NCBI GenBank assembly: GCA_964543275.1
Contig: CAZIWW010000001.1
Span: 36,003-86,096, forward strand
Direction: 5' to 3'
Length of the DNA stretch: 50,094 bases
DNA from: an uncultured Bdellovibrionales bacterium
GTDB lineage: Bacteria; Patescibacteriota; Minisyncoccia; Moranbacterales; UBA11712
Part shown: positions 1 through 50,094 of the stretch, piece after piece
Numbering within the stretch: the stretch's first letter is position 1
How the letters are laid out: each line of letters begins with the position of its first letter
The notes under the pieces: generated by a model
Databases searched by the model: none
Seen by the model: the letters and a program-made list of their open reading frames with translations, nothing else
Told to the model about the DNA's origin: nothing
Made by a program: the position numbers and the translations under genes

Positions 1-16
1 AAAGAATTTCCACTGC

Positions 17-50
17 TAAAAGCGGCTGGGGAACCAGCCGCTTTTGATTT
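17..50. terminator. Hairpin terminator (bidirectional type) downstream of the first GT-C gene
   Basis: AGCGGCTGG-GGAA-CCAGCCGCT, a perfect 9-bp stem at 21-42, flanked by an A-run and a T-run. Confidence 0.6.
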
Positions 51-60
51 TGCCATATGA

Positions 61-1953
61 TTATTTTATATCCTCAATCTTGTAAATCATTATAGAATGC
101 CCGATTGAGGCGTAAGGCTCGCGGGCGCGCAGCCATCCGTAGTCGGGTTCGCCGAAATTTATTTTATAATAGAGCGAGTTTTGCAGGAAAGTGGCCGAGA
201 CAGCGTACCAGCCGTTTTCTTGCCCTCTGTCGGCGTGCCAGATAATGGCTTTGTCCCCCAGATAATGCTTTACGTCTCCGCCGCCGAAATAATCGACCCG
301 GATTTTGTCGATATTATTTTCTTCAACCCAACGGGCCAGTCTTTTTAATTCTTGTCCCCAGTCCACGTTGGAGTCGGTTACATATTTGTAGCCGTTTTTT
401 GATCCGCCGACGAGTTCGTTAAAGTAGGCTAGATAATATGGGTAAGCGAAAGCTGTTTCGGCGATCAGCCAAATAATAAGAATTGAGATTATTCCGCTAA
501 AAACTTTTTTATAATTTTTCTTGAGCTTGCCGCCAAAGACAACTATTTCTTTGGATACTAGAATATAAACGAAGGGCAAAATAGGGAAAAGATGGCGAAG
601 GCCGATGTTAAGATTTCCGGTAATGCTGGTGTAAAGATAAACGGTTATAAAAAGGAGCATGGAAAATTCGGCGATATTGCGGTTAAGATATTTTTTTAGA
701 TTTGCGAAAACCAATTTTGGAAATCTCCGCGCGTTATTCTTGAGAAATAACCAAAAGCCAATTGCCATAGCTGAAAGAATTAAAACTAAACTGGGTATGG
801 GCTCTTTAATAAGAAAAACTAATGGGAAGTAAGAAGTAAAACTTTGGTTGGTGACTTCGCCAAAGAAGTAAGTGGTGTTGCCGCCGGAGACGCGGCCGAT
901 TACCATAAGTAGTCCGGTGAAGTACTGACTGTAAGGACGCAAGACAGGGTTATCGGCCATTTGATGAAGATGGGGAGCAATTGATTGCTGAAGCCCGCCG
1001 TAGAGCTGGGTGTCAATGAGTTGATGGATTTTTCCCGCCGGCATTTTGTAGATATTGATGGCGTAAACAACCCATATTACCAAAAAGCAGATGATTGCAA
1101 CGAGGACGAAAGAGGAAAAGTAAAGGTAAATTTTGCGCAGCCGCAGTTTTTTGATTTTAGATGAACCTAGGAAGGAAAAGTTGATTTTTTCTTTTCTGAA
1201 AATTGCGTACAGGAGAAGAATCAGTCCGAAAACTGGAAACAGCAAGACAGCCGAGAATTTTGCCAGTTGAGCCAATCCAAGGAAAATTCCGGCTAAAATT
1301 ATTGTTTTGTAATTTGGCGTTTTTAAGTATTTAACGAAGAAATAAAAAGCGAAGAATAAGAAAGCGGCGATGCCGAGATCGGTGGTGACATAATGGTTAT
1401 GCCCGAGAATGTTTGGGTCAAAAGCGTAGAGGGTTAAAGCTAGCAGTCCAGCCTTGATTCCGAAAAGTTCCTTGGCCCAAAAATAAATAAACCAGCCTAA
1501 GAGGAGAGAGATAAGAATAATGGGGAGACGGGACCAAAATAAAATTTGTTCGGTGTTGTTATTGGGGAAGTAAACCCCGCACCAATTTTCGATTTTAGAA
1601 ATAAGTTTATCCTTTTCGTCAGGCGAATTTTGTTCTTGGGAAATTGGCGACGGGTAAATAAATCTCCACCCCGCGTTCCACTGACCATTGGCATCGGTAG
1701 TCCAGAATTCTTCGTTAACGGGAAAGGTTAAGTTAAGAAACTGCAAAGGTATTCCGGACAAGTCCTTGATTAACGGCGGATGCTCTGGATTAAGCCGAAA
1801 GTCGTGATACTTGAGGTAAGTGTAGCCTGCCGGAATGTGAGCTACTTCGTCCATAATAGCCGCGTCGCCTAGGGAGACGCCAAGGGAAACGATAAACATA
1901 ATAACAAGGATGGCGGCTACGATGAATTTTGAGTATTTTTCGAGCAACTTCAT
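61..1953 (-). CDS. GT-C fold glycosyltransferase, ArnT/PMT-like (GT39/GT83-type), polytopic membrane protein
   Basis: 630-aa multi-TM ORF. First extracytoplasmic loop has the motif AIMDEVAHIPAGY (acidic DE motif). Soluble C-terminal domain. Confidence 0.7.
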   Translation of the reverse strand: MKLLEKYSKFIVAAILVIMFIVSLGVSLGDAAIMDEVAHIPAGYTYLKYHDFRLNPEHPPLIKDLSGIPLQFLNLTFPVNEEFWTTDANGQWNAGWRFIYPSPISQEQNSPDEKDKLISKIENWCGVYFPNNNTEQILFWSRLPIILISLLLGWFIYFWAKELFGIKAGLLALTLYAFDPNILGHNHYVTTDLGIAAFLFFAFYFFVKYLKTPNYKTIILAGIFLGLAQLAKFSAVLLFPVFGLILLLYAIFRKEKINFSFLGSSKIKKLRLRKIYLYFSSFVLVAIICFLVIWVVYAINIYKMPAGKIHQLIDTQLYGGLQQSIAPHLHQMADNPVLRPYSQYFTGLLMVIGRVSGGNTTYFFGEVTNQSFTSYFPLVFLIKEPIPSLVLILSAMAIGFWLFLKNNARRFPKLVFANLKKYLNRNIAEFSMLLFITVYLYTSITGNLNIGLRHLFPILPFVYILVSKEIVVFGGKLKKNYKKVFSGIISILIIWLIAETAFAYPYYLAYFNELVGGSKNGYKYVTDSNVDWGQELKRLARWVEENNIDKIRVDYFGGGDVKHYLGDKAIIWHADRGQENGWYAVSATFLQNSLYYKINFGEPDYGWLRAREPYASIGHSIMIYKIEDIK

Positions 1954-1963
1954 TAAGTTAAGA

Positions 1964-2121
1964 GTCCAAAGTGTAAAATTAAAGTTGCGGTTTAAAATTA
2001 AAAGCTGCTGGCAAACGTATTCAATAACTTTGAACTTTAAACCGCCGCGCTCGGCTTCGTCCCGCCAAGGAGGGATTAAGGCGGGCGGGCAGCTTTTCGC
2101 TTTTAACTTTACGCTTTGAAC
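1964..2121. repeat. Long imperfect hairpin element (AAAG/AAAC-type arms) with a GC-rich inner hairpin
   Basis: Left arm GTCCAAAGTGTAAAATTAAAG...AAAAGCTGC (1964-2008) pairs with right arm GCAGCTTTTCGCTTTTAACTTTACGCTTTGAAC (2089-2121). Inner stem CCCGCC (2061-2066) / GGCGGG (2084-2089). Confidence 0.6.
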
Positions 2122-3800
2122 TAATTAATATTGATCACAAAAAAATCTATCTCGCTGCCGGGTTGAGAAATCACTTTCATAGTTATAGCATTGGAAAAAA
2201 CTGCTCTTATTTTATTTTCTATGCCCTTATCATAATTCATTAAAACTACTTTAGCTATAGGCTTCAAGCTGGCGGGATTAAAATTTGGATCGAGGTAGCT
2301 GATACTCGGTGTCTTAGAATAAGTTAACAACTTGATCACGTGAGCCGAGATTGGCAATCCGTCGTCCATTGTTTTTCCGCCGCCGTTAACAACCACATAC
2401 TTGTTAATATCTTCCGGTAATTCATTGAGATAGGCGGCCATCTCCGTAAAGTTCTGATTGAAAGCTTGACGGACTTCAAGACTTTGGCCCCAGTCTATAA
2501 AATATCTTTTCACGGAAACGAACCCGCTCCAGGTGATAGATAAAATTAAAAAGATATAGATTACTGTTTTGAGATTAGCGCTTTTAATTTTGTCAGTTTG
2601 CCTAAAAACCAGCTCGATAAAGCAAGCGGATATAAGCAAGACCGCGGGAAGCGCGCCGATAACGCGGAGTGAATGGGGGAGACCTTCGTAAGTTAAAATT
2701 CCCGGAAGAAGCATAACGGCAAACCAAGATAAAAGCAAAACGGTGATCGCAAGATTATCGTTGTGTTTTCGATTTTTAATTCTTTGATACATTAAGTGAA
2801 AAAATTGCCAAGCAAGATAACCGAGTCCGGCTAGAAAAAACAAGCCGATTATGAATTGGAGCTCTGGCTGGGAAGGCAGGTTGTGCCGCCAGTTTTGGTC
2901 TCCGTGAAAATTAAAAGATCCTAAATTTAGAGCGGCGCTGATTCCCAAAGCTTTAAAGAGATGACCTTGATTTACTTCCGGATTTAGCACCGAGACGCTG
3001 CCGGTTCTGGCACTGAAATGTTCAGGATGCGAATAGAAATCTGCCAGCATCGGAGAAGCTGTTAGAAGCGCGAGTAGTGTAAACACGGCAATTTCTTTCC
3101 AATGATTTTTTAGAAAGTTTTTCTTGGCTGCGATTAAGGCGGCCAGCAGGGCTATTAAAATAAGCGGAGCTATGCGGAAGGCGATATAAGTATGGATTCC
3201 CAGGCCGAAGAAAACACCGGCTAAAATATAATTGTATAATTTTTTGGTTCGCAGGCCGCGGAGCAGGAAGTAGAACGAGAAAACCAAGACGAACGGGAGC
3301 ATAATAGCCCGAAAGGCGATGCGGCTGAAGTTGAGATGCCAAAAGGAAGTAGCGGTTAAAAATCCGGCGATGGCGCCTGCTCGCCAGCCGCCGAACAATT
3401 CCCTGGCCAAAAGAATCATTCCCAAAACGGTAAAAATCCCGAAAGCGGCCGACCATATCCGAAGCGTTGCCGCGCTGACGCCGAACAGCTTAAATCCCAA
3501 GGCGATAAGATTTATAAACAATCCCTCCCGGCCGTAGTTGTTTTCGTAAAAAAGTTTCCAGTGGCTGGCCTCGTTGGCTTGGATAGCGTCGGTTCCGTGA
3601 ATGGCTTCGTCTGGATAAACTCCAGGAGGCAAACTCTCAAGGTGATAAATTCTAACAAATAAGGCAACGAACAAAATAATTCCCACAAGAACCGGGTAGG
3701 CATATTTTTTGTATTTCAGCCAATCTGTGGATTTGCTTCGTTCCTTTCTGTGGTCAAATTTAGTTTTTCCCCTCGATACTTTTTTGGTATTTTTTTTCAT
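2121..3800 (-). CDS. GT-C fold glycosyltransferase, ArnT/PMT-like, second tandem copy
   Basis: 559-aa multi-TM ORF. Loop motif PGVYPDEAIHG follows TM1. Same architecture as 61-1953. Confidence 0.7.
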   Translation of the reverse strand: MKKNTKKVSRGKTKFDHRKERSKSTDWLKYKKYAYPVLVGIILFVALFVRIYHLESLPPGVYPDEAIHGTDAIQANEASHWKLFYENNYGREGLFINLIALGFKLFGVSAATLRIWSAAFGIFTVLGMILLARELFGGWRAGAIAGFLTATSFWHLNFSRIAFRAIMLPFVLVFSFYFLLRGLRTKKLYNYILAGVFFGLGIHTYIAFRIAPLILIALLAALIAAKKNFLKNHWKEIAVFTLLALLTASPMLADFYSHPEHFSARTGSVSVLNPEVNQGHLFKALGISAALNLGSFNFHGDQNWRHNLPSQPELQFIIGLFFLAGLGYLAWQFFHLMYQRIKNRKHNDNLAITVLLLSWFAVMLLPGILTYEGLPHSLRVIGALPAVLLISACFIELVFRQTDKIKSANLKTVIYIFLILSITWSGFVSVKRYFIDWGQSLEVRQAFNQNFTEMAAYLNELPEDINKYVVVNGGGKTMDDGLPISAHVIKLLTYSKTPSISYLDPNFNPASLKPIAKVVLMNYDKGIENKIRAVFSNAITMKVISQPGSEIDFFVININ

Positions 3801-4185
3801 TTTTATTTTGACAATTTTTGCGGGGATGTCTCTGCCGGAATATCTTCGTTTCTCTGCTGAATATTTTATCTCATCTGCAGTTTACCAGCAAATTTTTTAG
3901 ATTAATTGAAAATTGACGTATAATATGCGATCGCATTTAAGTGTTAAAATGGTTTTGTGTTTTTGGGTCAGGTTTACGTTATTTGTGTTAGTTTGGAAAA
4001 GTTGTGTGCTTTGCGGCTTTGCTGTGGTTTGCTGTGGTTGTATTAAGTAATTTGACCGCTGTGAGAGTGATCGAGTTACTTGAGCACATGTCCATTTGGA
4101 TAAAATTGCAAAACATGTTATTATAACACCATAACTTGCAAAAGGTGCTTTTCTCGCCTTTTGTCTTGGCGTAAAGAAAACAAAA

Positions 4186-5688
4186 GTGCTTAAGGGAATA
4201 GAAATCTCAAGTAAAATAAAAATCCTTATCATCAGCTCCGTGGCATTGGTTGTATTATTTATACTGTGCCCTTTTGAGCTAGGCGCGGTTTCTTCGGATG
4301 CTGGTCAGGGAGCTAAAGTAACAACGGCTCAAGCCCAGACGGCCGAAGAAGTTTCCGATGACTACGAGCTTTATCAGAAGTATCTTTTGTATAAAAAATA
4401 TAAGAAGAAGCGACTTTATAAAAAATACAAGAAATATAAAAAATACAAAAAAAAGTATAAATTTGATAGTAAGGCGGAGAGAAGACAGTATAAAGAATAC
4501 TACAAGCTTTATAAGCTCTACAAAAAAAATCCTGGTCGCTACAAGCGCTATGCCAGATATTACGAACAGTACAAAAAGTACCGCGGGTATAAACATAAGT
4601 ACAAGCCTTACCGAAAATACAAAAAGTACGGTAAGTATAGAAAGTATAACAAGGCTTCTTATAATAAGTATAAAAAATACGGATCAAAAGCTTATAAAGA
4701 TGGCTACAGCCGATACTTGAATGCCCAGGGAAAACAGACAACGGGGATAGTTAACTTGGGCGAGGCTGATTTAGGTGGTGGATTGCTTGGCCCGAACATC
4801 TCGGTTGGCATTCAGAGCTATACTAAAAATGATTTGAGGAACAGCCCTTTTAAGATCAGCGCCAACAAAGACTATAACATCAGAGACAAGAACGGGAATA
4901 TAATCGCTTCGGTTTCTGCGTCTGCTCGGACTAAGGTTAAATACGCTTCGGGCGGCAATCTGAAGATATATGGATCAATAACAGAGAGGACTGTAGCTGC
5001 GGAGGTCAGGTTTGACGCCACCGACGGCAATAACGATGATTTGATTTTTGATGTAAATAAGCCTGGCTCAAGTTACGATCGTTACCGCGGTAAAATAAAA
5101 CTTCGCTTTTACGACAGCTCTAAATCCAACTGCGATCGCATTTGGGTTATCAACACTCTGCCGCTGGAGCATTATGTCTGGGGAATGGGGGAGATTAGCG
5201 GGACGGGACCAATGGCTCATAATCGGGTGATGACCACCAGCTACAGGACTTACGGTTATTGGAAAATTAAATTCAGCACTAAGTACGCCGCCCAGGGTTT
5301 TAAAGTCGACGCCACATCTGGCAACCAGATTTATTATGGCTATGATTACGAAATAGCGCACCCCAGAATTAGGTCAGCCGCTGAAGATACTCGCGGAAAA
5401 ATTGTAATGTATCACGGTAAAATAGCTATTACTCCTTATAGTTCTTGGACCGACGGGCGGACCCGCAGTTGGAAAGAGCGCTGGGGGTCGAGTAATTATC
5501 CTTGGTGCAAGTCTGTTCCTGACCCATACGGCAAACATCCCTCCAAAAGTACTTCTCAATTGGTGCGAGAAGGAAATCATATGGTGGGTTTAAGCGCCCA
5601 CGGCTCGCTCGACCGAGGCGACCATTGGGATTGGGAAAGGATTTTAAAATATTATTACAGCGGGATAGATATTGTTGGGGTGTATTAA
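4186..5688 (+). CDS. SpoIID/LytB-domain protein with an N-terminal anchor and a Lys/Tyr-rich low-complexity segment
   Basis: GTG start and a hydrophobic N-terminus. K/Y/R-rich stretch of about 120 aa. C-terminal motifs LPLEHYVWGMGE and TRGKIVMYHGKIAITPYSSWTDGRTRS resemble the SpoIID amidase-enhancer family. Confidence 0.6.
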   Translation: MLKGIEISSKIKILIISSVALVVLFILCPFELGAVSSDAGQGAKVTTAQAQTAEEVSDDYELYQKYLLYKKYKKKRLYKKYKKYKKYKKKYKFDSKAERRQYKEYYKLYKLYKKNPGRYKRYARYYEQYKKYRGYKHKYKPYRKYKKYGKYRKYNKASYNKYKKYGSKAYKDGYSRYLNAQGKQTTGIVNLGEADLGGGLLGPNISVGIQSYTKNDLRNSPFKISANKDYNIRDKNGNIIASVSASARTKVKYASGGNLKIYGSITERTVAAEVRFDATDGNNDDLIFDVNKPGSSYDRYRGKIKLRFYDSSKSNCDRIWVINTLPLEHYVWGMGEISGTGPMAHNRVMTTSYRTYGYWKIKFSTKYAAQGFKVDATSGNQIYYGYDYEIAHPRIRSAAEDTRGKIVMYHGKIAITPYSSWTDGRTRSWKERWGSSNYPWCKSVPDPYGKHPSKSTSQLVREGNHMVGLSAHGSLDRGDHWDWERILKYYYSGIDIVGVY

Positions 5689-5689
5689 G

Positions 5690-5830
5690 GAAGTTTAAAG
5701 TTTAAAACTCAAAGCTCAAAATTATAGTGTCGTCCGTCTGCCAGCCCGCAGCAGATGCAGCGTTTCTGGCGGGCAACGGTATTGCATTTCGGGCAGGCTT
5801 CGCGACGACATTTTGTAATTTAATTAATAG
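5690..5830. repeat. Periodic-motif arm (TTTAAAACTCAAAGCTCAAAA) followed by a GC-rich structured core
   Basis: The core is closed by TGTCGTC ... GACGACA. It contains the 15-mer GCATTTCGGGCAGGC (5784-5798), which recurs at 18429-18443. Confidence 0.5.
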
Positions 5831-5839
5831 TATGTCACG

Positions 5840-6358
5840 ATGAAAACCAACAATCTTTTTTTGAAAATAATCTTTGTTGCTTTGGCGGCTGTTATTTTGT
5901 ATTGGGGTTTCGGCGCAATCAAGGAGCGCTATTTTAATAAATCCTCCGAGGGAAATTCTGTACAAGAAGAAGCGCAGAAAGACAAAGAAGCTGTTGAAGA
6001 TGAAAGCGGCGAGGGCTTGAAAGAAGAAATACGGGAAGAGTCGGGCGAGGGCGAGTCGGAAACCGGCATGGAAGGCGACCACCTTTATGTTACCCGCGAG
6101 GACTGCGAAAATAGATGTGAGAAGTTTAAGGACAGCGAAGAGAATCTGAAGTATTGTCAGGAAGTTTGCGGTCTAGTTCCAATTTCCGAAGTTGAAAACT
6201 GCGATGGCTTGGAAGGCCTGGAAAGGGATTATTGTCTCAAAGATTTGGCTGTTAGGAAAAAAGACGACAATATCTGCGACGAGATCAGAGATAACAAAAT
6301 CAAGCAAGTTTGCCGCAATCGGGTGGCGGAAGAAATTTTGAGCGAGATGGGATTGTAA
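5840..6358 (+). CDS. Hypothetical membrane-anchored acidic, Cys-rich protein
   Basis: 172-aa ORF with an N-terminal TM (IIFVALAAVILYWGF), an acidic linker and a C-terminal half with regularly spaced Cys. Followed by a terminator. Confidence 0.5.
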   Translation: MKTNNLFLKIIFVALAAVILYWGFGAIKERYFNKSSEGNSVQEEAQKDKEAVEDESGEGLKEEIREESGEGESETGMEGDHLYVTREDCENRCEKFKDSEENLKYCQEVCGLVPISEVENCDGLEGLERDYCLKDLAVRKKDDNICDEIRDNKIKQVCRNRVAEEILSEMGL

Positions 6359-6368
6359 AAGATAAAAA

Positions 6369-6394
6369 GCGCAGAGACAAACTCCGCGTTTTTG
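6369..6394 (+). terminator. Rho-independent terminator candidate
   Basis: GCGCAGAG-ACAAA-CTCCGCG stem (one mismatch) followed by TTTTTGTTT. Confidence 0.55.
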
Positions 6395-6439
6395 TTTAAG
6401 TAAGCGTCTTAAGAACCATAAAGCGCGCAAAGTTCGGAC

Positions 6440-6483
6440 TTATCCACAGAAGTTTTTTATTGCGGAGAGTTTTGTGGTATAAT
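6440..6483 (+). promoter_or_regulatory. Extended -10 promoter preceded by a perfect DnaA-box 9-mer
   Basis: TTATCCACA at 6440-6448. TGG-TATAAT (extended -10) at 6475-6483. ATG 6490 lies 7 nt after the -10 with no SD. Confidence 0.5.
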
Positions 6484-6489
6484 TTAGGC

Positions 6490-7803
6490 ATGAATAATAA
6501 AGAGAAAGACAATCATTGGCCATATAAGGAACCTTTCTCTTCCAAGAAGCGTCCTGGGAAAATAATTCTTTCAGAAAAAGAGAGAAATAATCTTGCGAAT
6601 GAAATCATCTCTTCTATTTTTAATGATTCAAATAATACTTTAAGTCTTGAAGGGCATAACCGTGATTCTAGTATTGACGCGAAGGGCGAAAAACTAAGTT
6701 CAGAAAAAGAATTAAATTTCGAGGAACAGGCGCGCGGAGAGATTAGAAACGCTTTCGATTCGTTTTTTCGGGAAATTAAGGCGCTTGTTGGCAGAGAAGG
6801 CATAAAAGGGTTATTAGAAATTGGGATTAATGCTAATAGTCTGGAAAAGGAGCTTCATATTTTTAACGACGAAAAAATTATTAAGCGATGTTGCGAGACC
6901 GTTCTTAAAATTTTTCACAACAAACAGGATAACGGTCTCGGTATTAGAAATTGGGCGAATACGGTTGTTGAAACGGCTTTGAGAAAGGAAGGAGAGGAAA
7001 TAGCAAAAGCGCTCGATGTTATTAGAAATAGAAAGATAAGTAGCGGCGAAGTGAAAATAGGAAAGGTGATTAGGAGAAAGTCGCCTGAGTCTGATGATGT
7101 TCTTTCAGCTAAGAGCGAAGCTCCATCCGGAGAAGGGGAAATTGTTCTCGGGAATGAACAAGAGGTAAGTGAGGATGATCTTCAAGAGCAGTTAAAAGAA
7201 ACGGTGAGAGGGATTGTTAACAGTGAAATAGAGAAGATTAAAAACGAAAGCCTGATAAGCCGAGGAGTGAAATACGACAGTTACATTGAAGGAAAAATTA
7301 AATCTCAATGGTTAAAGGCCGGTGAGTTAACTGGCGACGAAATTAGCGAGATAGCAAAAAAATATCTGGAAGAGAGACAAAAAGTCGCGGATGCCGTGAC
7401 GGAAGATATTCTGGAGAATCTTGAACTAAATCCGGGCAGAAAGAAAGACGAAGGATACATTTCAACACTCGCTTTTTTGTGGACTAGAAAGAAAATTTTC
7501 GAATACGCGGAAGAGTATTTGGAAAACAAAAAGGTTTCTGAAAAAGGAAAGTTAGATTTTACTCCGGAACAGCAGGAGGCTGTTGATTTGTTATTAGAGG
7601 AAGCATCAGGATACAACGAAGAAATTGCTGGCATTTTGGAGAGAAGCGGCAAGGCGAAGTTTTATACTGCTGAAAATATAAGCAATCTTATTGAATCTCA
7701 TTTAAGAGAATTAATTTTCAAAAATTTTGTGGAAGATAAATTTTTTTCAGATAGTGACGTTGAAAAAGTGGTTAAGCATGTTTTAGAAAATTTAAATAAG
7801 TAG
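6490..7803 (+). CDS. Hypothetical acidic, predicted helical protein (no family recognised)
   Basis: Long ORF. Start moved to ATG 6490 because the promoter lies inside the TTG-6460 extension. No TM; E/K-rich. Confidence 0.55.
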   Translation: MNNKEKDNHWPYKEPFSSKKRPGKIILSEKERNNLANEIISSIFNDSNNTLSLEGHNRDSSIDAKGEKLSSEKELNFEEQARGEIRNAFDSFFREIKALVGREGIKGLLEIGINANSLEKELHIFNDEKIIKRCCETVLKIFHNKQDNGLGIRNWANTVVETALRKEGEEIAKALDVIRNRKISSGEVKIGKVIRRKSPESDDVLSAKSEAPSGEGEIVLGNEQEVSEDDLQEQLKETVRGIVNSEIEKIKNESLISRGVKYDSYIEGKIKSQWLKAGELTGDEISEIAKKYLEERQKVADAVTEDILENLELNPGRKKDEGYISTLAFLWTRKKIFEYAEEYLENKKVSEKGKLDFTPEQQEAVDLLLEEASGYNEEIAGILERSGKAKFYTAENISNLIESHLRELIFKNFVEDKFFSDSDVEKVVKHVLENLNK

Positions 7804-7805
7804 TT

Positions 7806-10232
7806 ATGACAGAGGTTTTTAAAGAAATATTGAAAGCGGGCGCAAGACGTGGAGAGGAATTTGCTAAAAAGGCAAAGGGGCTTAGAAGTGGAAGTCAAGA
7901 GGAATTACCCAAAGCTACTGATGAGGAATTGGCGCAGGCGGAACTGTATGAACAGAAAAAAGAAACTGGACGGAAGAACGATCTTAAGGACGGTCTTGGA
8001 GAAACACATAAAGGAGACGGAGCTCAAGGGGTACTTGAGGGAGCGAGAGGCACTGCTACTGCTATGCTGGGGGAGAATCAGGAAGAACCGCGGCAAAAAT
8101 CTCTTACTGAAGCTGAAGCAAAAGGAGATGAAGATCCATCATTAGTTGAGAATGCTGAACTGGCTGGAGAGCATATCACTGAAGAGGTGCCGAAAAAAGA
8201 AGAGAAAGGTGAAGGGACCAAGAGTTTAGAGATGTTAAAAAAGGATCTTGAGGAAAAAAGGGCAAAGTACGCTCGTTTAGATACAGATATTTCGGGTAAG
8301 TGGTCGAGGCTTAAGAGAGTGCTGGGCTTGAATATTAAAGAAGTGAAGAACAAAGATGTCGATGTTGAGAAAGCCAGACGGGAATATTATGAAGCGTTGG
8401 AAAAATATGCCGGCGCAAGAAAGGCTTCCTTGCCGGAAGGAGATAAGAAAGCGGCTGCGGAACTTTTAAAAGAAGTTCGTCTTGATGAGGCGCTTAATAT
8501 TTTTAATGCCAAAACGGACGAAAGGTTAAAGGCGAGAAAAGAAAGAGGCGATTGGCCAAGCAAGTTAATGGACGGATATATGAAAGCGGTTGAGAAGTGG
8601 CGGGGATACAATTGGAAAACAAAGCTTGCTCTTTCGGGGATTTTGTTAACTGCCGGGGCAGCCAGTGGTCTTTATGGAATTGCTTTTGGTTCCATAGGCG
8701 CTGGAGTTTTTTCAACATTTAAAATTTCCCAGAGGGCGTTAAGCGCCGGAGCAACTGGACTTGGGATAAAGAAGATGTGGGATGCGGCTTCCTTAAAACG
8801 AATGGAGAAAAAATCAGTGAAAGAAATCGAGGGAATGTTATCGAAAGATGATTGGTTAGACAGGTTTGATTCTAAATTAGATGAGAGCATAAAATCTGTT
8901 AATGAGAGGCTGGCAAAGATAGAAAAGAAGGATTTAACGAGGAAAAGAGTTGCGGTGTGGGCTGGTATTTTGTTTGGCGGCGGAGGAATGATTTTCGATA
9001 TTTATAAGGGCTGGTCCGGATCCGGATTGGGGAAAACGGCGGACGTGGTTTCCGGCAAGCCGTCCGGCGCCGGGGTGACCGATGTGCGTAAGCCGAGCGG
9101 GATTGGTCAACCCCCCGTTGAAAAAACTCCAGGTACTCATATAGGTACTCATATTGAGCCGCCCAAAGCGCCTCCGGCCGACGAAGTAATTAAGTCGCCG
9201 GCAGTTACTACAGAGGATATTATTAGCAAGCCGCCCGATAAATATGTTACAACTCCGATTCCAGCGGAGACAACTGAAAAGATGACGGAGTTTATGGGAG
9301 ACTCAACTGAAATTAAAAAAGGCGGAAGTATTTGGAAATCGGTGCGAAGGTTGTATATGAAGCATCCGGAAGAGTATGGATATGGTTCGGACGGAGAGCG
9401 AGTTAAAAGCTTGTTTAAATCGTTCAAGGAGCAGGGGATTTTGAAACGTCTGGGAATTCGAGGGATTGATAATTTCGAAGATTTAACCGATGAGCAGAAG
9501 ATTAAAATCTGGTCGGAGTGGAAGACAGCTAATTCTGTCAGGGATCTTTCCATTTCCAGCGGTGGGAGAATTAAAGATTTGGTCCACGCTGGAGATAAGA
9601 TTTTTCTTGATAAGGACGGGAAAATCACTTTTGATTTCGAGCGCGGTTCCGGCATAAGACCGGGCTATTTGTCCGGTCACGAAACTGGCGCGGGTAAGGG
9701 CGGCGGAGTCGCGGAAGTCGTCGGCGGCGGAGCAGGCGCGGAAGAATTTCGCGAAGGCGAGAAGCCGGCTTGGCTTGAGGAATATGATAAAAGAATAGGA
9801 GAAACGAGATTAAGAGAGCAGGCGGCGGAAGCTAGATTAGATAGAGCTGACGAGTATTTGCGGAAGACTAGTGATGATTTAGCGGCGGCTAGAGAAGCAG
9901 AAACAGCGGCTATTGACTACACTCGGACTCATGAATTGATGGATTATATCCAGCAAAAGCTTTCAGGAGTTGATATCGACTGGGGCGCTCGCGGATCGGC
10001 TATGAGAATGTATGACGAATTAAAACAAGGTTCGCTAATTAATTCTGATCAGCCTATGGCGCCGGATATGGGCAAGGAACAGTATTGGAAAACACTCCGG
10101 AGGTTAACTGACGATCTTGGCAAACCGCGAGGTGGCGAAACAGTCGAGGAGTGGGTAAAGAGAGGATTGGAGCGTAAAAAAATTTCTCCAGAAAGAGTAA
10201 TTAGCGTCCTTAAGAAAGTATCCAATGGGTAA
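7806..10232 (+). CDS. Hypothetical large membrane protein (no family recognised)
   Basis: 808-aa ORF starting 2 nt after the previous stop. E/K-rich N-terminal third, central hydrophobic segments (LALSGILLTAGAASGLYGIAFGSIGAGVF; VAVWAGILFGGGGMIF), Pro-rich linker, C-terminal globular part. Confidence 0.6.
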   Translation: MTEVFKEILKAGARRGEEFAKKAKGLRSGSQEELPKATDEELAQAELYEQKKETGRKNDLKDGLGETHKGDGAQGVLEGARGTATAMLGENQEEPRQKSLTEAEAKGDEDPSLVENAELAGEHITEEVPKKEEKGEGTKSLEMLKKDLEEKRAKYARLDTDISGKWSRLKRVLGLNIKEVKNKDVDVEKARREYYEALEKYAGARKASLPEGDKKAAAELLKEVRLDEALNIFNAKTDERLKARKERGDWPSKLMDGYMKAVEKWRGYNWKTKLALSGILLTAGAASGLYGIAFGSIGAGVFSTFKISQRALSAGATGLGIKKMWDAASLKRMEKKSVKEIEGMLSKDDWLDRFDSKLDESIKSVNERLAKIEKKDLTRKRVAVWAGILFGGGGMIFDIYKGWSGSGLGKTADVVSGKPSGAGVTDVRKPSGIGQPPVEKTPGTHIGTHIEPPKAPPADEVIKSPAVTTEDIISKPPDKYVTTPIPAETTEKMTEFMGDSTEIKKGGSIWKSVRRLYMKHPEEYGYGSDGERVKSLFKSFKEQGILKRLGIRGIDNFEDLTDEQKIKIWSEWKTANSVRDLSISSGGRIKDLVHAGDKIFLDKDGKITFDFERGSGIRPGYLSGHETGAGKGGGVAEVVGGGAGAEEFREGEKPAWLEEYDKRIGETRLREQAAEARLDRADEYLRKTSDDLAAAREAETAAIDYTRTHELMDYIQQKLSGVDIDWGARGSAMRMYDELKQGSLINSDQPMAPDMGKEQYWKTLRRLTDDLGKPRGGETVEEWVKRGLERKKISPERVISVLKKVSNG

Positions 10233-10269
10233 GCGGGATTAAGCATTAACAAATATTTATTTTAAACCA

Positions 10270-10593
10270 ATGACTCAAGACACCATTCTTAAACAAACAA
10301 TTATTGAAGAGTTGGGCTTGCGGGATCTTCCCCGAGAAAAAAAAGAAAAAATGCTGGTGAAAATGACCGAAGTGGTTTTGAAGAGAATTTATCTAGAAAC
10401 GGTGGAGAGCTTAAGCGACGCTGATCGAGAGGAGCTGGGCAAACTTTTGGACAAAAAAGCGGAACCGGAAAAGGTCGAAGGGTTTTTAAAGTCCAAATTT
10501 GAAGATTACGACGGGTTTGTGAAAAAAATTGTGGACGATTTTAAAAACGAGATGAAGGAATCGATGACGCAGCTCGAAAATTCAAAATCCTAA
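10270..10593 (+). CDS. Small helical protein, DUF5663-like (tentative)
   Basis: 107 aa. The pattern EELGLRDLPREKKEKML...LSDADREELGKLL recalls the DUF5663 family common in Parcubacteria. The last codons (LENSKS) lie in a repeat arm. Confidence 0.45.
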   Translation: MTQDTILKQTIIEELGLRDLPREKKEKMLVKMTEVVLKRIYLETVESLSDADREELGKLLDKKAEPEKVEGFLKSKFEDYDGFVKKIVDDFKNEMKESMTQLENSKS

Positions 10594-10687
10594 TATCGAA
10601 GTTTCTGCATGGCGGCAAACGGAAATTGCGGGTTTTGAATTTTGAAATTATTTTGTGTTTAGGGTTTAAGATTTTGGATTTAAAATT
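10575..10687. repeat. Hairpin element, AAATCC/AAAATTC family
   Basis: CGAAAATTCAAAATCC (10575-10590, spanning the stop codon) pairs with GGTTTTGAATTTTGAAATT (10631-10649). There is a further arm, AGGGTTTAAGATTTTGGATTT. Confidence 0.5.
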
Positions 10688-10693
10688 AAATTT

Positions 10694-11230
10694 ATGCCAC
10701 AAAGCAAATATCAGGAACCAATTGAGGGAGAAGATCTTGATTTAGAGAAAAAATTTAAAGATGCGCGTGTCCAAAAAGCCGGCGAGGGTTTATTTCCTAA
10801 GGAATCTGTTGGCGAGAAAACTGGGGAGGATGTTGAAGCTGGGAAGAAAGTTACTGAACTAGAAGTAAAGGGAAAGGAGCCGATTAGTCCGGAAAAGGGA
10901 GCTGAAGCGGAAGTTGGCGAGAAAAGGATTTCGGAAAAACTAGAGACGGCTCGCAGAGTTATCGGAGTTCGGCAGGCTGCTCCCAAGACAACCGTAGCCC
11001 AAGACGCCCAAGCCATTTCTCAAATTGCCGAGTATGAAAAGAAAATAGACAAGCTGATGGAGATCGCTACGCACAAGGGGCCGGAACACGCCGTTAAAGT
11101 AGCCCAACATTTAGACAAAAGCAAAATTTCCGCTCGAGCCGATAATTATACTATGGACGAGATTCATGACAAGATGGAGAACGATTTGCGAGAGCGACTG
11201 GTCAAGAAAGGATTGTTGAAGGAGCTCTAG
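10694..11230 (+). CDS. Hypothetical E/K-rich protein
   Basis: 178-aa ORF co-oriented with its neighbours. No motif recognised. Confidence 0.5.
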   Translation: MPQSKYQEPIEGEDLDLEKKFKDARVQKAGEGLFPKESVGEKTGEDVEAGKKVTELEVKGKEPISPEKGAEAEVGEKRISEKLETARRVIGVRQAAPKTTVAQDAQAISQIAEYEKKIDKLMEIATHKGPEHAVKVAQHLDKSKISARADNYTMDEIHDKMENDLRERLVKKGLLKEL

Positions 11231-11289
11231 GGAAAATCCCAATGTCAAAATCCCAATATCCAATAAAATTCCAAATTTCAAATCCCAAG
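11231..11289. repeat. AAATCCCAAT-family arm
   Basis: AAAATCCCAATGTCAAAATCCCAATATCCAATAAAATTCCAAATTTCAAATCCCAAG. Shares a 19-nt complement (CAAAATCCCAATATCCAAT) with the arm at 13167-13205. Confidence 0.55.
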
Positions 11290-11372
11290 ATGTGCGTGAA
11301 GTCTATTTTCCGTAATTTTATTTCTTCGCGGAAAGTACCGCAATACTTAAAATAAAAATTTTAAAATAAAAA

Positions 11373-12728
11373 ATGGCGAATAATACAAACACAAAACCGA
11401 ATCCAAAATTAAAGGATCCTAAAATAAAGGGGACTAAAATTCCCCAAGCTTCATCCAATTCCTCCAGGAAAGTCTTAATTGGCTGTCTGATTGCAGTGGC
11501 TGTTTTTTTGGCATTGGCTATAATTGGCGGTCTGGCCGTTGCCGGGTATTGGTATTACAAGTCTAAGAAGGAAAGCATATTTTCTGAATCTTCGCCGCCT
11601 CCGAGTTGGCAAATAGAGGATGCTAGCCAGGATCAGGAGCAAGAAGAGTCTTCACAGCAAAAACCAGAACAAAAGCCAAGGACAACTTACGAAAACAAGC
11701 AATTTGGTTTTAAGCTTAAGATGACTCCGACTTGGAAGGATTACAAAGCTGTTCAGAAAGATACCGATGGAGGTTTTGGGGCGGCTATAATTGATTTTTA
11801 TCTGCCGTCTTCCAAGGCTGATTACACTGACCTTCCGGGATATGTTGAACTTTTTACTATAAATGTTTACTACATTGAACGCTGGCCCGAGTACCAGGAC
11901 TTTTGCAAAGAAGCTATGTGCGCGGGAGAAGAAGTTGGGAGAAACAGTAAATATGTTTTTACTTACTCTCACATTAGCGGTTTCCCGCCGGACGATGTTT
12001 CGCAGCAGGCTATACTCGATATGGAAACTATCGCGAAGAGTATTGAAATTTTTGAGCCGAGCGGGAGCGGATCGAGTTCCGGCGCCGCGTTGTCCCAGCA
12101 AGGTATCGCCGGTCAGGCGGGAAAGCCGGCTTATAACTCTAATTACGTTTCCGGCGCCAATTACTACGCTAACTGTAAATATCGCTATTCTCTTTATTAT
12201 CCCTCTACTTGGTCAACCGAGGGAGCGACCAGCAATTCCGGACAGGTTTTCTTCGTGGGTCCCAACGCGAGAGTTAAGATCGAATCGCTTGGTCTTACCT
12301 CGGGCGAGTCTTTGGCGGCTTTTGCGGCCAGACGAACGAGTGTAATGGAAGGGAACAAAGTTTGGAGCGAGACGGTGGAATGGGACAGTAAGGGAACGTC
12401 AACAATCAGAAGTTACTTTACTCATCCCGATTCGCAGTCAATGCACTGGATTCAAGGCGGGAGAGGAATGGAGCTTATGGCTTTTGGCGACGGGTATAAT
12501 TCCCAATTTATTAATATCAAAAATCTGCTAGGTTCGCTGACGATTGATTTGGATTATATAGATACTTGCGATTCAAGCAGTTCTTCATCTAATAATCCTA
12601 CAAGTTCTGGGTTTAATTGTGATTCATGGATTCACCCCAACGGGGATATTGAGTATTGGTGGTATAGTCTATCGCAGGAAGAGCAGGATTGTTATGTTAA
12701 GAAATACGGCGATCCGGGGTTTCAATAA
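11373..12728 (+). CDS. Hypothetical N-terminally anchored extracytoplasmic protein
   Basis: 451 aa. TM (VLIGCLIAVAVFLALAIIGGLAVAGYWYY), an S/Q/E-rich linker, then Cys-containing globular regions. Confidence 0.6.
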   Translation: MANNTNTKPNPKLKDPKIKGTKIPQASSNSSRKVLIGCLIAVAVFLALAIIGGLAVAGYWYYKSKKESIFSESSPPPSWQIEDASQDQEQEESSQQKPEQKPRTTYENKQFGFKLKMTPTWKDYKAVQKDTDGGFGAAIIDFYLPSSKADYTDLPGYVELFTINVYYIERWPEYQDFCKEAMCAGEEVGRNSKYVFTYSHISGFPPDDVSQQAILDMETIAKSIEIFEPSGSGSSSGAALSQQGIAGQAGKPAYNSNYVSGANYYANCKYRYSLYYPSTWSTEGATSNSGQVFFVGPNARVKIESLGLTSGESLAAFAARRTSVMEGNKVWSETVEWDSKGTSTIRSYFTHPDSQSMHWIQGGRGMELMAFGDGYNSQFINIKNLLGSLTIDLDYIDTCDSSSSSSNNPTSSGFNCDSWIHPNGDIEYWWYSLSQEEQDCYVKKYGDPGFQ

Positions 12729-12730
12729 GC

Positions 12731-12790
12731 CTATAAATCCCAATGATAAAATCCCAATGTCAAATAAAAATCCAAATCCCAATGATAAAA
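12731..12790. repeat. Left inverted-repeat arm of four-helix-bundle gene cassette 1
   Basis: CTATAAATCCCAATGATAAAATCCCAATGTCAAATAAAAATCCAAATCCCAATGATAAA. Complementary to 13167-13205. Also encodes the N-terminus MSNKNPNPNDKK. Confidence 0.65.
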
Positions 12791-13155
12791 AGTACGATCT
12801 TTTAGGGGGAACAGCTAAATTTGGCGAGGATGTTATTGATCTCGCGGGGACTTTAGGTAAGAATGAAATCAATCGGCCACTAATAAGCCAAGGGATAAGG
12901 TCTTCTACGAGCATTGGCGCTAATTACATGGAAGCTAATGCGGCTGGGTCACGGAAGGACTTCGAGTATAAAATAACTTTGTGTAAAAAAGAGGCTAAAG
13001 AAACGATGCGCTGGTCGCGGATGTTGGCTAGAGCTAATCCAGAAAAGAAAGATGAAATTAGAAAGCTCTGGAAAGAAGCTCAAGAGCTAGTTTTTATCTT
13101 CTCAGCTATTCTTAATAGTTCGAGGAAGAAAGAAAAGCAGAGAAAGGTAAAGTAG
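12757..13155 (+). CDS. Four-helix-bundle protein (23S rRNA intervening-sequence protein / Avd-like family)
   Basis: Start moved to ATG 12757. Motifs IRSSTSIGANYMEANAAGSRKDFEYKITLCKKEAKETMRW match the TIGR02436/PF05635-type pattern as recalled. Confidence 0.75.
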   Translation: MSNKNPNPNDKKYDLLGGTAKFGEDVIDLAGTLGKNEINRPLISQGIRSSTSIGANYMEANAAGSRKDFEYKITLCKKEAKETMRWSRMLARANPEKKDEIRKLWKEAQELVFIFSAILNSSRKKEKQRKVK

Positions 13156-13166
13156 ATATCAATTAA

Positions 13167-13205
13167 GATATTGGATTGGATATTGGGATTTTGGAATTGG
13201 GATTT
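13167..13205. repeat. Right inverted-repeat arm of four-helix-bundle gene cassette 1
   Basis: GATATTGGATTGGATATTGGGATTTTGGAATTGGGATTT. Its reverse complement matches ATAAATCCCAAT / AAAATCCCAAT in the left arm. Confidence 0.65.
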
Positions 13206-13211
13206 ATTACA

Positions 13212-15758
13212 ATGGATACTTGGAATCTTAATCTAATACTCTATCCGCTGGCTATTACGCTGGCTATAATATGTTTTGGCTCCGGAGCTTGGCTGGTGTT
13301 CCGCAGTTTTGTCATTTTCCGAGGGCAGATTACTCGGTCGCTTAATATGAATCTGGATGTGGTAAAGGTGAGTCGGCCGCTCAAACAAGAAGGTCAGGTA
13401 GGGGAGCAGGTCCAACCCAAATCGGAGAAGGAAATAATTTCAGTAATGGAGCATCTTCTGGCCAGTCTGGTGAATGTTAAAGAGAAGGCCGGTCTTTTGC
13501 GCCGGCTTATTTACGGCGACGCGGTGATTGCTCTAGAGATAGCCAACGCGGCTGACGACGACCAAATTACTTTTTATGTGGGAGCGCCGAAGAAATTTAT
13601 GGGACTTGTGGAAAAGCAAATACACAGCTTTTATCCAAAAGCTTCCATTGAAAGAGTGAAGGACTACAACATTTTTTCTCCGGGAAGCTTTACATCGGCT
13701 TCTCTTCTCAAGCTTAAGGAAAAATATTATCTTCCTATAAAAACTTACCAGTTCTTGGAGGCTGATCCGCTTAACAATATTACCAATGTGCTTGGGAAGT
13801 TTGACGAGAAAAAAGAAGGAGCGGCTATTCAACTGCTTATTAAACCGGCTGGAGGCAATTGGCGCGGCAAGGGAAGAGAAGTGGCTCACAAGATGCAGCA
13901 GGGTCGGAGATTAAGCGAAGTTAAGAGAGATACCTTTTTTAGAAATTTATTTGGTGGACTTTTTAAAACATTTACGGACGTTGGCAAAAAGGACGAACAT
14001 TCTAAAAAAGATCCTTTTAAGAACGAAAGGGAGCCAATTAGTCTTACTCCGGAGGAGCAGGAGGTGGTTAAAAAAATAGAAAGCAAAGTCGGCAAGTCGG
14101 GTTTTAAAGTCAATATCAGATTGGTGGCTTCGGCCTTGACACAAGAAAGGTCCGAAGTGATTTTGTCGGAGCTGGAGAACGCTTTCATTCAATACGAGAA
14201 TCCGGGGCTTAATAGTTTTCGAGTTGTCCGGGAAAATAAATTAAGGCCAAGAAATATTGCCTTTGATTTTATTTTCCGAAATTTTAAAGAAGAGCAAAGC
14301 TTTATTCTTTCCTCCGAGGAGGTAGCCAGCATTTTTCATTTCCCGATTTTCTCGACCGAGACTCCAAAAATAAACTGGCTTAAGGCACGGGCGGCTGCGC
14401 CTCCTTCCAATATTTCTAAAGAAGGAATTATCATTGGCTACAACAATTATCGGGGAGTAGAGACTGTTATTCGCCACGGCGATGACGATCGCCGACGCCA
14501 TTTCTATGTTGTTGGTCAAACTGGCACTGGTAAGTCGACTATGATGGAAGAAATGGTCAAGCAGGACATTAAAGCCGGCAAGGGAGTTTGCGTTATTGAT
14601 CCTCACGGGGAATTTATTGAGCATGTCATTGAATGTATTCCAAAGGGAAGAGCGGAGGACGTTATTTATTTTGATCCGGCTGATATGGAACGCCCTTTTG
14701 GGCTCAATATGCTGGAATACGACGAGCGAAAGCCGGAACAGAAAACTTTTGTTATAAATGAATTGATCAATATCTTTGACAAGCTTTACGATCTTCGTCA
14801 AACCGGGGGGCCGATGTTTGAACAGTATATGCGCAACGCGGCTTTGTTAGTAATGGAGCATCCGGAATCTGGCTCGACGCTGATGGAAATTCCTAAAGTT
14901 TTGGCTGACGAAGAGTTTCGTCGCATGAAACTTGAGAAATGCACCAATCCGGTGGTGAAAAATTTTTGGGAGAAAGAGGCCGAGAAAGCCGGAGGTGAAG
15001 CGGCGTTGGCCAATATGGTTCCATATATCACTTCTAAGCTGACTCAATTTATCTCCAACGATATGATGCGGCCCATTATTGCTCAACAGAAGACGACAAT
15101 CAATTTCCGCCAGGCTATGGATGATCAGCAGATTATTTTAGTCAATCTTTCCAAGGGCAAAATTGGCGAGATTAATAGTTATCTTTTGGGAATGATAGTC
15201 GTAGGCAAGATTTTAATTGCGGCCTTGTCTAGAGTGGAAATTCCCGAAGAAGAGCGCAAGGATTTCTATCTCTACATCGATGAATTTCAAAATGTGACTA
15301 CTGATTCCATCGCTCAAATCCTTTCGGAAGCCAGAAAATACCGGCTTGACTTAATTATCGCTCATCAGTTCATCGGGCAACTCAAAGAAGAAATTTCCAA
15401 AGCCGTATTCGGCAATGTGGGTTCAATGTGCTCTTTTAGAGTCGGAGCCGAAGACGCGGAGTTCTTGCAAAAGCAGTTTGAGCCTGTTTTCGACGCCAAC
15501 GATCTTATGAATGTGGACAACTATAATTGCTTCGTGAAACTTTTAATTAACAACGAAGCGGCCGCCCCGTTCAATATGAAGACTTATCCGCCGACCAAAG
15601 GCAATAAAGAAATCGCCGAAGCCATCAAAGAATTATCCAAACTCAAGTACGGCCGCAATCGCGAAGTGGTCAATGAAGAGATTATGAAACGTGCTAGTTA
15701 TGCTGTAACGCGAGTTCCTGCGGCGGATGCGTTTGATATGGGAGAAAAACCGCTATAG
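13212..15758 (+). CDS. Membrane-anchored TraD/TraG/VirD4-type (FtsK/HerA-like) P-loop ATPase
   Basis: Start moved to ATG 13212, because the track N-terminus is a translated repeat arm. N-terminal TM. Walker A VVGQTGTGKST, IDPHGEF, Walker B-like FYLYIDEFQN, RKYRLDLIIAHQFIGQL. Confidence 0.7.
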   Translation: MDTWNLNLILYPLAITLAIICFGSGAWLVFRSFVIFRGQITRSLNMNLDVVKVSRPLKQEGQVGEQVQPKSEKEIISVMEHLLASLVNVKEKAGLLRRLIYGDAVIALEIANAADDDQITFYVGAPKKFMGLVEKQIHSFYPKASIERVKDYNIFSPGSFTSASLLKLKEKYYLPIKTYQFLEADPLNNITNVLGKFDEKKEGAAIQLLIKPAGGNWRGKGREVAHKMQQGRRLSEVKRDTFFRNLFGGLFKTFTDVGKKDEHSKKDPFKNEREPISLTPEEQEVVKKIESKVGKSGFKVNIRLVASALTQERSEVILSELENAFIQYENPGLNSFRVVRENKLRPRNIAFDFIFRNFKEEQSFILSSEEVASIFHFPIFSTETPKINWLKARAAAPPSNISKEGIIIGYNNYRGVETVIRHGDDDRRRHFYVVGQTGTGKSTMMEEMVKQDIKAGKGVCVIDPHGEFIEHVIECIPKGRAEDVIYFDPADMERPFGLNMLEYDERKPEQKTFVINELINIFDKLYDLRQTGGPMFEQYMRNAALLVMEHPESGSTLMEIPKVLADEEFRRMKLEKCTNPVVKNFWEKEAEKAGGEAALANMVPYITSKLTQFISNDMMRPIIAQQKTTINFRQAMDDQQIILVNLSKGKIGEINSYLLGMIVVGKILIAALSRVEIPEEERKDFYLYIDEFQNVTTDSIAQILSEARKYRLDLIIAHQFIGQLKEEISKAVFGNVGSMCSFRVGAEDAEFLQKQFEPVFDANDLMNVDNYNCFVKLLINNEAAAPFNMKTYPPTKGNKEIAEAIKELSKLKYGRNREVVNEEIMKRASYAVTRVPAADAFDMGEKPL

Positions 15759-15762
15759 CGGT

Positions 15763-15891
15763 AAATTCAAAATTCTAAGCACTAAATCCTAAACAAATCC
15801 AAATATCAAAATCCGAATTTTCAAAACATTCTGTATTTTGTTATTTGAATTTTGATATTATTTAGGATTTGGAATTTAGAGCTTTGGATTT
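15763..15891. repeat. Hairpin element without an ORF, AAATCC family, arms of about 60 nt
   Basis: Left arm AAATTCAAAATTCTAAGCACTAAATCCTAAACAAATCCAAATATCAAAATCC... pairs with right arm ...GATATTATTTAGGATTTGGAATTTAGAGCTTTGGATTT. Short loop near 15828-15832. Confidence 0.6.
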
Positions 15892-15913
15892 ATTTAAGAG
15901 GGGAGGTGAAAGT

Positions 15914-16100
15914 ATGAATCGACAATCCGTGGGGCCAATTTGCCAAAGTTACGGGATGCCGATAATGAAAGACGAGGATTTTATGACCAATGCCGACGGC
16001 CGGCAGTAAAAACGAAGAGTATCGCTAGTCGCGGGAGTGGACAGAGTGCAGACAATTTTCCAAGAAGGCTCACGCATAGTTTAAGATGTTGCGCGAATTA
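15914..16100 (+). pseudogene. Decayed putative zinc-ribbon protein gene
   Basis: SD GGGAGGTGA precedes ATG 15914. Reads MNRQSVGPICQSYGMPIMKDEDFMTNADGRQ, then TAA. KNEEYR continues in frame, then TAG. Resembles the CQSCGMP...GTNADGSKSEEYCxYC family with a Cys lost and stop codons acquired. Confidence 0.4.
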
Positions 16101-16135
16101 AGCTAAGGCCGGTGTTTTTTAGACTCAAGGAACTT

Positions 16136-16600
16136 ATGGATTTTTGGGAAGTTATCGAAAAAAGAAGAAGTGTGCGAGAATTTGACAGAGTTAAAGGAGT
16201 GTCAGATGAAAATATTAAAAAAATTCTGTATGCAGCCAAGAGAGCTCCGTCAGCCGGAGGATTATATCCGACAGATTTTATAGTTGTGCGAGATAAGGAA
16301 ACAAAGAAGAAATTAACTCGAGCGGCGCTTAATCAAGAATTCATTGCTCAAGCGCCAGTGGTAATTGTAGTTGTAGCTGATACTGAAAAGTCTGCCTCGA
16401 GATACGGAGAGCGTGGAAGAAATCTTTACACTGTTCAGGATGCCGCCGCGGCCGCGGGAAATTTGTTGTTGGCTGTCACTGCTTTGGGGCTAGGCGCCTG
16501 CTGGGTAGGAGCGTTTGACGAGAATGAAGTGAAGAAGATTTTAAATCTTGATTTCGGAAAACGGCCGTTAACAATTATTCCTGTGGGGTGGGAGAAGTGA
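16136..16600 (+). CDS. Nitroreductase family protein
   Basis: MDFWEVIEKRRSVREF N-terminus and a SAGGL motif typical of NADH/FMN nitroreductases. Start moved to ATG 16136. Confidence 0.7.
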   Translation: MDFWEVIEKRRSVREFDRVKGVSDENIKKILYAAKRAPSAGGLYPTDFIVVRDKETKKKLTRAALNQEFIAQAPVVIVVVADTEKSASRYGERGRNLYTVQDAAAAAGNLLLAVTALGLGACWVGAFDENEVKKILNLDFGKRPLTIIPVGWEK

Positions 16601-16718
16601 TATTGGGGAGGCGAAGGTTGTTTGTCGCAAAAGTAACATATAAAAAAATAACATATAAAACGCGATCGCCTGCTATAGGTAATATATAATTTGTTGTTTA
16701 TGCAAAACAAACACGAGA

Positions 16719-17909
16719 ATGATTTTAAGAAATATTTTTAGGAAATTTGTTAAGTTATTAATTGTAATCGGAGCTGCAGCTGCTCTTTTTTTGGCCACCG
16801 TGGTGAGCGAAGACGAAATCTGCAACATAAAGAATTATATTTTTAAAAAAAGTCAGGAAGCTGAAGTTAAAATTCCAGAATTGCGCGGACCTAAAATAGA
16901 AAGTTACCGGTGGGAATACGCCGGTTCGCGCTATGAAATAACCGAGACTCTTTATCAATCTACTTACGAGTATTACAAGTCGAGGCCGAAAGAATATAAA
17001 TATATGGAGGAATTGCCGGATGACTGGAAGGAGGAATATTTCAATATGTTCACGAAGGAAGCCAAAGGAGACGATATTTTTTTAAAAATTGCCGAAGATA
17101 TCCAAACCGAGGGGATAAAAAATAATTTATCCAGCGATCAAATAGTTGAATTGACTGTAGCCTTTGTTCAATCTATACCTTACGATGAAGAACGAGCCAA
17201 GAGTATTCTGGCCGACGGCAATAGCCAAACTCCCAATTATCCCTATGAAGTTTTGTATGAAAGGAAAGGAATTTGCTCCGACAAAAGTTTTTTAGCTGCG
17301 GCGCTTTTGGACAAGCTGGGCTATGGAGTAGCGATTTTTGACTATGAAACCGAAAAACATATGGCTGCGGGAGTAAAATGCCCTCAGAAATATTCCGCCT
17401 ATAATTCAGGCTATTGCTACGTTGAAACAACTTCTCCCGGCAATAAAATCGGGATGATTCCCGATTTGGAAGCCGGGACAAATAGAACCGCCGCAATGGA
17501 GGAGTTGAGCTATTTTAATGAAGATTTAAGCGAGAATACTCGGCTGAAAAAACTCGGAGAGGTTGAAATATTTCTTAAATCGGACGGAAAAACTTACAAC
17601 GGGATTGTTAAAACTTTTGAGACGCTGGAAGAAATTAATTCTTTAAAGCAGGATATATTTTCTGAAAGTGGCCGGCTGACGAATTTGGCTAAGCATCTAA
17701 AAACTTATCAGGATAAGCTGGAGAAGATGGCTAAAAAACTGGAAAAATTGAAAGCCGACAATAATTATGATGGTTACAACCAGCTGGTTCCCGAGTACAA
17801 TAATTTAGCATTCTTGTATAAACAAAAGGTAAATGAGTACAACCGGGGAGTTGACGTTTATAATCAGAAGGTTGAAAGATATAATAAACTCGTTAGAGAG
17901 TTTTATTAA
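16719..17909 (+). CDS. Anchored protein with a transglutaminase-like core (tentative) and a coiled-coil C-terminus
   Basis: N-terminal TM. RKGICSDKSFLAAALLDKLGYGVAIFDYETEKHMAAGV resembles a Cys-His transglutaminase-like core. C-terminal heptad-like region. Confidence 0.4.
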   Translation: MILRNIFRKFVKLLIVIGAAAALFLATVVSEDEICNIKNYIFKKSQEAEVKIPELRGPKIESYRWEYAGSRYEITETLYQSTYEYYKSRPKEYKYMEELPDDWKEEYFNMFTKEAKGDDIFLKIAEDIQTEGIKNNLSSDQIVELTVAFVQSIPYDEERAKSILADGNSQTPNYPYEVLYERKGICSDKSFLAAALLDKLGYGVAIFDYETEKHMAAGVKCPQKYSAYNSGYCYVETTSPGNKIGMIPDLEAGTNRTAAMEELSYFNEDLSENTRLKKLGEVEIFLKSDGKTYNGIVKTFETLEEINSLKQDIFSESGRLTNLAKHLKTYQDKLEKMAKKLEKLKADNNYDGYNQLVPEYNNLAFLYKQKVNEYNRGVDVYNQKVERYNKLVREFY

Positions 17910-17922
17910 GTTGTTTAATTTT

Positions 17923-18198
17923 ATGCTTCAGCGTCTTGATGTAAAAGTTCGCGGCTTAGTTCAAGGAGTGTTTTTTAGATATGCTGCCAAAGAAAAAGCC
18001 CGGCAGCTTGGCATTAAAGGCTGGGTGAAAAATTTGCCGGACAGCAGTGTGCAGATTAGCGCCGAAGGCGAGAGTGAAGATTTGAAAAAATTTCTGGATT
18101 GGTGCCGCAAAGGTCCGTCTGGCGCTAGGGTGGAGAAAGTTGAATACGAATTCAATAATAATTTTGAAGGCTTTGATGATTTTGAGATTGTTTGCTAA
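17923..18198 (+). CDS. acyP: Acylphosphatase
   Basis: VRGLVQGVFFRYAAKEKARQLGIKGWVKNLPDSSVQISAEG...GPSGARVEKV is the classic acylphosphatase signature. Start at ATG 17923. Confidence 0.8.
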   Translation: MLQRLDVKVRGLVQGVFFRYAAKEKARQLGIKGWVKNLPDSSVQISAEGESEDLKKFLDWCRKGPSGARVEKVEYEFNNNFEGFDDFEIVC

Positions 18199-18516
18199 CT
18201 TTTATCAATTTTTCCAATTTCGTTTGTATTTTTATTTTTCCCAGACGGGAACAGGGTTGCGCTCTACTCCTCGCAACTTACAAAGTGCAGGACTATGCGA
18301 ATCAGGCCGTGAACTTATTACTGCTGAAGCGCGATATGTTAGCGGGCTTGCGCGAGTTTCTGTATGTGTTAGTTGGCGCAAAACTCAAAACGCAAAGCGC
18401 CCACCTGCTTTGAAATGCGGAGTGTAAAGCATTTCGGGCAGGCGAGACTGCGGCGTAAAGCTTAAAACTTTTTGGACTAGTTTTGAGTTTTGCGCTTTGA
18501 TCTTCTTAGATGAAAA

Positions 18517-18546
18517 TAAAAAAACTGGTCTTTTAGCGCGACCAAT
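18517..18546 (-). terminator. Rho-independent terminator candidate for the GtrA-like gene
   Basis: On the minus strand: TTGGTC-GCGCTAAAA-GACCAG followed by TTTTTTT. Confidence 0.5.
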
Positions 18547-18573
18547 TTTCGATTGTGTTTTGGGTTGATTTAT

Positions 18574-19212
18574 CTACTTCTTAAACACCCAAAACTTATA
18601 TCCTACAAAATTCCATGTTAGCACAACCACAGAAGCGACAGCGGTGGCGATGTTGGCCCAGGTCTTGATGCTAATGCCGGCCTGGGGACCAATGACGTTA
18701 ACTATGAAGGAAGCTGTGCCAGCGTTCAATATTAAGCCGATTACACTGACAGCTAAAAACTGCATAAACTCTTTTCCGGATTCTTTGACATTTTTATCTT
18801 TCTTCTTAAAGGCCCATAATTTGTTCCAAAAGAAACTATTGGTAACAGCAACCATAAAGGAAATTGATTTAAAAAGGGTGAAGAGCCAGCCGGAAGCGAT
18901 GCCGGTCAGGAAAATCAGTAAATTAAGAACTCCAAAATCCACAGCGAAATTGGCAGATCCGATAGCTCCAAATTTTGCTAGCTGGAAAGTGAATCTAGCG
19001 AATCTTGATAAGAAATGTCCGACGTAAACCCCCGCGGCCGCTAGCAGAGTAAAGAAGATTATTATAGCGAGATATTTAGGCAGAGAAATCTGTAGGCCCA
19101 GATTTTTCAGGACTATGGGGATTAGAGCTCCGAAAATAAATCCGTTTAAGGCGGCAAAGATGAGATCGTGTTTGGTTAGCTTGGTTTTGTCGCTGGTTTT
19201 TTTGTTTTTCAC
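18574..19212 (-). CDS. GtrA-family membrane protein
   Basis: 212-aa polytopic ORF. NFAVDFGVLNLL and C-terminal FVGYKFWVF are typical of GtrA-like proteins. Confidence 0.6.
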   Translation of the reverse strand: MKNKKTSDKTKLTKHDLIFAALNGFIFGALIPIVLKNLGLQISLPKYLAIIIFFTLLAAAGVYVGHFLSRFARFTFQLAKFGAIGSANFAVDFGVLNLLIFLTGIASGWLFTLFKSISFMVAVTNSFFWNKLWAFKKKDKNVKESGKEFMQFLAVSVIGLILNAGTASFIVNVIGPQAGISIKTWANIATAVASVVVLTWNFVGYKFWVFKK

Positions 19213-19335
19213 CTATGTTTCTATAAAACAATTAAATCCATCTCTAACTTTCCCTTTGATAAAGTAATGGGGTCTGCCTTTACCCTTTGCAAAGGAGAAG
19301 TTGGAAGGGGATTTTTGAATAAGACTCTTAAATAA

Positions 19336-20079
19336 TCACTCAACCGGCTTACTGGCCTCTTCTCTTAGTTTTTCCAGTTCTGGAGTCCACTCGTCAATGA
19401 TATCATCGCGGGTGCTGCTTTCCAGCTTTCCGTCTTTTCCTATTTTCTCTTCAGCCTTTTCTGAAGGCTCTTCTCCTCCAGAATTGAAAGCGCGCGTCTC
19501 TTCCGCGGATCCTTTCTTGATGACATTTTCAATGGCGCCCCAAACAGCTTCGCTATCTCGAGGGACGATCAGGGCGACTTCGTCTCCCGGCTCGGCTTTG
19601 AAATAGGTAATGGAAGCCAGCAAGACTCGATATGCTTTTCCGCCGGCTATGATTACATAATTTCCCAGATCATCCTGACTAACAATCCCGATTAGCGTTT
19701 TTCTTTCCGCCGGTCCGATTTGTTTGTAAATAAAAGAACCGTCTGGGGTAATGGTCAGCTTAAGCATATCTCCTTCCACCAACTTGGATTTGGAAGCATA
19801 GTTGGCTGGAACGGGATACTGTTTACCGTCGGTTCCAATCATAACTTGGCCGTCAAAAACTCCTTCCACTATTTCTCCTTCTTCGGTTGAAGCCGGAATA
19901 ACTCTAGCCGGTTTCTTTCCGGAAGTTCCTTCTATTTGAGCCAGCATAGCTTTAGCTGACTCAATAGTTCTTTGAGCGTTGGAGATCATCTCTCGGATGG
20001 CGGCAATTTTTTTGACGTCCTTTTGGCTGTCTTTATTTTTTTCCTCTTTTTCCTTTTTGGCCATTTGCTCATCATACAA
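19336..20079 (-). CDS. Hypothetical protein (acidic termini, beta-rich centre)
   Basis: 247-aa ORF with a TTG start at 20079; an alternative ATG lies at 20064. Strong upstream promoter. Confidence 0.55.
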   Translation of the reverse strand: MYDEQMAKKEKEEKNKDSQKDVKKIAAIREMISNAQRTIESAKAMLAQIEGTSGKKPARVIPASTEEGEIVEGVFDGQVMIGTDGKQYPVPANYASKSKLVEGDMLKLTITPDGSFIYKQIGPAERKTLIGIVSQDDLGNYVIIAGGKAYRVLLASITYFKAEPGDEVALIVPRDSEAVWGAIENVIKKGSAEETRAFNSGGEEPSEKAEEKIGKDGKLESSTRDDIIDEWTPELEKLREEASKPVE

Positions 20080-20152
20080 GCAATCGACCTAAATGTCAAT
20101 GCGGAATTGCCCGATTGCTTGTTTTTTGTGTTTGTATTTATATTACATTCGA

Positions 20153-20209
20153 ATTATACAATTGCTTTCGAAAAATGGCAAGGCGATGGATTTAAAAAAT
20201 TGTGGATAA
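20153..20209 (-). promoter_or_regulatory. Sigma-70-type promoter with an upstream DnaA-box 9-mer
   Basis: On the minus strand: TTATCCACA (20201-20209), TTGCCA (20176-20181), a 17-nt spacer, TATAAT (20153-20158). Confidence 0.6.
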
Positions 20210-20260
20210 TTGATTTATCAGCGCAGACGTTTATTTAGTCTTTTTTTATTTGTCATATTC

Positions 20261-23200
20261 TTATTGCCCATTCACAATTCTTTCAATTCTTACATAGGCC
20301 CTTTTTGAAATATGCTCCGCTAAACTATAGACAACAGGGATAACCACCAATGTCAGCGCTGAAGAAACAAGCAGTCCGCCGATAACCGCGATAGCCATAG
20401 GACGCATCATTTCCGAACCTTCCTGCCGAGCCAGCGCCATTGGCAACATGCCCAAGATAGTGGTAATGGAGGTTATTAAAATCGGGCGCAGACGAGTTGT
20501 TCCGCCTTCCACTAGAGCGTCGAATTTGCTTAATCCTCTTTCGCGCAACTGGTTGACGTAGTCAATCAGCACAATAGCGTTGTTAACCACAATGCCGGCT
20601 AGCATTATAATTCCCATAAAGGAAGGCAGTGATAAAGTTTGTCCGGTTATGAACAGCGCCAAGCCTATTCCAATAAAGGCTAGCGGCAGTTCAAACATAA
20701 CAACAAAAGGATGAATTAAAGATTCAAATTGTGATGCCATTATCATATACACCAGCAAAATTCCGAGCGCTAAAGCCCAGCCCAGCGTTCCAAATGTTTC
20801 CCGCATTTGTTTGTACGAGCCGCCATATTCAATGAAGTATCCTTGAGGCAGCCGCGTCTCGTCTGTTTTTTTCCGAATGTCGCTCATTACGCCGCCGATG
20901 TCTCTGTCAACGACGTTGGCGGTGACTGAAGCTACTCTCAATTGATCTTCGCGGTTGATTTTTATGGGTCCCTCGCCATGGGAAATTTGAGCTACCTGCT
21001 GAAGCAGTATCCGGCTTCCGGCAGGAGTATTAATGGAAAAGTTTTTTATTCCTTCTATGTCGTTTCGGTAAGCCTCGTCGTAGCGCACTCTTATATCTGT
21101 TTCTTCTCCTCCCTGTCGGAATTGGGTAGCCACTGTTCCCTGCATAGAATCTTTAATCGCGGAAGCAATTTGTCCAATGGTTAAATTAAAATGGGCGGCT
21201 CGTTCGCGATCAATGTTGATAATCAGCTCCGGTTTGCCTTCGCTTAAAGTGGTGTCGGCGTCGCGCACGCCAGGCACATCCTTAATCTCTTGAGCGATCT
21301 TATCAGAAATGCTTTTTAGCTTGTCTAAATCTTTTCCGAAAACTTTAATTTCGATTGGAGAACTTGAGCCGCTTATTAAAACCTTGCCCATATCCATAAA
21401 GTTAATCTCCAAACCTCTTATTCTAGGAAGTTTTCTTCTTATCATCTCTTGAATTTCTTCGGCTGAATACTTTCTATCCATCTTGTTTTTTAGTCTAATG
21501 AAAATTTGGGCTTCGTTAGCACCAGCCGCTCCAAGTCCCGAAGCAGCGCTTTCACCTCTGCTCGCTTCATCCAAACCAGCAAAGCTGGTAACGGTTGTCA
21601 CTCCTTCAATGTTAATTAAATCGCTTTCTATCTGGCTTACGACTTTATTGGTTTCCTCCAAAGATGTGCCAATGGGCATTTTAGCCATCAATAGCATCAT
21701 ACTTTGATCGCTGACTGGCATAAATTCAGTGCCGATAAAGGGAATTAATGCAATGGTTATTGCCAGCAGTCCGATTGTTGTTGCCATAGTCTTTAAACGA
21801 TGGTTCAACGACCACCGTAAAATCTTCTTATAGACATTCTTTACTTTAACAAAATGTTTTTTGCCAGACGCTTCTTGATAATCTTCCGCCCGTTCTCTTT
21901 TCTTGAAAATCTTGGAAGCGATCATTGGCACTAAAGTCAAGGCTACAAACAAGGAAGAGAATAAAGCAAAAATAATAGTCAAGGCTAGGCCCCGGGATAA
22001 TTGTCCGGTGATGCCTGTTCCAAGAGTCATTGGCACAAATACGGCCGCGGTGGTCAGAGTAGCGGCGGTGATGGCCATTCCAACTTCGTTAGATCCAATA
22101 ATAGCCGACTTTTTCCTCTGGCCTGTCTTTTCCAAATGGCGGTAGATGTTCTCAATCACCACTACCGCATTGTCAACCAGCATGCCGATTCCCAGCGCCA
22201 GCCCTCCCAGAGTCATTAAGTTTAAAGTATAGCCAACGGCATAGATGGGAATAAAGGTGGCAATTAAAGACAGAGGGATGGCCACAGCGATAGCCGCGGT
22301 CGGCCGCCAATTTCTCAAAAACAAATAAATTATCAGCACAGCCAGCAATCCGCCGATTATTCCGCTTTGCATCACAGAGCTAGTCGAAGTCTTGATTAAA
22401 TGGCTTTGATCCATTACTAGCTTGAAATCAACATCTTGGGGAAGATATTTTTCTACTTTCGGCATCTCGCTTTTAACTGCGTCGGCAACTTGAGAAGTAT
22501 TGGCCCCCGATTGCTTGTTTACCAGCAACAGAACACTGTCTTTTCCATTAGTTCGAGAATAGCTTCTTGATTCCTTGTGTGTGTCAATCACTTCTGCCAC
22601 ATCTTTCAAATAAGTCGGGGTATTGTTATTGACCGCGATAACAATATTTTCTATCTCGGCCAAATTTTCAAATTTTCCCACCGTTCGCAAAGGAAGCTCA
22701 AGCAGTCCCTGCTCTATAAATCCGCTGGACAAATTTATGTTTTCTCCGCGCAAAACTTGAACAACTCGAGCTTGAGTTATGTTATAGGCTTCGAGTTGCG
22801 GCTTATTTAGCTTAACCAAAATCTCCCGTTCTTGACCGCCCCTCAATTCTACCGAGGACACGCCGTCTAACCTTTCAATCTTGTCCTTAACATTATCTTC
22901 CAGAAGATTTTTCAACTCCAAAGTGGTTAAATTATCAGAAGTAACGCCGTAGCCCAACACTGGCATAGCTTCCACATCCATCTTAATCACCATTGGTTTG
23001 TTGGCGTCCGGCGGCAGTCGGTTTTCTATCAAGCCGACTTTATCTCTGATGTCTTGGGCGGCAAAGTCAATGTTAGTGCCGCTTTCAAACTCAACCATAA
23101 CTATGGAAACTCCTTCCTGGGAAATGGAGCGCAACGATTTAACGTCTTTTACGGTAGCAACCGCGTCTTCGATTGGCTTAGTAATCACGTCTTCAATATC

Positions 23201-23380
23201 TTCGGAGACCACTCCTTGGTAAGAAGTAACTACCGAAACTACAGGAAATTCAATATCGGGCAGCATATCCAGTCCCAGGCGGCCTACAGAGACAAAACCA
23301 AAAACAACAATGATCAGAACTATCATGGTTATAGTTACCGGTTTGTCGACTGAAAATTTAGGAAGATTCATATGCGTCAA
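20261..23380 (-). CDS. RND efflux transporter permease (AcrB/HAE1-like)
   Basis: 1039 aa. Twelve-TM, two-large-loop architecture, with N-terminal FSVDKPVTITMIVLIIVVFG and other AcrB-like motifs. Confidence 0.9.
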   Translation of the reverse strand: MTHMNLPKFSVDKPVTITMIVLIIVVFGFVSVGRLGLDMLPDIEFPVVSVVTSYQGVVSEDIEDVITKPIEDAVATVKDVKSLRSISQEGVSIVMVEFESGTNIDFAAQDIRDKVGLIENRLPPDANKPMVIKMDVEAMPVLGYGVTSDNLTTLELKNLLEDNVKDKIERLDGVSSVELRGGQEREILVKLNKPQLEAYNITQARVVQVLRGENINLSSGFIEQGLLELPLRTVGKFENLAEIENIVIAVNNNTPTYLKDVAEVIDTHKESRSYSRTNGKDSVLLLVNKQSGANTSQVADAVKSEMPKVEKYLPQDVDFKLVMDQSHLIKTSTSSVMQSGIIGGLLAVLIIYLFLRNWRPTAAIAVAIPLSLIATFIPIYAVGYTLNLMTLGGLALGIGMLVDNAVVVIENIYRHLEKTGQRKKSAIIGSNEVGMAITAATLTTAAVFVPMTLGTGITGQLSRGLALTIIFALFSSLFVALTLVPMIASKIFKKRERAEDYQEASGKKHFVKVKNVYKKILRWSLNHRLKTMATTIGLLAITIALIPFIGTEFMPVSDQSMMLLMAKMPIGTSLEETNKVVSQIESDLINIEGVTTVTSFAGLDEASRGESAASGLGAAGANEAQIFIRLKNKMDRKYSAEEIQEMIRRKLPRIRGLEINFMDMGKVLISGSSSPIEIKVFGKDLDKLKSISDKIAQEIKDVPGVRDADTTLSEGKPELIINIDRERAAHFNLTIGQIASAIKDSMQGTVATQFRQGGEETDIRVRYDEAYRNDIEGIKNFSINTPAGSRILLQQVAQISHGEGPIKINREDQLRVASVTANVVDRDIGGVMSDIRKKTDETRLPQGYFIEYGGSYKQMRETFGTLGWALALGILLVYMIMASQFESLIHPFVVMFELPLAFIGIGLALFITGQTLSLPSFMGIIMLAGIVVNNAIVLIDYVNQLRERGLSKFDALVEGGTTRLRPILITSITTILGMLPMALARQEGSEMMRPMAIAVIGGLLVSSALTLVVIPVVYSLAEHISKRAYVRIERIVNGQ

Positions 23381-23391
23381 AAGTGATAAAA

Positions 23392-24519
23392 TTATTTCCT
23401 AATTTTAACTTTGTCTCCCTCGCTCAACTTATAATTTCCATTAATTACCAATCGGTCTCCCTCGCTTAGCCCTTCAGTAACTTTTAAAGTATTGTTGTCG
23501 ATGCTTTCAGTGCGGACGGGTTTAATTTCGATTTGCAGATCTTTGTTAACCGTATAAACTTTCTCGATGCCGCCTTCTTTAAATACCGCCGATCTGGGCG
23601 CTACTAACGCATTTTCTTGTTTATCGGTGACAATTTTTACATTAGCTACCATTCCCGCTTTAATTTTTCTATCCTTATTTTCAAGACGAATTTTGACGGG
23701 GAATTTTTTACTTGCAGGATCGGCTGAAGAACCAACATAATAAACCTCGCCTATAAATTTATCGTCGGGGCAGGATGCTAAATTTACCTCAACCTCTTGG
23801 CCGGAAGTTATTTTTGAAATGTCAAATTCGGTTACCCCAGCCTCGATTTTGACTTTATTACTATTGGCTATGGTGGCTATAGGAGCTTTAACGGAAGCTG
23901 TATCCCCGTTGTCTAAATTTATTTTACTTATAAAACCATCCGACGGCGCTTTGATTGAATATTTATCCAGTTGAGACTGTATATAGTCGACTTGCCCTTG
24001 GGCGGCATCCACCTGTCCCTCGGCGGCGTCGATTGATAATTCAGCCTTTTTCTTAACAGCTTTGTACGCAGAAGTGCCTTTGGCGTCTCTTTTCAGTTGT
24101 TTTTGCAGCTTTTTAGTATTTTCCGCGCTTTCTTTGGCGATTTTCAAGTTTATTTTAGCGTTTTCAAAGTTAACTAGAAGAGAGTTGTCCGGTTCTAATT
24201 TTGCTAAAATTTGTCCCTTCTTTATATAATCTCCCTCCGAATGATAAAAGTCGGCAACTTTGCCGTTTATCTCGGGATAAATTTCAACTTCTTCGAAAAA
24301 TTCAGTGACGGCGGAAACGGAAATGCCTTGCGTAATAGTCTCCGGAGACATTTTTTTAACTTGAACAGCTATTGCATTTTCGCCGGATTTAAGATTTGCG
24401 CTGGAAGCATTGTCTTCAGCTTTGCCGGTTAGCAAATAACGCGTTCCGATTCCTAAACCGGCAATTAAAATGGCGGCGAGAATTAGACGCATTTTTTTAC
24501 TGCTATATGACTTTTGCAT
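23392..24519 (-). CDS. RND efflux periplasmic adaptor (HlyD/MFP family)
   Basis: 375 aa. N-terminal anchor, coiled-coil hairpin, and beta-barrel motifs (GMVANVKI, LVAPRSAV). Lies 11 nt upstream of the pump gene. Confidence 0.8.
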   Translation of the reverse strand: MQKSYSSKKMRLILAAILIAGLGIGTRYLLTGKAEDNASSANLKSGENAIAVQVKKMSPETITQGISVSAVTEFFEEVEIYPEINGKVADFYHSEGDYIKKGQILAKLEPDNSLLVNFENAKINLKIAKESAENTKKLQKQLKRDAKGTSAYKAVKKKAELSIDAAEGQVDAAQGQVDYIQSQLDKYSIKAPSDGFISKINLDNGDTASVKAPIATIANSNKVKIEAGVTEFDISKITSGQEVEVNLASCPDDKFIGEVYYVGSSADPASKKFPVKIRLENKDRKIKAGMVANVKIVTDKQENALVAPRSAVFKEGGIEKVYTVNKDLQIEIKPVRTESIDNNTLKVTEGLSEGDRLVINGNYKLSEGDKVKIRK

Positions 24520-24625
24520 AATTAATTTACTTACTGCTTATATGCGCTCTGGAGTTTCTGAAAATCCTAATAAGACTCTCTTGTTCTTTATGATTAAGCA
24601 TGGTTAAAATTTTCTGCGCGCGCTT

Positions 24626-25438
24626 TTAGACCTCCCTTGCTTTTTTGCGTAGCGATTCCTTTAATTGAGACAGTGATGTTTTTGCGGCTTTTTCTCCGGA
24701 CAGGACAATATCCTCGCCATTTAAAAATTTATTCCAATATACATTGCCCTTTGGCTCTGGCGTTATAATTAGGTCCGCTTTTTGACAGCTATAATCAGCT
24801 AAGTGGTAGCGCAGGATATTTAAGGAACTGTTGGCAATTTTCAGAAAACCCACTTTACTGTTTTGTCCGTTGCGGAAATAATGCGCTTCTGTGTTAACCG
24901 CGATAACAAAGTCGGCTCCCATATCTTTTACCGCTTTTACCGGCACAGGCAGTGATAGGCCTCCGTCGGCTAGCCGCTTTCCAAGATGTTTTACCGGCTT
25001 GAAAACCAGTGGAGTGGAAATGCTGGCGCGGACTGCCGACGCTACTTCACCCCTGTTAAGATAAACTGTTTGGCCGTTGCCGATGTCGGTTGCTACAGCC
25101 GTGAAAGGAATTTTTAGATCTTGAAAATTTATTTTGTCAACATAGCTTTCAATAAATTTTCTTATTTTTTCGCCTCTGATCAACCCTTGGCGCAGTGAGG
25201 GGTCAATTAATGAAAAAATTCGGCGCCAGTCGGTGTCAAACGCTATTTTTTCTATTTGCTTGATATCTTTAGTTGCCGCGTAAAAACCTCCGACCAAAGC
25301 GCCAATACTTGAGCCAGCAATAAAATCAATCGGAATGTTGTTTTCTTCTAAGACTTTAATGATGCCAATGTGGGCTAGTCCCTTGGCGCCGCCGCTGCCT
25401 AGGGCCAAGCCTATCTTTAATCTTTTTTTATCTGTCAT
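24626..25438 (-). CDS. Patatin-like phospholipase
   Basis: GLALGSGGAKGLAHIG (oxyanion Gly-rich loop), GSSIG (GxSxG) and ADGG (catalytic Asp). Confidence 0.85.
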   Translation of the reverse strand: MTDKKRLKIGLALGSGGAKGLAHIGIIKVLEENNIPIDFIAGSSIGALVGGFYAATKDIKQIEKIAFDTDWRRIFSLIDPSLRQGLIRGEKIRKFIESYVDKINFQDLKIPFTAVATDIGNGQTVYLNRGEVASAVRASISTPLVFKPVKHLGKRLADGGLSLPVPVKAVKDMGADFVIAVNTEAHYFRNGQNSKVGFLKIANSSLNILRYHLADYSCQKADLIITPEPKGNVYWNKFLNGEDIVLSGEKAAKTSLSQLKESLRKKAREV

Positions 25439-25620
25439 GGTTTTTTAGCAATCTCTATTTCCAGCGCTTTTAATTATTTAATTATTTTATCTCTGCTTTT
25501 TTAATCTCGAAATAATAAGACTTGCCGATGTCAAGCCGGAAGGTTAGCTAGCGGATAATCAGGCAATGCCAATCAATAAAACATTGCAAGACGCTCAATA
25601 TAATTGAGCGCCTGGAATAT

Positions 25621-25758
25621 CTATTGACTAAACGGCCACTTGTTTTCCGACCATGCCCAGTAGAGGTAGCCGGCAATCGCTAAAATTACTACAACTCCAA
25701 CAATAATTCCAATAGTTGTCGGACTTGACCAGCTGATGTCTGTTAAAAATGCTGGCAT
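25621..25758 (-). CDS. Candidate 45-aa single-TM small protein
   Basis: MPAFLTDISWSSPTTIGIIVGVVVILAIAGYLYWAWSENKWPFSQ. It fills the tetR-patatin gap on the same strand. No clear SD. Confidence 0.25.
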   Translation of the reverse strand: MPAFLTDISWSSPTTIGIIVGVVVILAIAGYLYWAWSENKWPFSQ

Positions 25759-25817
25759 TTTTTTGGTTTTTTAGCTAAATTATTAATGCCCTTAAGGCGG
25801 GCTAATCCTCGACCTAA

Positions 25818-26405
25818 TTAGAATAAAATCAAAATAATCTGATTTGAAACTTTTTCTGGGTTGATTTTTTTGTCTAGAAATGAGTATTCCAAAAGCAAAG
25901 CATCCATCATGCCGGTCAGCAATGCGGTTACTAATTTGCTATCGGCCTTTCTAGCTAATTTTTTATTTCTTAACACGTCCTCAATTAACGGTTGAATTCT
26001 CTCGGCAACCTGCTCTCTTAATTGGATAACATAATTTCTTATTTGAGAGTTGGTTGGAGAGATCTTTAGCATTAGCGCTTTGATGAGATTCTTTTCTATG
26101 AGGCCAAAGCTTAAATAGTTTCTGATAAGTTTGCGCAGTTTTCTATCAGTTGTTTTTTCGTCAAACGCTTCGGCGATGGATAAGTTTAAATTATCAAAGA
26201 CCTCGTTGAGCACCTCTTTATAAATCTCCGCTTTGCCGGTAAAGTGGTAATAAAGAGCGGCTTTGGTAATGTTAAGTTTTTTGGCAATGTCGCTCATAGA
26301 AACGCCCAGGTAACTGTGTTCTGAAAAAAGACGGCGGGCGACTTCGATGATACGCTTTTTGGTGTTCTGAAAGATTTCTTCTTGTTGCGCCTCGGTTATT
26401 TTCAT
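25818..26405 (-). CDS. TetR/AcrR-family transcriptional regulator
   Basis: N-terminal HTH ARRLFSEHSYLGVSMSDIAKKLNITKAALYYHF. Confidence 0.85.
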   Translation of the reverse strand: MKITEAQQEEIFQNTKKRIIEVARRLFSEHSYLGVSMSDIAKKLNITKAALYYHFTGKAEIYKEVLNEVFDNLNLSIAEAFDEKTTDRKLRKLIRNYLSFGLIEKNLIKALMLKISPTNSQIRNYVIQLREQVAERIQPLIEDVLRNKKLARKADSKLVTALLTGMMDALLLEYSFLDKKINPEKVSNQIILILF

Positions 26406-26434
26406 AACTTTATAGGTTGTTATTTTATAAATCT

Positions 26435-26452
26435 ACTTACCGCTCGGTAAGT
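26435..26452. promoter_or_regulatory. 18-nt palindromic operator candidate
   Basis: ACTTACCG-CT-CGGTAAGT, with perfect 8-nt arms, just downstream of the predicted tetR -10. Confidence 0.55.
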
Positions 26453-26478
26453 TATTTATAGTGTATCAAAGTAAGTAA

Positions 26479-26494
26479 ATGTCTGTCAAGACAT
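26479..26494. promoter_or_regulatory. 16-nt palindrome overlapping the tetR -35
   Basis: ATGTCT-GTCA-AGACAT. The minus-strand TTGACA lies inside it. Confidence 0.45.
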
Positions 26495-26510
26495 CGTTTT
26501 TGTTTCTTTA

Positions 26511-26539
26511 TTGACTCACAAATCTCTTTTTATTAAGAT
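26511..26539 (+). promoter_or_regulatory. Promoter candidate for the YkuK-like gene
   Basis: TTGACT (26511-26516), 17-nt spacer, TAAGAT (26534-26539). Confidence 0.45.
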
Positions 26540-26554
26540 GAGATATAAAACGCT

Positions 26555-27109
26555 ATGAATAATCCAGGCTTAAAATTTATCAGTCCCACTCGAGGCCAGC
26601 TTAGCTTCAACTTAGTGCTGGAAGATATTTTTGATTTTATTAACGAGAATCCAAGGGATAAATATAAATTAATCATAGGAACCGACGCGGCGGGCAATCA
26701 CACTTTAACTGAAGCAAAGCGTGGGGAAATGAGTAACGGCATTGCTAGAAAAAGTAATGGGCAAGTAGAATTCATTAGCGCGTTGATTGTTTATAGAATA
26801 GGGAAAGGCGGGAGATATTATTGGAAAAGAAGTTTGCTGGATGATATAGTTAGTCTTCGCCAGAAAATTTATGCAGAGACGGTGCTTTCTATTGAACTGG
26901 CTCAAATGTTTTTGGAGGAGTTTGGTAAGATTTTCAGTCTGGGGGAAAATGCCAAATACGATTTTGAAATTCACCTAGATGTGGGAGAGAACGGCGAGAG
27001 CAGAAATGTAATCCGCGAAGTGGTGGGAATGGTAGCGGGAAACGGCTTTACCGCTAAAACTAAACCGGAGAGTTTTGGAGCGGCGAAGGTGGCGGATCGA
27101 CACACCTAG
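26555..27109 (+). CDS. YkuK-like ribonuclease H-like protein (DUF458)
   Basis: FISPTRGQLSF..., IIGTDA, ALIVYRIGKGGRYYW, EIHLDVGENGESR and KPESFGAAKVADR follow the DUF458 pattern as recalled. Confidence 0.6.
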   Translation: MNNPGLKFISPTRGQLSFNLVLEDIFDFINENPRDKYKLIIGTDAAGNHTLTEAKRGEMSNGIARKSNGQVEFISALIVYRIGKGGRYYWKRSLLDDIVSLRQKIYAETVLSIELAQMFLEEFGKIFSLGENAKYDFEIHLDVGENGESRNVIREVVGMVAGNGFTAKTKPESFGAAKVADRHT

Positions 27110-27112
27110 ATG

Positions 27113-27246
27113 TAAACTCAAAATTCAAAACTCAAAACTCAAAACTTTGGAACTCGCTTCGCTTGCGATTGAACTTAGAAAGTTTCATGCGCGAAGCGCA
27201 TACCTTAGCTTTGAGGTTTGAACTTTCAGTTTTGAGCTTCCAAAAG
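27113..27246. repeat. Hairpin element, AAACTCAAAAC family, with a GC-rich core
   Basis: Left arm TAAACTCAAAATTCAAAACTCAAAACTCAAAACTTTGG pairs with right arm CCTTAGCTTTGAGGTTTGAACTTTCAGTTTTGAGCTTCCAAAAG. Core palindrome ATGCGC-GAA-GCGCAT at 27187-27201. Confidence 0.6.
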
Positions 27247-27316
27247 TGGATAACCTGTGAGTAACTTTGGCAGTAGGTGGCTTATTTAAGCCATTTTTTA
27301 TTTTTATTATTAAGTG

Positions 27317-27345
27317 TTGACTAATGTTTCTAGGTGGGTTAAAAT
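27317..27345 (+). promoter_or_regulatory. dcw (mraZ) promoter candidate
   Basis: TTGACT (27317-27322), 17-nt spacer, TAAAAT (27340-27345). Confidence 0.55.
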
Positions 27346-27404
27346 TTAGCTACAGTGTTAGAAAGTGGATAGAAGTGGGGATAACTGAAAGGAATTGTGG
27401 ATAA
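27334..27404 (+). promoter_or_regulatory. Array of phased GTGG(G) direct repeats; candidate MraZ operator
   Basis: GTGGG at 27334, GTGG at 27365, GTGGGG at 27375 and GTGG at 27397, giving spacings of 31, 10 and 22 nt. Further copies at 27246 and 27277. Confidence 0.5.
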
Positions 27405-27427
27405 ATCGACACTGCTCACGGCACTTG

Positions 27428-27524
27428 CTCTACGAATTACGAATCTCATACGAATATACGAACACAATTTTTTTCGTAATTCGTATATTCGTAGAGCGTC
27501 AGCGCGTTCGTAATTCGTAGAGAG
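27428..27524. repeat. TACGAAT-family hairpin element in the mraZ leader
   Basis: CTCTACGAATTACGAATCTCATACGAATATACGAA (27428-27462) pairs with TTCGTAATTCGTATATTCGTAGAG (27473-27496) and TTCGTAATTCGTAGAGAG (27507-27524). Confidence 0.7.
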
Positions 27525-27531
27525 TAACTAA

Positions 27532-27966
27532 ATGTTCATCGGCGAGTATTCACATACCATAGATCCTAAAAAAAGAGTGGCTATTCCGTCCAAGTTTCGG
27601 GATGATTTTAAAGGTAGGGCGGTTATAACTAGGGGACTGGACAAATGTTTGTTTGTCTATCCGCTTCAAACTTGGGAAGATTTATCCTCTAAATTGGGAA
27701 GTCTTCCAATGGGCGAAGCAGGAACAAGAAGTTTCGTAAGATTGATGCTGGCTGGAGCGGTGGATGTTGACATCGATAAAATGGGAAGGATTCTAGTTCC
27801 GGATTATCTAAAGGAATACGCCGGGCTTGGCAAAGAAGTGGTAATAGCCGGTCTATATAATCGTTTGGAAATCTGGGACGATAAGAAATGGAAGTCGTAT
27901 AAAAAGGATGCTGAAAAAAACACGGATGAGATTGCCGAGCAGTTGGGGAAACTGGGAGTGTATTAG
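27532..27966 (+). CDS. mraZ: Transcriptional regulator MraZ
   Basis: MFIGEYSHTIDPKKRVAIPSKFR ... ITRGLDKCLFVYP; duplicated SpoVT/AbrB-like halves; first gene of the dcw cluster. Confidence 0.9.
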   Translation: MFIGEYSHTIDPKKRVAIPSKFRDDFKGRAVITRGLDKCLFVYPLQTWEDLSSKLGSLPMGEAGTRSFVRLMLAGAVDVDIDKMGRILVPDYLKEYAGLGKEVVIAGLYNRLEIWDDKKWKSYKKDAEKNTDEIAEQLGKLGVY

Positions 27967-27969
27967 TGT

Positions 27970-28090
27970 AAATGTCAAATTAAAAATTTAAAAGCTCAAA
28001 TGTCAAATCAAATCCAAAATTCGAAGATAAAAAATTTAGTCGTTTGAATTTTGGATTTAGTTTGGCGTTTGGATTTTGAAATTTGGATTT
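27970..28090. repeat. Hairpin element, AAATCCAAA family, between mraZ and rsmH
   Basis: ...CAAATCAAATCCAAAATTCGAAG pairs with CGTTTGAATTTTGGATTTAG...GGATTTTGAAATTTGGATTT. There is a 13-nt exact complement, AAATCCAAAATTC. Confidence 0.6.
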
Positions 28091-28098
28091 ATAGCAGT

Positions 28099-29034
28099 AT
28101 GGTTCACAAGTCAGTATTGCTAGGGGAGGCAATTGAAAATTTAAACCTTAAGCGGGGAGATATCGTGATAGACGGGACGCTGGGTAGCGGTGGGCATATG
28201 GTTGAAATTCTAAAAAGAGTAATGCCTGGAGGAAAATTAATCGGTATCGACTGGGACGAAAGAGCGATTTTAAAATTCAAGAAAAGACTGCGGGAGGATG
28301 ATATCCTTATTCCAAAAAGAGATCTGATTTTAGTGAACGACAATTACGCGAATATAGATAGCATTCTTAGGGGGCTCGGTGTAAAAACTGCGGACGCTGT
28401 TTTATTGGATTTAGGATTCAGCTCTGATCAAATTGAAAACGCTGAAAGGGGATTTAGTTTTCTGAAGGATGGGAATTTGGATATGCGCTATTCTCCTGAA
28501 ACGCAAAGTCGAACGGCCGCTAACGTAGTTAATGATTATTCCCAAGAGGAATTAAAAGATATTTTTCAAAGATTTGGCGAAGAGAGATTTTCCGGCAGGA
28601 TTGCCAGAGCTATAGTTGAGTCTCGCAGAGCCAAGCCTATTAAAAGAACTTTAGAGTTAGTTGAAGTAATTAGACGGGCGATTCCTAAAAAGTTTGCGAG
28701 AGGCAGAATTCATCCGGCCACGCGGGTTTTCCAGGCTTTAAGAATTGAGGTAAACCGGGAGCTTGAGAATTTAGAGAAATTTCTCGACGAAGTTTTAAAT
28801 AATCTGACTAGCGGGGGGAGGTTAGTCATTATCAGCTTTCATTCGCTGGAAGACAGAGTAGTTAAAAATTTTTTTAAGGCGAATAAAGATCGGTTAAAAA
28901 TTGTAACTAAAAAGCCGATTGCTCCTTCGCGGGAGGAAATTGCATACAATCCGAGAAGCAGAAGCGCGAAGTTGAGAGCGGCGGAGAGGATCTCTACGAA
29001 TTACGAATCAAGTACGAATATACGAATAAACTGA
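28099..29034 (+). CDS. rsmH: 16S rRNA (cytosine1402-N4)-methyltransferase RsmH
   Basis: MVHKSVLLGEAIE..DGTLGSGGH..., HSLEDR and RSRSAKLRAAE. Start moved to ATG 28099. The last 14 codons are encoded by a TACGAAT repeat arm. Confidence 0.9.
   Translation: MVHKSVLLGEAIENLNLKRGDIVIDGTLGSGGHMVEILKRVMPGGKLIGIDWDERAILKFKKRLREDDILIPKRDLILVNDNYANIDSILRGLGVKTADAVLLDLGFSSDQIENAERGFSFLKDGNLDMRYSPETQSRTAANVVNDYSQEELKDIFQRFGEERFSGRIARAIVESRRAKPIKRTLELVEVIRRAIPKKFARGRIHPATRVFQALRIEVNRELENLEKFLDEVLNNLTSGGRLVIISFHSLEDRVVKNFFKANKDRLKIVTKKPIAPSREEIAYNPRSRSAKLRAAERISTNYESSTNIRIN
28992..29027. repeat. TACGAAT-family left arm inside the rsmH 3' end
   Basis: CTCTACGAATTACGAATCAAGTACGAATATACGAAT. A degenerate partner, ATTCGTTCATCGTATTGATCCGTAATTCGCG, lies near 29078-29108. 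Confidence 0.65.
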
Positions 29035-29154
29035 CTGGAAGCTTCGTTTTATTTAAGGATTATATCGTGGGAGCCCTATTCGTTCATCGTATTGATCCGT
29101 AATTCGCGCAGAAAAAAACATAAAAACAAAATTAACCTAGGGGGCTCGAAGAAG

Positions 29155-29517
29155 ATGAGCCGATTTCTAACTATCACCAGCTCCAATTCCGTAAATTTTG
29201 GCGAAAGAAAAAAAACTATCAAGAACCGTCGCATCAAGATAGGCAATGTTACTATCAGCTTTTTACTGGTGGTTTTAATTTGCTCTCTAGGCGTTTATTA
29301 TATCTTTCAAGTAAATAATTTAGCCACTAAGGGTTACGAAATACGGGAATTAGAGAAACAACTTCAAGTACTTAGGAATAAAAATGAAGAGCTGAAGATT
29401 CAATCAGCCGAGCTTAAGTCAATGTATAGAATAGAAGAGAAGACGCGAGAGCTCAACATGGCGGCTCCAAAAAACGTGAGCTATATCAATTTGCCGGGAC
29501 CAGTGGCATTGAAGTAA
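29155..29517 (+). CDS. FtsL-like cell-division protein (TM plus coiled coil)
   Basis: Position between rsmH and ftsI. Start at ATG 29155, following AGGGGG. One TM (VTISFLLVVLICSLGVYYIF), then a heptad-rich segment. Confidence 0.5.
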   Translation: MSRFLTITSSNSVNFGERKKTIKNRRIKIGNVTISFLLVVLICSLGVYYIFQVNNLATKGYEIRELEKQLQVLRNKNEELKIQSAELKSMYRIEEKTRELNMAAPKNVSYINLPGPVALK

Positions 29518-29712
29518 TTTAGATTGTCTGCTGATTATCCCGCTATAGCGGGACCCCGCCGCGGCGGTGGCGAATCTTTTACGAATATACGAATCTTGCT
29601 TCAAGATAAAGGCTTTGTTATATAATTCTGTTTTTTCTAGATCTGTATGTTCATACTTAATTCGCCTGCTTGTCGGCAGGAAGGTAATTCATAGACAATC
29701 TATTTGCAATGA

Positions 29713-31638
29713 ATGGCGGGAAGATTAAAAAGCGCAAATTTTTCGAAATCTAATTGCCGAAGCAAAAGACACTCCGCCAAAGACGGCTGGAGGATTTATT
29801 CTATAGTTGTCTTTATTTTTTTGATAGTTGGCGCGATTTTCTTCAGGTTGTACACCTTGCAGATTCTGGCTTACGGGTATTACACGGAGCTGGCCTCTAA
29901 TCAGCACAAGATTTACGAAAGTCTAATTCCAAGAAGAGGCGAGATTTTTGTTAAGGACGGAGAGGGATATTATCCTGTGGCGGTGAACAAAGAATTGGCA
30001 TTGGCCTTTGCGGTTCCTAGGGAAATTGAAGATCCTAGAAGCGCGGCTCGGGAAATTTCTGCTGTGCTGGAGCTTGACGAAGAAGAGCTTGTAAAAAAGC
30101 TAGGCAAGTCGGATGAATGGTACAGAGTTATCAAGCACAAAGTTTCTAATGACAAGGTCAAAGAGCTTAAAAACAAGGAAATAAAAGGATTATATTTTTC
30201 TCCCGAGTCGGAAAGATGTTATCCGGCTGGAGCTTTTGCTTCTCAAGTGCTAGGTTTTGTTGGTTCGGACGGAAAAGAATCCAGAGGGCGTTACGGGATT
30301 GAAGCCTATTGGGACAAGGAGCTTCGAGGCCGCGAAGGAAGACTGGAGCAGGAGCGGGACACTGGAGGCCGATGGATATCTATAAGTGAAAAGAAAATAT
30401 ATCCGGCGGAGAACGGAGCCGACATATACCTTACTCTTGATCACACTATTCAATATCGAGCCGAAATGGCTATTAAAAAGTCGGTGGAAAAGCACGGGGC
30501 GGATAGCGGGAGCATCGTCATTATGGAGCCTTACAGCGGAGCTGTTCTGGCTATGGCTAGCTATCCCGCTTTTAATCCCAACGAATTTTCCAAAGTTGAA
30601 GATATGTCGCTTTTTAAAAATCCAGTGGTGAGCGGAACTTATGAATGTGGATCGGTCTTCAAACCAATAACTATGTCCGGTGGAATTGATTCCAAAGTAG
30701 TTACTCCCGATACAACTTACGTGGATACCGGAAGTGTGCGTGAAGCTGGCTATACTATTAAAAATTCTGACTGTAAGGCGCATGGAACGCAAACTATGAC
30801 TCAAGTTTTAGAGGAGTCGCTTAACACTGGAGCTATCTTTGTGGAAAAGCTTTTGGGGAACCGGCGGTTTTACGAGTATGTTAAAAATTTTGGCTTTGGA
30901 GAAAAAACTGACATTGATACCATTGGTGAAGTTAGCGGGGATATAACGGCGCTTAAAAGCTTGAAAAATATAAACGCTTTTACAGCTTCCTTTGGCCAGG
31001 GAATTGCCATGACGCCGCTTCAATTAGTGAATGCGTTTGCGGTAATAGCTAACGGTGGTAAATTAATGAAGCCTTATTTGGTTGAGAAGCTGGTTTACGA
31101 CGACGGAAGCGAAAAGGTCAATGTCCCGATTGAGAAGAGGAGAGTTATTTCCAAAGAGGCCTCTATTGATCTGGCTACTATGCTGGTAAGCGTTGTCGAG
31201 AACGGTCACGGAAAAAGAGCTGGAGTGCCCGGCTATCTGGTGGCTGGGAAAACCGGAACAGCTCAAATTCCCAGGAAAGACGGAGCTGGATACGAGGAGG
31301 GGGCTCACATCGGCTCCTTCGCCGGTTTTGCTCCGGCTTATGATCCTAGGTTTGTGATGCTTGTAAAGGTTGACAATCCAAAGGATGTGGAATGGGCCGA
31401 GTCCAGCGCGGCGCCTGTTTTTGGAGAGATGACTAAATTCCTGCTGGATTATTTTGGCGTTGAGCCAACCGAGGAATACACTCAAGCGGATGTCGATCTT
31501 TTCAATAGAACTCACGACGTTTCAATTTACAGCCTGGAAAAAGAAGAGGAGCAGGCTCAACCGCAACCGGTCCCGGAGAAAGATAATAAGGATAAGAAGA
31601 AGAAAAGAAATAAAGATAAAAAGAAGAAAAAACAGTGA
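29713..31638 (+). CDS. ftsI: Penicillin-binding transpeptidase FtsI/PBP2-like
   Basis: N-terminal TM. SxxK (GSVFKP), SxN (ESLNTG) and KTG (GKTGTAQ) motifs. Lys-rich C-terminal tail. Confidence 0.85.
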   Translation: MAGRLKSANFSKSNCRSKRHSAKDGWRIYSIVVFIFLIVGAIFFRLYTLQILAYGYYTELASNQHKIYESLIPRRGEIFVKDGEGYYPVAVNKELALAFAVPREIEDPRSAAREISAVLELDEEELVKKLGKSDEWYRVIKHKVSNDKVKELKNKEIKGLYFSPESERCYPAGAFASQVLGFVGSDGKESRGRYGIEAYWDKELRGREGRLEQERDTGGRWISISEKKIYPAENGADIYLTLDHTIQYRAEMAIKKSVEKHGADSGSIVIMEPYSGAVLAMASYPAFNPNEFSKVEDMSLFKNPVVSGTYECGSVFKPITMSGGIDSKVVTPDTTYVDTGSVREAGYTIKNSDCKAHGTQTMTQVLEESLNTGAIFVEKLLGNRRFYEYVKNFGFGEKTDIDTIGEVSGDITALKSLKNINAFTASFGQGIAMTPLQLVNAFAVIANGGKLMKPYLVEKLVYDDGSEKVNVPIEKRRVISKEASIDLATMLVSVVENGHGKRAGVPGYLVAGKTGTAQIPRKDGAGYEEGAHIGSFAGFAPAYDPRFVMLVKVDNPKDVEWAESSAAPVFGEMTKFLLDYFGVEPTEEYTQADVDLFNRTHDVSIYSLEKEEEQAQPQPVPEKDNKDKKKKRNKDKKKKKQ

Positions 31639-31645
31639 ACTGTGT

Positions 31646-31753
31646 CTAAAATCCGAAATCCGAATTTCAAAATCCAAAACAAATCCAAATGATTAAAATC
31701 CAAAATTAGAAACAGTTTTAGTAATTTGAATTTCGATATTGTTTTAAATTTCG
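31646..31753. repeat. Imperfect hairpin element, AAATCCGAA/AAATCCAAA family
   Basis: CTAAAATCCGAAATCCGAATTTCAAAATCCAAAACAAATCCAAATG... pairs with GTTTTAGTAATTTGAATTTCGATATTGTTTTAAATTTCG. Confidence 0.45.
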
Positions 31754-31777
31754 TGCTGAATTACAAGTTTTATTGTT

Positions 31778-33094
31778 ATGAAATCTAAAAAAATTATCAT
31801 TCTAGAAAAAATTCTTAGAGCCTTGTCGGAAAGGGCTATCCAGAAATTCAAGCCTCGCATTGTCGGCGTGACCGGTTCGGTTGGCAAAACTTCTACTAAG
31901 GAAGCTATTTTTACCGTGTTGGCTTCGAAATACCGCGTGAGGCAGAGTGAGAAAAATTATAATAATGAAATTGGACTGCCTCTGGCTATCTTGGGCCTCG
32001 AAAGCGGCAAGGGAAGTTTTTGGAGGTGGATGCTTGTTTTAATTCAAGCTGTTAAAGTAATTTTATTTACTCGAGCCAAGGATTATCCCGAAGTGTTGGT
32101 GTTGGAAATGGGAGCTGATCGGCCGGGTGATATTAAGTATCTAGTTGATTTTATTCGCCCGGAAGTTGGAGTGGTAACCGCGGTTGGCGTCAGCCACTTG
32201 GAGTTTTTTAAGGATAAAAAACATATTGCTAGAGAAAAAAGCGTTTTGGTGAAAGTTCTTAGGAAAGATGGACTGGCAGTTCTTAATTGGGATGATGAGG
32301 AGACAAGAGCGATGGCCGATTCGATTAAAGCTAAAAAAATATCCTATGGATTTTCGAGTGAAGCTGATGTTCAAGCATCCGACATATTTTTTGGTTACGA
32401 AAGGTCTAAGGGTTATTACGGAGATGATATTAACAAGATAAAAGGAATTAGTTTCAAGTTGAGCTATGAGGGGACAACTATTCCGATAAGGCTTATTCGC
32501 TCGGTGGGCAGGCCCCAAATTTATGCGAGTCTCGCGGCGGCGGCTGTGGGAATTCATTTTGATATGAATCTTTTGGAGATTGCTGGGGCGCTCAAAGATT
32601 TTCAGGCGCCAGCGGGTCGGTTGAGTATCATTGACGGCATCAAAAATACCATCATTATTGAAGACAGCTATAACGCGGCGCCGCAGTCCACTTTGGCGGC
32701 TCTGGAAGTTTTGGAGAAAATTGAAGCTCGGCGAAAACTGGCAGCTTTGGGAGATATGCTGGAGCTGGGAGAAGATACCGAGTCGGGCCATCGGGAAGTA
32801 GGGAGAAAGTCGGCGGAAGTCGCCCAAGTCTTATTTACGGTTGGAGAAAAAGCTAAATTCATTTCCGACGAAGCTTTGAAAAAGGGAATGCCCAAAGAGA
32901 ATATTTTTGAATTTGAAAATTCCGACGAAGCCAAGAAAGTTATTCAAAGGGAATTAAAAGAAGGAGATATTATTCTGATTAAGGGTTCTCAAGCGGTGCG
33001 AATGGAAAAAATTTCAGAGGAAATAATGCGCTACCCGGAGCAAGCCGGAAAGTTATTGCCTCGACAGACGATGGAGTGGAAGAGCAAGTCATAG
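31778..33094 (+). CDS. murF: UDP-N-acetylmuramoyl-tripeptide--D-alanyl-D-alanine ligase
   Basis: VGVTGSVGKTSTKE P-loop, NYNNEIGLPLAIL and DSYNAAP are typical MurF motifs. Confidence 0.8.
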   Translation: MKSKKIIILEKILRALSERAIQKFKPRIVGVTGSVGKTSTKEAIFTVLASKYRVRQSEKNYNNEIGLPLAILGLESGKGSFWRWMLVLIQAVKVILFTRAKDYPEVLVLEMGADRPGDIKYLVDFIRPEVGVVTAVGVSHLEFFKDKKHIAREKSVLVKVLRKDGLAVLNWDDEETRAMADSIKAKKISYGFSSEADVQASDIFFGYERSKGYYGDDINKIKGISFKLSYEGTTIPIRLIRSVGRPQIYASLAAAAVGIHFDMNLLEIAGALKDFQAPAGRLSIIDGIKNTIIIEDSYNAAPQSTLAALEVLEKIEARRKLAALGDMLELGEDTESGHREVGRKSAEVAQVLFTVGEKAKFISDEALKKGMPKENIFEFENSDEAKKVIQRELKEGDIILIKGSQAVRMEKISEEIMRYPEQAGKLLPRQTMEWKSKS

Positions 33095-33207
33095 TGGAAA
33101 AGGTTATTGGCGGTAAGGCTTGTCACGAGTTATGAATTATGGGTTGAAAGCCTGTTTAGGCTTATATAAAGTAAATTTTGGCTGTGGATAATTCCTCATT
33201 TTGCCTA

Positions 33208-33236
33208 TTGACAAGAAATAGCTGGAGGAGTATAAG
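33208..33236 (+). promoter_or_regulatory. Strong promoter candidate with no recognisable downstream gene
   Basis: TTGACA (33208-33213), 17-nt spacer, TATAAG (33231-33236). TGTGGATAA lies at 33183-33191. Confidence 0.5.
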
Positions 33237-33513
33237 AGAATCAAGGGGTAAAATTAAATAAATTGAGTAAAAAGTGCTTACGGTTGAGGCAATTAATAAT
33301 AGGGGTTGGCCGCGAGTACTTTTACAAAAGCGATTATCGATTTTAGGGTGGTCGCTTTTTGTTTTTCTAAAGTGTCAGGCTCTTTAAAAACCTGTCTTTA
33401 TGATCCAAATTGTCGAGCTTTGAATGAAATTTTTTTGTTCAGGGCTTGGTAATTCTAAAAAATAAAAAAATAAAATTCCCAGGAGCAAGCCTGGGAGAAA
33501 GGATGGGAAAAAG

Positions 33514-33705
33514 ATGGAGGAGGAGAAGAAAGTTTCCACCTACACTGACTACACTGAAATGGTAGAGGCAATTTGCCGCCCGGATCGGTTGCGGGAGATC
33601 CGGGAGGAAGTGAAGGAAAACGGGAGGAGATTAGAGTATTTTTACGACCTCCTCCTGCAAAAGGCGAGGTTATACCTCGCCGAGGTGGAAAAGGATTTTT
33701 TTTAA
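33514..33705 (+). CDS. Hypothetical 63-aa acidic protein
   Basis: ATG preceded by GGGAGAAAGGA. Helix-prone sequence with no motif recognised. Overlapping ORFs in other frames look spurious. Confidence 0.3.
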   Translation: MEEEKKVSTYTDYTEMVEAICRPDRLREIREEVKENGRRLEYFYDLLLQKARLYLAEVEKDFF

Positions 33706-33916
33706 AAAGGAGGAAACCAAATTGCGACATCGAAAAAAAGCCTTTGCTCACAGGAAGCATCCAGAGCGGGGCTTTTTAAATTTGATGAGGGGCTTAGCAT
33801 CAAGCAAGCGCGTAAAAAGATATTCCGTAATATAGATTACGATTTGAATTATTATTGAGGATGGAAGTACAGGTTGTATTATTTTTTTTAGTTTTAGTTG
33901 GAATTAGCTGAAATTA

Positions 33917-33952
33917 AAATTGCCACGTTTTTATTGCGGTCGCATAAAAAAT
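33917..33952 (+). repeat. Direct repeat copy 1 flanking the PaaX-like gene
   Basis: AAAATTGCCACGTTTTTATTGCGGTCGCATAAAAAAT. Contains TTGCCA, a 17-nt spacer and CATAAA. Confidence 0.5.
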
Positions 33953-34003
33953 AGTGTAATATTTTAGCAGAACTTAGAAAGGGATTGTAAGTTCTGGCAG
34001 ACT

Positions 34004-34579
34004 ATGAGAAGTAAAAAGGGAAAAGAGACAACTAGGATAATCCTTCAAAGTATAGCCTGGGCTGGGGTTATTGTTATCGCGTCCACATCTCCTTATTTTC
34101 TGCCGAAAATTATTCCCAAACTAATTAAATACTCTTTGCACAAGCTGAAAAGTCGAGAAAGAAAAAGAAATTTTTGCAATACCTTTTACTATTTAAGAAA
34201 AAGAGGACTGATTAAAGTGGATAGAAGAGGGAAACAGGTTTACATTTCTTTAACTAGAGAGGGGAAAAGAAAGGCCAAAAAATACCAAATCGATAATCTG
34301 AAAATTAAAAAACCCAAGAAGTGGGACAAAAAGTGGAGGATACTTATTTTTGATGTACAAGATACTCACCGGATGAAAAGGGAAGTATTGCGTGGAAAAT
34401 TGAAAGAGCTGGGACTGTATCAGCTGCAAAAAAGTGTTTGGGTTCATCCTTATAGTTTTCAATTAGAAATGAAGACATTAAGAAGTTTTCTCGGTCTCAA
34501 CCATGCAGAGATGAGAATTATTACAGCTAGTGACATTGAAGGCGATGAGGAGGTTAGATCGTTTTTTAATCTGCTTTAG
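34004..34579 (+). CDS. PaaX-like regulator: winged helix plus a Cas2-like ferredoxin-fold C-terminal domain (tentative)
   Basis: FYYLRKRGLIKVDRRGKQVYISLTREG (wHTH-like). KKWRILIFDVQDTHRMKREVLRGKLKELGLYQLQKSVWVHPY follows the PaaX_C / Cas2-like pattern. Confidence 0.5.
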   Translation: MRSKKGKETTRIILQSIAWAGVIVIASTSPYFLPKIIPKLIKYSLHKLKSRERKRNFCNTFYYLRKRGLIKVDRRGKQVYISLTREGKRKAKKYQIDNLKIKKPKKWDKKWRILIFDVQDTHRMKREVLRGKLKELGLYQLQKSVWVHPYSFQLEMKTLRSFLGLNHAEMRIITASDIEGDEEVRSFFNLL

Positions 34580-34606
34580 ATCGGGTATAGTAAGCAGTAA
34601 TAAAAT

Positions 34607-34645
34607 AAAAATTTGCATCATTTTTTATGCGGTCGCAATGAAAAT
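34607..34645 (+). repeat. Direct repeat copy 2 flanking the PaaX-like gene
   Basis: AAAAATTTGCATCATTTTTTATGCGGTCGCAATGAAAAT. About 80 percent identical by eye to 33917-33952. Shares the core TGCGGTCGCA. Confidence 0.5.
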
Positions 34646-34832
34646 GAGAGAATTATTTTGGGGTATTTTGGAGTTCTAGATTTTCTAGATATAATAGATT
34701 TATTAGATTTGGATTTATCTAGCGAGATGGCAGGCTGAACTGCACTTAAGTGCTTAAATGGACAGAGAATAATTTTTGCTGTATCTTAAAATGTGAATGC
34801 TTTATTGTTCAACAGTTTGATTTATTATTTTT

Positions 34833-34904
34833 GGCCCCTTCGTCTAGTGGTCAGGACATCAGGTTCTCATCCTGGAAACAGGGGTTCGATTCCCCTAGGG
34901 GCTA
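34833..34904 (+). tRNA. tRNA-Glu (anticodon CUC), no encoded CCA
   Basis: Folds by eye as a cloverleaf. Acceptor GGCCCCT/AGGGGCT, anticodon stem TCAGG/CCTGG with loop TTCTCAT, T arm AGGGG-TTCGATT-CCCCT. Confidence 0.85.
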
Positions 34905-34962
34905 CGGAAAATTAAAAGCACAACCTCTCTATTTAGTTTGAGCTAAATAAAAAAGTTGCGCT

Positions 34963-35184
34963 TTATTCCTCGCGGTAGATGTAAGCCTTTTGACCCTCGT
35001 CTAAAATCGGAAGGTCACTTTGGTTAAGCTCGAAAACAATATTTCCCTCTGGTTTTTTGAGGGAAGCTTTTAATTTCGGAAATCCTTCAATTTCCTGAAC
35101 CTGAAAAGGTCTTCCTTCCCGCCGCGCTCTGGCTAGAGCCTGTTGAGCGGCTCTTTTTAGGAATTCTGAAAGAACTAAAGTCAT
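34963..35184 (-). CDS. Hypothetical 73-aa protein
   Basis: Strong SD AAGGAGGTGA 7 nt upstream of ATG 35184. No motif recognised. Confidence 0.5.
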   Translation of the reverse strand: MTLVLSEFLKRAAQQALARARREGRPFQVQEIEGFPKLKASLKKPEGNIVFELNQSDLPILDEGQKAYIYREE

Positions 35185-35256
35185 TTTACTTCACCTCCTT
35201 TTCCGCTTATTTTTAATACAAAGATTAGCATACGCTGTAACAATAAATGTGTCAAA

Positions 35257-35940
35257 TTAAGCAGACTTTTTACGGTGTATGTATTCTCTTAAGTCTCTCA
35301 ATGTTGTGTCAAGAACAACTTCGTCTCTAGGTAAAGTCTGGTGAGTAATTCTACCACCTTTAATTATTCTCCTAGTATAAGCGGTAGATTCATCGAAGTC
35401 GCAGCTGGAATCGCCAAAGTCTATAATCCAAGGAGTTCCTTGTTTGTCGATTATTATATTCCCAGGTCTTAGATCGCGGTGATAAATGTTCGCGGAATGA
35501 AGACTGTCAAGATGATTATGTAGTGTTTTATAAAATTTTCCAAAGTCAAAATTTTCCGGCAAGTCCAAATTTTTTTCAATGATTTCCAGGATACTATATC
35601 CGCTTATTTTTTCCATAATCAGCGCCTCAAAATTTTCACTTATTATACAAAAAAGGGGCTTAGGCGCTTTGACGTAGCTTATCAATTGGCACTTATCTAA
35701 AAATTCTTGCTCTCTCCTAACATTGTTAACATACCGCGATTTGTCCGTGATTATCTTGTAACACACATAGGGATCCGTCTTGCTGAAAAATACTTCTGCT
35801 GTTTTGCCTTCGCCTAGTTTAAATCCGAATTGCCTAATTTCAGTAATTTCTCTCACTAACTCTTTTTCTGCTTCAGTGCTTCCGTCTGGATTTTTTTTCA
35901 ATGTCTTACTTTTTATTATATTAAAATTTTCTTTTTCCAT
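35257..35940 (-). CDS. Minimal eukaryotic-like protein kinase-fold protein
   Basis: Gly-rich loop GEGKTAEVF, VCYKI (Lys), catalytic loop HRDLRPGNIII, IIDFGDS (DFG). ATG 35940 preferred over TTG 35973. Confidence 0.6.
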   Translation of the reverse strand: MEKENFNIIKSKTLKKNPDGSTEAEKELVREITEIRQFGFKLGEGKTAEVFFSKTDPYVCYKIITDKSRYVNNVRREQEFLDKCQLISYVKAPKPLFCIISENFEALIMEKISGYSILEIIEKNLDLPENFDFGKFYKTLHNHLDSLHSANIYHRDLRPGNIIIDKQGTPWIIDFGDSSCDFDESTAYTRRIIKGGRITHQTLPRDEVVLDTTLRDLREYIHRKKSA

Positions 35941-36094
35941 ATTGTTTTTGCACTTAAGTATATTTAAAGTCAATTATAACATTGGATAACATTAGTTTGA
36001 GATTTTATCAGCAAATTGGTCTTACACCGCAATTTTTAAAAGTCCTCGGCGAGGTTTCCCACCAAGAACTTTTCTTATTAAGGATAAGGAAGGG

Positions 36095-36400
36095 TCATCT
36101 TTCATGTCTTGTGAGCTCCAACTTGTTAGCGTAGCATGCCTTCCTGATTTGGTCGGCGACGCGCGCAGCCTCCACGAAACAAGCGGTTTCCGTTCGGAAA
36201 CTGATCACGGCAGTTTTTTCGCCGATCTCGATACTTGTTTCAAAGTGGCTATTCCCAACTGTCGTGTAACATCTAAACATTCCGAGTGACCTGGCACTTT
36301 TTTTAATTCCGTTGAAGATATTGGGCTTCTTGCTTGCTTGGTTTACCTTTTCCGTAATTTCTTGCGCTGGAGACAGCGTTAGTTTCCACCAAGTCGCCAT
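36095..36400 (-). CDS. Hypothetical 101-aa protein
   Basis: Start moved to ATG 36400, preceded by AAGGAGGAAACTTGG. No motif recognised. Confidence 0.5.
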   Translation of the reverse strand: MATWWKLTLSPAQEITEKVNQASKKPNIFNGIKKSARSLGMFRCYTTVGNSHFETSIEIGEKTAVISFRTETACFVEAARVADQIRKACYANKLELTRHER

Positions 36401-36546
36401 CCAAGTTTCCTCCTTAGACACATCGCATAAATTTTTTAGTATTTTAAAATGCAAACCCATCTAATTTTCCGCTTTTTTCTCTCTCTTGTCAATACCGCGT
36501 TTTGCTTTATTATTATGAGTAGGTTTTTGTTTGTAGAGCAGTCTGA

Positions 36547-37614
36547 ATGAACGCGCGCAAAGAACTCGAAAATTACAAGAAAATAGTCGATAAAAAGTTA
36601 GCCGAATATTTTACTGAGAAAATAAAGGAAGCAAAAAAGGTTAGTCCTTTAGCGGTGCAAGCGGTGAAGAACATTCGTGACATGGTGCTGGCTGGCGGCA
36701 AGCGTGTTCGGGCGGCTTTTATGTATTGGGGCTATAAAGCGGCTGGCGGCAAGGAAGTGGATAAGATAGTCGAGGCTTCGATGAGTATTGAGTTGACTCA
36801 TATTTTTCTTCTTATTCATGACGATATTATCGACCGTGACGATTTTCGCCACGGGATAAAATCTATCCATAAAAGGTATGAGAGTTTGGCGCGAAGGTTT
36901 TATAAAAAAGTTGACGCAGAACATTTTGGACACTCAATGGGAATGATTGTTGGGGATATGGCGGCGGCGTTGGGAAACGAAATTATTTTTAATTCTCGGT
37001 TTTCCGCGGAGAATATTTTAATGGCGCTTGATAAACTGCAGGACATTGTATCAGTCACGGTTACTGGAGAAATGATGGATATAGTTCTGGAAGCTAGAGG
37101 CAGAGCGTCCGAGAAAGAAATTCTCAAAGTTCATAAGGACAAGACAGCAAGGTACACCGTCGAAGGGCCGCTTCACCTGGGAGCGTTGTTGGCTGGGGCC
37201 GATAGGAAAGTTTTAAGGGATTTAAGCAATTACGCTGTTCCAGTCGGTACGGCTTTTCAAATTCAGGACGACATTCTGGGGGCTTTTGGGAACGAAAAGA
37301 AATTAGGCAAGCCTGTTTGCAGCGATCTTAGAGAAGAAAAGCAGACTTTGCTGATAGTTAAAACTTTAGAAAGAGGAAATAAGAGCCAAAGACGGTTAAT
37401 TAATAATTTATTGGGAAGCAAGAATTTAACATTAAAAGACATAGAAGATTTCCGCGAAGTTATCCGTGAGACTGGATCATTGAAATATTCAAGGAATTTA
37501 GCAAGAAAGTTAGTTGTCAAAGGGAAGAAAGATTTGCATAAGTCTGCTATCGGCAAAGAGGCTAGGGAATTTTTAGCTGGAATTGCGGACTATATTGTAA
37601 ATCGAGAGATTTAA
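36547..37614 (+). CDS. Polyprenyl diphosphate synthase (trans-IPPS, GGPP/FPP synthase-like)
   Basis: First Asp-rich motif LIHDDIIDRDDFRHG and second FQIQDDILG. Confidence 0.85.
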   Translation: MNARKELENYKKIVDKKLAEYFTEKIKEAKKVSPLAVQAVKNIRDMVLAGGKRVRAAFMYWGYKAAGGKEVDKIVEASMSIELTHIFLLIHDDIIDRDDFRHGIKSIHKRYESLARRFYKKVDAEHFGHSMGMIVGDMAAALGNEIIFNSRFSAENILMALDKLQDIVSVTVTGEMMDIVLEARGRASEKEILKVHKDKTARYTVEGPLHLGALLAGADRKVLRDLSNYAVPVGTAFQIQDDILGAFGNEKKLGKPVCSDLREEKQTLLIVKTLERGNKSQRRLINNLLGSKNLTLKDIEDFREVIRETGSLKYSRNLARKLVVKGKKDLHKSAIGKEAREFLAGIADYIVNREI

Positions 37615-37727
37615 AATCAGCCGTGGTGATTAAGGTAGTGATGCGCTCGCGGTTTTATTGCGGCCGGGCGATTCATTGCCGTAAGGCGGCGGTATACTTT
37701 GTTCTAATATTGTGCTATACTGCAACT

Positions 37728-38297
37728 ATGAAAATCGGAAAGAAAATTTTTGAGATAGTTTTTCACGCTCGGGGCGGGCAGGGCGCTAAGACGGCGGCGG
37801 AGATTTTGGCCCAAGCGGCGCTTCGAGAGGGTAAATTTGTTCAAGCTTTTCCGGATTACGGACCCGAGCGGAGTGGCGCTCCCATGCGGACTTACGTTCG
37901 AATTTCAGATGAGCCAATTCTCACGCGCGAGCCGGTGGTTGATCCCGATCTGGTAGTAGTTTTAGACGAGACTCTTTTGGATTCGGTAAAAGTTACTAAT
38001 AATCTGGACGAGGACGAGATTATGATAGTCAATACCGCGAAAGACAGAAACGCTGTTTCTCAAAAGACAGGATATAAGGGAAACATTTATCCCGTTGATG
38101 CCGCAAGAATATCCATGGAAATTATTGGTCAGCCTCGTCCCAATACGGCTATCTTGGGAAAACTGGTTAAGATTACTGAAGTAGTGAAGCTTGATAATGT
38201 GGTTGAGGTGTTTAGGGAAAAATATATTGGAAAGATTGGAGAGGAAATTACGGAAAAAAATGTTTTGGCGATTGAGAAAGCGTACGATAGTTTGTAA
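37728..38297 (+). CDS. porG: Pyruvate:ferredoxin oxidoreductase, gamma subunit
   Basis: FHARGGQGAKTAAEILAQAALREGKFVQAFPDYGPERSGAP. Start moved to ATG 37728. Confidence 0.8.
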   Translation: MKIGKKIFEIVFHARGGQGAKTAAEILAQAALREGKFVQAFPDYGPERSGAPMRTYVRISDEPILTREPVVDPDLVVVLDETLLDSVKVTNNLDEDEIMIVNTAKDRNAVSQKTGYKGNIYPVDAARISMEIIGQPRPNTAILGKLVKITEVVKLDNVVEVFREKYIGKIGEEITEKNVLAIEKAYDSL

Positions 38298-38298
38298 T

Positions 38299-38418
38299 CT
38301 CTACGAATTACTAAACAATTACAAAAATACGAAAACTTATAAACACCTATCCCCTAAAACTACAACTTATTTAATGTGCGATTTCGTATTTTTTGTTAAA
38401 TTTAGTAGTTCGTAGAAA
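38299..38418. repeat. Hairpin element (TACGAA variant) filling the porG-porD spacer
   Basis: CTCTACGAATTACTAAACAATTACAAAAATACGAAAAC pairs with GCGATTTCGTATTTTTTGTTAAATTTAGTAGTTCGTAGAAA. Loop of about 40 nt. Confidence 0.6.
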
Positions 38419-38426
38419 ATTGTACT

Positions 38427-38687
38427 ATGGATTGGCAAAACATCGAAAAAGGCGCTGTCATCAAGCACGATATCAAAAAGTCGCCTCGTACCGGCGACTG
38501 GCGATATATGAAACCCGAAGTTGATAAGAAGAAATGCATTGGCTGCGGGCAGTGCGTTTCTCATTGCCCGGAAGGCTGTATAACTTTAGGCAAAGATGGC
38601 AAGGCCGAGATTAATTATGATTTTTGCAAAGGCTGCGGAGTGTGCGCGCAGATTTGCCCGAGAAAAGCGATTAAGATGAGGAAGTAG
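38427..38687 (+). CDS. porD: Pyruvate:ferredoxin oxidoreductase, delta subunit (2x[4Fe-4S])
   Basis: CIGCGQCVSHCP and CKGCGVCAQICP cluster motifs; 86 aa. Confidence 0.8.
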   Translation: MDWQNIEKGAVIKHDIKKSPRTGDWRYMKPEVDKKKCIGCGQCVSHCPEGCITLGKDGKAEINYDFCKGCGVCAQICPRKAIKMRK

Positions 38688-38718
38688 TATCTAGTATATT
38701 GTATCTTGCATTTTGTAT
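38688..38718. repeat. Left inverted-repeat arm of four-helix-bundle gene cassette 2
   Basis: TTGTATCTTGCATTTTGTAT matches 19 of 20 positions of the reverse complement of 39091-39125. Confidence 0.65.
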
Positions 38719-39091
38719 GGTTACGGATAATAAGAAGATAAAATCATTTACCGATTTATATGCTTGGCAAGAAGCGCATAAATTAGTTTTAATGGTTTAT
38801 GCGGAAACTGAAAAATTTCCTAAAAGAGAAATTTTTGGTTTGACTGTCCAGATAAGACGGTCAGTTGTTTCTATTACATCTAATATCGCGGAAGGCTTTA
38901 ACAGAAATGCTTCTAAGGATAAATGTCAGTTTTATTCTATGGCGCACGGATCATTAACTGAATTGCGAAATCAGTTGCTAGCGACAAGAGATGTCGGGTA
39001 TTTAAGCCAAGCAATTTTTAATAAGCTTGCCGATCAAACGGTTGTTGTTGCTAAGTTGATTAATGGCTTGAGAAAAATAAGAAACAAATGA
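38717..39091 (+). CDS. Four-helix-bundle protein (23S rRNA IVS protein / Avd-like family) inserted in the por operon
   Basis: FTDLYAWQEAHKLVLMVYAETEKFPKREIFGLTVQIRRSVVSITSNIAEGFNR...GSLTELRNQL is the canonical family pattern. Confidence 0.8.
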   Translation: MVTDNKKIKSFTDLYAWQEAHKLVLMVYAETEKFPKREIFGLTVQIRRSVVSITSNIAEGFNRNASKDKCQFYSMAHGSLTELRNQLLATRDVGYLSQAIFNKLADQTVVVAKLINGLRKIRNK

Positions 39092-40269
39092 TACAAGATA
39101 CAAAATACAAGATACAAAATACGAAACAGCTCGCTCTCACCGGCGGGGCCGCTGCCGCCGAAGCTCTCAAGCAAATTAACCCGGATGTGATGCCGGTTTA
39201 TCCTATCACGCCACAGACGCCGATTATAGAAACTTTTGCTAAGATGGTGGCTGATGGCTTAGCCGATACGGAGATTATGGAAGTGGAATCGGAACACAGC
39301 GCTATGAGCGCGGCGGTTGGCGCGCAAGCGGCCGGAGCGCGGGCGATGACAGCCACTAGTTCCCAGGGACTAGCGCTAATGAGCGAGATTCTTCCCATTG
39401 CTTCTGGGTTGCGCTTGCCGATATTAATGTTTATTAGCGCGCGGGCTTTGAGCGCTCCCATAAATATCCATTGCGATCATCAGGATGTAATGGCTGTTCG
39501 AGATTTGGGATGGATTCAAATTTTTTCGGAGAGCGCACAGGAAGTTTACGACAACGCTTTTATAGCTCTTCGTCTGGCGGAAAAAACGCGTCTGCCGGCG
39601 ATGGTAATTATGGATGGTTTTACTACCTCGCATAGCGTAGAAAATTTAGAAGTTTTGGATACAGCCGCGGCCAGAAAATTTATCGGTGAATATAAGCCGG
39701 AAAATTATTTGCTGGACACGGATAACCCGGTAACTTTTGGGCCGGTGGGGCTTCCTAATTCGTATTTTGAATTCAAGCGAGCGCAGATCGAGGCAATGGA
39801 TGGGGTGATTGGGGAATATATAGAAATTTGCAGAAATTATGTTGAAGTTAGCGGACGCGATTATGATATATTCGAAGGCTATAACTTGGATGACGCTGAA
39901 AAAGTTATTGTTGTTGCCGGTTCCACAGCCGGGACAGCTAAAGTGGTTGTGGATGAATTGCGTGAGAGAGGAGAAAAAGTAGGACTACTTAAGATAAAAT
40001 TGTTTAGGCCGTTTCCGTACGGGGAAATAAAAAAAGCGCTTGAAGGCAAAAAACGTGTTGCCGTTTTGGATAGATCAGTTTCGTTTGGGAGTGTCGCCCC
40101 GCTTTATGGCGAGATAGTAAACTCGACTTTTCGGGATGATGTTCAGTCTTGCATTTTTGGATTAGGCGGACGTGAGATTTTTGGGGAGGATATTGCAAGG
40201 GTGTTTGAAGAAATGGGAGATAGAGGAGATCGGGAGCGCAAAGTGGTTAATTATATTGGATTAAAGTGA
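39088..40269 (+). CDS. porA: Pyruvate:ferredoxin oxidoreductase, alpha subunit
   Basis: LTGGAAAAEALKQINPDVMPVYPITPQTPIIE. The ATG overlaps the preceding stop (ATGA). Confidence 0.85.
   Translation: MIQDTKYKIQNTKQLALTGGAAAAEALKQINPDVMPVYPITPQTPIIETFAKMVADGLADTEIMEVESEHSAMSAAVGAQAAGARAMTATSSQGLALMSEILPIASGLRLPILMFISARALSAPINIHCDHQDVMAVRDLGWIQIFSESAQEVYDNAFIALRLAEKTRLPAMVIMDGFTTSHSVENLEVLDTAAARKFIGEYKPENYLLDTDNPVTFGPVGLPNSYFEFKRAQIEAMDGVIGEYIEICRNYVEVSGRDYDIFEGYNLDDAEKVIVVAGSTAGTAKVVVDELRERGEKVGLLKIKLFRPFPYGEIKKALEGKKRVAVLDRSVSFGSVAPLYGEIVNSTFRDDVQSCIFGLGGREIFGEDIARVFEEMGDRGDRERKVVNYIGLK
39091..39125. repeat. Right inverted-repeat arm of four-helix-bundle gene cassette 2
   Basis: ATACAAGATACAAAATACAAGATACAAAATACGAA. 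Also encodes the porA N-terminus (IQDTKYKIQNTK). Confidence 0.65.
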
Positions 40270-40272
40270 TTT

Positions 40273-40371
40273 CTCTACGAATTACGAATTTTGTACGAAT
40301 ATACGAATGAATGTATAAAAGCAATACATTCATAAAGTAATCTATTTGTGTGTGATTCGTAATTCGTAGAG
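40273..40371. repeat. TACGAAT-family nested hairpin filling the porA-porB spacer
   Basis: CTCTACGAATTACGAATTTTGTACGAATATACGAAT ... ATTCGTAATTCGTAGAG. Inner stem ATGAATGTAT / ATACATTCAT. Confidence 0.7.
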
Positions 40372-40384
40372 ATTAGGCATAACC

Positions 40385-41296
40385 TTGAATAAAAATTTGG
40401 TTACAAAATTTGCTCCCGGCCATGCGACTTGCGCGGGGTGCGGGATACCGGCAATTGTGAGAACAGTGCTAGGCGCGACCGACGATCCGGTGGTAGTAAT
40501 TAACGCTACAGGGTGTTTGGAGGTAACATCTACTCTTTATCCTTATACCGCTTGGAAAGTTCCTTACATTCACAACGCTTTTGAAAACGCGGGGGCGACG
40601 GCAGCGGGAGTGGAAACGGCTTGCCGGATGCTGGTTAAAAGAGGGAAGATTCCCAAGGATAAAGAGATAAAGTTTGTGGTTTTTGGGGGAGATGGCGGGA
40701 CTTATGATATTGGATTGCAAAGTTTATCGGGAGCGCTTGAACGAGGACATAAATTCTTGTATGTTTGTTATGACAACGAAGCCTATATGAACACCGGTGG
40801 GCAGAGAAGCGGCGCTACTCCTCGTGGAGCCAGCACTACTACGACTCCGGCTGGCAAGATAAACTACGGTAAAAAGCAGAAGAGAAAAGATTTAATGTCG
40901 ATTGTGATCGCGCATCACATAAAATATGCCGCTCAAGCCAATGTGGCATATCTTCAGGACTTAAAGATGAAAGCTCAAAAGGCTTTTGAAGCCGAAGGAC
41001 CTAGTTTTCTACTGGTACTCCAGCCTTGCACCAATCAATGGAAGTTTCCTGCTTCGGATTACGTGCGTGTTGGAAAGCTGGCAACGGAGACGAATTTTTG
41101 GCCTTTGTATGAATACCTTGACGGCAAATACAAAATCAACTGGGCTACTGAAAATCCCAAGCCGGTTGAAGAATTTTTAAAAACGCAAGGGAGATTTAAG
41201 CATTTATTTAAATCCGGCGGAGAAGAAATAATTTCACAGATTCAGGAAGAGATTGAAAAAGATTGGAGTAAGTTAGTGGAATTGGCGGAGGTTTAG
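40385..41296 (+). CDS. porB: Pyruvate:ferredoxin oxidoreductase, beta subunit (TPP-binding)
   Basis: TTG start. HATCAGCG and GGDGGTYDIG..YDNEAYMNTGGQ motifs. Confidence 0.85.
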   Translation: MNKNLVTKFAPGHATCAGCGIPAIVRTVLGATDDPVVVINATGCLEVTSTLYPYTAWKVPYIHNAFENAGATAAGVETACRMLVKRGKIPKDKEIKFVVFGGDGGTYDIGLQSLSGALERGHKFLYVCYDNEAYMNTGGQRSGATPRGASTTTTPAGKINYGKKQKRKDLMSIVIAHHIKYAAQANVAYLQDLKMKAQKAFEAEGPSFLLVLQPCTNQWKFPASDYVRVGKLATETNFWPLYEYLDGKYKINWATENPKPVEEFLKTQGRFKHLFKSGGEEIISQIQEEIEKDWSKLVELAEV

Positions 41297-41387
41297 ATTT
41301 TAGATAATGAGTAGCACTAGTCATTAGCAAAAGCAAAATGAAATAATATTATTTATTTTTCGTATTAGTTATTTGTAAAAAAGGTTT

Positions 41388-41579
41388 ATGTCTAAAATCA
41401 AGATTAATGAAGATCTCTGCATCGGTTGCGGGACTTGCGAAGCGATGTGTCCGGATGTCTTTAAAATTGAGAATGGTAAGGCAAAGGTGTATAGTGAAAA
41501 CTGCAAAGATTGCGAGGATTGCAAGTTGGATGAAATTGTAAGTAGTTGTCCGGTGAATGCGATAACGGTGGAAGAGTAA
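41388..41579 (+). CDS. Small ferredoxin
   Basis: 63 aa. CIGCGTCEAMCP ... SSCPVNAI. Confidence 0.75.
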   Translation: MSKIKINEDLCIGCGTCEAMCPDVFKIENGKAKVYSENCKDCEDCKLDEIVSSCPVNAITVEE

Positions 41580-41580
41580 G

Positions 41581-41660
41581 ACCAAAAATCAAAAACCAAA
41601 TACCAAAAAATACAAATCAAAAACTAATTTTTTGTATTTTTATCTTTATTGTTGTTTTTT
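41581..41660. repeat. A-rich periodic-motif segment with an AT-only hairpin
   Basis: AAAAATCAAAAACCAAATACCAAAAAATACAAATCAAAAAC, with AAAAATACAAA / TTTGTATTTTT pairing. Confidence 0.4.
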
Positions 41661-41694
41661 TACCCTTTAACTTAATAATTTAAGCGCGATATTT

Positions 41695-42996
41695 ATGCTT
41701 ACCCACGAAAAAAATGTAATAGATGATGGAAAATTGAGTGGCAGCTATAAAAGAATTCTAATTACCTCCATCATTATCACTTTCTTTATGTCCTCTTTTC
41801 TGGGAGCGGTTTTTGGTTTTATGGGGGCTATGGTTGGTCAGCAGAAAGTTTTTTCCTGGCTTCCCGGATTTTTTCAGGAAGAGCGCGACGAGTTAATTGA
41901 CAGAAGCGATGATAGTAGCGCCAGTGAAACTCATAAATTAATCGAAGAAGAATCGGCGGTGACAGCCGTAGTTGAAAAAGCTTCGCCGGCAGTGGTTAGT
42001 ATCATTGTCACCAAGGACATTCCTAAGATACAGGAGTTTTTTTTCGATCCGTTTGAATCCGATCCATTTTTTAATCCGTTCGGCTCCAGAGACAAGAATC
42101 GGAATGATGCAAATGAAGGGGAGACAGAGAAACGGGAAATTGGAGGCGGGTCGGGCTTTATTGCTTCGAAGGACGGGCTGGTAGTTACTAATAAGCATGT
42201 AGTTTCAGATCAAAGCGCTGATTATACGGTTATGACCAATGATGGCAAAAAGTACGAAGCGCAAGTTATGGCCATTGATCCAATGAATGATATCGCTATC
42301 TTGAAAATAAATGCTAATAATCTCCCAGTGTTAGAGTTTGGAGATTCTGACAGCCTAAAAATTGGGCAGACGGTTATAGCTATAGGAAATTCTCTAGGTG
42401 AATTTAGAAATACTGTAAGTAAGGGAATTATCTCTGGGCTTAAGAGGTCGCTGACGGCTGGAACCGGGACTGGTGAACTGGAGACATTGAGCGAAGTCAT
42501 TCAGACTGACGCGGCTATCAATCCGGGAAATTCCGGCGGCCCGCTGCTTAACATTGATGGCCGGGTAATTGGAGTAAATGTGGCTATGGCTCAAGGAGCG
42601 GAGAACATCGGTTTTGCCCTGCCTGTAAATTTAGTTAAAAAAGACATTAATAGTGTTAAGAGTAAAGGAAAAATTGTGCAGCCGTTTTTGGGAGTGCGCT
42701 ATGTTATAGTTAATAAGCAAATCCAAAAGGAAAATAATCTTCCTTATGATTACGGCGCTTTGATTTTGCGCGGCCAGCGAATATCCGACTTAGCGGTGGT
42801 GCCCGGCAGTCCTGCTGACAAAGCTGGAATTGTGGAGAATGACATAATTTTGGAAGTGAACGGAAAAAAAGTCAACAATAAGACCCCACTCGGCAGTTTA
42901 ATAGCTAAATATAATGTAGGCGATACGGTAAATCTTAAAATTTGGCACAAGGGAGAAGAGAAGACGGTATCAGCGAATTTGGAAGAAAGAAAGTAA
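41695..42996 (+). CDS. HtrA/DegP-family serine protease with a PDZ domain
   Basis: N-terminal TM. Triad contexts VTNKHVV, NDIAILKI and GNSGGPLLN. C-terminal PDZ (GSPADKAGIVENDIILEVNG). Confidence 0.85.
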   Translation: MLTHEKNVIDDGKLSGSYKRILITSIIITFFMSSFLGAVFGFMGAMVGQQKVFSWLPGFFQEERDELIDRSDDSSASETHKLIEEESAVTAVVEKASPAVVSIIVTKDIPKIQEFFFDPFESDPFFNPFGSRDKNRNDANEGETEKREIGGGSGFIASKDGLVVTNKHVVSDQSADYTVMTNDGKKYEAQVMAIDPMNDIAILKINANNLPVLEFGDSDSLKIGQTVIAIGNSLGEFRNTVSKGIISGLKRSLTAGTGTGELETLSEVIQTDAAINPGNSGGPLLNIDGRVIGVNVAMAQGAENIGFALPVNLVKKDINSVKSKGKIVQPFLGVRYVIVNKQIQKENNLPYDYGALILRGQRISDLAVVPGSPADKAGIVENDIILEVNGKKVNNKTPLGSLIAKYNVGDTVNLKIWHKGEEKTVSANLEERK

Positions 42997-43004
42997 AAAA
43001 TCTT

Positions 43005-43025
43005 TTTAGGGATCCGATCCCTAAA
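43005..43025. repeat. REP-like 21-nt palindrome, upstream copy (inverted orientation)
   Basis: TTTAGGGATCCGATCCCTAAA. Matches 20 of 21 positions of the reverse complement of the other two copies. Confidence 0.7.
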
Positions 43026-43042
43026 TTCCTCAAACTAATGAA

Positions 43043-43696
43043 ATGAGAAGGAAAGTAGAGCTTGTCAGCGGTCAATATTATCATGTTTATAACCGAGGTG
43101 TTGAGAAACGCGATATCTTTTTGGATGATTCTGACTATCTTCGCTTTTTGAAGTCCTTGAAGTGCTTCAATCAGGAAGATCCTATCTTCAGCTTGTTTTG
43201 GAATAACATTAAAAAGAGAAATTTAGGGGTCGGATCCCTAAAATCAAGGAAGTTGGTAGATATCGTAGCGTATTGCCTGAATCCTAACCATTTCCATTTA
43301 CTCTTAAAACAGGTAATCGACGGTGGCATTTCTGAATTTATGAGAAGGTTGGGTACAGGCTATACAGGTTATTTTAATCACAAATATCAACGATCGGGTG
43401 TTTTGTTTCAAGGAAGATTTAAATCAATTCATATAAGTTCAAATTCGTATCTTTTATATTTGTCTGCTTACATAAATGAAAATAATTTTATTCATGGATA
43501 CACAGAAAATAGCCGGAATTGGAAATATTCAAGTTATTCCGATTACATAGGGGAAAGGCAGGGAGAGTTGTGCAACAAAGATATTATTCTTGATCAGTTC
43601 GGATATGACTTCAAAGGATATGAAGAATTTTCCAGGGAAAACGCTTTATATCTTAAGGAGAGAAAGGAAGATGAGAAATATTTATTGGAAAACTGA
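43043..43696 (+). CDS. IS200-like / REP-associated (RAYT-like) Y1 HUH transposase
   Basis: YHVYNRGVEKRDIF, the HUH motif NPNHFHLLL, LFQGRFKS, and a Tyr-containing helix LSAYINENNFIHG. No tnpB partner. Confidence 0.7.
   Translation: MRRKVELVSGQYYHVYNRGVEKRDIFLDDSDYLRFLKSLKCFNQEDPIFSLFWNNIKKRNLGVGSLKSRKLVDIVAYCLNPNHFHLLLKQVIDGGISEFMRRLGTGYTGYFNHKYQRSGVLFQGRFKSIHISSNSYLLYLSAYINENNFIHGYTENSRNWKYSSYSDYIGERQGELCNKDIILDQFGYDFKGYEEFSRENALYLKERKEDEKYLLEN
43222..43242. repeat. REP-like 21-nt palindrome, copy inside the transposase CDS
   Basis: TTTAGGGGTCGGATCCCTAAA, identical to 43700-43720. Translated in frame as LGVGSLK. Confidence 0.7.
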
Positions 43697-43699
43697 CCT

Positions 43700-43720
43700 T
43701 TTAGGGGTCGGATCCCTAAA
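43700..43720. repeat. REP-like 21-nt palindrome, downstream copy
   Basis: TTTAGGGGTCGGATCCCTAAA, 4 nt after the transposase stop and 6 nt before the clpB ATG. Confidence 0.7.
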
Positions 43721-43725
43721 TTTTT

Positions 43726-46332
43726 ATGGACTTAAATAGGTTTACTCTAAAATCCCAAGAAGCCTTGCAAGGAGCGCATCAGTTAGCTCAAAGCCAGAGT
43801 CAAAATGTTGTGGATGTTTTGCATTTGCTTTATGTGCTTATTACCCAGGAAGAAAGTGTTGTTCCAGCCATCCTGGATAAATTGAATGTAAAAAGGGATG
43901 AGTTGAAAAACGATATTTTTTCCGAGATAGAAAAAATTCCCAAAGTTTCTAGCACGCAGGTTTATTTATCTTCTGAAATGGCGGGCGTTCTGCAGGAGTC
44001 TTTCCGCGAAGCCCAAAGTTTAGGAGATAGGTTTGTTAGTACCGAGCATTTATTTCTAGCATTGCTAAATGTGGCTAGTCGTGCTAAAAAATTTTTAGAA
44101 GAAAGCGGCATCAATCGTAGCGAAGTCTTAAAAGTTATGAAAGAAGTAAGGGGAAACCAAAGCGTTGATAGTCCGTCGCCGGAAGGGAAATATCAGGCTT
44201 TGGAAAAATACACCATTAATCTTACCCGCGAAGCCAGTCAGGAAAAATTGGATCCGGTAATTGGAAGAGAAGAGGAAATCCGAAGAGTTATGCAAGTTCT
44301 TACGCGACGCACCAAGAATAATCCGGTGCTTATTGGAGAAGCTGGGACGGGTAAGACTGCCATTGTTGAAGGTTTAGCCCAAAGAATAGCGACCGGCGAT
44401 GTTCCTGAAAGCTTAAAGGGCAGGGAAATTTTGGCTTTGGACTTGGGTATGATTTTGGCCGGTTCGAAATTCCGTGGAGAATTTGAGGAAAGATTTAAAG
44501 CTGTCCTAAACGAGATCGAAAAGTCGGAAGGAAAATATATCTTGTTTATTGACGAGCTGCACACTTTAGTTGGAGCCGGAGCTATTGAGGGAGCAATGGA
44601 CGCCTCTAATATGCTTAAGCCGGCTTTAGCCAGAGGAAAACTGCGGGCTATCGGCGCGACTACGCTCAAAGAATATCAAAAGTATATTGAAAAGGATGCG
44701 GCTTTTGAGCGACGCTTTCAGCCTGTGCTGGTTAAAGAACCGACGGTTGAAGATGCCATTGCCATTCTCCGCGGTCTTAAGGAGAAGTATGAAGTTCATC
44801 ACGGGGTGCGCATCACTGACGGGGCTATCGTGGCGGCGGCCAATCTTTCTAACCGCTATATTACCGATCGCTTTCTGCCTGACAAAGCGGTTGATCTTAT
44901 AGACGAAGCTACTTCCGCTCTCCGAATGGAAATTGACAGCATGCCTGGGGAAATAGATAATCTGGAGCGTGAGAAAAGAAAACTAGAGATAGAAAGAGAA
45001 GCTTTAAAGAAGGAAAAAGATGAAGAGTCGAAGAAGAAAGTGAAAGAAATTGAAAAAAAATTAGCCGATGTGAAAGAAAAGGCTAATAGATTAAAGCTGC
45101 AGTGGAAGAACGAGAAGGATCTTATAACTAATATCAGAGGCTATAAAAGTGAAATCGATCGCTTAAAAGGAGAGTCTGACGTTTTGGAGCGCAGAGGCGA
45201 GCTAAGCAAGGTGGCCGAAATTCGCTACGGGAAAATCCCAGAGCTTAAAAAGAAAATAAAAAAAGAGCAGGGAAAATTAAAAGTTCTGCAGAAGAATAAT
45301 CCTATTCTCAAGGAGGAGATTACTGAAGAAGATGTTGCCAAAGTGGTTTCCCGATGGACCGGCGTTCCGGTCGCCAAAATGCTGGAAGGAGAGATGGAAA
45401 AGTTAGCTAAAGCTGAAAAAGCCTTAAGTTTAAGAGTAATCGGGCAGGAGGAAGCTGTTTCGGCCGTGTCAAACGCTCTTCGCAGGTCGCGAGCTGGTAT
45501 TGCTGAAGAGAGCAGACCTGTCGGATCTTTTATTTTTCTCGGTCCTACCGGAGTAGGCAAGACAGAGTTAGCCAAAGCGCTGGCGGAATTTCTTTTTAAC
45601 GATGAAGACGCAATGATAAGGGTCGATATGAGCGAATATATGGAGCAGCATAGCGTAGCTAAGATGATTGGATCGCCTCCCGGTTATGTGGGGTACGAGG
45701 AAAGCGGGCAGTTGACGGAAAAAGTAAGAAGACGTCCCTATAGCGTGATACTTTTTGACGAGATTGAAAAAGCCCATCCGGATGTTTTTAATATGTTGCT
45801 TCAAATTTTGGATGACGGGCGTCTTACTGACGCCAAGGGGCGCGTGGTTAGTTTTAAGAACGCGGTTATAATTATGACTTCTAATGTGGGAAGTGACATA
45901 ATTTATAAAATGCGGGAGATTGGCTTCAAGAACGAAAGAAAAAGAGAAATCTTAAAAGAAGAGGAGATGAAAGAAAGGGTTATGCGAGCTCTTCGGGAAA
46001 AGTTTAAACCAGAATTTTTGAATCGAGTGGATGAGATAATTATTTTCCATCCTCTGAACACCGGGCAAATTAAGAAGATTATCGATCTTCAATTGAATCA
46101 AGTTAAGCGGAGATTGGCTGGCAGAAATATCCAGTTGGAAGTAACATCGGCGGCGAAAGAGTTGCTTGTCAGGAAGGGGTTCGACCCGGTTTTCGGAGCC
46201 AGGCCTCTGAAGCGAACGATCCAAAATTTAGTCCTTGACGAGTTGGCTCTTAGGATTGTAGAAGGAAAGGTTAAAGAAGGAGACAAGGTGAAGGTGGATG
46301 CTCGAGGCGGGAAAATAGTCATAAGGGAATAA
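43726..46332 (+). CDS. clpB: ATP-dependent chaperone ClpB
   Basis: 868 aa. Clp N domain, two AAA+ modules (GEAGTGKTA; GPTGVGKTE) and a long middle coiled coil. Confidence 0.95.
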
Positions 46333-46490
46333 GTCATAAGCGGCAGATCTAGTTTTAGGCCATAAGTTATGGGAAATTTTCTGCGACTTACATTCTATTC
46401 TACGATTTAACCTACTTGCCCGAGCGATCAGTGGTCTTTTGGCAGGGCGTGAGCCGCCAAAGGTCTATTTTCCATCAACCTACTAAATTT

Positions 46491-47243
46491 ATGTTTTGGA
46501 ACTTCAGAATTTTCTTGCTTTCAGTTTTGTTTTTCGCGGCTCTGCGGGCAACCCTTATTTACTCAGATTATATTTTCTGGATTTGGCTTTTATTTGGACT
46601 GGTTCTGTTATTTAGCACAAGGAGGTTAGCCAAGAGGTGGTTTTTTGCGATTCTGCCTCTACTCCTGTCAGCGAGTTCGGTTTCGCTCTTATTTTTTATT
46701 GACTCGCTGAATTTCATAAAAGTTTTTGTTTTTTTGACAGCCGCTGTTTTTTATTTTTGTCTTCTAGGAAGCTATCGTTTAAGTAAATATAATAAAGATC
46801 AAACAGCCAAGGGGATGTATAACACAGCCGCTTTCTCCGCGCTTTTCTTTTTCTACGCGGCTTCTTACGGATGGTACCTTAATGAAATTAGACTGCCGGT
46901 TTGGGAGTTAACCGTGATTTTAATGGCGATTTTTGCCGTGATCACTTTTTTCATTTCGTCTTTATCTTTTACTGTTAATCAACTAAGCTCTCACGAACGA
47001 TGGCTGTACGCCTTCATTCTGGCTCTCGCTTTAACTCAAGTGGTTTGGATTCAAAGTTTCTGGCCTTTTGGATACTTGACCGTGGGGACTGTTGCTCTCA
47101 TAATCTACTATGTCAGCTGGGACATTATCCGCAATTATTTTTCAGATAAGTTTAGCTTTAAGGGGGTTGTTTTTAATCTTGCTTTTCTGTTTGGATCCAT
47201 AGCGATTCTACTCGTCAGCTCTAAATGGTATCCAGTTGTTTAA
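46491..47243 (+). CDS. Hypothetical polytopic membrane protein
   Basis: Start moved to ATG 46491. About seven hydrophobic segments. No motif recognised. Confidence 0.5.
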   Translation: MFWNFRIFLLSVLFFAALRATLIYSDYIFWIWLLFGLVLLFSTRRLAKRWFFAILPLLLSASSVSLLFFIDSLNFIKVFVFLTAAVFYFCLLGSYRLSKYNKDQTAKGMYNTAAFSALFFFYAASYGWYLNEIRLPVWELTVILMAIFAVITFFISSLSFTVNQLSSHERWLYAFILALALTQVVWIQSFWPFGYLTVGTVALIIYYVSWDIIRNYFSDKFSFKGVVFNLAFLFGSIAILLVSSKWYPVV

Positions 47244-47319
47244 GGGTTTATGATTTACGATTTAAGAATTATAATTTTGGTTGCGGATCTGTGTTCTTGG
47301 GTTGCTTAATTAACGCATT

Positions 47320-48534
47320 ATGAGTGATGTCAAGAGCAATAAATCTTACACAAGCCGAAAATCTCGCGTGTTGCACCGCGGTGCGAGGTTCGTTTTTTTT
47401 GCGGTCTTTATTTTTGTGGTAGCCGGTGTAAGTTCAGTAATAGTGGATAAGTATTTATTTCCTTATCTCACTAGCGTTGATTGGCTTAATAAGTATGACC
47501 TTTTCAAAAAGGGAGCGGAGAATATAGTAGTGATTAACAAAACAGAAGAAGTTGTTATTAGCGAAGAGCAGACCATTGCCAAGTATTCCGACAAAGCCGC
47601 TTCCAGCGTGGTGGAGATAGTTTCCAGGAAGAAGAGCGGCAAGAAAGTAAAATCGTTGGATAAAAACAAAAGTGAGATAGGCAGCGGTTTAATTATTACG
47701 GCCGACGGTCTGGTTATAACTCACCGCGAGGCGATAATTGACAAAAGCGCCGAGTACAGAATTTTTACTTATGATAACAAATCCTACATCGGGAAACTTC
47801 TGATGATTGACTCCTTTTCTAATTTAGCGTTTCTAAAATTGGAGGGAGCGACTAATCTTCCCACAGCGTCTTTTATCAATCCGGACGATATTAAAATCGG
47901 GGCTAAGGTTGTGGTTATAGGAAAGAGCGGATCTAATTCTCAAACATTCTTTAAATCCGGCCTCATTAGTCAGTTTGCCAAGAATTATTCCATAAGCGGG
48001 CCATTGGCCTCGTCCGAGAAACTGCAGGGAGTTTTTTTTCTAGACGCTGATTTTGAGAATGATTGGGATGAAAGTTTAATTGGAAGCGCGGTGGTTGATT
48101 ACAATGGGGATGTGATTGGAATTTTGGGAGCCGTAAAAGATGATCAGCGAATGAGATTTTTTGTAGCTCCGGTAAATCATATCCAAGAGCTTACCAAACG
48201 TTATCTCGAGGAAGGGGTTGTTGAAAGAAGTACTCTAGGAATTTACTATGTTCCGCTGACCAAGGAGACAGCCTATTTGAGCGGGAGCGGTCTGGATCGT
48301 GGAGCTTTAGTTTACTCTTCGAGTCTTCAGCAAGGCTTGGCAGTTATTGCCGGCAGTCCGGCGGATAAGGCGGGTCTTCGGATAATGGATATAATCATAA
48401 GCGTTAATGGAGAGGAAATTAACTCTGATCAAAATTTGGCCTATCTTATTTCGAAATATAAACCTGGGGATGAGATTACTCTTAAAATTGTAAGGGATGG
48501 AGAAAGAATAGATGTTAAAGCAATATTGGAGTGA
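47320..48534 (+). CDS. HtrA-like protein with PDZ domain; catalytic triad apparently substituted
   Basis: Colinear with 41695-42996, but VTNKHVV becomes ITHREAI, NDIAILKI becomes SNLAFLKL, and GNSGGPLLN becomes ESLIGSAVVD. PDZ retained (GSPADKAGLRIMDIIISVNG). Confidence 0.6.
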   Translation: MSDVKSNKSYTSRKSRVLHRGARFVFFAVFIFVVAGVSSVIVDKYLFPYLTSVDWLNKYDLFKKGAENIVVINKTEEVVISEEQTIAKYSDKAASSVVEIVSRKKSGKKVKSLDKNKSEIGSGLIITADGLVITHREAIIDKSAEYRIFTYDNKSYIGKLLMIDSFSNLAFLKLEGATNLPTASFINPDDIKIGAKVVVIGKSGSNSQTFFKSGLISQFAKNYSISGPLASSEKLQGVFFLDADFENDWDESLIGSAVVDYNGDVIGILGAVKDDQRMRFFVAPVNHIQELTKRYLEEGVVERSTLGIYYVPLTKETAYLSGSGLDRGALVYSSSLQQGLAVIAGSPADKAGLRIMDIIISVNGEEINSDQNLAYLISKYKPGDEITLKIVRDGERIDVKAILE

Positions 48535-48739
48535 TATAGAGACGGTAATTGTTTATGGTGGATGGAAATAGGCTTAAAGCTGCGGGACTGGTTGTAAGTC
48601 GTAAGCCGCAGGAAATTTTCTTGCAGCCGATCTGTAATTTGTAACTTAACTTACCGTTAATGACCTATCTCCAAATAACTTTTCCTTGACACAACAGCTG
48701 GATTTGATAGTCTTTATAAGTAATTTTTAGACACTTTTC

Positions 48740-49045
48740 ATGATAGCCATTATAAGAACTGGAGGGAAACAATACCTAGCTAAAAAAGGCGATAAGCTAA
48801 AAGTGGAAAAGCTGGAAGGCAAAGTTGGTGATAAGATAACTTTCAGCGAAGTTTTGTTTTTGGGCGATGAGAAGGAAGTTAAGATAGGCAAGCCTACTAT
48901 TGAAGACGCTAAAATAGAAGCTAAAATTATACGGCAGGATAAATCCAGAAAAGTAATCATAGTCAAGCACAAGCCGAAGAAAAGATATTTAGTGAGAAAA
49001 GGACATCGGCAGTGGTTTACGGAGGTGGAGATTGTAAAGGCATAG
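48740..49045 (+). CDS. rplU: 50S ribosomal protein L21
   Basis: MIAIIRTGGKQYLAKKGDKLKVEKL ... KHKPKKRYLVRKGHRQWFTEVEI. Confidence 0.9.
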   Translation: MIAIIRTGGKQYLAKKGDKLKVEKLEGKVGDKITFSEVLFLGDEKEVKIGKPTIEDAKIEAKIIRQDKSRKVIIVKHKPKKRYLVRKGHRQWFTEVEIVKA

Positions 49046-49060
49046 TGTTTGGGAAGCACA

Positions 49061-49091
49061 AAAAAGCGGGCATGTCGAAGCCCGTTTTTTG
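49061..49091. terminator. Bidirectional rho-independent terminator between rplU and recR
   Basis: AAAAAA-GCGGGC-ATGTCGAA-GCCCGT-TTTTTT. Confidence 0.7.
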
Positions 49092-49106
49092 TTGTAGTGT
49101 TTTTTT

Positions 49107-49228
49107 AAATTTCTAATTAATCTAATTTCTAATTGATCTAATCAATACCTAAGCGCTAATGCCCAATTGCTGTTTGGTTATTGGGATTTATTTAGGTCAA
49201 TTAGATTAATTAGAGCAATTAGAAATTT
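49107..49228. repeat. Hairpin element, AATTAGAT family
   Basis: AAATTTCTAATTAATCTAATTTCTAATTGATCTAAT... pairs with ...AGGTCAATTAGATTAATTAGAGCAATTAGAAATTT. The loop holds CCCAAT/ATTGGG. The element abuts the recR stop. Confidence 0.65.
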
Positions 49229-49819
49229 TCACATCTTCTTTCGCCCCTCGATCGCTCCAGTTAGTGTAACTTCGTCCGCGTATTCAATGTCCCCACCGGT
49301 TGGCAGTCCGCGGGCCAAGCGAGTAATTTTAATCCCAAGCGGCTTAATGAGGCGCGCTAGATAGAGAGCAGTGGCTTCGCCTTCGGTGGTTGGATTAGTG
49401 GCGATGATAACCTCTTTTACCGGAGATTTTTTTATCCGAGCGATTAGTTCATTTATTTTCAAATCTTGCTTTTTCCCTGTCGGTGAATTTATGGTTCCGC
49501 CTAAAACATGGTACAGCCCGTTCATTTTTTTTGTTTTTTCGATAGAAATAATGTCCAGCGGTTCTTCAACTACGCAAATAGTAGATTGGTCACGGTTTTT
49601 GTCTTGGCAGATAGAGCATAGGCCATTTTCGGAAATATTGAAACACTGTGGGCAGTAATGAATTTTGGCCTTAAGCTCTTTTAGGGTGTTAGCAAAATTA
49701 TCCAGCCTCTCTTGATCTTGTTTGAATAAATACAAAACTAGCCGCTCGGCCATCTTGGGTCCGACCGACGGCAAAGAAGCGAAGTGATTGATGAGTTTTT
49801 GGAAGGATTTAGGAAACAT
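49229..49819 (-). CDS. recR: Recombination protein RecR
   Basis: HhH N-terminus (LINHFASLPSVGPKMAERL), Cys4 finger (CPQC...CSIC) and a Toprim domain. Confidence 0.9.
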   Translation of the reverse strand: MFPKSFQKLINHFASLPSVGPKMAERLVLYLFKQDQERLDNFANTLKELKAKIHYCPQCFNISENGLCSICQDKNRDQSTICVVEEPLDIISIEKTKKMNGLYHVLGGTINSPTGKKQDLKINELIARIKKSPVKEVIIATNPTTEGEATALYLARLIKPLGIKITRLARGLPTGGDIEYADEVTLTGAIEGRKKM

Positions 49820-49825
49820 GGATTT

Positions 49826-50050
49826 CTCTACGAATTACGAATTTTATACGAATATACGAATATACGAATATACGAATATTCTAAGTCATAGGGGAATAGA
49901 GTATAGGCAGTAGGTCAAGTCGTAGAGTATAGGTTATAAGAACTTTATTCGAATCCCTATGGTCTACAACTTACAACCAGTCTTACAGCTTACATCTTAT
50001 TTCCCTACAACCTAGATTAGTATATTCGTAAGTGATTCGTAATTCGTAAA
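49826..50050. repeat. Composite nested palindromic element directly upstream of recR
   Basis: Outer TACGAAT arms (49826-49880 and 50018-50050). Four tandem ACGAATAT units. Inner ATAAG/GTAG arms versus CTACAAC/CTTACA arms (49881-50015). Confidence 0.7.
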
Positions 50051-50094
50051 GTTAGAAGCTTGCTTCTTCTCGTTTTTTCTCCAACGACGAGAAG

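Follow-up and report, generated by a model that had tools for sequence, protein, structure and literature searches.

The gene block and its genomic context

The block under study lies within a window of 50,094 nucleotides, the whole stretch of DNA analysed, which is ordinary chromosome with a dcw cluster and genes for PFOR, ClpB and RecR. Inspection of the open reading frames revealed seven co-directional + strand genes between 6490 and 15758, one fewer than the eight counted in a preliminary description of this DNA, while the nearly abutting junction of the first two, with a stop at 7803 and an ATG at 7806, was found as described. The features are as follows.

6475..6483, + strand: extended -10-like element TGGTATAAT (sequence read)
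6490..7803, + strand: 437-aa gene (ORF confirmed)
7806..10232, + strand: 808-aa gene (ORF confirmed)
10270..10593, + strand: DUF5663 gene, 107 aa (ORF confirmed; Pfam PF18908)
10694..11230, + strand: 178-aa gene (ORF confirmed)
11234..11281, + strand: 48-nt AAATCC-rich repeat, copy 1 (repeat search)
11373..12728, + strand: 451-aa gene (ORF confirmed)
12735..12782, + strand: 48-nt AAATCC-rich repeat, copy 2, 85% identical to copy 1 (repeat search)
~12754..13155, + strand: four-helix-bundle gene (ORF confirmed; TIGR02436 / 23S_rRNA_IVP)
13212..15758, + strand: ATPase gene, 848 aa (ORF confirmed)

The longest ORF of the 437-aa gene begins at TTG 6460, and the element TGGTATAAT, which had been taken as the promoter of the block, is indeed a perfect extended -10 that ends 6 nt upstream of ATG 6490. 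It lacks statistical support, however, as a promoter consensus scan of the region returned 21 sites against 20.4 in shuffles, no excess over chance. Because promoter-like sites occur here at chance level, a block promoter at 6475-6483 is unproven and the element may be regarded as a possible one; were it used, the first gene would be leaderless or near-leaderless. A hairpin with a T-run at 6370-6394 lies between the upstream Cys-rich gene and the block, and this terminator sets the Cys-rich gene apart from the block as a separate transcription unit.

Pfam scans of ORFs of at least 120 aa detected no VirB4, VirB6, relaxase or pilin families in the 50-kb window, in line with what had been noted before as far as separate genes are concerned. 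PADLOC matches to defence systems fell on the ATPase domain only (mad8, HerA) and on none of the other six proteins.

Genes conserved with the ATPase

Comparison with 84 related Moranbacteria-type loci delimited a conserved core of four genes, namely those of the 808-aa, DUF5663 and 178-aa proteins and of the ATPase. In 76 of 79 related loci, the gene immediately before that of the ATPase belongs to the 178 family, and a median of 48.5 nt separates the two. A DUF5663 gene lies upstream in 57 of 76 loci. An iterated HMM detected the 808 family upstream in 45 of the 66 loci with over 4 kb of sequence on that side, and all three partners occur together in 43 of these 66. In three related loci, including the complete genome L054, the ATPase has no adjoining partners. 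The earlier proposal of an ATPase with lineage-specific partners in a CPR organism was thus retained, but the seven genes do not constitute one apparatus: the 808-aa, DUF5663 and 178-aa genes are conserved alongside that of the ATPase, whereas its other three neighbours, the 437-aa, 451-aa and four-helix-bundle genes, are not.

The 437-aa protein is acidic, has no TM segment and belongs to no family in Pfam, NCBIfam, PADLOC or PHROG. No homologue was found in the 84 loci, nor among positional equivalents, and the genes that occupy its position elsewhere fall into many unrelated clusters. The gene occupies a slot before the 808-family gene that is hypervariable among loci, and it is not a conserved component; its product may be a cargo or an accessory protein particular to the lineage. 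The 451-aa protein also has no homologue in the 84 loci. It carries a single predicted TM segment (residues 34-52) and an extracytoplasmic body, as had been foreseen, and gave only sub-threshold matches to TIGR03931 (24 bits, cut-off 47.6) and to a phage tail fibre family (E 8e-4). Its gene is flanked by the two 48-nt repeats and is a lineage-specific insertion outside the conserved module.

The four-helix-bundle protein, correctly recognised as such at the outset, matches TIGR02436 (E 4e-17) and 23S_rRNA_IVP. A second copy of this family interrupts the PFOR genes at 38699-39091, and only one other locus (L030) has such a gene between the 178-family gene and the ATPase; it is a multi-copy inserted gene that lies outside the module. 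The expectation that the neighbours would lie outside known unrelated families failed for this gene but held for the 808-aa and 178-aa proteins, neither of which has a match in Pfam or PDB.

Alignment divides the 178-aa protein into three parts: a conserved peptide at the N-terminus, a disordered acidic linker and, at the C-terminus, a helical domain of some 70 aa. It had previously been listed as an "E/K-rich" protein, its role not being singled out. Throughout one Paceibacteria clade, the 178 domain is fused to the N-terminus of the ATPase, where it replaces the TM helix. The 178 family and the N-terminal extension of the fused ATPases are matched by hhalign with a probability of 91.5% (E 8.5e-7), and their HMM matches are reciprocal in both directions. 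Since the domain is fused to the ATPase in Paceibacteria, a physical link between the two proteins is argued for; the acidic 178-aa protein is the tightest, dedicated partner of the ATPase. The fused forms possess no TM helix, and membrane anchoring of the ATPase is consequently not universal.

The fused gene is often situated between SecY-Adk-Map and NDK-RNase J. In this clade, 808 and DUF5663 genes rarely adjoin the ATPase, and DUF5663 also adjoins the fused ATPase in L085 and L160. The 107-aa protein of the window, described before as DUF5663-like, scores above the gathering threshold of PF18908 (E 4.7e-6, 27.5 bits versus 23.7; profile positions 1-83 of 84). It is small, helical and cytoplasmic, and it is a conserved partner in the Moranbacteria-type clade.

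The 808-aa protein is composed of an N-terminal coiled-coil region, two hydrophobic segments, a Pro-rich linker and a C-terminal domain. The central TM segments ascribed to it correspond to Gly/Ala-rich stretches at residues 274-308 and 382-400, which are kept in homologues but are only weakly hydrophobic. The family evolves fast, with approximately 32% identity as against about 80% for the ATPase, and is a candidate membrane or envelope component.

Gene order within the module is retained down to 52% ATPase identity, which, together with the 178-ATPase fusion, the housekeeping context of the ATPase gene in both clades and the failure to find any relaxase, integrase or flanking tRNA at the block, argues against the view that the block forms no functional system and that its genes share a neighbourhood through descent alone or are left over from an integrated conjugative element. 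Such a view would be in keeping with the lack of conservation of four of the eight genes listed in the preliminary description, with insertions in the 178-ATPase spacer of the window, L030 and L042, and with the occurrence of ATPase homologues outside the phylum on plasmids and phages, but we deem it very improbable.

The ATPase and its family

All motifs ascribed to the ATPase (GQTGTGKST, IDPHGEF, YLYIDEFQN and RKYRLDLIIAHQ) were confirmed, and the catalytic motifs are invariant in 42 homologues. The protein starts with one TM helix at about residues 6-30, its hydrophobic stretch predicted at 8-26, likewise as described, followed by the DUF8128 N-terminal domain (residues ~47-375), a TrwB/VirD4-like P-loop motor (~406-800), in which the AF2 model places an all-alpha insertion at ~510-637, and conserved C-terminal helices. 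The assignment of DUF8128 (PF26449) derives from a precomputed match on the 100% identical protein P0001 and on all homologues among the matches listed, while a scan with the local Pfam copy gave no PF26449 match on the window ATPase.

The VirD4-type nature of the ATPase was upheld by two Pfam models, T4SS-DNA_transf (35.5 bits, threshold 20.1) and TrwB_AAD_bind (42.1 bits, threshold 20.5), and by TrwB and DotL as the best PDB sequence matches, whereas curated T4CP equivalogs remained far below their cut-offs (SXT_TraD 51.6 versus 366 bits, CD1115 35.7 versus 250). TrwB is also the best structural match to the motor domain, whose model superposes on it with a target TM-score of 0.61-0.65 and an rmsd of 5-6 A (Foldseek; AF2 pLDDT 71.5). 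For residues 1-405, the top 14 Foldseek matches comprise TrwK/VirB4 only, with E values of 4e-5 to 1e-3 and the next matches at 0.03 or above; the query TM-scores are 0.34-0.38, the rmsd 8-10 A and the model pLDDT 66.6. The predicted fold of DUF8128 may be that of the VirB4 N-terminal domain, its only match in PDB, on models of medium confidence (pLDDT 66.6-71.5). This half of the ATPase being putatively VirB4-like in fold, the earlier statement that VirB4 is absent is limited to separate genes. The ATPase itself was rejected as a VirB4, as sequence models were not matched (TIGR00929 13.6 versus 643.1 bits; no CagE_TrbE_VirB (PF03135) match) and the motor is closer to VirD4 by sequence.

More than 7,000 ATPase homologues were found, and the N-terminal domain is present in 3,001 clusters at 50% identity. 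The ATPase occurs almost universally, is encoded on the chromosome and is strongly constrained by purifying selection, with 60-80% identity throughout the order, as might be expected of a housekeeping DNA translocase of division or segregation, an FtsK substitute or paralogue; genes for an FtsQ-like POTRA protein and for FtsA/PilM near the ATPase in Moranbacteria-type loci, and the dcw cluster at a distance of 12 kb in the window, would suit this role. We nonetheless consider it improbable, as the window ATPase has no FtsK_SpoIIIE (PF01580) match and one TM helix compared with four in FtsK, its N-terminal domain is predicted to be VirB4-like, its relatives outside the phylum are conjugation proteins, and a separate ftsK is annotated in one Patescibacterium at least, TM7x (PMC10768705). 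Assignment to HerA was rejected as well (NF040819 19.6 versus 970 bits; no NurA-like neighbour), and the generic DUF87 domain is matched with 43.7 bits (threshold 23.2). By sequence, the ATPase falls outside the housekeeping FtsK and HerA families.

A proposed coupling-protein motor and its partners

Full-length relatives of the ATPase occur in conjugation clusters on Bacillus and actinomycete plasmids, with 22-28% identity over 80-90% coverage. One on an Embleya plasmid adjoins PrgI, an ATP-binding protein, a replication-relaxation protein and NlpC/P60, another on a B. subtilis plasmid lies near TcpD and TcpE, and the N-terminal-domain HMM matches the Bacillus plasmid protein with an E value of 3e-19. 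The large monoderm T4CPs, such as the pLS20 gene 48 product ("putative VirD4", 786 aa), the Embleya plasmid T4CP and the DUF87 protein of a 65-kb B. subtilis plasmid, resemble the window ATPase in having an N-terminal domain, a TM anchor, a length of ~800-900 aa and T4CP Pfam domains. They are encoded in conjugation operons that also contain relaxase, VirB4, VirB6 and VirB1-like genes, whereas the window ATPase is chromosomal, has Patescibacteria-specific partners and no VirB4, VirB6 or relaxase gene nearby; no such gene is seen in the Pfam-annotated related loci either, and no 178, DUF5663 or 808 relatives were found beside the plasmid homologues.

With TrwB (R388)/VirD4, the window ATPase shares the aligned Walker A followed by DPxG, the Walker B region and, in the model, an all-alpha insert between Walker A and B. 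Unlike these, it has no relaxosome partner, and in place of the ~70-aa TM segment that precedes the TrwB motor there are ~330 extra residues forming a separate N-terminal domain. TrwK/VirB4 likewise have two domains, and VirB4 proteins are the best full-length Foldseek matches. Cagbeta (8dol) is also among the structural matches.

We give about an even chance to the interpretation that the four-gene unit represents a type IV coupling-protein motor which has been domesticated and has adaptors specific to the lineage. The ATPase would descend from large coupling proteins (T4CP, VirD4 family) of monoderm conjugative elements, would have become fixed in the chromosome and would be built of a membrane anchor, a VirB4-NTD-fold domain and a TrwB-like hexameric motor with an all-alpha insertion. 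We infer that the 178-aa protein serves as an adaptor or regulator whose C-terminal helical domain docks on the N-terminal, membrane-proximal face of the ATPase; this would leave its acidic linker and conserved N-terminal peptide free to bind something else, and DUF5663 is a probable second adaptor. By analogy, both may have counterparts in the pairs DotL-IcmS/IcmW, Cagbeta-CagZ and TraD-TraM, in which a coupling ATPase is encoded with dedicated cytoplasmic partners that are small and acidic or helical; neither the 178-aa protein nor DUF5663 has sequence or profile similarity to any of these. The fast-evolving 808-aa protein may be the component on the side of the membrane or envelope. Powered by ATP hydrolysis, the hexamer would recruit a protein or nucleic acid as its macromolecular substrate and drive it to or through the cytoplasmic membrane, either via a partner within the module or by passing it on to the VirB4-type T4SS encoded elsewhere in most Patescibacteria. 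Transfer to a host cell, as suggested at the outset, would be a hypothetical use of such a motor.

T4CP, FtsK and HerA motors are nucleic-acid translocases, and the ATPase with an 808-type partner might accordingly be an autonomous DNA/RNA importer or exporter for nucleotide scavenging, independent of the VirB4 T4SS, that feeds the nucleotide-salvage enzymes encoded beside the ATPase in Paceibacteria. There, NDK lies at most 400 nt downstream of the fused ATPase in 27 of 71 loci and at most 3.5 kb downstream in 37 of 71, often followed by a beta-CASP RNase J-like gene; one clade shows this synteny, in only about half of its loci, and the clade of the window lacks it, and Adk and Map are ordinarily the last genes of the spc operon. 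None of the partners has an identified nucleic-acid-binding domain, and the module contains no channel-forming polytopic protein. We therefore hold such a pump to be unlikely, even if a cultivated Patescibacterium takes up host RNA by a mechanism not resolved in that study (bioRxiv 10.64898/2026.06.21.733656) and T4CP homologues occur in more genomes than VirB4 (2,918 versus 2,417; PMC12102498).

The same paper (Quinonero-Coronel et al., 2025; PMC12102498) reports VirD4-like homologues in those 2,918 of 3,035 Patescibacteria genomes, with 148 of 5,713 homologues near virB4; the window ATPase is very probably one of the 5,713. The sections consulted contain no description of t4cp neighbours, of the DUF8128/VirB4-like domain or of the fusion, and our literature search for DUF8128 and DUF5663 found no papers. 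In S. epibionticum, the t4cp homologue is reported there to be dispensable for epibiotic growth while the T4SS is essential, and coupling of the module to a T4SS of this type is for that reason doubtful. The conserved module, whose small partner protein is fused to the ATPase in sister lineages, offers a testable handle on a nearly universal motor of the ultra-small Patescibacteria.

The gene block and its surroundings

By ORF scan, the + strand block between 6490 and 15758 consists of seven co-directional genes; the preliminary description had their common orientation right but counted eight.

Genes of the block, from the ORF scan unless stated otherwise
6490-7803, +, 437-aa protein
7806-10232, +, 808-aa protein
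10270-10593, +, 107-aa DUF5663 protein, passing the family threshold
10694-11230, +, 178-aa protein
11373-12728, +, 451-aa protein
about 12754-13155, +, four-helix-bundle protein, member of TIGR02436 / 23S_rRNA_IVP
13212-15758, +, 848-aa ATPase

The almost abutting stop (7803) and ATG (7806) reported for the first two genes are present, the DUF5663-like and four-helix-bundle calls agree with the family assignments listed, and the four ATPase motifs quoted earlier were all found in the ORF and are invariant across an alignment of 42 homologues. Hydropathy analysis gave a single helix each for the ATPase, where it is N-terminal, and for the 451-aa protein, and the central TM segments formerly attributed to the 808-aa protein reduce to two weakly hydrophobic Gly/Ala-rich stretches, which are kept in its homologues. 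As for the promoter proposed at 6475-6483, a perfect extended -10 element, TGGTATAAT, is indeed there, ending 6 nt 5' of the ATG at 6490 of the 437-aa gene, but a consensus promoter scan of the region yielded promoter-like sites that are not in excess over shuffles. At this distance from the ATG, the element would imply either a leaderless first gene or a true start further downstream. A hairpin followed by a T-run (6370-6394) terminates the Cys-rich gene (5840-6358) upstream of the block.

The remaining window is ordinary chromosome, with PMT-type glycosyltransferases, an RND pump, a dcw cluster, PFOR, ClpB, HtrA and RecR, and Pfam searches of its ORFs of >=120 aa revealed no T4SS, pilin or relaxase family, consistent with the absence of VirB4, VirB6, relaxase and pilin-like genes stated before. 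Several features of these surroundings were recorded in passing. In this CPR genome, presumably of a monoderm, the - strand stretch 20261-26405 encodes an AcrB-type RND transporter (E 1.5e-279), an HlyD-type adaptor, a patatin-like phospholipase and a TetR regulator, and the GC skew reverses across it. The SpoIID/LytB-like protein (4186-5688) has an unusual N-terminal part of ~130 aa composed almost wholly of Lys/Tyr repeats (YKKYKK...). In the 350-nt gap 3' of the ATPase gene, a short ORF (15915-16010, MNRQSVGPICQSYGMP...) may, judged by eye, be a degraded zinc-ribbon-type gene fragment. Also recorded were genes for an IS200-like Y1 transposase and for a protein of DUF5656, another CPR-associated family of unknown function (43043-43696; 46416-47243).

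Conserved neighbours of the ATPase

Databases contain >7,000 homologues of the ATPase; those nearest to it carry the label Moranbacteria and are 60-82% identical. We fetched 84 related loci, called their ORFs and screened these with iterated HMMs derived from the window proteins, taking as the denominator of each upstream count the loci that have enough upstream DNA. The 178-aa family lies directly upstream of the ATPase in 76 of 79 loci (median gap 48.5 nt), DUF5663 lies upstream in 57 of 76 and the 808-aa family in 45 of 66, all three being found together in 43 of 66; further upstream, a divergent PMT_2 gene pair is present in 50 of 59. This gene order is kept at ATPase identities as low as 52%. 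The 84 loci contain no homologue of the 437-aa, 451-aa, Cys-rich, SpoIID-like, nitroreductase or transglutaminase-like gene, and these were rejected as members of the system. Thus, the co-occurrence with the ATPase that was to be tested for the 808-aa, 451-aa and 437-aa proteins is borne out for the 808-aa family, but not for the other two. The + strand ORFs that fill the slot upstream of the 808-family gene form many clusters with no relation to one another. From these comparisons, we limit the conserved core to four genes, in the order 808 - DUF5663 - 178 - ATPase, and regard the other genes of the block as lineage-specific.

Identity to the closest relatives decreases from about 80% for the ATPase through 62-66% for DUF5663 and 52-58% for the 178-aa protein to about 32% for the 808-aa protein, and is not significant for the 437-aa slot. 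The 178 and 808 families had no usable match in profile searches of Pfam, PDB, PADLOC and PHROGs; a LysM-like split motif in the C-terminal part of the 808-aa protein was a visual impression that no model supported, and was discarded. A defence system was dismissed as well, as the PADLOC matches are only to the generic ATPase domain. So was a mobile element, in view of the kept chromosomal synteny and of a window in which no integrase, relaxase or flanking tRNA was found (its only tRNA lies at 34.8 kb).

Two 48-nt AAATCC-rich repeats, 85% identical, bracket the 451-aa gene (11234-11281 and 12735-12782), and this pair looks like an insertion footprint. In two of the related loci, L030 and L042, the spacer that separates the 178-family and ATPase genes likewise contains insertions. 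Further AAATCC/GGATTT-rich intergenic repeats, REP-like and in part arranged as inverted pairs, are located at 10625-10683, 15762-15893, 27978-28092 and 31648-31703. The four-helix-bundle (23S_rRNA_IVP / Avd-like) genes are multi-copy and located inside operons: a second one in the window (38699-39091) splits the PFOR subunit genes, and L030 carries one (4416-4784) at the equivalent spot 5' of its ATPase gene. In another related locus, L086 (8571-9986), a bAvd gene and a reverse transcriptase lie just upstream of the ATPase. A diversity-generating retroelement comprising the 451-aa and four-helix-bundle genes was considered and rejected for the window, which contains neither a reverse transcriptase nor a template/variable repeat pair, only short AAATCC-rich intergenic repeats. 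Separately, a five-copy intergenic motif, CTCTACGAATTACGAAT...TACGAATATACGAA, is found at 27423-27472, 28987-29036, 38294-38343, 40268-40317 and 49821-49870. Copies precede mraZ, the second four-helix-bundle gene and the DivIC-like gene, another follows the PFOR alpha gene, and one adjoins recR; the motif may serve as a regulatory or REP-type element.

Architecture and relatives of the ATPase

In the C-terminal half of the ATPase, the Pfam models T4SS-DNA_transf, TrwB_AAD_bind and DUF87 scored above threshold, and the FtsK_SpoIIIE and VirB4 models were below threshold or gave no match; a PDB profile search returned TrwB and DotL as sole matches. Judged by these profiles, this half is a coupling-protein motor. 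The N-terminal domain corresponds to Pfam DUF8128 (precomputed matches). A full-length AlphaFold2 model (pLDDT 71.5) was searched against the PDB, and its top 12 matches are TrwK/VirB4 of R388 with both halves aligned (E 3e-14 to 1e-11), followed by HerA and then TrwB; the low TM-scores of the TrwK/VirB4 matches are attributed to the relative domain orientation. TrwB matches the motor alone (target TM-score 0.61-0.65, rmsd 5-6 A). When residues 1-405 were modelled separately (pLDDT 66.6), the best 14 PDB matches were all TrwK/VirB4 (E 4e-5 to 1e-3), with all others at E >=0.03. On these results, the protein would combine a VirD4-like motor with an N-terminal domain of probable VirB4-like fold, behind a single TM helix; the fold assignment is graded as moderately supported, because its TM-scores are only 0.34-0.38. 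Against the rival proposal that the ATPase has an FtsK-like role in division speak the missing FtsK profile match, the apparently VirB4-like N-terminal domain and the separately annotated ftsK of TM7x.

Outside the phylum, tblastn identified full-length relatives (22-28% identity over 80-90% of the protein) on Bacillus, Streptomyces, haloarchaeal and Sulfolobus plasmids and in the Bacillus phages G (gp156), SP-10, CP-51 and JL. These are large phages, whose full-length homologues (JN638751 for phage G; 21-24% identity over 79-89%) are annotated hypothetical; in PHROGs, the full-length family is phrog_5156 (E 2.4e-88), which carries an unknown-function label. The homologue on an Embleya plasmid has as its neighbours PrgI (VirB3-like), an ATP-binding protein, a replication-relaxation protein and an NlpC/P60 hydrolase. 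That of a 65-kb B. subtilis plasmid is encoded 5' of the TcpD and TcpE genes, and this B. subtilis plasmid protein is matched by the HMM of the N-terminal domain alone (E 3e-19). A comparable 786-aa 'putative VirD4' has been described for pLS20-family plasmids (PMC8557374). No relative of the 178, DUF5663 or 808 families was found in the plasmid loci examined. From these plasmid and phage relatives, their conjugation-gene neighbours and the absence of the partners we therefore conclude that the ATPase descended from large coupling proteins of monoderm conjugation systems, and that its partners are Patescibacteria inventions.

The fused form and the proposed role of the module

Among 1.84 billion representative proteins, 3,001 clusters match a profile of the N-terminal domain at E <=1e-3, and 1,722 do so at E <=1e-10. 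Some members of 910-930 aa are devoid of the TM helix and carry an N-terminal extension of ~150 aa instead, which is matched by the HMM of the stand-alone 178-aa family. Alignment of the two by hhalign gave a probability of 91.5% (E 8.5e-7) over the C-terminal helical domain, and the reciprocal HMM hit 39 ORFs in Moranbacteria-type loci, the best 15 of the 39 being the stand-alone gene directly 5' of the ATPase. All 120 matches listed for one fused protein cover ~98% of its length; source labels, present on few of these 120, read Paceibacterota, Taylorbacteria or Patescibacteria, and cluster look-up of more distant family members gave Wolfebacteria labels only. Such a Rosetta-stone fusion predicts a direct physical interaction between the 178-aa protein and the ATPase, in which the 178 domain would act at the ATPase N-terminus, at the site of the membrane anchor in the window's version. 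Both the fusion and the conserved chromosomal synteny contradict the notion that the block is an ICE remnant or a chance neighbourhood.

The setting of the fused form was followed on three long contigs and in 80 metagenome loci. The fused gene often comes after the spc ribosomal operon, SecY, Adk and Map (Map <=3.5 kb upstream in 35/69 loci) and before NDK, DUF2238 and a beta-CASP RNase J-like gene. Of 71 loci, 27 have NDK no more than 400 nt downstream and 37 no more than 3.5 kb downstream. This is a housekeeping, not a mobile, setting. The string SecY-Adk-Map-[fused ATPase]-NDK-DUF2238-beta-CASP RNase was seen in roughly half of the Paceibacteria loci (L085-L167). DUF5663 and an 808-like gene adjoin the fused ATPase only occasionally (L085, L160), and DUF5663 was discarded as a universal partner in the fused clade, where one of ten small ORFs 3' of the ATPase matched, weakly. 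Solely from the partial NDK and RNase J synteny, one might picture the DUF8128 ATPase, the 178-domain adaptor and the membrane partner as a VirB4-independent pump that takes up host nucleic acids and feeds NDK/RNase J salvage; we consider this improbable, though if true, the pump would be the missing machine for host nucleic-acid uptake by Patescibacteria. Uptake of host RNA by a cultivated member of the phylum is described in a 2026 preprint (bioRxiv 10.64898/2026.06.21.733656).

In our literature search, no mention of DUF8128 or DUF5663 was found. Quinonero-Coronel et al. (2025, PMC12102498) report 5,713 VirD4-like homologues, spread over 2,918 of 3,035 Patescibacteria genomes (~96%) and only 148 of them near virB4, and VirB4 in 2,417 genomes; for S. 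epibionticum they give the t4cp homologue as dispensable for epibiotic growth and the T4SS as essential, and conclude that exaptation 'cannot be ruled out'. The T4SS cluster of S. epibionticum is without a recognisable coupling protein (Wang et al., 2023). As T4CP homologues are wider spread than VirB4, t4cp is dispensable in S. epibionticum and fused forms without TM helix exist, we lean towards some autonomy of the motor from the VirB4 T4SS.

Building on the observed family, architecture, gene order, fusion and conservation of the catalytic motifs, we propose that the ATPase assembles at the membrane into a hexamer like that of TrwB, and that the helical domain of the 178-aa protein docks on the N-terminal face of the ATPase, offering the acidic linker and a conserved N-terminal peptide to another partner or substrate. 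DUF5663 may be a second small cytoplasmic cofactor, and the 808-aa protein, the fast divergence of which we liken to that of surface-exposed proteins, a membrane or envelope component. ATP hydrolysis would then drive a substrate, either protein or nucleic acid, to the membrane or across it; as a speculation, the product of the hypervariable upstream gene (437 aa here) might be cargo.

Patescibacteria are unable to synthesise nucleotides, lipids or amino acids for themselves, and macromolecule traffic with their hosts is for this reason a central question. The earlier observations hold for the most part and their interpretation holds in part: a coupling-type ATPase with lineage-specific partners stands, with a smaller and different set of partners, and the system is best read as a domesticated coupling-protein module. 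One VirD4-like gene is thereby placed in a delimited module whose partners can be named and whose genomic surroundings are of the housekeeping kind, and the VirB4-like N-terminal domain and VirD4-like motor that its ATPase appears to combine in one protein would link the two T4SS ATPase families.

Follow-up and report, generated by a model that had tools for sequence, protein, structure and literature searches.

Directly upstream of a gene for a VirD4/TraD-like coupling ATPase, the window (the whole stretch of 50,094 nucleotides analysed here) contains a small gene for a four-helix-bundle (4HB) protein that is enclosed by two mutually complementary repeat arrays. The package of stem and gene, which recurs at some 140 further loci, is missing at the corresponding site of relatives and thus behaves as a movable cassette rather than as an ordinary gene. 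Probably it is a hairpin cassette of the type known as intervening sequences (IVSs), residing in an mRNA spacer rather than in rRNA. The features are compiled in Table 1.

Table 1. Features of the focal locus and of related elements in the window.
Feature	Position	Strand	Basis or remarks
ORF-less hairpin of the focal motif type, between DUF5663 gene and 178-aa gene	10578..10649	+	repeat search, fold
Upstream operon gene, 178 aa	10694..11230	+	stop abuts VirD4-like start in relatives; tblastn homologs
Whole 1981-nt insertion (outer arm copy, 451-aa gene, 4HB cassette)	11231..13211	+	comparison with orthologous loci
Outer (duplicated) left-arm copy, no gene of its own	11234..11289	+	direct repeat of 12735-12782, complementary to right arm
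451-aa membrane-anchored protein, family not assigned, between the two left-arm copies	11373..12728	+	no Pfam match
Left arm, AAATCCC/CAAT-type repeats, holds 4HB start codon, encodes MSNKNPNPNDKK	12733..12790	+	inverted-repeat search, fold
Focal 4HB protein gene, subfamily A, 132 aa, pI 9.85	12757..13155	+	PF05635, TIGR02436, PDB 2rld
Right arm, ATTGGGATTT-type, ends 5 nt upstream of VirD4-like start codon	13155..13207	+	inverted-repeat search, fold
VirD4/TraD-like coupling ATPase, Patescibacteria type IV secretion-like cluster	13212..15758	+	PF10412, PF02534, PF01935
ORF-less heptamer-repeat hairpin directly 3' of VirD4-like gene	15762..15899	+	49-nt arms, 73% complementary; fold -38.6 kcal/mol
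ORF-less CAAAT-type hairpin between mraZ and next gene	27984..28084	+	42-nt arms, 79% complementary
ORF-less hairpin between porG and porD, terminus TCTCTACGAATTAC	38298..38420	+	sequence, fold
Left arm of second cassette, GTATNNN heptamers, begins at porD stop codon	38687..38718	+	inverted repeats
Second 4HB gene, subfamily B, 123 aa, between porD and porA	38720..39091	+	TIGR02436
Right arm of second cassette, NNNATAC heptamers	39091..39122	+	inverted repeats
ORF-less hairpin between porA and porB, terminus TCTCTACGAATTAC	40272..40372	+	45-nt arms; intergenic fold z = -7.6
Y1_Tnp (RAYT-like) gene with its own REP palindromes, TTTAGGGATCCGATCCCTAAA	43043-43696		domain match, repeat search

The focal protein lies above the curated cutoffs of both PF05635 (E 6.2e-12, 46.1 bits; cutoff 33.8) and TIGR02436 (E 1.7e-17, 63.6 bits; cutoff 24), and it has a homolog of solved structure, PDB 2rld (E 2.7e-9). 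Its identity as an IVS-protein/Avd-like four-helix bundle, claimed by a first-pass annotation of this DNA, is thereby borne out. The homologs number 5675, most of them from Patescibacteria. Subfamily A keeps the N-terminal peptide M[ST]N[QK]xQNPNDKKYDL. The second 4HB protein of the window matches TIGR02436 with E 6.1e-31 (106.9 bits), and both proteins are basic (pI about 9.9). The 4HB gene is the sole ORF of the focal cassette, and no nuclease or recombinase domain was detected in its product. Pseudogenised 4HB copies were seen at L002, L030 and L052.

The core arms of the focal cassette (12733-12765 and 13175-13207) comprise 33 nt and show 85% complementarity; other pairing registers extend as far as 12790. 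When 12725-13215 is folded as RNA, they form the closing stem (MFE -129.7 kcal/mol, z = -3.66; none of 100 shuffles was as good), and single-stranded DNA is predicted to fold into the same arm stem (z = -3.95). The motif AAATCCCAAT occurs 29 times at no more than one mismatch; 8.4 +/- 2.9 occurrences were expected, and none of 100 shuffles reached 29. Seven of its eight exact copies fall within 11234-13205. The segment 11234-11284 is a direct repeat of 12735-12782 (85% identity over 48 nt) and forms with 13155-13205 an inverted repeat of 51 nt, 78% complementary, that brackets the whole inserted segment. The first-pass annotation had described mutually complementary arms, a left arm encoding the N-terminus of the protein and a third related arm near 11231-11289. 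All of these are real; the left arm indeed comprises the start codon and the N-terminal peptide, and the third arm pairs with the right one over far more than the 19 nt then noticed. The stable stem on which the earlier proposal hinged is also predicted.

A second cassette sits between porD and porA. Its 4HB gene is divergent from the focal one, and its arms are unrelated in sequence. They pair as 38687-38711 with 39091-39115 (88%) and as 38694-38718 with 39098-39122 (25 nt, 92%) and close the RNA fold of the cassette (z = -4.53). The right arm is translated as an N-terminal extension of PorA, MIQDTKYKIQNT, and the PorA ATG overlaps the TGA of the 4HB gene. The porD/porA junction is occupied by a cassette in nine other loci, with 4HB identities of 64-71% where those of PorA are 57-74%; the conservation of the ORF is comparable to that of core enzymes. 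This cassette has persisted in genomes that share only 57-74% identity in PorA, so that not every cassette can be recent. Such ancient, stable cassettes would suit a domesticated element no less than a mobile one.

Hairpins without any ORF occupy further spacers of the window, and three of them have the terminus TCTCTACGAATTAC in common. A census of the spacers with a length of at least 40 nt (about 36 in the window) met heptamer repeats or hairpins in roughly 12, among them all junctions of the por operon. These numbers are approximate, since ORFs were picked heuristically and an antisense ORF was chosen in place of the focal gene.

The architecture is not peculiar to this window. Flanking inverted arms, looked for around other 4HB copies, recur at the window's second gene, in 71 of 81 cassettes of subfamily A and in 70 of 76 of subfamily B. 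The inverted-repeat score of subfamily A has a median of 18, whereas shuffles give 8.6, a decoy region 8.0 and the direct orientation 9.5; 74 of the 81 cassettes exceed all of their own shuffles. In subfamily B the median is 19.25 versus 8.3 for shuffles, with 74 of 76 above all of them (148 of 157 for both subfamilies pooled). The arms are heptamer arrays, CAAATNN in subfamily A and G[TA]ATNNN in subfamily B. The 7-nt period is seen in their autocorrelation, which amounts to 0.59 (A) and 0.75 (B) at lag 7 and to about 0.2-0.3 at other lags. Mismatches between arms fall mainly on the variable heptamer phases (29-38%, versus 1-9% in most core phases and at most 17% in those of A). The copy number of the heptamers varies: GTATAGA is repeated about 14 times in the left arm of L095, and L129 and L133 differ by a single unit.

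Oppositely oriented heptamer arrays of one motif type always pair partly, and some of the arm complementarity is due to this alone; even non-cognate arms have a median score of 12.75, with shuffles at about 8.5. Cognate arm pairs are nevertheless significantly better, with a median of 18 (Wilcoxon p = 6e-11). The nine orthologous porD/porA cassettes behave likewise (cognate 19.4 versus non-cognate 12.6; permutation p = 1e-4), and L098 carries the odd unit GTAGAAT in both arms. Inspection by eye of six orthologous subfamily-A pairs for compensatory changes met with too few differences, and the cognate/non-cognate matrix was used instead. Mismatch changes that would be compatible with G-U pairing on the sense strand are not in excess (61 versus 76 in A, 50 versus 80 in B); selection on pairing at the RNA level and at the DNA level are therefore not told apart. 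The start codon is buried in the stem in 42 of 71 cassettes of subfamily A and in 44 of 70 of subfamily B, and no Shine-Dalgarno sequence of the 4HB ORF is visible. Yet the ORF is clearly under purifying selection. The stem must thus open or be cut somehow.

The limits of the unit can be read from three pairs of cassettes with unrelated flanks (L011/L022, L118/L135 and L128/L148). Homology runs exactly from arm end to arm end, just as terminal inverted repeats bound a mobile unit; a target-site duplication was not found at any of these junctions. Subfamily A is spread over about 70 unrelated contexts among 80 loci. The cassettes are preferentially co-oriented with the upstream gene, in 74 of 83 cases in A (baseline 0.71, p = 6e-5) and in 70 of 75 in B (baseline 0.85, p = 0.02). 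No rRNA was found near the related cassettes in 16 loci with larger non-coding flanks.

At the focal site, presence and absence can be compared directly. VirD4-like orthologs in Moranbacteria are 75-83% identical, and homologs of the 178-aa gene lie directly upstream of VirD4 in L081-L086 (tblastn). The site is empty in four of these relatives: the gap between the 178-aa homolog and the VirD4-like start is 14 nt in L081, -1 in L082, 23 in L083 and 47 in L085. In L086 an ORF-less heptamer hairpin is found there, and in L084 a different 4HB subfamily, the whole-cassette fold of which is no better than shuffles (z = -0.88). Homologs of the 451-aa gene were detected neither in the six orthologous VirD4 loci (tblastn) nor in any other fetched locus, and Pfam and a second profile search gave no family match for its product. 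No target-site duplication is seen in comparison with the empty sites. Scanning 10200-16200 for promoters and terminators gave no excess over shuffles and no promoter within the cassette. An Rfam search of the window yielded only a tRNA at gathering thresholds, and 10200-16200 gave chance-level matches only at E <= 1. The earlier view of an ORF in a stem inside a protein-coding operon thus holds as far as can be judged from sequence. The further claim, that it is a cassette rather than an ordinary gene, gains support from the empty orthologous sites and from homology that is bounded at the arm ends; the comparison supports the view that the focal gene is not an ordinary ancestral one.

Among the closest known systems are the IVSs of 23S rRNA (Coxiella burnetii, Leptospira; PMC4990558). 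In the Coxiella IVS, terminal inverted repeats pair into a 28-bp stem that RNase III cuts; the loop holds the S23p ORF, whose Shine-Dalgarno sequence is poor and whose ATG is preceded by tandem GACAGAT heptamers in strain-variable number (PMC4990558). In CPR, too, rRNA insertions carry the 4HB (PF05635/TIGR02436) protein family (PMC11270868). Common to the rRNA elements and the present ones are the 4HB family protein in the loop, the terminal-repeat stem around the ORF (about 28-50 bp), an unconvincing Shine-Dalgarno sequence and the occurrence of short ORF-less versions beside ORF-bearing ones. The long enclosing stem of complementary termini that defines an IVS is formed by the 33-nt arms of the focal cassette in both RNA and DNA folds. 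Tandem heptamers of variable number in the 5' arm beside the start codon, a trait of the Coxiella IVS though not a formal criterion, are likewise present. The host transcripts differ. There it is helix 25 or 45 of 23S rRNA, here an mRNA operon spacer. An IVS is by definition an insert in a 23S or 16S rRNA gene that lengthens a helix tip; the focal cassette lies between protein-coding genes, and the window contains no rRNA. Moreover, the arms here carry the start codon of the ORF, in subfamily A also the N-terminal peptide and in the second cassette the beginning of the host gene that follows, and the ORF is under purifying selection, whereas that of Coxiella is decaying. RNase III excision has been demonstrated for rRNA elements only.

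Avd is a homologous basic 4HB protein, and its pentamer is a precedent for the recognition of imperfect stems: all five protomers bind an 11-bp RNA stem-loop via flipped-out bases (bioRxiv 10.1101/2023.10.23.563531; PMC10053308). The stems described here, in contrast, have a much greater length and a periodic structure, and it is the gene itself that they flank; reverse transcriptase and template/variable repeats are absent, and the Avd equivalog model is not matched at its cutoff. Apart from these relatives, inverted-repeat elements deserve mention.

The Correia elements of Neisseria, ERIC and REP/BIME lie between co-transcribed genes and fold in mRNA. They are non-coding, polymorphic in presence between strains and have terminal repeats of unique sequence; Correia elements are cut by RNase III and duplicate a TA target. 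Unlike these, the present cassettes have a conserved protein gene in the loop and heptamer arrays as arms, and no target duplication is seen. With IS200/IS605 and REP/RAYT elements, whose Y1 HUH transposases act on DNA hairpins, they share hairpin-forming ends, small size and the lack of a target-site duplication. They differ, however, in that no Y1 transposase was found within or beside the cassette and in that the arms are complementary across the element instead of forming separate subterminal hairpins.

The explanation we favour may be put as follows. The unit is made up of two inverted arrays of ~7-nt repeats with a basic 4HB (S23p/Avd-family) ORF between them. With the 451-aa gene as passenger and a duplicated left arm, it has inserted exactly between the upstream stop and the VirD4-like start codon and would be co-transcribed with the operon. 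The paired arms would form a long, periodically mismatched stem that encloses the ORF and buries its start codon; the same stem would bring the upstream stop and the downstream start near each other again, as at the empty site. By analogy with the rRNA IVSs, this stem is probably a substrate of RNase III, and homology with Avd suggests that it is probably bound by the basic 4HB protein whose gene it encloses. The ORF-less heptamer hairpins, which fill many further spacers of this genome, probably belong to the same class of element as its non-coding members; in rRNA, short IVSs without an ORF stand beside ORF-bearing ones in just this way.

Of course, the arms could act at the DNA level only, as those of a hairpin or terminal-inverted-repeat transposable element mobilised by an enzyme in trans, with the ORF-less hairpins as MITE-like derivatives and the RNA stem as an incidental feature. 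The enzyme might be a Y1/HUH single-strand transposase, with the folded-back arms as its substrate, or a recombinase for which the heptamers would be iterated binding sites. The exact stop of homology at the arm ends across unrelated contexts, the polymorphic focal site, a DNA fold as good as the RNA fold, the absent sense-strand G-U signal, heptamer numbers that shift by slippage (L095; L129 versus L133) and the TCTCTACGAATTAC terminus common to three ORF-less hairpins all agree with this reading, as does the Y1 (IS200-like/RAYT-like) transposase gene in the window. That gene, however, is 30 kb away from the focal cassette and has palindromes of its own that differ from the cassette arms. Neither the target-site duplication nor the cognate transposase of a TIR transposon or MITE was found, the former being absent in all three pairs and the latter in and beside the cassettes. 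Further, the cassettes are preferentially co-oriented with their neighbours and fitted stop-to-start, and their arms incorporate the codons at which the ORF begins and ends and even the beginning of the gene that follows. This points to constraints on the transcript; and RNA processing has been demonstrated for the rRNA counterparts (PMC4990558). We regard an exclusively DNA-based role as unlikely, although it and the favoured explanation are not mutually exclusive. Still less probable, in our opinion, is that the hairpins are the host's own operon punctuation, serving mRNA processing, stability or translational coupling, that the 4HB genes are ordinary host regulators binding such hairpins and that the observed pattern results from gene gain and loss. 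The abundance of heptamers and hairpins (roughly 12 of about 36 spacers, all por junctions included), the stable inheritance of the porD/porA cassette with an ORF as conserved as PorA, and the co-evolution of the arms, which implies selection or homogenisation, would suit such a role. It is hard to reconcile with about 70 unrelated contexts among 80 loci of one subfamily, with near-identical units in unrelated flanks, with a single site that in close relatives holds two 4HB subfamilies or an ORF-less hairpin, with pseudogenised copies (L002, L030, L052) and with the presence of the family inside rRNA genes, which is plainly insertion.

Diversity-generating retroelements (DGRs) are common in CPR bacteria, and the 4HB gene might be an Avd accessory gene or a DGR remnant, the repeats being degenerate template/variable repeats. 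PF05635 does include Avd (PMC10053308), and the second 4HB protein matches the Avd model weakly (E 3.4e-5, 24 bits). The latter score, however, compares with a cutoff of 80 bits for the equivalog model NF033474, which the focal gene does not match at all; a reverse transcriptase domain is absent from the ORFs tested within about 8 kb, and long direct repeats of the template/variable type are lacking, the heptamer arms being the sole repeats. With neither reverse transcriptase nor template/variable repeats, DGR membership is effectively refuted at the focal locus and has become a most improbable reading. Chance complementarity of AT-rich intergenic sequence has even less in its favour. The arms are of low complexity, and non-cognate arrays of the same motif do pair above shuffles. 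But the motif count was reached in none of 100 shuffles, the fold z-scores range from -3.7 to -4.5, 148 of 157 cassettes surpass all shuffles and cognate arms pair better than non-cognate ones; by these controls chance is ruled out.

A description of inverted-repeat-flanked 4HB genes outside rRNA was not found in full-text searches of an open-access library. Tentatively, and with less confidence than we have in the mRNA-resident IVS-type cassette itself, one may go further: 4HB hairpin cassettes could make up an extensive class of mobile elements, so far unrecognised, in Patescibacteria and several other phyla, each consisting of two inverted heptamer arrays and the gene for a protein that binds their stem. 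They would colonise any transcribed spacer or helix tip that tolerates a closed stem. The rRNA IVSs would then be the rRNA-resident minority and the ORF-less hairpins non-autonomous derivatives. If so, the 30-year-old S23p/IVS protein would have a function, the recognition of the stem, by which the element might move, be maintained or control its cleavage by RNase III.

The nature of IVSs, and the reason that some of them bear a conserved 4HB ORF, have been open questions since their discovery in rRNA, and thousands of members of the family are annotated merely as 'four helix bundle protein'. If the package of stem plus ORF is the true unit, the question is freed from rRNA: hundreds of independent insertions become available for testing it, with sites that have both occupied and empty alleles, arms that vary naturally in heptamer number and sequence, and ORF-less counterparts. 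Annotators have to read N-termini of low complexity, SNQIQNPNDKK or MIQDTKYKIQNT for example, as translated stem arms. The Avd of DGRs may descend from a stem-binding element protein or may have given rise to one. And whoever reads CPR operons has to consider that many of their spacers are made up of long hairpins.

The gene in question encodes a basic protein (pI 9.85) of the 23S-rRNA-IVS-protein or four-helix-bundle (4HB) family (IVS, intervening sequence). It scores 46.1 bits against PF05635 (cutoff 33.8) and 63.6 bits against TIGR02436 (cutoff 24), and it matches the solved structure 2rld (E 2.7e-9). The genome is Moranbacteria-like, of the Patescibacteria, with 41.5% G+C. As the first-pass annotation had claimed, the gene is bracketed by arms that pair with each other. 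They do so over 33 nt with 85% complementarity, and additional pairing registers of the left arm reach 12790. Exactly these arms form the closing stem of the RNA fold of 12725-13215 (-129.7 kcal/mol, z = -3.66, no shuffle being as good), and they also close the single-stranded DNA fold of the cassette (z = -3.95). The left arm had been read as coding for the protein N-terminus, and indeed it contains the start codon and codes for MSNKNPNPNDKK. The third related arm is real and longer than first stated: 11234-11284 is complementary to 13155-13205 (51 nt, 78%), while 11234-11281 and 12735-12782 are direct repeats (85%). The decamer AAATCCCAAT, with up to one mismatch, is found in 29 copies versus 8.4 +/- 2.9 expected; 7 of its 8 exact copies fall within 11234-13205.

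The site itself is polymorphic. The cassette, i.e., the 4HB gene with its two arms, interrupts the junction of a 178-aa gene and a VirD4-like gene. Six contigs (L081-L086) carry orthologs of the VirD4-like protein, with 79-82% identity. In four of them the site is empty: stop and start are separated by 14, 23 and 47 nt in L081, L083 and L085, respectively, and overlap by 1 nt in L082. The remaining two are filled otherwise, L086 by a 161-nt spacer with an ORF-less heptamer hairpin (z = -2.85), L084 by a 4HB gene of another subfamily (B) between GAATTGG-type arms and without the 451-aa gene that is seen in the window. There, the insertion comprises an outer copy of the left arm, the 451-aa gene and the cassette; the outer arm, on one side, and the cassette's right arm, on the other, bracket it as a whole. 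The 451-aa gene has no counterpart in the six contigs, and its product belongs to no Pfam family and has no homolog among 166 fetched loci. The protein has a membrane anchor at its N-terminus, which is of low complexity (MANNTNTKPNPKLKDPK) and shows partial complementarity to the hairpin at 10634-10660.

Features of the window (positions on the forward strand)
Feature	Positions	Detail
ORF-less hairpin	10578-10649	
Insertion at the focal site	11231-13211	1981 nt
451-aa gene	11373-12728	
Arms of the focal cassette	12733-12765 / 13175-13207	
Focal 4HB gene	12757-13155 (+)	132 aa
ORF-less hairpin	15762-15899	
ORF-less hairpin	27111-27242	
ORF-less hairpin	27984-28084	
Inverted-repeat region	33918-34654	49-nt repeats, 76% complementary
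PaaX-type ORF	34004-34579	191 aa
tRNA-Glu	34833-34905	
ORF-less hairpin	38298-38420	common terminus
Second 4HB gene	38720-39091	
ORF-less hairpin	40272-40372	common terminus
Region of the Y1 transposase gene	43004-43723	palindromes at 43005, 43219, 43700
Y1 transposase gene	43043-43696	217 aa
ORF-less hairpin	49107-49228	
ORF-less hairpin	49826-50051	common terminus; 148-nt loop

A scan of the whole window for inverted repeats revealed another 4HB gene, of a different subfamily (B; the focal gene's being A), which reaches 106.9 bits with TIGR02436. Its arms (GTATCTTGCATTTTGTAT / ATACAAAATACAAGATAC) are 25-32 nt long, 88-92% complementary and unrelated in sequence to the focal ones, and they likewise close the RNA fold of their own cassette (z = -4.53). 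This cassette lies between porD and porA of the pyruvate:ferredoxin oxidoreductase operon. PorA takes its start codon and its initial 12 residues (MIQDTKYKIQNT) from the right arm of this cassette, the porA ATG overlapping the TGA of the 4HB gene.

The survey of the family relied on an alignment of the region around the start codon to the reverse complement of the region past the stop. Scanning a single genome per species for subfamily A yielded 583 relatives, of which 80 loci were kept; the test set of 81 cassettes consisted of 79 related loci and both cassettes of the window. Cognate inverted arms had a median score of 18, as compared to 8.6 with the right arm shuffled, 8.0 with a decoy region 400 nt downstream and 9.5 for the same regions in direct orientation. 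All own shuffles were exceeded in 74/81, and 71/81 scored at least 14. Subfamily B, represented by 80 metagenome loci (76 testable), had a median of 19.25 versus 8.3 for shuffles, with 74/76 exceeding all of their shuffles and 70/76 scoring at least 14. The ORF-in-stem architecture, being found again at the second gene and family-wide, is therefore no local accident. With a stable stem, arms in other members of the family and a polymorphic site, the cassette proposed in the first-pass annotation stands on all three points at which it was vulnerable.

The arms of both subfamilies are arrays of units of about 7 nt. The left arm of subfamily A reads CAAATNN-like on the sense strand, e.g., CAAATGTCAAATGACAAAATCCAAAT, AAATCCCAAT of the window being a variant; the unit of subfamily B is G[TA]ATNNN. 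Self-similarity at lag 7 amounts to 0.59 (A) and 0.75 (B), against about 0.2-0.3 elsewhere, with another peak at lag 14. Between arms, mismatches affect 29-38% of the positions in the unit's variable phases, as opposed to mostly 1-9%, and up to 17% in subfamily A, at the core positions. With mismatches so clustered, the stem is a series of short perfect helices, periodically interrupted. The arms also reach into the gene: the start codon is within the left arm in 42/71 (A) and 44/70 (B) cassettes, the stop codon within the right arm in 42/70 of subfamily B, and the conserved N-terminal peptide of subfamily A, M[ST]N[QK]xQNPNDKKYDL, is the left arm in translation. The number of heptamers varies, the arms of L129 and L133 being one unit apart. 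At the porD/porA junction of L095 (~405-525), the left arm has about 14 tandem GTATAGA and the right arm 4-5 units; this expansion is slippage in the arm arrays. In L011 (~4375-4455), a 77-nt insert, made of a second left-arm copy and a truncated ORF start (MPNQIQNPNDKEK*), separates the 4HB stop codon from the right arm, a nested partial duplication that resembles the duplicated left arm of the window.

Opposed arrays of one motif pair partly by construction, and cognate arms were therefore compared with non-cognate ones. In subfamily A the medians were 18 and 12.75, respectively (Wilcoxon p = 6e-11), and the cognate score exceeded the mean non-cognate score in 69/80 loci. The porD-[4HB]-porA junction offered a stricter test: besides the window, nine fetched loci have a cassette there, and their PorA shares 57-74% identity with that of the window. 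The variable triplets of the arms at this site change from genome to genome (CTT/TTT, AGA/TTA, AAA/TAT and TTG types), and each left arm finds its best or nearly best partner in its own right arm (19.4 cognate vs 12.6 non-cognate, permutation p = 1e-4). L098 even has an odd unit, GTAGAAT, in both arms at the same place. The two arms of a cassette thus co-evolve: own-arm pairing is kept despite divergence, which means that complementarity is maintained, whether selection or arm-to-arm homogenisation is the cause.

The inverted heptamer arrays and the conserved basic 4HB ORF between them make up one discrete DNA unit, which recurs at many unrelated sites. Only a handful of the 80 subfamily-A loci share flanking genes; the others stand in unrelated contexts. 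In three pairs (L011/L022, L118/L135, L128/L148) the cassettes are 84-89% identical amid unrelated flanks; homology covers the stretch between the outer ends of the two arms and stops there, and no target-site duplication is seen at these pairs. Occupancy of the focal site by the unit varies, and the unit is oriented with its host operon: co-orientation with the upstream gene was found in 74/83 (A; baseline 0.71 of adjacent gene pairs, p = 6e-5) and 70/75 (B; baseline 0.85, p = 0.02). It fills the spacer from shortly past one stop to shortly ahead of the next start. In several loci a stretch of a few kb holds two or three cassettes, all on one strand; L135 (1590-4030) and L044 (4001-8331) have three 4HB genes each, of both subfamilies, on the same strand within 2.5-4.3 kb. 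Cassette density is very high in some genomes.

The porD/porA cassette is old: across genomes its protein keeps 64-71% identity and so is about as conserved as PorA. This implies purifying selection on the ORF, much as on a core enzyme, and shows that a cassette can be inherited stably. In one pair only, L098 and L110, the cassettes at this junction are 97.7% identical and the flanking por genes ~70-90%, flank identity falling the farther one moves from the cassette; a recent transfer between lineages, or conversion with co-converted flanks, would fit this pattern. Three subfamily-A loci (L002, L030, L052) have premature stops or frameshifts with arms kept; some cassettes are thus decaying.

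Many spacers of the window's genome are occupied by long ORF-less heptamer hairpins; a rough census of the window finds heptamer hairpins in ~12 among the 36 spacers that are 40 nt or longer. No junction of the por operon is free: porG, hairpin, porD, 4HB cassette, porA, hairpin, porB. Three of the ORF-less hairpins begin with a common terminus, (T)CTCTACGAATTAC, which leads into TACGAAT-type heptamers, and they appear to be copies of a single repeat family in the genome. Other repeats are of a different kind. The IS200-like/REP-associated Y1 transposase gene has the palindrome TTTAGGG(A/G)TC(C/G)GATCCCTAAA three times around it and would seem to be a RAYT accompanied by its REP sequences, here in a member of the Patescibacteria. 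Non-heptamer inverted repeats enclose an ORF with a PaaX central Cas2-like domain, just upstream of tRNA-Glu.

The closest known system is the ORF-bearing rRNA IVS. In Coxiella burnetii, a 28-bp stem of terminal inverted repeats is cut by RNase III; its loop carries the S23p ORF, whose ribosome-binding site is poor, and just 5' of the ATG lie tandem GACAGAT heptamers in strain-dependent number (PMC4990558). The same protein family is found in CPR rRNA insertions (PMC11270868). The focal element is built alike and probably works alike, yet it does not lie in an rRNA gene, the location that defines an IVS. A diversity-generating retroelement, whose accessory protein Avd is a homolog, was rejected: the neighbouring ORFs include no reverse transcriptase, template/variable repeats are absent, and the Avd model gives no qualifying match. 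The same holds for a classical MITE or IS, as neither a transposase nor a target duplication is associated with the unit. Full-text searches of open-access literature turned up no account of inverted-repeat-flanked 4HB genes outside rRNA, nor any mention of heptamer arrays as a general trait of the 4HB family; non-rRNA cassettes may have been described elsewhere.

As to the working of the cassette, a promoter scan found no promoter of its own, and operon transcription would include it. Pairing of the arms would then seal off the ORF and bring the upstream stop and the downstream start within a few nt of the stem base, an arrangement mimicking the empty allele, in which the two codons adjoin or overlap. 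Going by the rRNA elements, RNase III is likely to act on the stem. The Avd pentamer holds an 11-bp RNA stem-loop via bases flipped out between protomers (bioRxiv 10.1101/2023.10.23.563531), and the homologous 4HB protein could plausibly bind the stem, mismatched at regular intervals, of the cassette that encodes it. Single-stranded DNA folds as well as RNA, mismatches compatible with G-U show no sense-strand enrichment in either subfamily, and the sequence does not separate pairing at the RNA level from pairing at the DNA level. Subfamily-A cassettes with CAAAT arms also reside on long contigs (L006, L011, L019, L022, L028, L052-L055) labelled, by record titles and bin labels, as Chloroflexi/Dehalococcoidia, Zixibacteria, delta-proteobacteria and Ca. 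Magnetocorallium; by these labels, the element class is not confined to Patescibacteria.

Follow-up and report, generated by a model that had tools for sequence, protein, structure and literature searches.

Short palindromic elements built from the heptamer TACGAAT recur in the leaders and operon spacers of a 50,094-nt stretch of an uncultured bacterial genome (the window), which raises the question of what they are and how they came to lie so close to start codons. A sequence-only reading of the window described them as near-identical hairpins and took them for a MITE/REP-like or RNA-structural family. We followed up these proposals within the window, in related species and in more distant genomes.

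Palindromic elements in the window

The repeat family is real, with 31 occurrences of TACGAAT in the window where shuffles give 7.2 ± 2.5, and the 17-mer CTCTACGAATTACGAAT found at nine sites, allowing up to three mismatches, where 0.22 are expected. A profile built from 140 arms of other genomes recovers exactly the sites listed by the sequence-only reading and has no match within window bases 1–27,000. Six copies are present, four of them intact and two decayed, and all fall within the interval from 27.4 to 50.1 kb (Table 1).

Table 1. TACGAAT elements in the window. Fold values are predicted RNA hairpin energies (kcal/mol), with z-scores relative to shuffles.
Copy	Position	Strand	State and location	Arms	Flanks	Fold	Basis
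A	27428..27524	+	Intact hairpin, mraZ 5' leader	Left 27428-27463; inner right 27472-27495; outer right 27506-27522(24)	mraZ ATG (27532), 9 nt from element end	-42.4, z = -8.9	Motif and profile matches
B	28992..29106	+	Half decayed, rsmH 3' end, before ftsL-like gene	Exact left 28992-29027; degenerate right 29078-29106	rsmH stop 29032-29034; ftsL-like ATG 29155	Weak, z = -1.9	Motif and profile matches
ftsL-PBP	29566..29670	+	Decayed, ftsL-PBP gene spacer	Left remnant 29571-29594; weak partner 29645-29664		Weak, z = -2.4	Family D5 and profile match
C'	38299..38418	+	Diverged, fills por gamma-delta subunit spacer		Stop TAA 38295-38297, 1 nt before; ATG 38427 after	-30.1, z = -6.5	Motif and profile matches
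C	40273..40371	+	Intact, perfect 17-nt terminal repeats, fills porA-porB spacer		Stop TGA 40267-40269, 3 nt before; porB TTG start 40385, 13 nt after	-41.7, z = -8.4	Motif and profile matches
D	49826..50051	-	226 nt, fills dnaB-recR spacer		dnaB stop 50052-50054 adjoins; recR ATG 49819, 6 nt after	-83.6, z = -10.5	Motif and profile matches

The arms are direct heptamer arrays laid out as two boxes, CTCTACGAATTACGAAT-N4-TACGAATATACGAAT, with CTC...GAG always at their outer ends. Near-identity, as first described, applies to the arms (the segments starting at 40268 and 49821 share 90% identity across 50 nt) but not to the element centres, which are unrelated in sequence and length. The original gene labels agree with Pfam, with one correction, namely that the diverged copy C' occupies the por gamma-delta subunit spacer. 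The copies do lie outside or at the edge of coding sequence, except for the left arm of copy B, which is wholly inside the rsmH frame and encodes the C-terminal tail ISTNYESSTNIRIN; this ORF extends 13 residues beyond its Pfam MraW domain. The weak partner arm in the ftsL-PBP spacer was absent from the original list.

Copy A can be placed in the mraZ leader because a sigma-70-like site (TTGACT-17-TAAAAT, 27317-27345) lies upstream of it. Both arms of copy C' contain the derived words TACTAAA/TTTAGTA, and copy D holds four 8-nt units (TACGAATA) together with a nested hairpin built from a different word family. Strain comparison, which had been suggested as a check, revealed no presence/absence difference among contigs of 99–100% identity; only the octamer number of copy D varies, being 2, 3 or 4 among same-species contigs. 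Several further word-repeat hairpin families occur in the same window.

Distribution and placement relative to genes

The exact 17-mer is present in at least 115 stretches from at least 76 GTDB species genomes (at least 37 labelled Moraniibacteriota). Arm-bearing genomes are mostly Moranbacteria and other Patescibacteria, with Planctomycetota and Bacteroidota also represented, and the CTC/GAG ends, the two-box layout with its N4 spacer and the fixed polarity (42 inward-facing pairs versus one outward) are conserved across phyla. The same 35-nt arm is found at unrelated genes of unrelated genomes. Matches in Nostoc are plain (TACGAAT)n runs.

The bias towards start codons noted at the outset is real and very strong. 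Among the matches listed, 51 of 127 exact outer ends (ATTCGTAATTCGTAGAG, typically 5–6 nt before the ATG) have an ATG-initiated ORF within 8 nt downstream, 37 of these 51 at 5 or 6 nt. The consensus extends up to the ATG itself, with C at position -1 in ~80% of element-adjoining starts versus ~10% of other genes in the window. The opposite, left arms adjoin upstream stop codons with a gap of 0–11 nt, and at no fewer than 12 co-directional junctions the base of the stem unites the upstream stop with the downstream start. While ~57% of arms are paired as inverted repeats, true solos, in which the partner arm is absent, make up ~40% of start-proximal arms and by inspection are located in 5' leaders that follow sigma-70-like promoters. 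The downstream genes share no functional theme (mraZ, por subunits, recR, pilins, fusA, gatA and others). The genome lacks Shine-Dalgarno sites, the core 4-mer being found at 1 of 39 genes compared with 11.5% of random windows. An effect of the elements on translation or mRNA stability, as originally suggested, is plausible.

Elements are also tolerated within genes. A full-length RNase P RNA gene (RF00010, E = 1.4e-26) carries one 97-nt copy as an insertion in a hairpin loop, and another copy reads in frame within aminoacyl-tRNA synthetase ORFs of at least 530 aa.

Filled and empty junctions in relatives

Orthologous gene junctions of related species are in some cases compact and empty and in others filled. 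The porA-porB junction is empty in the close relatives L120, L121, L122 and L127, reading TAGATG, ATGA or TAAAATG, while in the window and in L124 it is filled by the TACGAAT family, and in L123 and L125 by another hairpin family instead. At porG-porD, distant relatives have a compact junction and every close relative a filled one, in which a hairpin of 95–146 nt is kept and the repeated words differ between species. This hairpin is an ORF-less TACGAAT element in L120, L121 and L124 and the gene-less copy C' in the window; in L080 the same junction holds a full cassette carrying a GxxExxY gene. Another arm family has expanded to (TATAGAG)15 in L124.

The GxxExxY cassette

At all 14 loci examined, 10 of them ascertained by protein homology only and sampled from two clades of PF13366, the GxxExxY gene lies exactly between TACGAAT-type arms. 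The family (PF13366/TIGR04256) is uncharacterised and has a PD-(D/E)XK nuclease fold; the cassette protein is ~128 aa long, its AlphaFold2 model (pLDDT 90) matches PD-(D/E)XK nucleases, and the putative catalytic residues D72, E82 and K84 are conserved among 42 homologues. Cassettes were found in many uncultured bacteria, in contexts that include rpsG-fusA, gatC-gatA, pilB-pilC, SHMT-NTP transferase and Bacteroidota operons. Between cassettes the arms are 87.5% identical and the ORFs 66%, and the two arms of one cassette are 92.8% identical. The right arm of full cassettes ends 2 to 8 nt from the host ATG. We saw no cassette recur in identical form at a second site; every exact protein queried had one genomic context. 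We detected no ORF remnant in the loops of gene-less copies, no GxxExxY gene in the 50-kb window and no target-site duplication, flank repeats fitting the null distribution.

As they have the same ends as the cassette, the hairpins are most likely its gene-less copies, and the cassette itself a mobile-looking element so far undescribed. The MITE-like half of the original proposal is the one that we retain: terminal inverted repeats of fixed polarity, numerous copies, junctions filled or empty depending on the species, copies inside an RNA gene and in frame in ORFs, and a gene-carrying partner all point to it. We consider it probable that the TACGAAT elements are MITE-like miniatures of the GxxExxY cassette lodged at stop/start junctions.

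Proposed mode of propagation and alternative explanations

We infer that the GxxExxY nuclease mobilises the gene-less copies. The cassette would be selfish DNA, its arms candidate recognition sites of its nuclease, and the miniatures would be propagated or maintained in trans, MITE fashion, surviving only in places of little harm. An arm in the TACGAAT orientation is free of stop codons in all frames and should therefore be readable through; one in the ATTCGTA orientation would contribute TAA/TAG stops and an unpaired, A+U-rich leader that runs right up to the ATG with the end ...GAGAAATC. Where both arms are present, the transcript is predicted to form a long hairpin whose base sets the upstream stop beside the downstream start. 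Ribosomes terminating there would melt the outer stem, so that the tight translational coupling of the empty junctions (ATGA, TAGATG) could be preserved. Solo right arms at start codons may be remnants left after deletion of the rest of the element. Random insertion followed by selection leaves the strict 5–6 nt spacing of the solos and their C at -1 unexplained, for which targeting, or a function in the leader, is a better fit.

That spacing, together with the fixed orientation, could also mark the arms as binding-site arrays for a trans-acting factor, serving as a leader for non-Shine-Dalgarno initiation or defining a regulon; the factor might be the ribosome, an RNA-binding protein, or the GxxExxY protein as regulator rather than mobilising enzyme. 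Solos below promoters, the genome without Shine-Dalgarno sites and the conservation of sequence, not pairing, across phyla agree with such a role, and start-codon-close heptamer arrays with unknown partners exist in Beggiatoaceae and Nostoc (PMC4679880; 10.1101/2022.06.06.494920). We nevertheless regard it as unlikely: the downstream genes are themeless, orthologous genes in close relatives do without the element, arms also lie at stop codons, inside ORFs and inside RNase P RNA, and right arms of full cassettes end anywhere from 2 to 8 nt before the host ATG.

If, instead, the hairpin itself were selected as a host RNA element (for translational coupling, RNase III processing or mRNA stabilisation), sequence would matter via pairing only. 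Compensatory change had been proposed as the check for this, and variants confined to a single arm exceed matched doubles by 153 to 21. The 21 do surpass a re-pairing null of 7.7 ± 2.7, although the excess is partly made up of genome-specific word variants that solo arms carry as well. We found no RNA-specific signature: a search of Rfam with the elements gave no match, G·T appositions between arms (53) are as frequent as A·C (54), and folding energies show no difference between the sense and antisense strands (17 versus 20 hairpins; Wilcoxon p = 0.49). The N4 spacers of the two arms are non-complementary, the conserved units being sequence words. In its favour, the hairpins are predicted to have very high stability (z = -6.5 to -10.5), link stop to start, and persist at porG-porD in all close relatives despite differing words; against this stand the partnerless start-proximal arms and the porA-porB junction left empty in four close relatives. 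An RNA-structural family, as first put forward, is on balance distinctly unlikely.

In-place expansion of heptamer microsatellites (cf. cyanobacterial STRR), by slippage arising independently at many spacers and with palindromes formed via template switching, is disfavoured and seems very improbable. It is in keeping with the variable octamer number, the plain Nostoc runs, the (TATAGAG)15 array of L124 and the other word-repeat hairpin families in the window, but the non-repetitive features of the arms are conserved across phyla, the same 35-nt arm occurs at unrelated genes of unrelated genomes, and the arms are strictly tied to one protein family (14 of 14 loci). Scarcely credible is a REP/BIME that owes its mobility to the window's gene resembling a REP-associated tyrosine transposase (RAYT): a Y1_Tnp gene is present (43043-43696; Pfam 35.3 bits) and GTAG/CTAC occurs within the arm outer ends, but a different palindrome, TTTTAGGGRTCSGATCCCTAAATT, flanks this gene and interrupts it in frame, its NCBIfam RAYT score is 37.5 against a cut-off of 80, the CTAC/GTAG arrangement is opposite to that of BIMEs, and the arms are not short G+C-rich self-palindromes.

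Comparison with known systems

Neisseria Correia elements are MITEs co-transcribed into mRNA. Like Correia-type MITEs, TACGAAT elements are short, non-coding, multi-copy and intergenic, with terminal inverted repeats, transcript hairpins, variable presence among relatives and ends in common with a larger gene-carrying element. They differ in having no target-site duplication, in ends that are 7-nt word arrays rather than unique repeats, in their unrelated centres, in a partner that encodes a PD-(D/E)XK protein and no known transposase, and in placement that is precise to a few bases with respect to stop and start codons.

Rickettsia palindromic elements are likewise tolerated in frame in protein-coding genes and in RNA genes; to our knowledge they have no gene-carrying partner, heptamer words or start-codon placement, all of which the TACGAAT elements possess. 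The phage T4 seg and mob genes are free-standing homing endonuclease genes between conserved genes, and such small nuclease genes resemble the cassettes in sitting among operon housekeeping genes with a patchy presence among relatives. Each homing endonuclease is site-specific, and we know of none with terminal inverted repeats or gene-less derivatives, whereas TACGAAT cassettes have the former and probably the latter. REP/BIME repeats with RAYTs also combine extragenic palindromes with a dedicated small nuclease-type gene flanked by repeats, but the fold is HUH Y1 there and PD-(D/E)XK here, the repeats are built differently, and the RAYT-like gene of the window has its own, different palindrome.

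Closer in sequence organisation are the TAACTGA heptamer repeats of Beggiatoaceae, proposed as binding sites for a trans-acting factor or as an initiation leader (MacGregor 2015, PMC4679880), and cyanobacterial STRR-type repeats (Pradhan et al. 2022, bioRxiv 10.1101/2022.06.06.494920). These too consist of 7-nt words placed end to end, with a fixed 'forward' orientation a few nucleotides from the starts of themeless genes without Shine-Dalgarno sites, with reverse-orientation copies in ORFs and a patchy distribution across phyla including Bacteroidetes. Almost all TAACTGA repeats are direct arrays, with one inverted set among 170 in the Beggiatoaceae genome (PMC4679880), whereas TACGAAT arrays form two-box arms that are mostly paired as inverted repeats; a gene family is linked to TACGAAT arms and none has been reported for TAACTGA.

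Lastly, intervening sequences (IVSs) of 23S rRNA, also termed selfish, have complementary ends that form a stem, carry an optional, decay-prone small ORF and insert in a helix of a structured RNA, which for TACGAAT is RNase P RNA. However, most TACGAAT copies lie in mRNA spacers rather than rRNA, the cassette ORF is GxxExxY and not PF05635, and RNase III excision is established for the S23p-carrying Coxiella IVS (Warrier et al. 2016, PMC4990558) but hypothetical for TACGAAT elements. The por operon of the window also contains a gene of the IVS protein family, bounded by inverted word arms of its own.

The TACGAAT elements of the window

The window has 31 occurrences of the heptamer TACGAAT, compared with 7.2 ± 2.5 in dinucleotide-preserving shuffles, and nine of the 17-mer CTCTACGAATTACGAAT with up to three mismatches (0.22 expected). 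A profile HMM trained on 140 arms from other genomes recovered exactly six elements, packed into 23 kb, with zero matches in the first 27 kb of the window, bearing out the repeat family proposed in the sequence-only reading. Each arm consists of two boxes, CTCTACGAATTACGAAT and, after a variable spacer of 3–4 nt, TACGAATATACGAAT. The elements measure 97–226 nt, end in CTCTACG ... CGTAGAG and have outer repeats of 17 nt that are exact or carry one mismatch; their centres (~10 to ~150 nt long) are unrelated from copy to copy. The predicted stems of the four intact copies are far more stable than those of shuffled sequences (z = -8.9, -6.5, -8.4 and -10.5), while the two decayed copies fold barely above shuffles.

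Repeat elements and cassette-like features in the window
Feature	Position	Strand	Context	Source
TACGAAT element, copy A	27428-27524		mraZ leader	arm profile HMM
TACGAAT element, copy B	28992-29027 with 29078-29106		rsmH 3' end	arm profile HMM
TACGAAT element, decayed	29571-29594 with 29645-29664		ftsL-PBP spacer	arm profile HMM
TACGAAT element, copy C'	38299-38418		por gamma stop 1 nt upstream; por delta ATG downstream	arm profile HMM
TACGAAT element, copy C	40273-40371		porA TGA 3 nt upstream; porB TTG 13 nt downstream	arm profile HMM
TACGAAT element, copy D	49826-50051	minus	dnaB TAA abutting upstream; recR ATG 6 nt downstream	arm profile HMM
CTTACA/TGTAAG pair	48554-48612, 49956-50014		second member nested within copy D
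AAATCC/GGATTT hairpin family	10625-10683, 11234-11284, 12733-12782, 13155-13208, 15762-15893, 27978-28093, 31648-31751
IVS-protein gene (PF05635, TIGR02436)	38717-39091		between por delta and alpha
Arms of the IVS-protein gene	38687-38718 (GTAT...), 39091-39122 (...ATAC)
RAYT/IS200-like Y1 transposase gene	43043-43696		within 43004-43722	Pfam, 35.3 bits
Palindrome TTTTAGGGRTCSGATCCCTAAATT	43004, 43699, 43221-43244		flanking the Y1 transposase gene; third copy in frame inside it

Pfam matches support mraZ, rsmH, an ftsL/DivIC-like gene, PBP, four por subunit genes and recR in the window, and the neighbours of the elements are by this measure core housekeeping genes. Copy A lies 3' of a TTGACT-17-TAAAAT site, a promoter assignment that rests on consensus matches, and ends 9 nt before the mraZ ATG. 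Every other intact copy occupies the entire spacer between two co-directional genes, and the left arm of copy B lies within rsmH, coding for its final residues. Shine-Dalgarno core 4-mers are depleted at -20 to -4 (1 of 39 window genes, against 11.5% of random windows), so that this organism evidently initiates translation without relying on Shine-Dalgarno sites. Further 5' in the mraZ leader (27352–27427), three GTGG(A/G) repeats were seen by eye, which we take to resemble MraZ boxes, the operators of MraZ. The CTTACA/TGTAAG words form a third family, represented by a 59-nt pair that is 73% complementary.

Distribution and spacing to start codons

Scanning one genome per GTDB species, we found the exact 17-mer in at least 115 stretches from at least 76 assemblies, with at least nine loci in JAPLXG01 and at least six in JBAZBJ01. 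Among the matches listed, and with taxon labels as in the records, 37 stretches are labelled Moraniibacteriota; the other labels are Parcubacteria/Patescibacteria groups, Portnoy-, Nealson- and Falkowbacteria, Bacteroidota and one Planctomycetota MAG (four loci). Three listed matches come from Nostoc, all of them plain heptamer runs.

The placement immediately upstream of start codons that had been read from the window recurs among the matches listed from other genomes. In the orientation ATTCGTAATTCGTAGAG, a long ATG-initiated ORF begins within 8 nt downstream of 51 of the 127 exact copies among the matches listed, with a sharp peak at 5 or 6 nt (37 of the 51). The consensus on the start side is ATTCGTAtATTCGTA-N3-4-ATTCGTAATTCGTAGAG-AAWTC-ATG, with C at -1. 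Where elements are paired, the opposite arm lies 0–11 nt past the stop codon of the upstream gene, and arm pairs face inward in 42 cases and outward in one. For about 57% of start-proximal arms a partner lies no more than 320 nt away; ~41% are true solos, which by inspection lie in 5' leaders, 3' of separate sigma-70-like promoters.

Filled and empty junctions

Comparison of eighty PorA loci from metagenomes (L-numbers denote these and other related loci) revealed the same junctions with and without an element in different species. The porA–porB junction is compact (TAGATG, an ATGA overlap or TAAAATG) in four of the closest relatives (L120, L121, L122 and L127). A TACGAAT element occupies it in the window and in L124, and hairpins of another family (TGTCATCCCGAGCG...) do so in L123 and L125. 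The por gamma–delta junction is compact in distant relatives and holds a hairpin of 95–146 nt in all close ones. This hairpin consists of TACGAAT words in L120, L121, L124 and the window itself, and of other words in L122, L126 and L127. Elements are also found within genes. For example, a 97-nt element sits in a hairpin loop of the otherwise full-length RNase P RNA of L074, which falls below the Rfam threshold. In another example, one arm is read in frame (LSTNYESDTN...) within a long aminoacyl-tRNA synthetase ORF in L025 and L071; the TACGAAT orientation is stop-free in all frames.

The MITE-like character suggested earlier is supported in that the elements are short and non-coding, have terminal inverted repeats, occur in many copies and differ in presence between species. 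It fails on target-site duplication: the longest direct repeats between the flanks of 44 elements follow the distribution of a re-paired-flank null, and a duplicated overlapping ATGA stop/start was rejected as such a duplication, given the lack of signal in flank repeats. No presence/absence differences were seen among contigs 99–100% identical, and elements are stable in same-species contigs except copy D, which has two, three or four octamer units.

Several side observations concern these junctions. The porB start codon is TTG or GTG at hairpin-filled porA–porB junctions (window 40385, L123, L124, L125) and ATG at all empty ones (L120, L121, L122, L127). A widespread hairpin family with ends TGTCATYCYGAGCG...CGNTCGGAATGACA lies at the porA–porB junction in L123 (1421–1590) and L125 (1287–1390) and is nested in a TACGAAT hairpin in L088 (5790–5920). 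The por gamma–delta junction accepts several kinds of insertion, since in the Moranbacteria locus L013 (6046–7080) it harbours a 344-aa gene whose product, by sequence, appears to combine a solute-binding domain with an ion-channel domain.

A GxxExxY gene between the same arms

Some arm pairs enclose an ORF of ~128 aa that matches PF13366 (E ~1e-26 to 1e-29) and TIGR04256, the GxxExxY family. Homologues were gathered by protein search and their contigs fetched, so as to remove ascertainment bias. The gene lies between arms in 14 of 14 loci drawn from two clades of PF13366, at about a dozen distinct insertion sites; ten of these loci were ascertained by protein homology only, the others being L036, L080, L130 and, from Planctomycetota, L008. 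The layout is the same in every locus: host stop, left arm, GxxExxY ORF, right arm, host ATG. The ORF starts 0–2 nt past the left arm in most Patescibacteria loci, and the host ATG follows the right arm by 2–8 nt in most cassettes. Host contexts run from SHMT or epimerase to NTP transferase, T2SSF to pilin, T2SSE to T2SSF, rpsG to fusA, gatC to gatA and an MBL-fold gene to a hypothetical gene, with two further operons in Bacteroidota. The gene-less elements and the cassette have the same ends, and L080 carries a full cassette at the por gamma–delta junction, where the window has its gene-less copy C'.

The arms are more strongly conserved than the gene that they enclose: between cassettes, arms are 87.5% and ORFs 66% identical at the nucleotide level. 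Within one cassette the two arms are 92.8% identical, and the 'variable' spacer is sometimes common to both. The GxxExxY gene was not found in the 50-kb window, and a blastx search of the loops in gene-less copies turned up no remnant of an ORF. Recent transposition was rejected, as every exact GxxExxY protein that was looked up has a single genomic context. A Bacteroidota cassette (L243:1576–1690) shows a tandem duplication that spans the right arm plus 8 nt at the beginning of the host gene (ATGGACTT), which might bear on the mode of integration.

Across 42 homologues, conservation covers D72, E82-x-K84 and the GxxExxY motif. A sequence search against solved structures found no match for the protein; its AlphaFold2 model (pLDDT 90) retrieved with Foldseek only generic PD-(D/E)XK relatives (Cas4, lambda exonuclease, tRNA-splicing endonuclease and Hjc, TM 0.4–0.58), and substrate assignment from these was rejected. 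PADLOC gave a marginal match only (Cas4, E = 0.009). A survey of PD-(D/E)XK proteins lists PF13366 as 'unknown, multiple transfers' (PMC3424549). The searched literature naming GxxExxY (PF13366/TIGR04256) is sparse, with none on this topic, and arm 14-mers were not found in any of its papers.

Pairing of the arms

The alternative of an RNA-structural family would have selection act on the folded transcript. In 37 hairpins of known transcription direction, appositions of G·T (53) and A·C (54) are equally frequent, and the sense strand folds better in 17 and worse in 20, with no difference between sense and antisense MFE. Rfam 15 at the gathering score found a tRNA as sole match in the window and nothing at six related loci. 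As to compensatory changes, among 46 hairpins 153 consensus positions vary in a single arm and 21 in both arms in a matching way; the excess of the latter over a re-pairing null (7.7 ± 2.7) partly reflects genome-specific word variants that are common to solo arms too. The word sequence is conserved and the pairing is not; RNA structure is not detectably under selection in these tests.

Origin of the elements

We postulate that the cassette is selfish DNA and that its arms are what its putative nuclease recognises. Gene-less copies would depend on the cassette in trans and would persist at harmless sites. Three features may help to keep the translational coupling of empty junctions: a readable 5' arm; a stop-rich, unpaired A+U-rich 3' arm reaching the ATG; and a hairpin that joins stop and start. 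Solo right arms could be remnants retained as the leader of the downstream gene. The selfish-cassette view leaves the sharp 5–6 nt spacing and the C at -1 unaccounted for; they suggest either that integration is targeted to start codons or that the arms serve as leaders, and because of them the rival view that the arms bind a factor keeps real weight.

Of known kinds, the elements come nearest to transcribed MITEs, to those intervening sequences of 23S rRNA that carry a small ORF, and to start-proximal heptamer repeats. A candidate for the autonomous partner expected of MITEs, which would encode the mobilising enzyme, is the gene-carrying form with the same ends at all GxxExxY loci analysed. 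The intervening sequence of Coxiella 23S rRNA has been described as selfish and RNase III-excised (PMC4990558); the TACGAAT elements resemble it in their predicted terminal stem, optional small ORF and insertion into an RNase P RNA hairpin loop. In Beggiatoaceae and cyanobacteria, heptamer repeats close to start codons have been reported with both partner and function unknown (PMC4679880; 10.1101/2022.06.06.494920), and our arms likewise present contiguous forward-orientation heptamers a few nucleotides from the starts of genes without Shine-Dalgarno sites.

Other identities were considered and rejected. A promoter role conflicts with arms that lack acceptable -35/-10 hexamers, with the separate sigma-70-like sites upstream of solos and with copies inside operons. 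As a Shine-Dalgarno substitute pairing with 16S rRNA, GUAGAG mismatches the usual anti-SD, and the genome avoids SD cores. The REP-like identity also suggested from the sequence had to be abandoned: REP/BIME units are imperfect self-palindromes of 20–40 nt with 5' GTAG that flank a RAYT gene, whereas the arms are direct heptamer arrays and the RAYT-like gene of the window is flanked by a different palindrome. TCGTAAT presumably resembles a Bacillus Zur half-site, but a Fur/Zur-type operator is at odds with the missing 7-1-7 palindrome and the lack of a theme among the genes. Integron attC sites (R''/R' RYYYAAC ... GTTRRRY, with an integrase) differ in their ends, and the neighbours here are housekeeping genes. 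A phage vector can be dismissed, the 17-mer occurring in one phage only, intragenic, without the second box and at chance level.

Taken jointly, these data tentatively suggest, as a possibility that we hold somewhat less probable than its negation, that the putative GxxExxY nucleases form an unrecognised class of prokaryotic mobile cassette, in which a ~128-aa PD-(D/E)XK enzyme would be flanked by inverted arrays of the 7-nt word that it recognises. Such cassettes, present in Patescibacteria, Bacteroidota and Planctomycetota, would cause no target duplication when they integrate, and would enter either precisely at the boundary from a stop codon to the following start codon or helices of structural RNAs. 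They would leave gene-less hairpins and solo arms that become translation leaders of host genes in organisms without Shine-Dalgarno sites. The same logic might extend to four-helix-bundle 'IVS protein' genes with arms of their own words, and perhaps to the start-proximal heptamers of cyanobacteria and Beggiatoaceae. The link between elements and cassette would assign PF13366/TIGR04256, a widespread family of proteins without known function, a role in the genome, and would provide a concrete candidate for the unknown partner of start-adjacent heptamer repeats. It also suggests a route by which Patescibacteria, whose genomes are tiny and densely packed, gain hairpin spacers of 100–230 nt in core operons, among them por, dcw, rpsG-fusA and gatCA. 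In annotation, the elements give rise to spurious C-terminal tails and N-terminal extensions and to split RNA genes, and in metagenomes to assembly breaks.

Neighbouring repeat and cassette families

The por operon of the window also contains a gene for a four-helix-bundle '23S rRNA intervening sequence protein', whose arms consist of inverted words (81–92% complementary), the right one encoding the N-terminus of PorA (MIQDTKYKIQNTK). In L013, L080, L121 and L124 the por delta–alpha junction likewise has a homologue with similar arms, and further homologues of the gene lie just 5' of porA in L125 and L128. In L124 (~370–516) the left arm is expanded to ~15 tandem TATAGAG heptamers. In a second spacer-filling hairpin family, the 5' arm is made up of AAATCC/CCAAAT words and the 3' arm, which ends just before start codons, of GGATTT/ATTTGG words; the copy of this family between mraZ and rsmH shows internal deletions of 56 nt and 140 nt in same-species contigs.

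Follow-up and report, generated by a model that had tools for sequence, protein, structure and literature searches.

The question raised by this locus is why porGDAB, an operon that serves energy metabolism in an ultra-small bacterium of the CPR, holds a palindromic element in each of its three spacers, one of them enclosing a complete gene, and how such an insert could persist there. The operon lies in a 50,094-nt stretch of DNA, which was analysed as a whole and is called the window below (Table 1). An earlier note on this DNA had claimed a palindrome in all three spacers, and this was borne out by in silico folding of the porG-porD, porD-porA, and porA-porB spacers (z of -7.1, -4.5, and -9.2, respectively). 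The ferredoxin gene downstream of porB is conserved in relatives (tblastn matches in L001-L007). No excess of promoter-like or terminator-like sites was found in the por operon.

Table 1. Positions of the por genes, the IVP cassettes, and the ORF-less palindromes in the window
Feature	Position	Strand	Evidence or remark
porG/porC (pyruvate:ferredoxin oxidoreductase gamma subunit)	37728..38297	+	PF01558 E 1.2e-39; TIGR02175 E 5e-58
porG-porD spacer palindrome without ORF	38299..38417	+	RNA MFE -30.1 kcal/mol, z -7.1
porD (delta, 2x[4Fe-4S] subunit)	38427..38687	+	TIGR02179 E 2.7e-27
IVP cassette left arm	38687..38718	+	inverted repeat with 39091-39122
IVP ORF, 124 aa, four-helix-bundle (Avd/S23p-like)	38717..39091	+	PF05635 E 1.3e-33; TIGR02436 E 5e-31
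porA (alpha subunit)	39088..40269	+	PF01855, PF17147
IVP cassette right arm	39091..39122	+	inverted repeat with 38687-38718
porA-porB spacer palindrome without ORF	40272..40372	+	RNA MFE -46 kcal/mol, z -9.2
porB (beta, TPP-binding subunit)	40385..41296	+	PF02775, NF008819 E 2.6e-108
Small ferredoxin gene, last of cluster	41388..41579	+	PF13370, PF00037
Second, divergent IVP cassette	12733..13207	+	ORF 12757-13155, upstream of VirD4/TraG-like gene
TACGAAT-family palindrome upstream of mraZ	27428..27523	+	
TACGAAT-family element overlapping mraW/rsmH 3' end	28992..29100	+	
TACGAAT-family palindrome, 148-nt loop	49826..50051	+	

The porD-porA insert appears to be an IVS-type "IVP cassette", in which an Avd/S23p-like gene is enclosed from start to stop codon by inverted 7-nt arrays. 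The left arm directly adjoins the porD stop codon and consists of tandem heptamers (GTATCTA, GTATATT, GTATCTT, GCATTTT, and GTAT(G)), with the IVP start codon forming the end of the arm, and the right arm reads (G)ATAC, AAGATAC, AAAATAC, AAGATAC, and AAAATAC. The arms pair over 25 nt with 88-92% complementarity, the 19/20 complement quoted earlier for the flanks being correct, and the terminal arm-arm stem closed the cassette in both the MFE and centroid folds of positions 38680-39130 (the fold with z = -4.5). The PF05635 and TIGR02436 matches confirmed a complete four-helix-bundle gene in this spacer; its product also matched PDB entry 2GSC (E 4.6e-19), and the AlphaFold model (pLDDT 93, four helices) gave Foldseek matches to 2GSC (TM 0.82-0.95), 2RLD, and Avd 4DWL. 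The porA ATG (39088-39090) overlaps the IVP TGA (39089-39091) as ATGA, as had been noted, and is the sole ATG, GTG, or TTG ahead of the conserved ALTGG motif in the porA frame, which is open only from 39064. Residues 2-12 of PorA are encoded by the right arm, giving the N-terminus MIQDTKYKIQNTKQ, and the alignment of the PorA_Arch model with PorA begins at residue 15.

That the insertion supplies the start codon and N-terminus of PorA, as the earlier note had proposed, held in every cassette-bearing por operon compared. An IVP gene was located between porD and porA in 11 divergent Parcubacteria por operons, i.e. in at least ten besides that of the window; the PorA start lay in or at the right arm in 11/11, with the ATGA overlap in four, and the NTK motif was common to the arm-encoded PorA N-termini. 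The check for empty sites in related por operons revealed compact empty junctions in close relatives. In the closest IVP-less operons (L001, L003-L005, and L032), where PorA is 71-77% identical, the spacers measure 1-25 nt, and PorA begins MTDKKKNLALTGG from its own ATG 4-5 nt past the porD stop codon. The spacers of the window are therefore insertions relative to this compact state. In L008, the sister of IVP-bearing L009, the arm-encoded PorD tail SSSIKYQV is present and the IVP gene absent. Compact empty junctions in closer relatives, together with this arm remnant, thus indicate cassette loss.

In neighbour-joining trees, computed without support values, the por-linked IVPs formed one subclade with non-por IVPs nested inside it, and repeated gain at one site and a single gain followed by losses are not cleanly separable as histories of the junction. 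Most pairs had an IVP amino-acid identity equal to or above their PorA identity. The cassettes of L101 and L111 were 97-100% identical and their por genes 70-88%, with a dS of 0.04 for IVP and 1.57 for PorA; as read from the sequences, this pair shows a recent recombinational transfer of the cassette, which looks like homologous recombination via the por flanks. The comparisons show that the por cassette can be lost and that recombination can carry it from one por operon to another.

The second cassette of the window has arms of ATAAATCCCAATG... / ...ATTGGGATTTAT that form an inverted repeat of 33 nt with 85% complementarity, and its ORF matched PF05635 (E 1.4e-11, 44.9 bits; cut-off 33.8). 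In a set of 76 distinct IVP cassettes, tandem repeats of 7 nt make up the arms, which adjoin the start and stop codons, ending ...GTATG / GAATTATG and beginning TGATAC / TAATTC; the repeat period was 7 in 364/382 intervals, two to ten repeats were found per arm, five not being preferred, and no such arrays occurred inside the ORFs. The mean energy of the arm duplexes was -27.4 kcal/mol, compared with -14.7 kcal/mol for shuffled arms. Stop triplets were more frequent in left than in right arms (3.36 v 1.96 per 35 nt, p 6e-7). Neighbouring genes shared the strand of the cassette rather than lying opposite in 38 v 3 cases on the upstream side and in 53 v 3 on the downstream side, the downstream genes being unrelated and including topA, carB, a TraG-like ATPase gene, atpD, tmk, and pilM. 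The first start of the downstream ORF overlapped the IVP stop codon or was <=45 nt away in 50/66 cassettes, a count of first starts in the open frame that may over-extend downstream genes since right arms run on without stop codons. The survey shows this co-oriented, codon-packed arrangement to be the general design of the predicted IVP genes of Patescibacteria. Sense and antisense arm complementarity showed no asymmetry (-27.4 v -27.1 kcal/mol, p 0.87), so selection could operate at the DNA level, the arms being terminal inverted repeats, instead of at the RNA level. Genes for a transposase, integrase, or reverse transcriptase were not found beside the cassettes.

The palindromes of the other two por spacers belong to the TACGAAT family. 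Its five copies in 50 kb keep their 38-nt arms conserved, while their loops are unrelated. The porG-porD hairpin (38300-38416) comprises about 30 bp in two helical segments, and 0/200 shuffles folded equally well; it is a diverged member (CTCTACGAATTAC...GTAGTTCGTAGA) whose left arm agrees with the family consensus in 27/38 bases. Three strain SNPs fell in its stem, and pairing was kept in all of them via G-U. The porA-porB spacer was recovered as the nested TACGAAT hairpin described earlier (TCTCTACGAATTACGAAT...ATTCGTAATTCGTAGAGA; 0/200 shuffles as stable), which lies 12 nt ahead of the TTG start of porB; porB of relatives starts with ATG, at the homologous MNK. A related element occupies the same spacer in L097, and half-elements do so in L090 and L009. 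The copies at 27428, 28992, and 49826 have 32-35/38 arm bases in common with the porA-porB palindrome. An arm of the 28992 element encodes the final residues of MraW/RsmH, and the 49826 palindrome ends 6 nt from the start codon of recR, which is on the minus strand. Two AAATCC-type hairpins (15762-15899 and 27984-28084) have the same arm type as the second IVP cassette.

About one third of the window spacers of >=40 nt are strongly structured, and the mraZ-mraW-ftsL cluster is decorated with palindromes like the por operon. Because palindromes are common in this genome, the occupation of 3/3 por spacers is notable, not extraordinary. In their loops, the ORF-less hairpins show no detectable remnant of IVP, so their derivation from cassettes is argued solely from arm design; they belong to interspersed families with heptamer-type arms and are most likely ORF-less relatives of IVP cassettes.

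We lean, with somewhat more confidence than doubt, toward an IVS-type cassette that resides in mRNA operons and persists since its arms both contribute stop and start codons and preserve translational coupling. The cassette would lack a promoter or terminator of its own and would be co-transcribed with the por genes; its left arm would terminate or adjoin the upstream cistron, and its right arm, open in reading frame, would give a start to the downstream cistron. It may persist because it is translationally transparent. Ribosomes completing porD would melt the arm-arm stem, those completing IVP would re-initiate at the overlapping porA ATG, and the porD-to-porA coupling that empty operons presumably get from a 4-nt spacer would be restored. 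Since porA would depend on the arm start codon, the cassette could be removed only by a deletion that leaves porA a usable start, which would help to explain its long residence. The ORF-less elements would be stable intercistronic hairpins in the transcript.

In the earlier note, the operon had been read as colonised three times, with hairpins that may be RNA processing sites setting the subunit ratio; a fuller form of this reading has three recent, independent insertions of mobile palindromes into an essential operon. The insertions themselves stood, as close relatives have compact empty spacers; five TACGAAT copies with near-identical arms in 50 kb are consistent with recent intragenomic spread, and stems of 19-22 bp are long enough for RNase III substrates. 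Recent and independent events were not supported: no presence or absence polymorphism was found among five strain-level contigs (99.4-99.9% nt identity), whose elements at these sites are identical. The IVP cassette recurs in distant operons whose PorA is only 57-74% identical, and so does a TACGAAT-type element ahead of porB. With no target-site duplications at the element ends, and no sense/antisense bias in the palindromes of the kind that an RNA role would give and that would indicate RNA-level selection, we consider this history unlikely. It is distinctly unlikely that RNase III cuts the arm-arm stem, so that the IVP RNA is freed and porGD and porAB become separate transcripts, although the stem is present in both folds, the IVS of Coxiella and Leptospira share the architecture (a stem of ~28 bp around an S23p ORF, cut by RNase III; PMC4990558), and rRNA insertions of CPR bacteria also carry IVP ORFs (PMC11270868). 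The PorA start codon is in the right arm or 5' of it in 11/11 operons, so a stem cut would leave porAB RNA without a start codon; frequent cutting should have selected for a more downstream porA start, and the pairing has no sense-strand bias.

The symmetry of the pairing accords with a DNA-level element, in which the heptamer arrays would be recombination or transposition ends (REP/RAYT- or attC-like), IVP the nucleic-acid-binding factor that recognises them, and any RNA effects by-products. The arm core (GTAT, GAAT, GTAG, GGAAT, and others) follows the IVP phylogeny, the non-por IVPs nested in the por subclade suggest relocation, Avd, which resembles IVP in structure, is a nucleic-acid-binding part of the DGR ribonucleoprotein (Foldseek matches 8UBE and 8UB7), and the window encodes a RAYT-like Y1 transposase. 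This reading is nevertheless doubtful: the Y1 transposase gene is flanked by another palindrome type, target duplications were not seen, searches near cassettes found neither an integrase nor a reverse transcriptase, arms differ in repeat number (2 to 10) without favouring five, and the sole documented transfer resembles homologous recombination via por flanks. Domestication of IVP as a dedicated accessory or regulator of pyruvate:ferredoxin oxidoreductase, kept because the enzyme needs it, would account for the identical position in 11 operons, a protein conservation equal to or above that of PorA, and the single subclade of por-linked IVPs. It is nonetheless highly improbable, as many close relatives have por operons without IVP, identically designed cassettes, and IVPs closely related to this one, lie upstream of mraY-like, topA, carB, atpD, tmk, pilM, and T4SS genes, and the second cassette of the window adjoins a VirD4-like gene.

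Among known systems, an IVP gene is interposed between cmr3 and cmr2 in Pleurocapsa, an association interpreted as a CRISPR-related function (PMC3936711). As in por, a PF05635 gene with the RxxxSxxxNxxE motif is wedged between two genes of a functional operon, with a few bases separating its end from the gene that follows; bracketing repeats, start-codon donation, and comparative presence or absence are not described there (PMC3936711). IVP shares a homologous four-helix-bundle fold with Avd of diversity-generating retroelements (a weak PF22296 match; PHROG Avd 1.9e-8; Foldseek 4DWL and 8UBE), whose relatives are pentamers binding nucleic acid. Unlike Avd, it scored 24 bits against an NCBIfam Avd cut-off of 80, and reverse transcriptase was absent among the genes from 36547 to 46332 around the por operon and the other 25 window ORFs scanned. 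Rickettsia palindromic elements and Neisseria Correia elements (MITEs) are short palindromes that insert at or into gene ends and join coding sequence or translation signals. Elements of the window and its relatives similarly form the PorA N-terminus, the MraW C-terminus, and the PorD tail in L086 and L009, but target-site duplications, conserved internal sequence among copies, and a related autonomous transposon were not identified here, and one version carries a conserved non-transposase gene. REP/BIME and other intercistronic palindromes of proteobacterial operons are extragenic elements dispersed in many copies between genes of the same orientation; they are co-transcribed with the operon, and a role in modulating mRNA stability and the relative expression of its cistrons has been proposed (PMC3733652). 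The window palindromes are likewise interspersed, multi-copy, and intercistronic; however, REPs span 20-40 bp, bear a GTAG or CGTC tag that is left unpaired, and are linked to RAYT transposases, whereas the window elements are of 100-225 nt with heptamer-repeat arms, unrelated loops, and GTAG inside the stem, and the RAYT-like gene is flanked by another palindrome.

The 23S rRNA IVS of Leptospira and Coxiella burnetii, transcribed within its host gene, places an S23p/IVP-family ORF in the loop of an inverted-repeat stem of ~25-30 bp; it is patchily distributed and thought to have spread horizontally by recombination and then been kept vertically (PMC4990558). The por cassette is alike in its IVP-family ORF, terminal inverted-repeat stem, and recombinational transfer. 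It differs in that its host is a protein-coding operon, not helix 9, 25, or 45 of 23S rRNA, and that its arms are tandem heptamer arrays adjoining the start and stop codons. The Coxiella ORF is in decay, apparently without a protein product, whereas the IVP protein is under clear purifying selection. In contrast to RNase III excision of the rRNA IVS, a cut within the por stem would probably harm porA, and the right arm of the por cassette carries the start codon and N-terminal codons of the gene that follows.

The three spacers of the porGDAB operon, which encodes the subunits of pyruvate:ferredoxin oxidoreductase (POR), were folded in silico, and all were structured in comparison with shuffled sequences. 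RNA folding gave -30.1 kcal/mol (z -7.1) for the porG-porD hairpin (38300-38416) and -46 kcal/mol (z -9.2) for the nested porA-porB hairpin (40272-40372), and none of 200 shuffles was as low in either case. In the porD-porA spacer, the gene of the four-helix-bundle protein (IVP) is bracketed by inverted arms (38687-38718 and 39091-39122) that are 88-92% complementary over 25 nt. The terminal stem between 38687-38708 and 39094-39115 encloses the ORF, and in the RNA fold of 38680-39130 this stem closes the entire cassette in the minimum-energy structure as well as in the centroid (z -4.5). The TGA of the IVP gene (39089-39091) is overlapped by the porA ATG at the edge of the right arm. The porA frame is not open before 39064, and the single ATG, GTG or TTG before the conserved ALTGG motif is the ATG at 39088; therefore, PorA must start MIQDTKYKIQNTKQ, a peptide encoded by the IVP right arm. 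These results bear out the earlier note, which had described a palindrome in each spacer, a four-helix-bundle gene between inverted arms and a porA start codon overlapping its stop. In a collection of species-representative genomes, the window PorA was closest to that of Moranbacteria-like Parcubacteria (70-77% identity). The features of the window are listed in the table.

Features of the por operon, the IVP cassettes and the palindromic elements in the window
Feature	Position (nt)	Remarks
Second, divergent IVP cassette	12733-13207	ORF 12757-13155; PF05635, E 1.4e-11
AAATCC-type palindrome	15762-15899	In another window spacer
TACGAAT-type element	27428	mra cluster
mraZ	27532	mra/fts cluster
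AAATCC-type palindrome	27984-28084	In another window spacer; mra cluster
mraW/rsmH	28051	mra/fts cluster
TACGAAT-type element	28992	mra cluster
ftsL-like gene	29092	mra/fts cluster
Structured spacer	29518-29712	mra cluster; z -5.2
Next gene	29713	mra/fts cluster
porG/porC	37728-38297	Four-subunit POR operon
porD	38427-38687	POR operon
IVP ORF	38717-39091	124 codons; between porD and porA; PF05635, TIGR02436
porA	39088-40269	POR operon
porB	40385-41296	POR operon; TTG start
Small ferredoxin gene	41388-41579	After porB
Y1_Tnp ORF	43043-43696	IS200-like, resembles RAYT; PF01797
TCTAATT-type palindrome	49107-49228	In another window spacer

The counts of promoter-like and intrinsic-terminator sites at the por elements equalled the shuffle expectation, and the hairpins carried no T-runs. 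The sole gathering-threshold match of Rfam in the window was tRNA-Glu, with no rRNA, and the hairpin gave only chance matches to miRNA-precursor models. The porB TTG lies 12 nt past the palindrome, and relatives have an ATG at the homologous MNK. On the 3' side of the ferredoxin gene, the region 41586-41661 contains an A-rich heptamer-like run (ACCAAAA ATCAAAA ACCAAAT ACCAAAA) followed by a weak hairpin and a T-run (z -0.8), which may be the operon terminator.

The window IVP matched PF05635 (23S rRNA-intervening-sequence protein) with 115.9 bits (cut-off 33.8) and TIGR02436 (four helix bundle protein) with 107.1 bits (cut-off 24). The AlphaFold model of the monomer (pLDDT 93.3) comprised helices at residues 15-31, 36-62, 66-92 and 98-123. 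Foldseek analysis of this model showed TM-scores of 0.82-0.95 to 2GSC (XCC0516) and 0.75-0.89 to 2RLD (BT_0352), as well as superposition on Avd of diversity-generating retroelements. The IVP was also related by phmmer (E 4.6e-19) to 2GSC, the solved homopentameric XCC0516 with five chains. Residues R48, S52, N56 and E59 of the conserved PF05635 motif RxxxSxxxNxxE (PMC3936711) were invariant in 30 IVP homologues. About 4,000 homologues were detected at E <= 1e-10, and all the named ones within the best 120 of these were from Patescibacteria. In most of the pairs compared, the amino-acid identity of IVP was equal to or above that of PorA, which argues that the protein is maintained by selection. 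PADLOC returned no defence-system match. Compared with the strain contig L081, the window shows 32 substitutions over 8.3 kb; 7 fall in the IVP gene and right arm (38850-39108), and five of these lie within the last 100 nt of IVP. The strain-level dN/dS was 0.54 for IVP versus 0.29 for porA, both from very few substitutions.

An IVP gene was found at the porD-porA junction in 11 distinct operons, namely those of the window and of the related contigs L086, L097, L095, L009, L090, L093, L094, L099, L101 and L111, with PorA of the other cassette-bearing operons 57-74% identical to that of the window. In every one of the 11, the right arm holds or adjoins the first, or sole, in-frame start of PorA (ATGA overlap in 4 of 11), and the arm-encoded N-termini have an NTK motif in common (MIQNTRYKIQDTKY-, MILNTKKQ-, MIHNTKN- and MKKNTKYQIPNTKY-). 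The closer relatives L001, L003-L005 and L032 have a compact porD-porA junction (TAAAATAATG), and their PorA begins MTDKKKNLALTGG. In the PorA neighbour-joining tree, cassette-bearing and empty operons were intermingled within one Parcubacteria clade, and no operon of the tree outside that clade carried the cassette; in the IVP tree, the por-linked IVPs fell in one subclade, which also included a few IVPs not linked to por. The L008 operon (3940-3990) lacks IVP, yet it retains the left-arm-encoded PorD tail SSSIKYQV, which its sister L009 (3540-3640) has together with IVP. This tail is the footprint of a cassette deletion. Between L101 (1150-1720) and L111, the cassette and its nearest flank (about 100 nt) were 97-100% identical, whereas the por genes were 70-88% identical; dS was 0.04 for IVP and 1.57 for PorA, and identity fell gradually into porA. 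The cassette shared by the two operons appears to be a recent homologous-recombination tract, for which such a gradual decay is expected. A TACGAAT-type element was also present 5' of porB, as a complete hairpin in L097 and as its right half alone in L090 and L009. Among five strain-level contigs encoding identical PorD (99.4-99.9% nucleotide identity; metagenome assemblies such as ENA ERZ23491060 and JGI 3300005265), no empty-site polymorphism was detected; all three elements were kept, with point substitutions only.

These comparisons point to a cassette that has long been resident, is now and then exchanged laterally via the conserved flanking por sequences, and has been lost repeatedly. 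The earlier note was right to regard it as an insertion into the por operon, relative to the compact junctions of closer relatives, and its proposal that the cassette supplies the porA start codon holds for all the cassette-bearing operons. Its statement that the operon had been colonised three times gives way to an old, shared arrangement, occasionally exchanged and lost, since the 11 operons share the cassette and the strains show no polymorphism.

Other sequences were observed in the por operons of related contigs. In L009 (3425-3470), the heptamers ACCAACG ACCAACG ACTAACG ACTAAAA within the porD coding sequence add an in-frame loop compared with other PorD proteins. An unrelated ORF of about 230 codons lies between porD and porA in L002 (3290-3995), and the porG-porD spacer holds an ORF that is GIY-YIG nuclease-like by eye in L022 (3375-3700) and a ligand-gated-channel or solute-binding gene in L090 (1173-2207). 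Between porA and porB, two small K/E-rich ORFs occur in L010 (5085-5495) and about 700 nt in L095 (4045-4760). The por spacers look like hot spots for insertion.

The general design of the element was defined from 76 distinct IVP cassettes collected from genome and metagenome contigs. Nearly all of them were bracketed by inverted arrays with a repeat unit of 7 nt (364 of 382 intervals), and heptamer arrays were not found in the ORF interiors of the collected cassettes. The left array directly reaches the start codon (...GTATG, GAATTATG, GTAGTATG), and the right array starts at the IVP stop codon (TGATAC..., TAATTC...). The mean energy of the arm-arm duplex was -27.4 kcal/mol for the 76 cassettes, compared with -14.7 kcal/mol for shuffled arms. 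The four-base core of the unit (GTAT, GAAT, GTAG, GGAAT and others) varied among cassettes and tracked the IVP tree, with complementarity kept. The left arms were C-poor, and sense stop triplets per 35 nt were more frequent in left than in right arms (3.36 vs 1.96, p 6e-7). Each arm contained 2-10 units (medians 4 and 3), and a rule of five repeats per arm for a pentamer, or one subunit per repeat, was thus unsupported.

The flanking genes were mostly co-stranded with IVP (38 versus 3 upstream and 53 versus 3 downstream). The first start of the downstream ORF overlapped the IVP stop or fell within 45 nt, inside the arm, in 50 of 66 cases, as called by a heuristic that can over-extend genes. 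The downstream genes were mutually unrelated, including those for an mraY-like transferase, topA, carB, a TraG-like ATPase, atpD, tmk, pilM and AMMECR1. A POR-specific role for IVP was rejected because the cassettes occur in such diverse gene contexts. Pilin-like proteins were recognised by eye downstream of IVP in the contigs L092, L109 and L122, from a hydrophobic segment (GFTIIELVVALAVAII or FTLMELLI). Their N-termini (e.g., MFDTKYKIQNTKYNL-), called from the first in-frame start, are encoded by the IVP right arm; Pfam gave no family for the L092 protein.

The arms of the second cassette in the window (ATAAATCCCAATG... and ...ATTGGGATTTAT) are built from AAATCCCAATG units and match the type of the AAATCC hairpins. 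Directly downstream lies a VirD4/TraG-like coupling-protein gene (13176/13212-15758), the first in-frame TTG of which falls within the right arm and the ATG 5 nt past it. The palindromes without an ORF are also built from heptamers. Both ORF-less hairpins of the por operon share the terminus CTCTACGAATTACGAAT with window copies at 27428, 28992 and 49826. The left arms of this TACGAAT family were identical at 32-35 of 38 positions in four copies and at 27 of 38 in the porG-porD copy, with unrelated loops of 11-148 nt. About one-third of the window spacers of at least 40 nt were strongly structured, and the mraZ-mraW-ftsL cluster (27428-29712) contains a palindromic element in each spacer, as in the por operon. 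Accordingly, the por operon is one case of a genome-wide habit. The genes mraZ, porD, porB and recR (minus strand) each have the end of a TACGAAT element (ATTCGTAGAG) 6-12 nt on the 5' side of their start codon, and the last residues of MraW are encoded by the arm of the 28992 element.

Several origins and roles were weighed for these elements. The ORF-less hairpins were considered as decayed IVP genes, but a profile of 78 IVPs found nothing in the hairpin loops (best non-self E = 3.3), and tblastn for further IVP copies found only the one copy. That the hairpins derive from IVP cassettes is a conjecture, as is an effect of them on mRNA stability or subunit ratios. The Y1 transposase, as a candidate partner of the heptamer elements, was rejected because it carries a different palindrome, TAGGGATCCGATCCCTA, which occurs around and inside the gene (43004-43720) at 43007, 43224 and 43702 (0.08 expected by chance) and bears no relation to the heptamer palindromes. 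Selection on the arms specifically at the RNA level was also rejected, as the duplex energies of the 76 cassettes were equal for sense (-27.4 kcal/mol) and antisense (-27.1 kcal/mol; p 0.87) and the ORF-less hairpins showed no consistent sense/antisense bias either; there is thus no evidence for sense-strand selection. Three strain SNPs preserved pairing by wobble, too few to count. Excision by RNase III without religation, as in rRNA (PMC4990558), would be possible for the 22-bp stem; however, frequent cleavage is unlikely, because a cut in the stem would leave the body of porA without its start codon in all 11 operons. The arms may also act on the DNA, serving as ends in movement or recombination.

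PorA depends on an arm-borne start codon, the left arm is stop-rich and the right arm open, and the neighbouring genes are tightly packed. In the most likely reading, the cassette would be co-transcribed with the por operon, in which promoter- and terminator-like sites are not in excess, and would be tolerated because it is translationally transparent, the upstream cistron ending within the left arm or at its edge. Pairing of the two arms would hide the initiation regions of IVP and porA until ribosomes terminating on porD open the stem, and ribosomes ending at the IVP stop would begin again at the porA start that overlaps it or lies close by. Such re-initiation would re-create the coupling that empty operons get from a 4-nt spacer. 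The Avd-like fold and the co-variation of the arm core with the IVP lineage make binding of IVP to its own arms a testable idea. A joint reading, which we offer tentatively and regard as rather doubtful, is that the IVP cassettes and their ORF-less relatives form a class of mobile cassettes, hitherto undescribed, that reside within the operons of Patescibacteria. An Avd-like IVP oligomer would recognise its own heptamer arrays, as RNA or DNA, and control processing, translation or movement; the arms would deliver stops upstream and starts downstream, so that the element can live in essential operons, and the rRNA intervening sequences (IVSs) would be one habitat.

The 23S-rRNA-IVS protein family, first described from rRNA intervening sequences, is very large. 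The present finding gives this family a defined genetic unit, consisting of the gene and its heptamer arms, a habitat outside rRNA, in operons with core functions, and an effect that can be measured, in that the element supplies the start codon and N-terminus of the next gene. The por operons with a cassette, without it, with remnants and with a recently transferred copy constitute a natural comparative system, in which movement, self-arm binding and the tuning of subunit ratios by intercistronic palindromes can be tested in small CPR genomes. The arm-encoded extensions also change the predicted termini of PorA, PorD, MraW and possibly the pilin-like proteins in annotation.

Among known systems, REP sequences are defined as 20-40-bp palindromes that bear at one end a GTAG or CGTC tag left unpaired (PMC3733652). 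Unlike these, the window elements measure 100-225 nt and have GTAG within the stem (CTCTAC...GTAGAG), and the RAYT-like Y1_Tnp is not flanked by heptamer palindromes. The elements resemble MITEs in the terminal inverted repeats common to five copies (arms 27-35/38 identical), but they have no target-site duplication (flanks TAAT/AAAA, ATTT/ATTA and CTTG/CGTC) and, with their unrelated loops, no conserved interior from a parent transposon. REP/BIME and MITE identities were rejected on these grounds of tag, target duplication and interior. As for diversity-generating retroelements, the Avd model gave 24 bits to the window IVP (cut-off 80), and no reverse transcriptase was found among the genes of 36547-46332 (polyprenyl synthase, por genes, ferredoxin, HtrA, Y1 transposase and ClpB). 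The literature searched, the coverage of which was incomplete, gave no account of operon-borne IVP cassettes with heptamer arms, nor of a start codon being donated, and this silence is therefore not proof of novelty. A 2013 study described an IVP gene between cmr3 and cmr2 and interpreted it as CRISPR-associated (PMC3936711); in view of the present data, that gene may be an insertion of the por-cassette kind. In CPR bacteria, IVP ORFs have also been reported from insertions within rRNA (PMC11270868). The nearest known system is the ORF-bearing 23S rRNA IVS (PMC4990558), which similarly has an S23p/IVP-family protein, a stem of terminal inverted repeats enclosing the ORF and a patchy, recombination-driven distribution. 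The 23S rRNA IVS is located in helix 9, 25 or 45, whereas the window cassette lies between porD and porA; since the defining rRNA location is absent, the por cassette is a variant in a new habitat rather than a member of the rRNA-IVS class.
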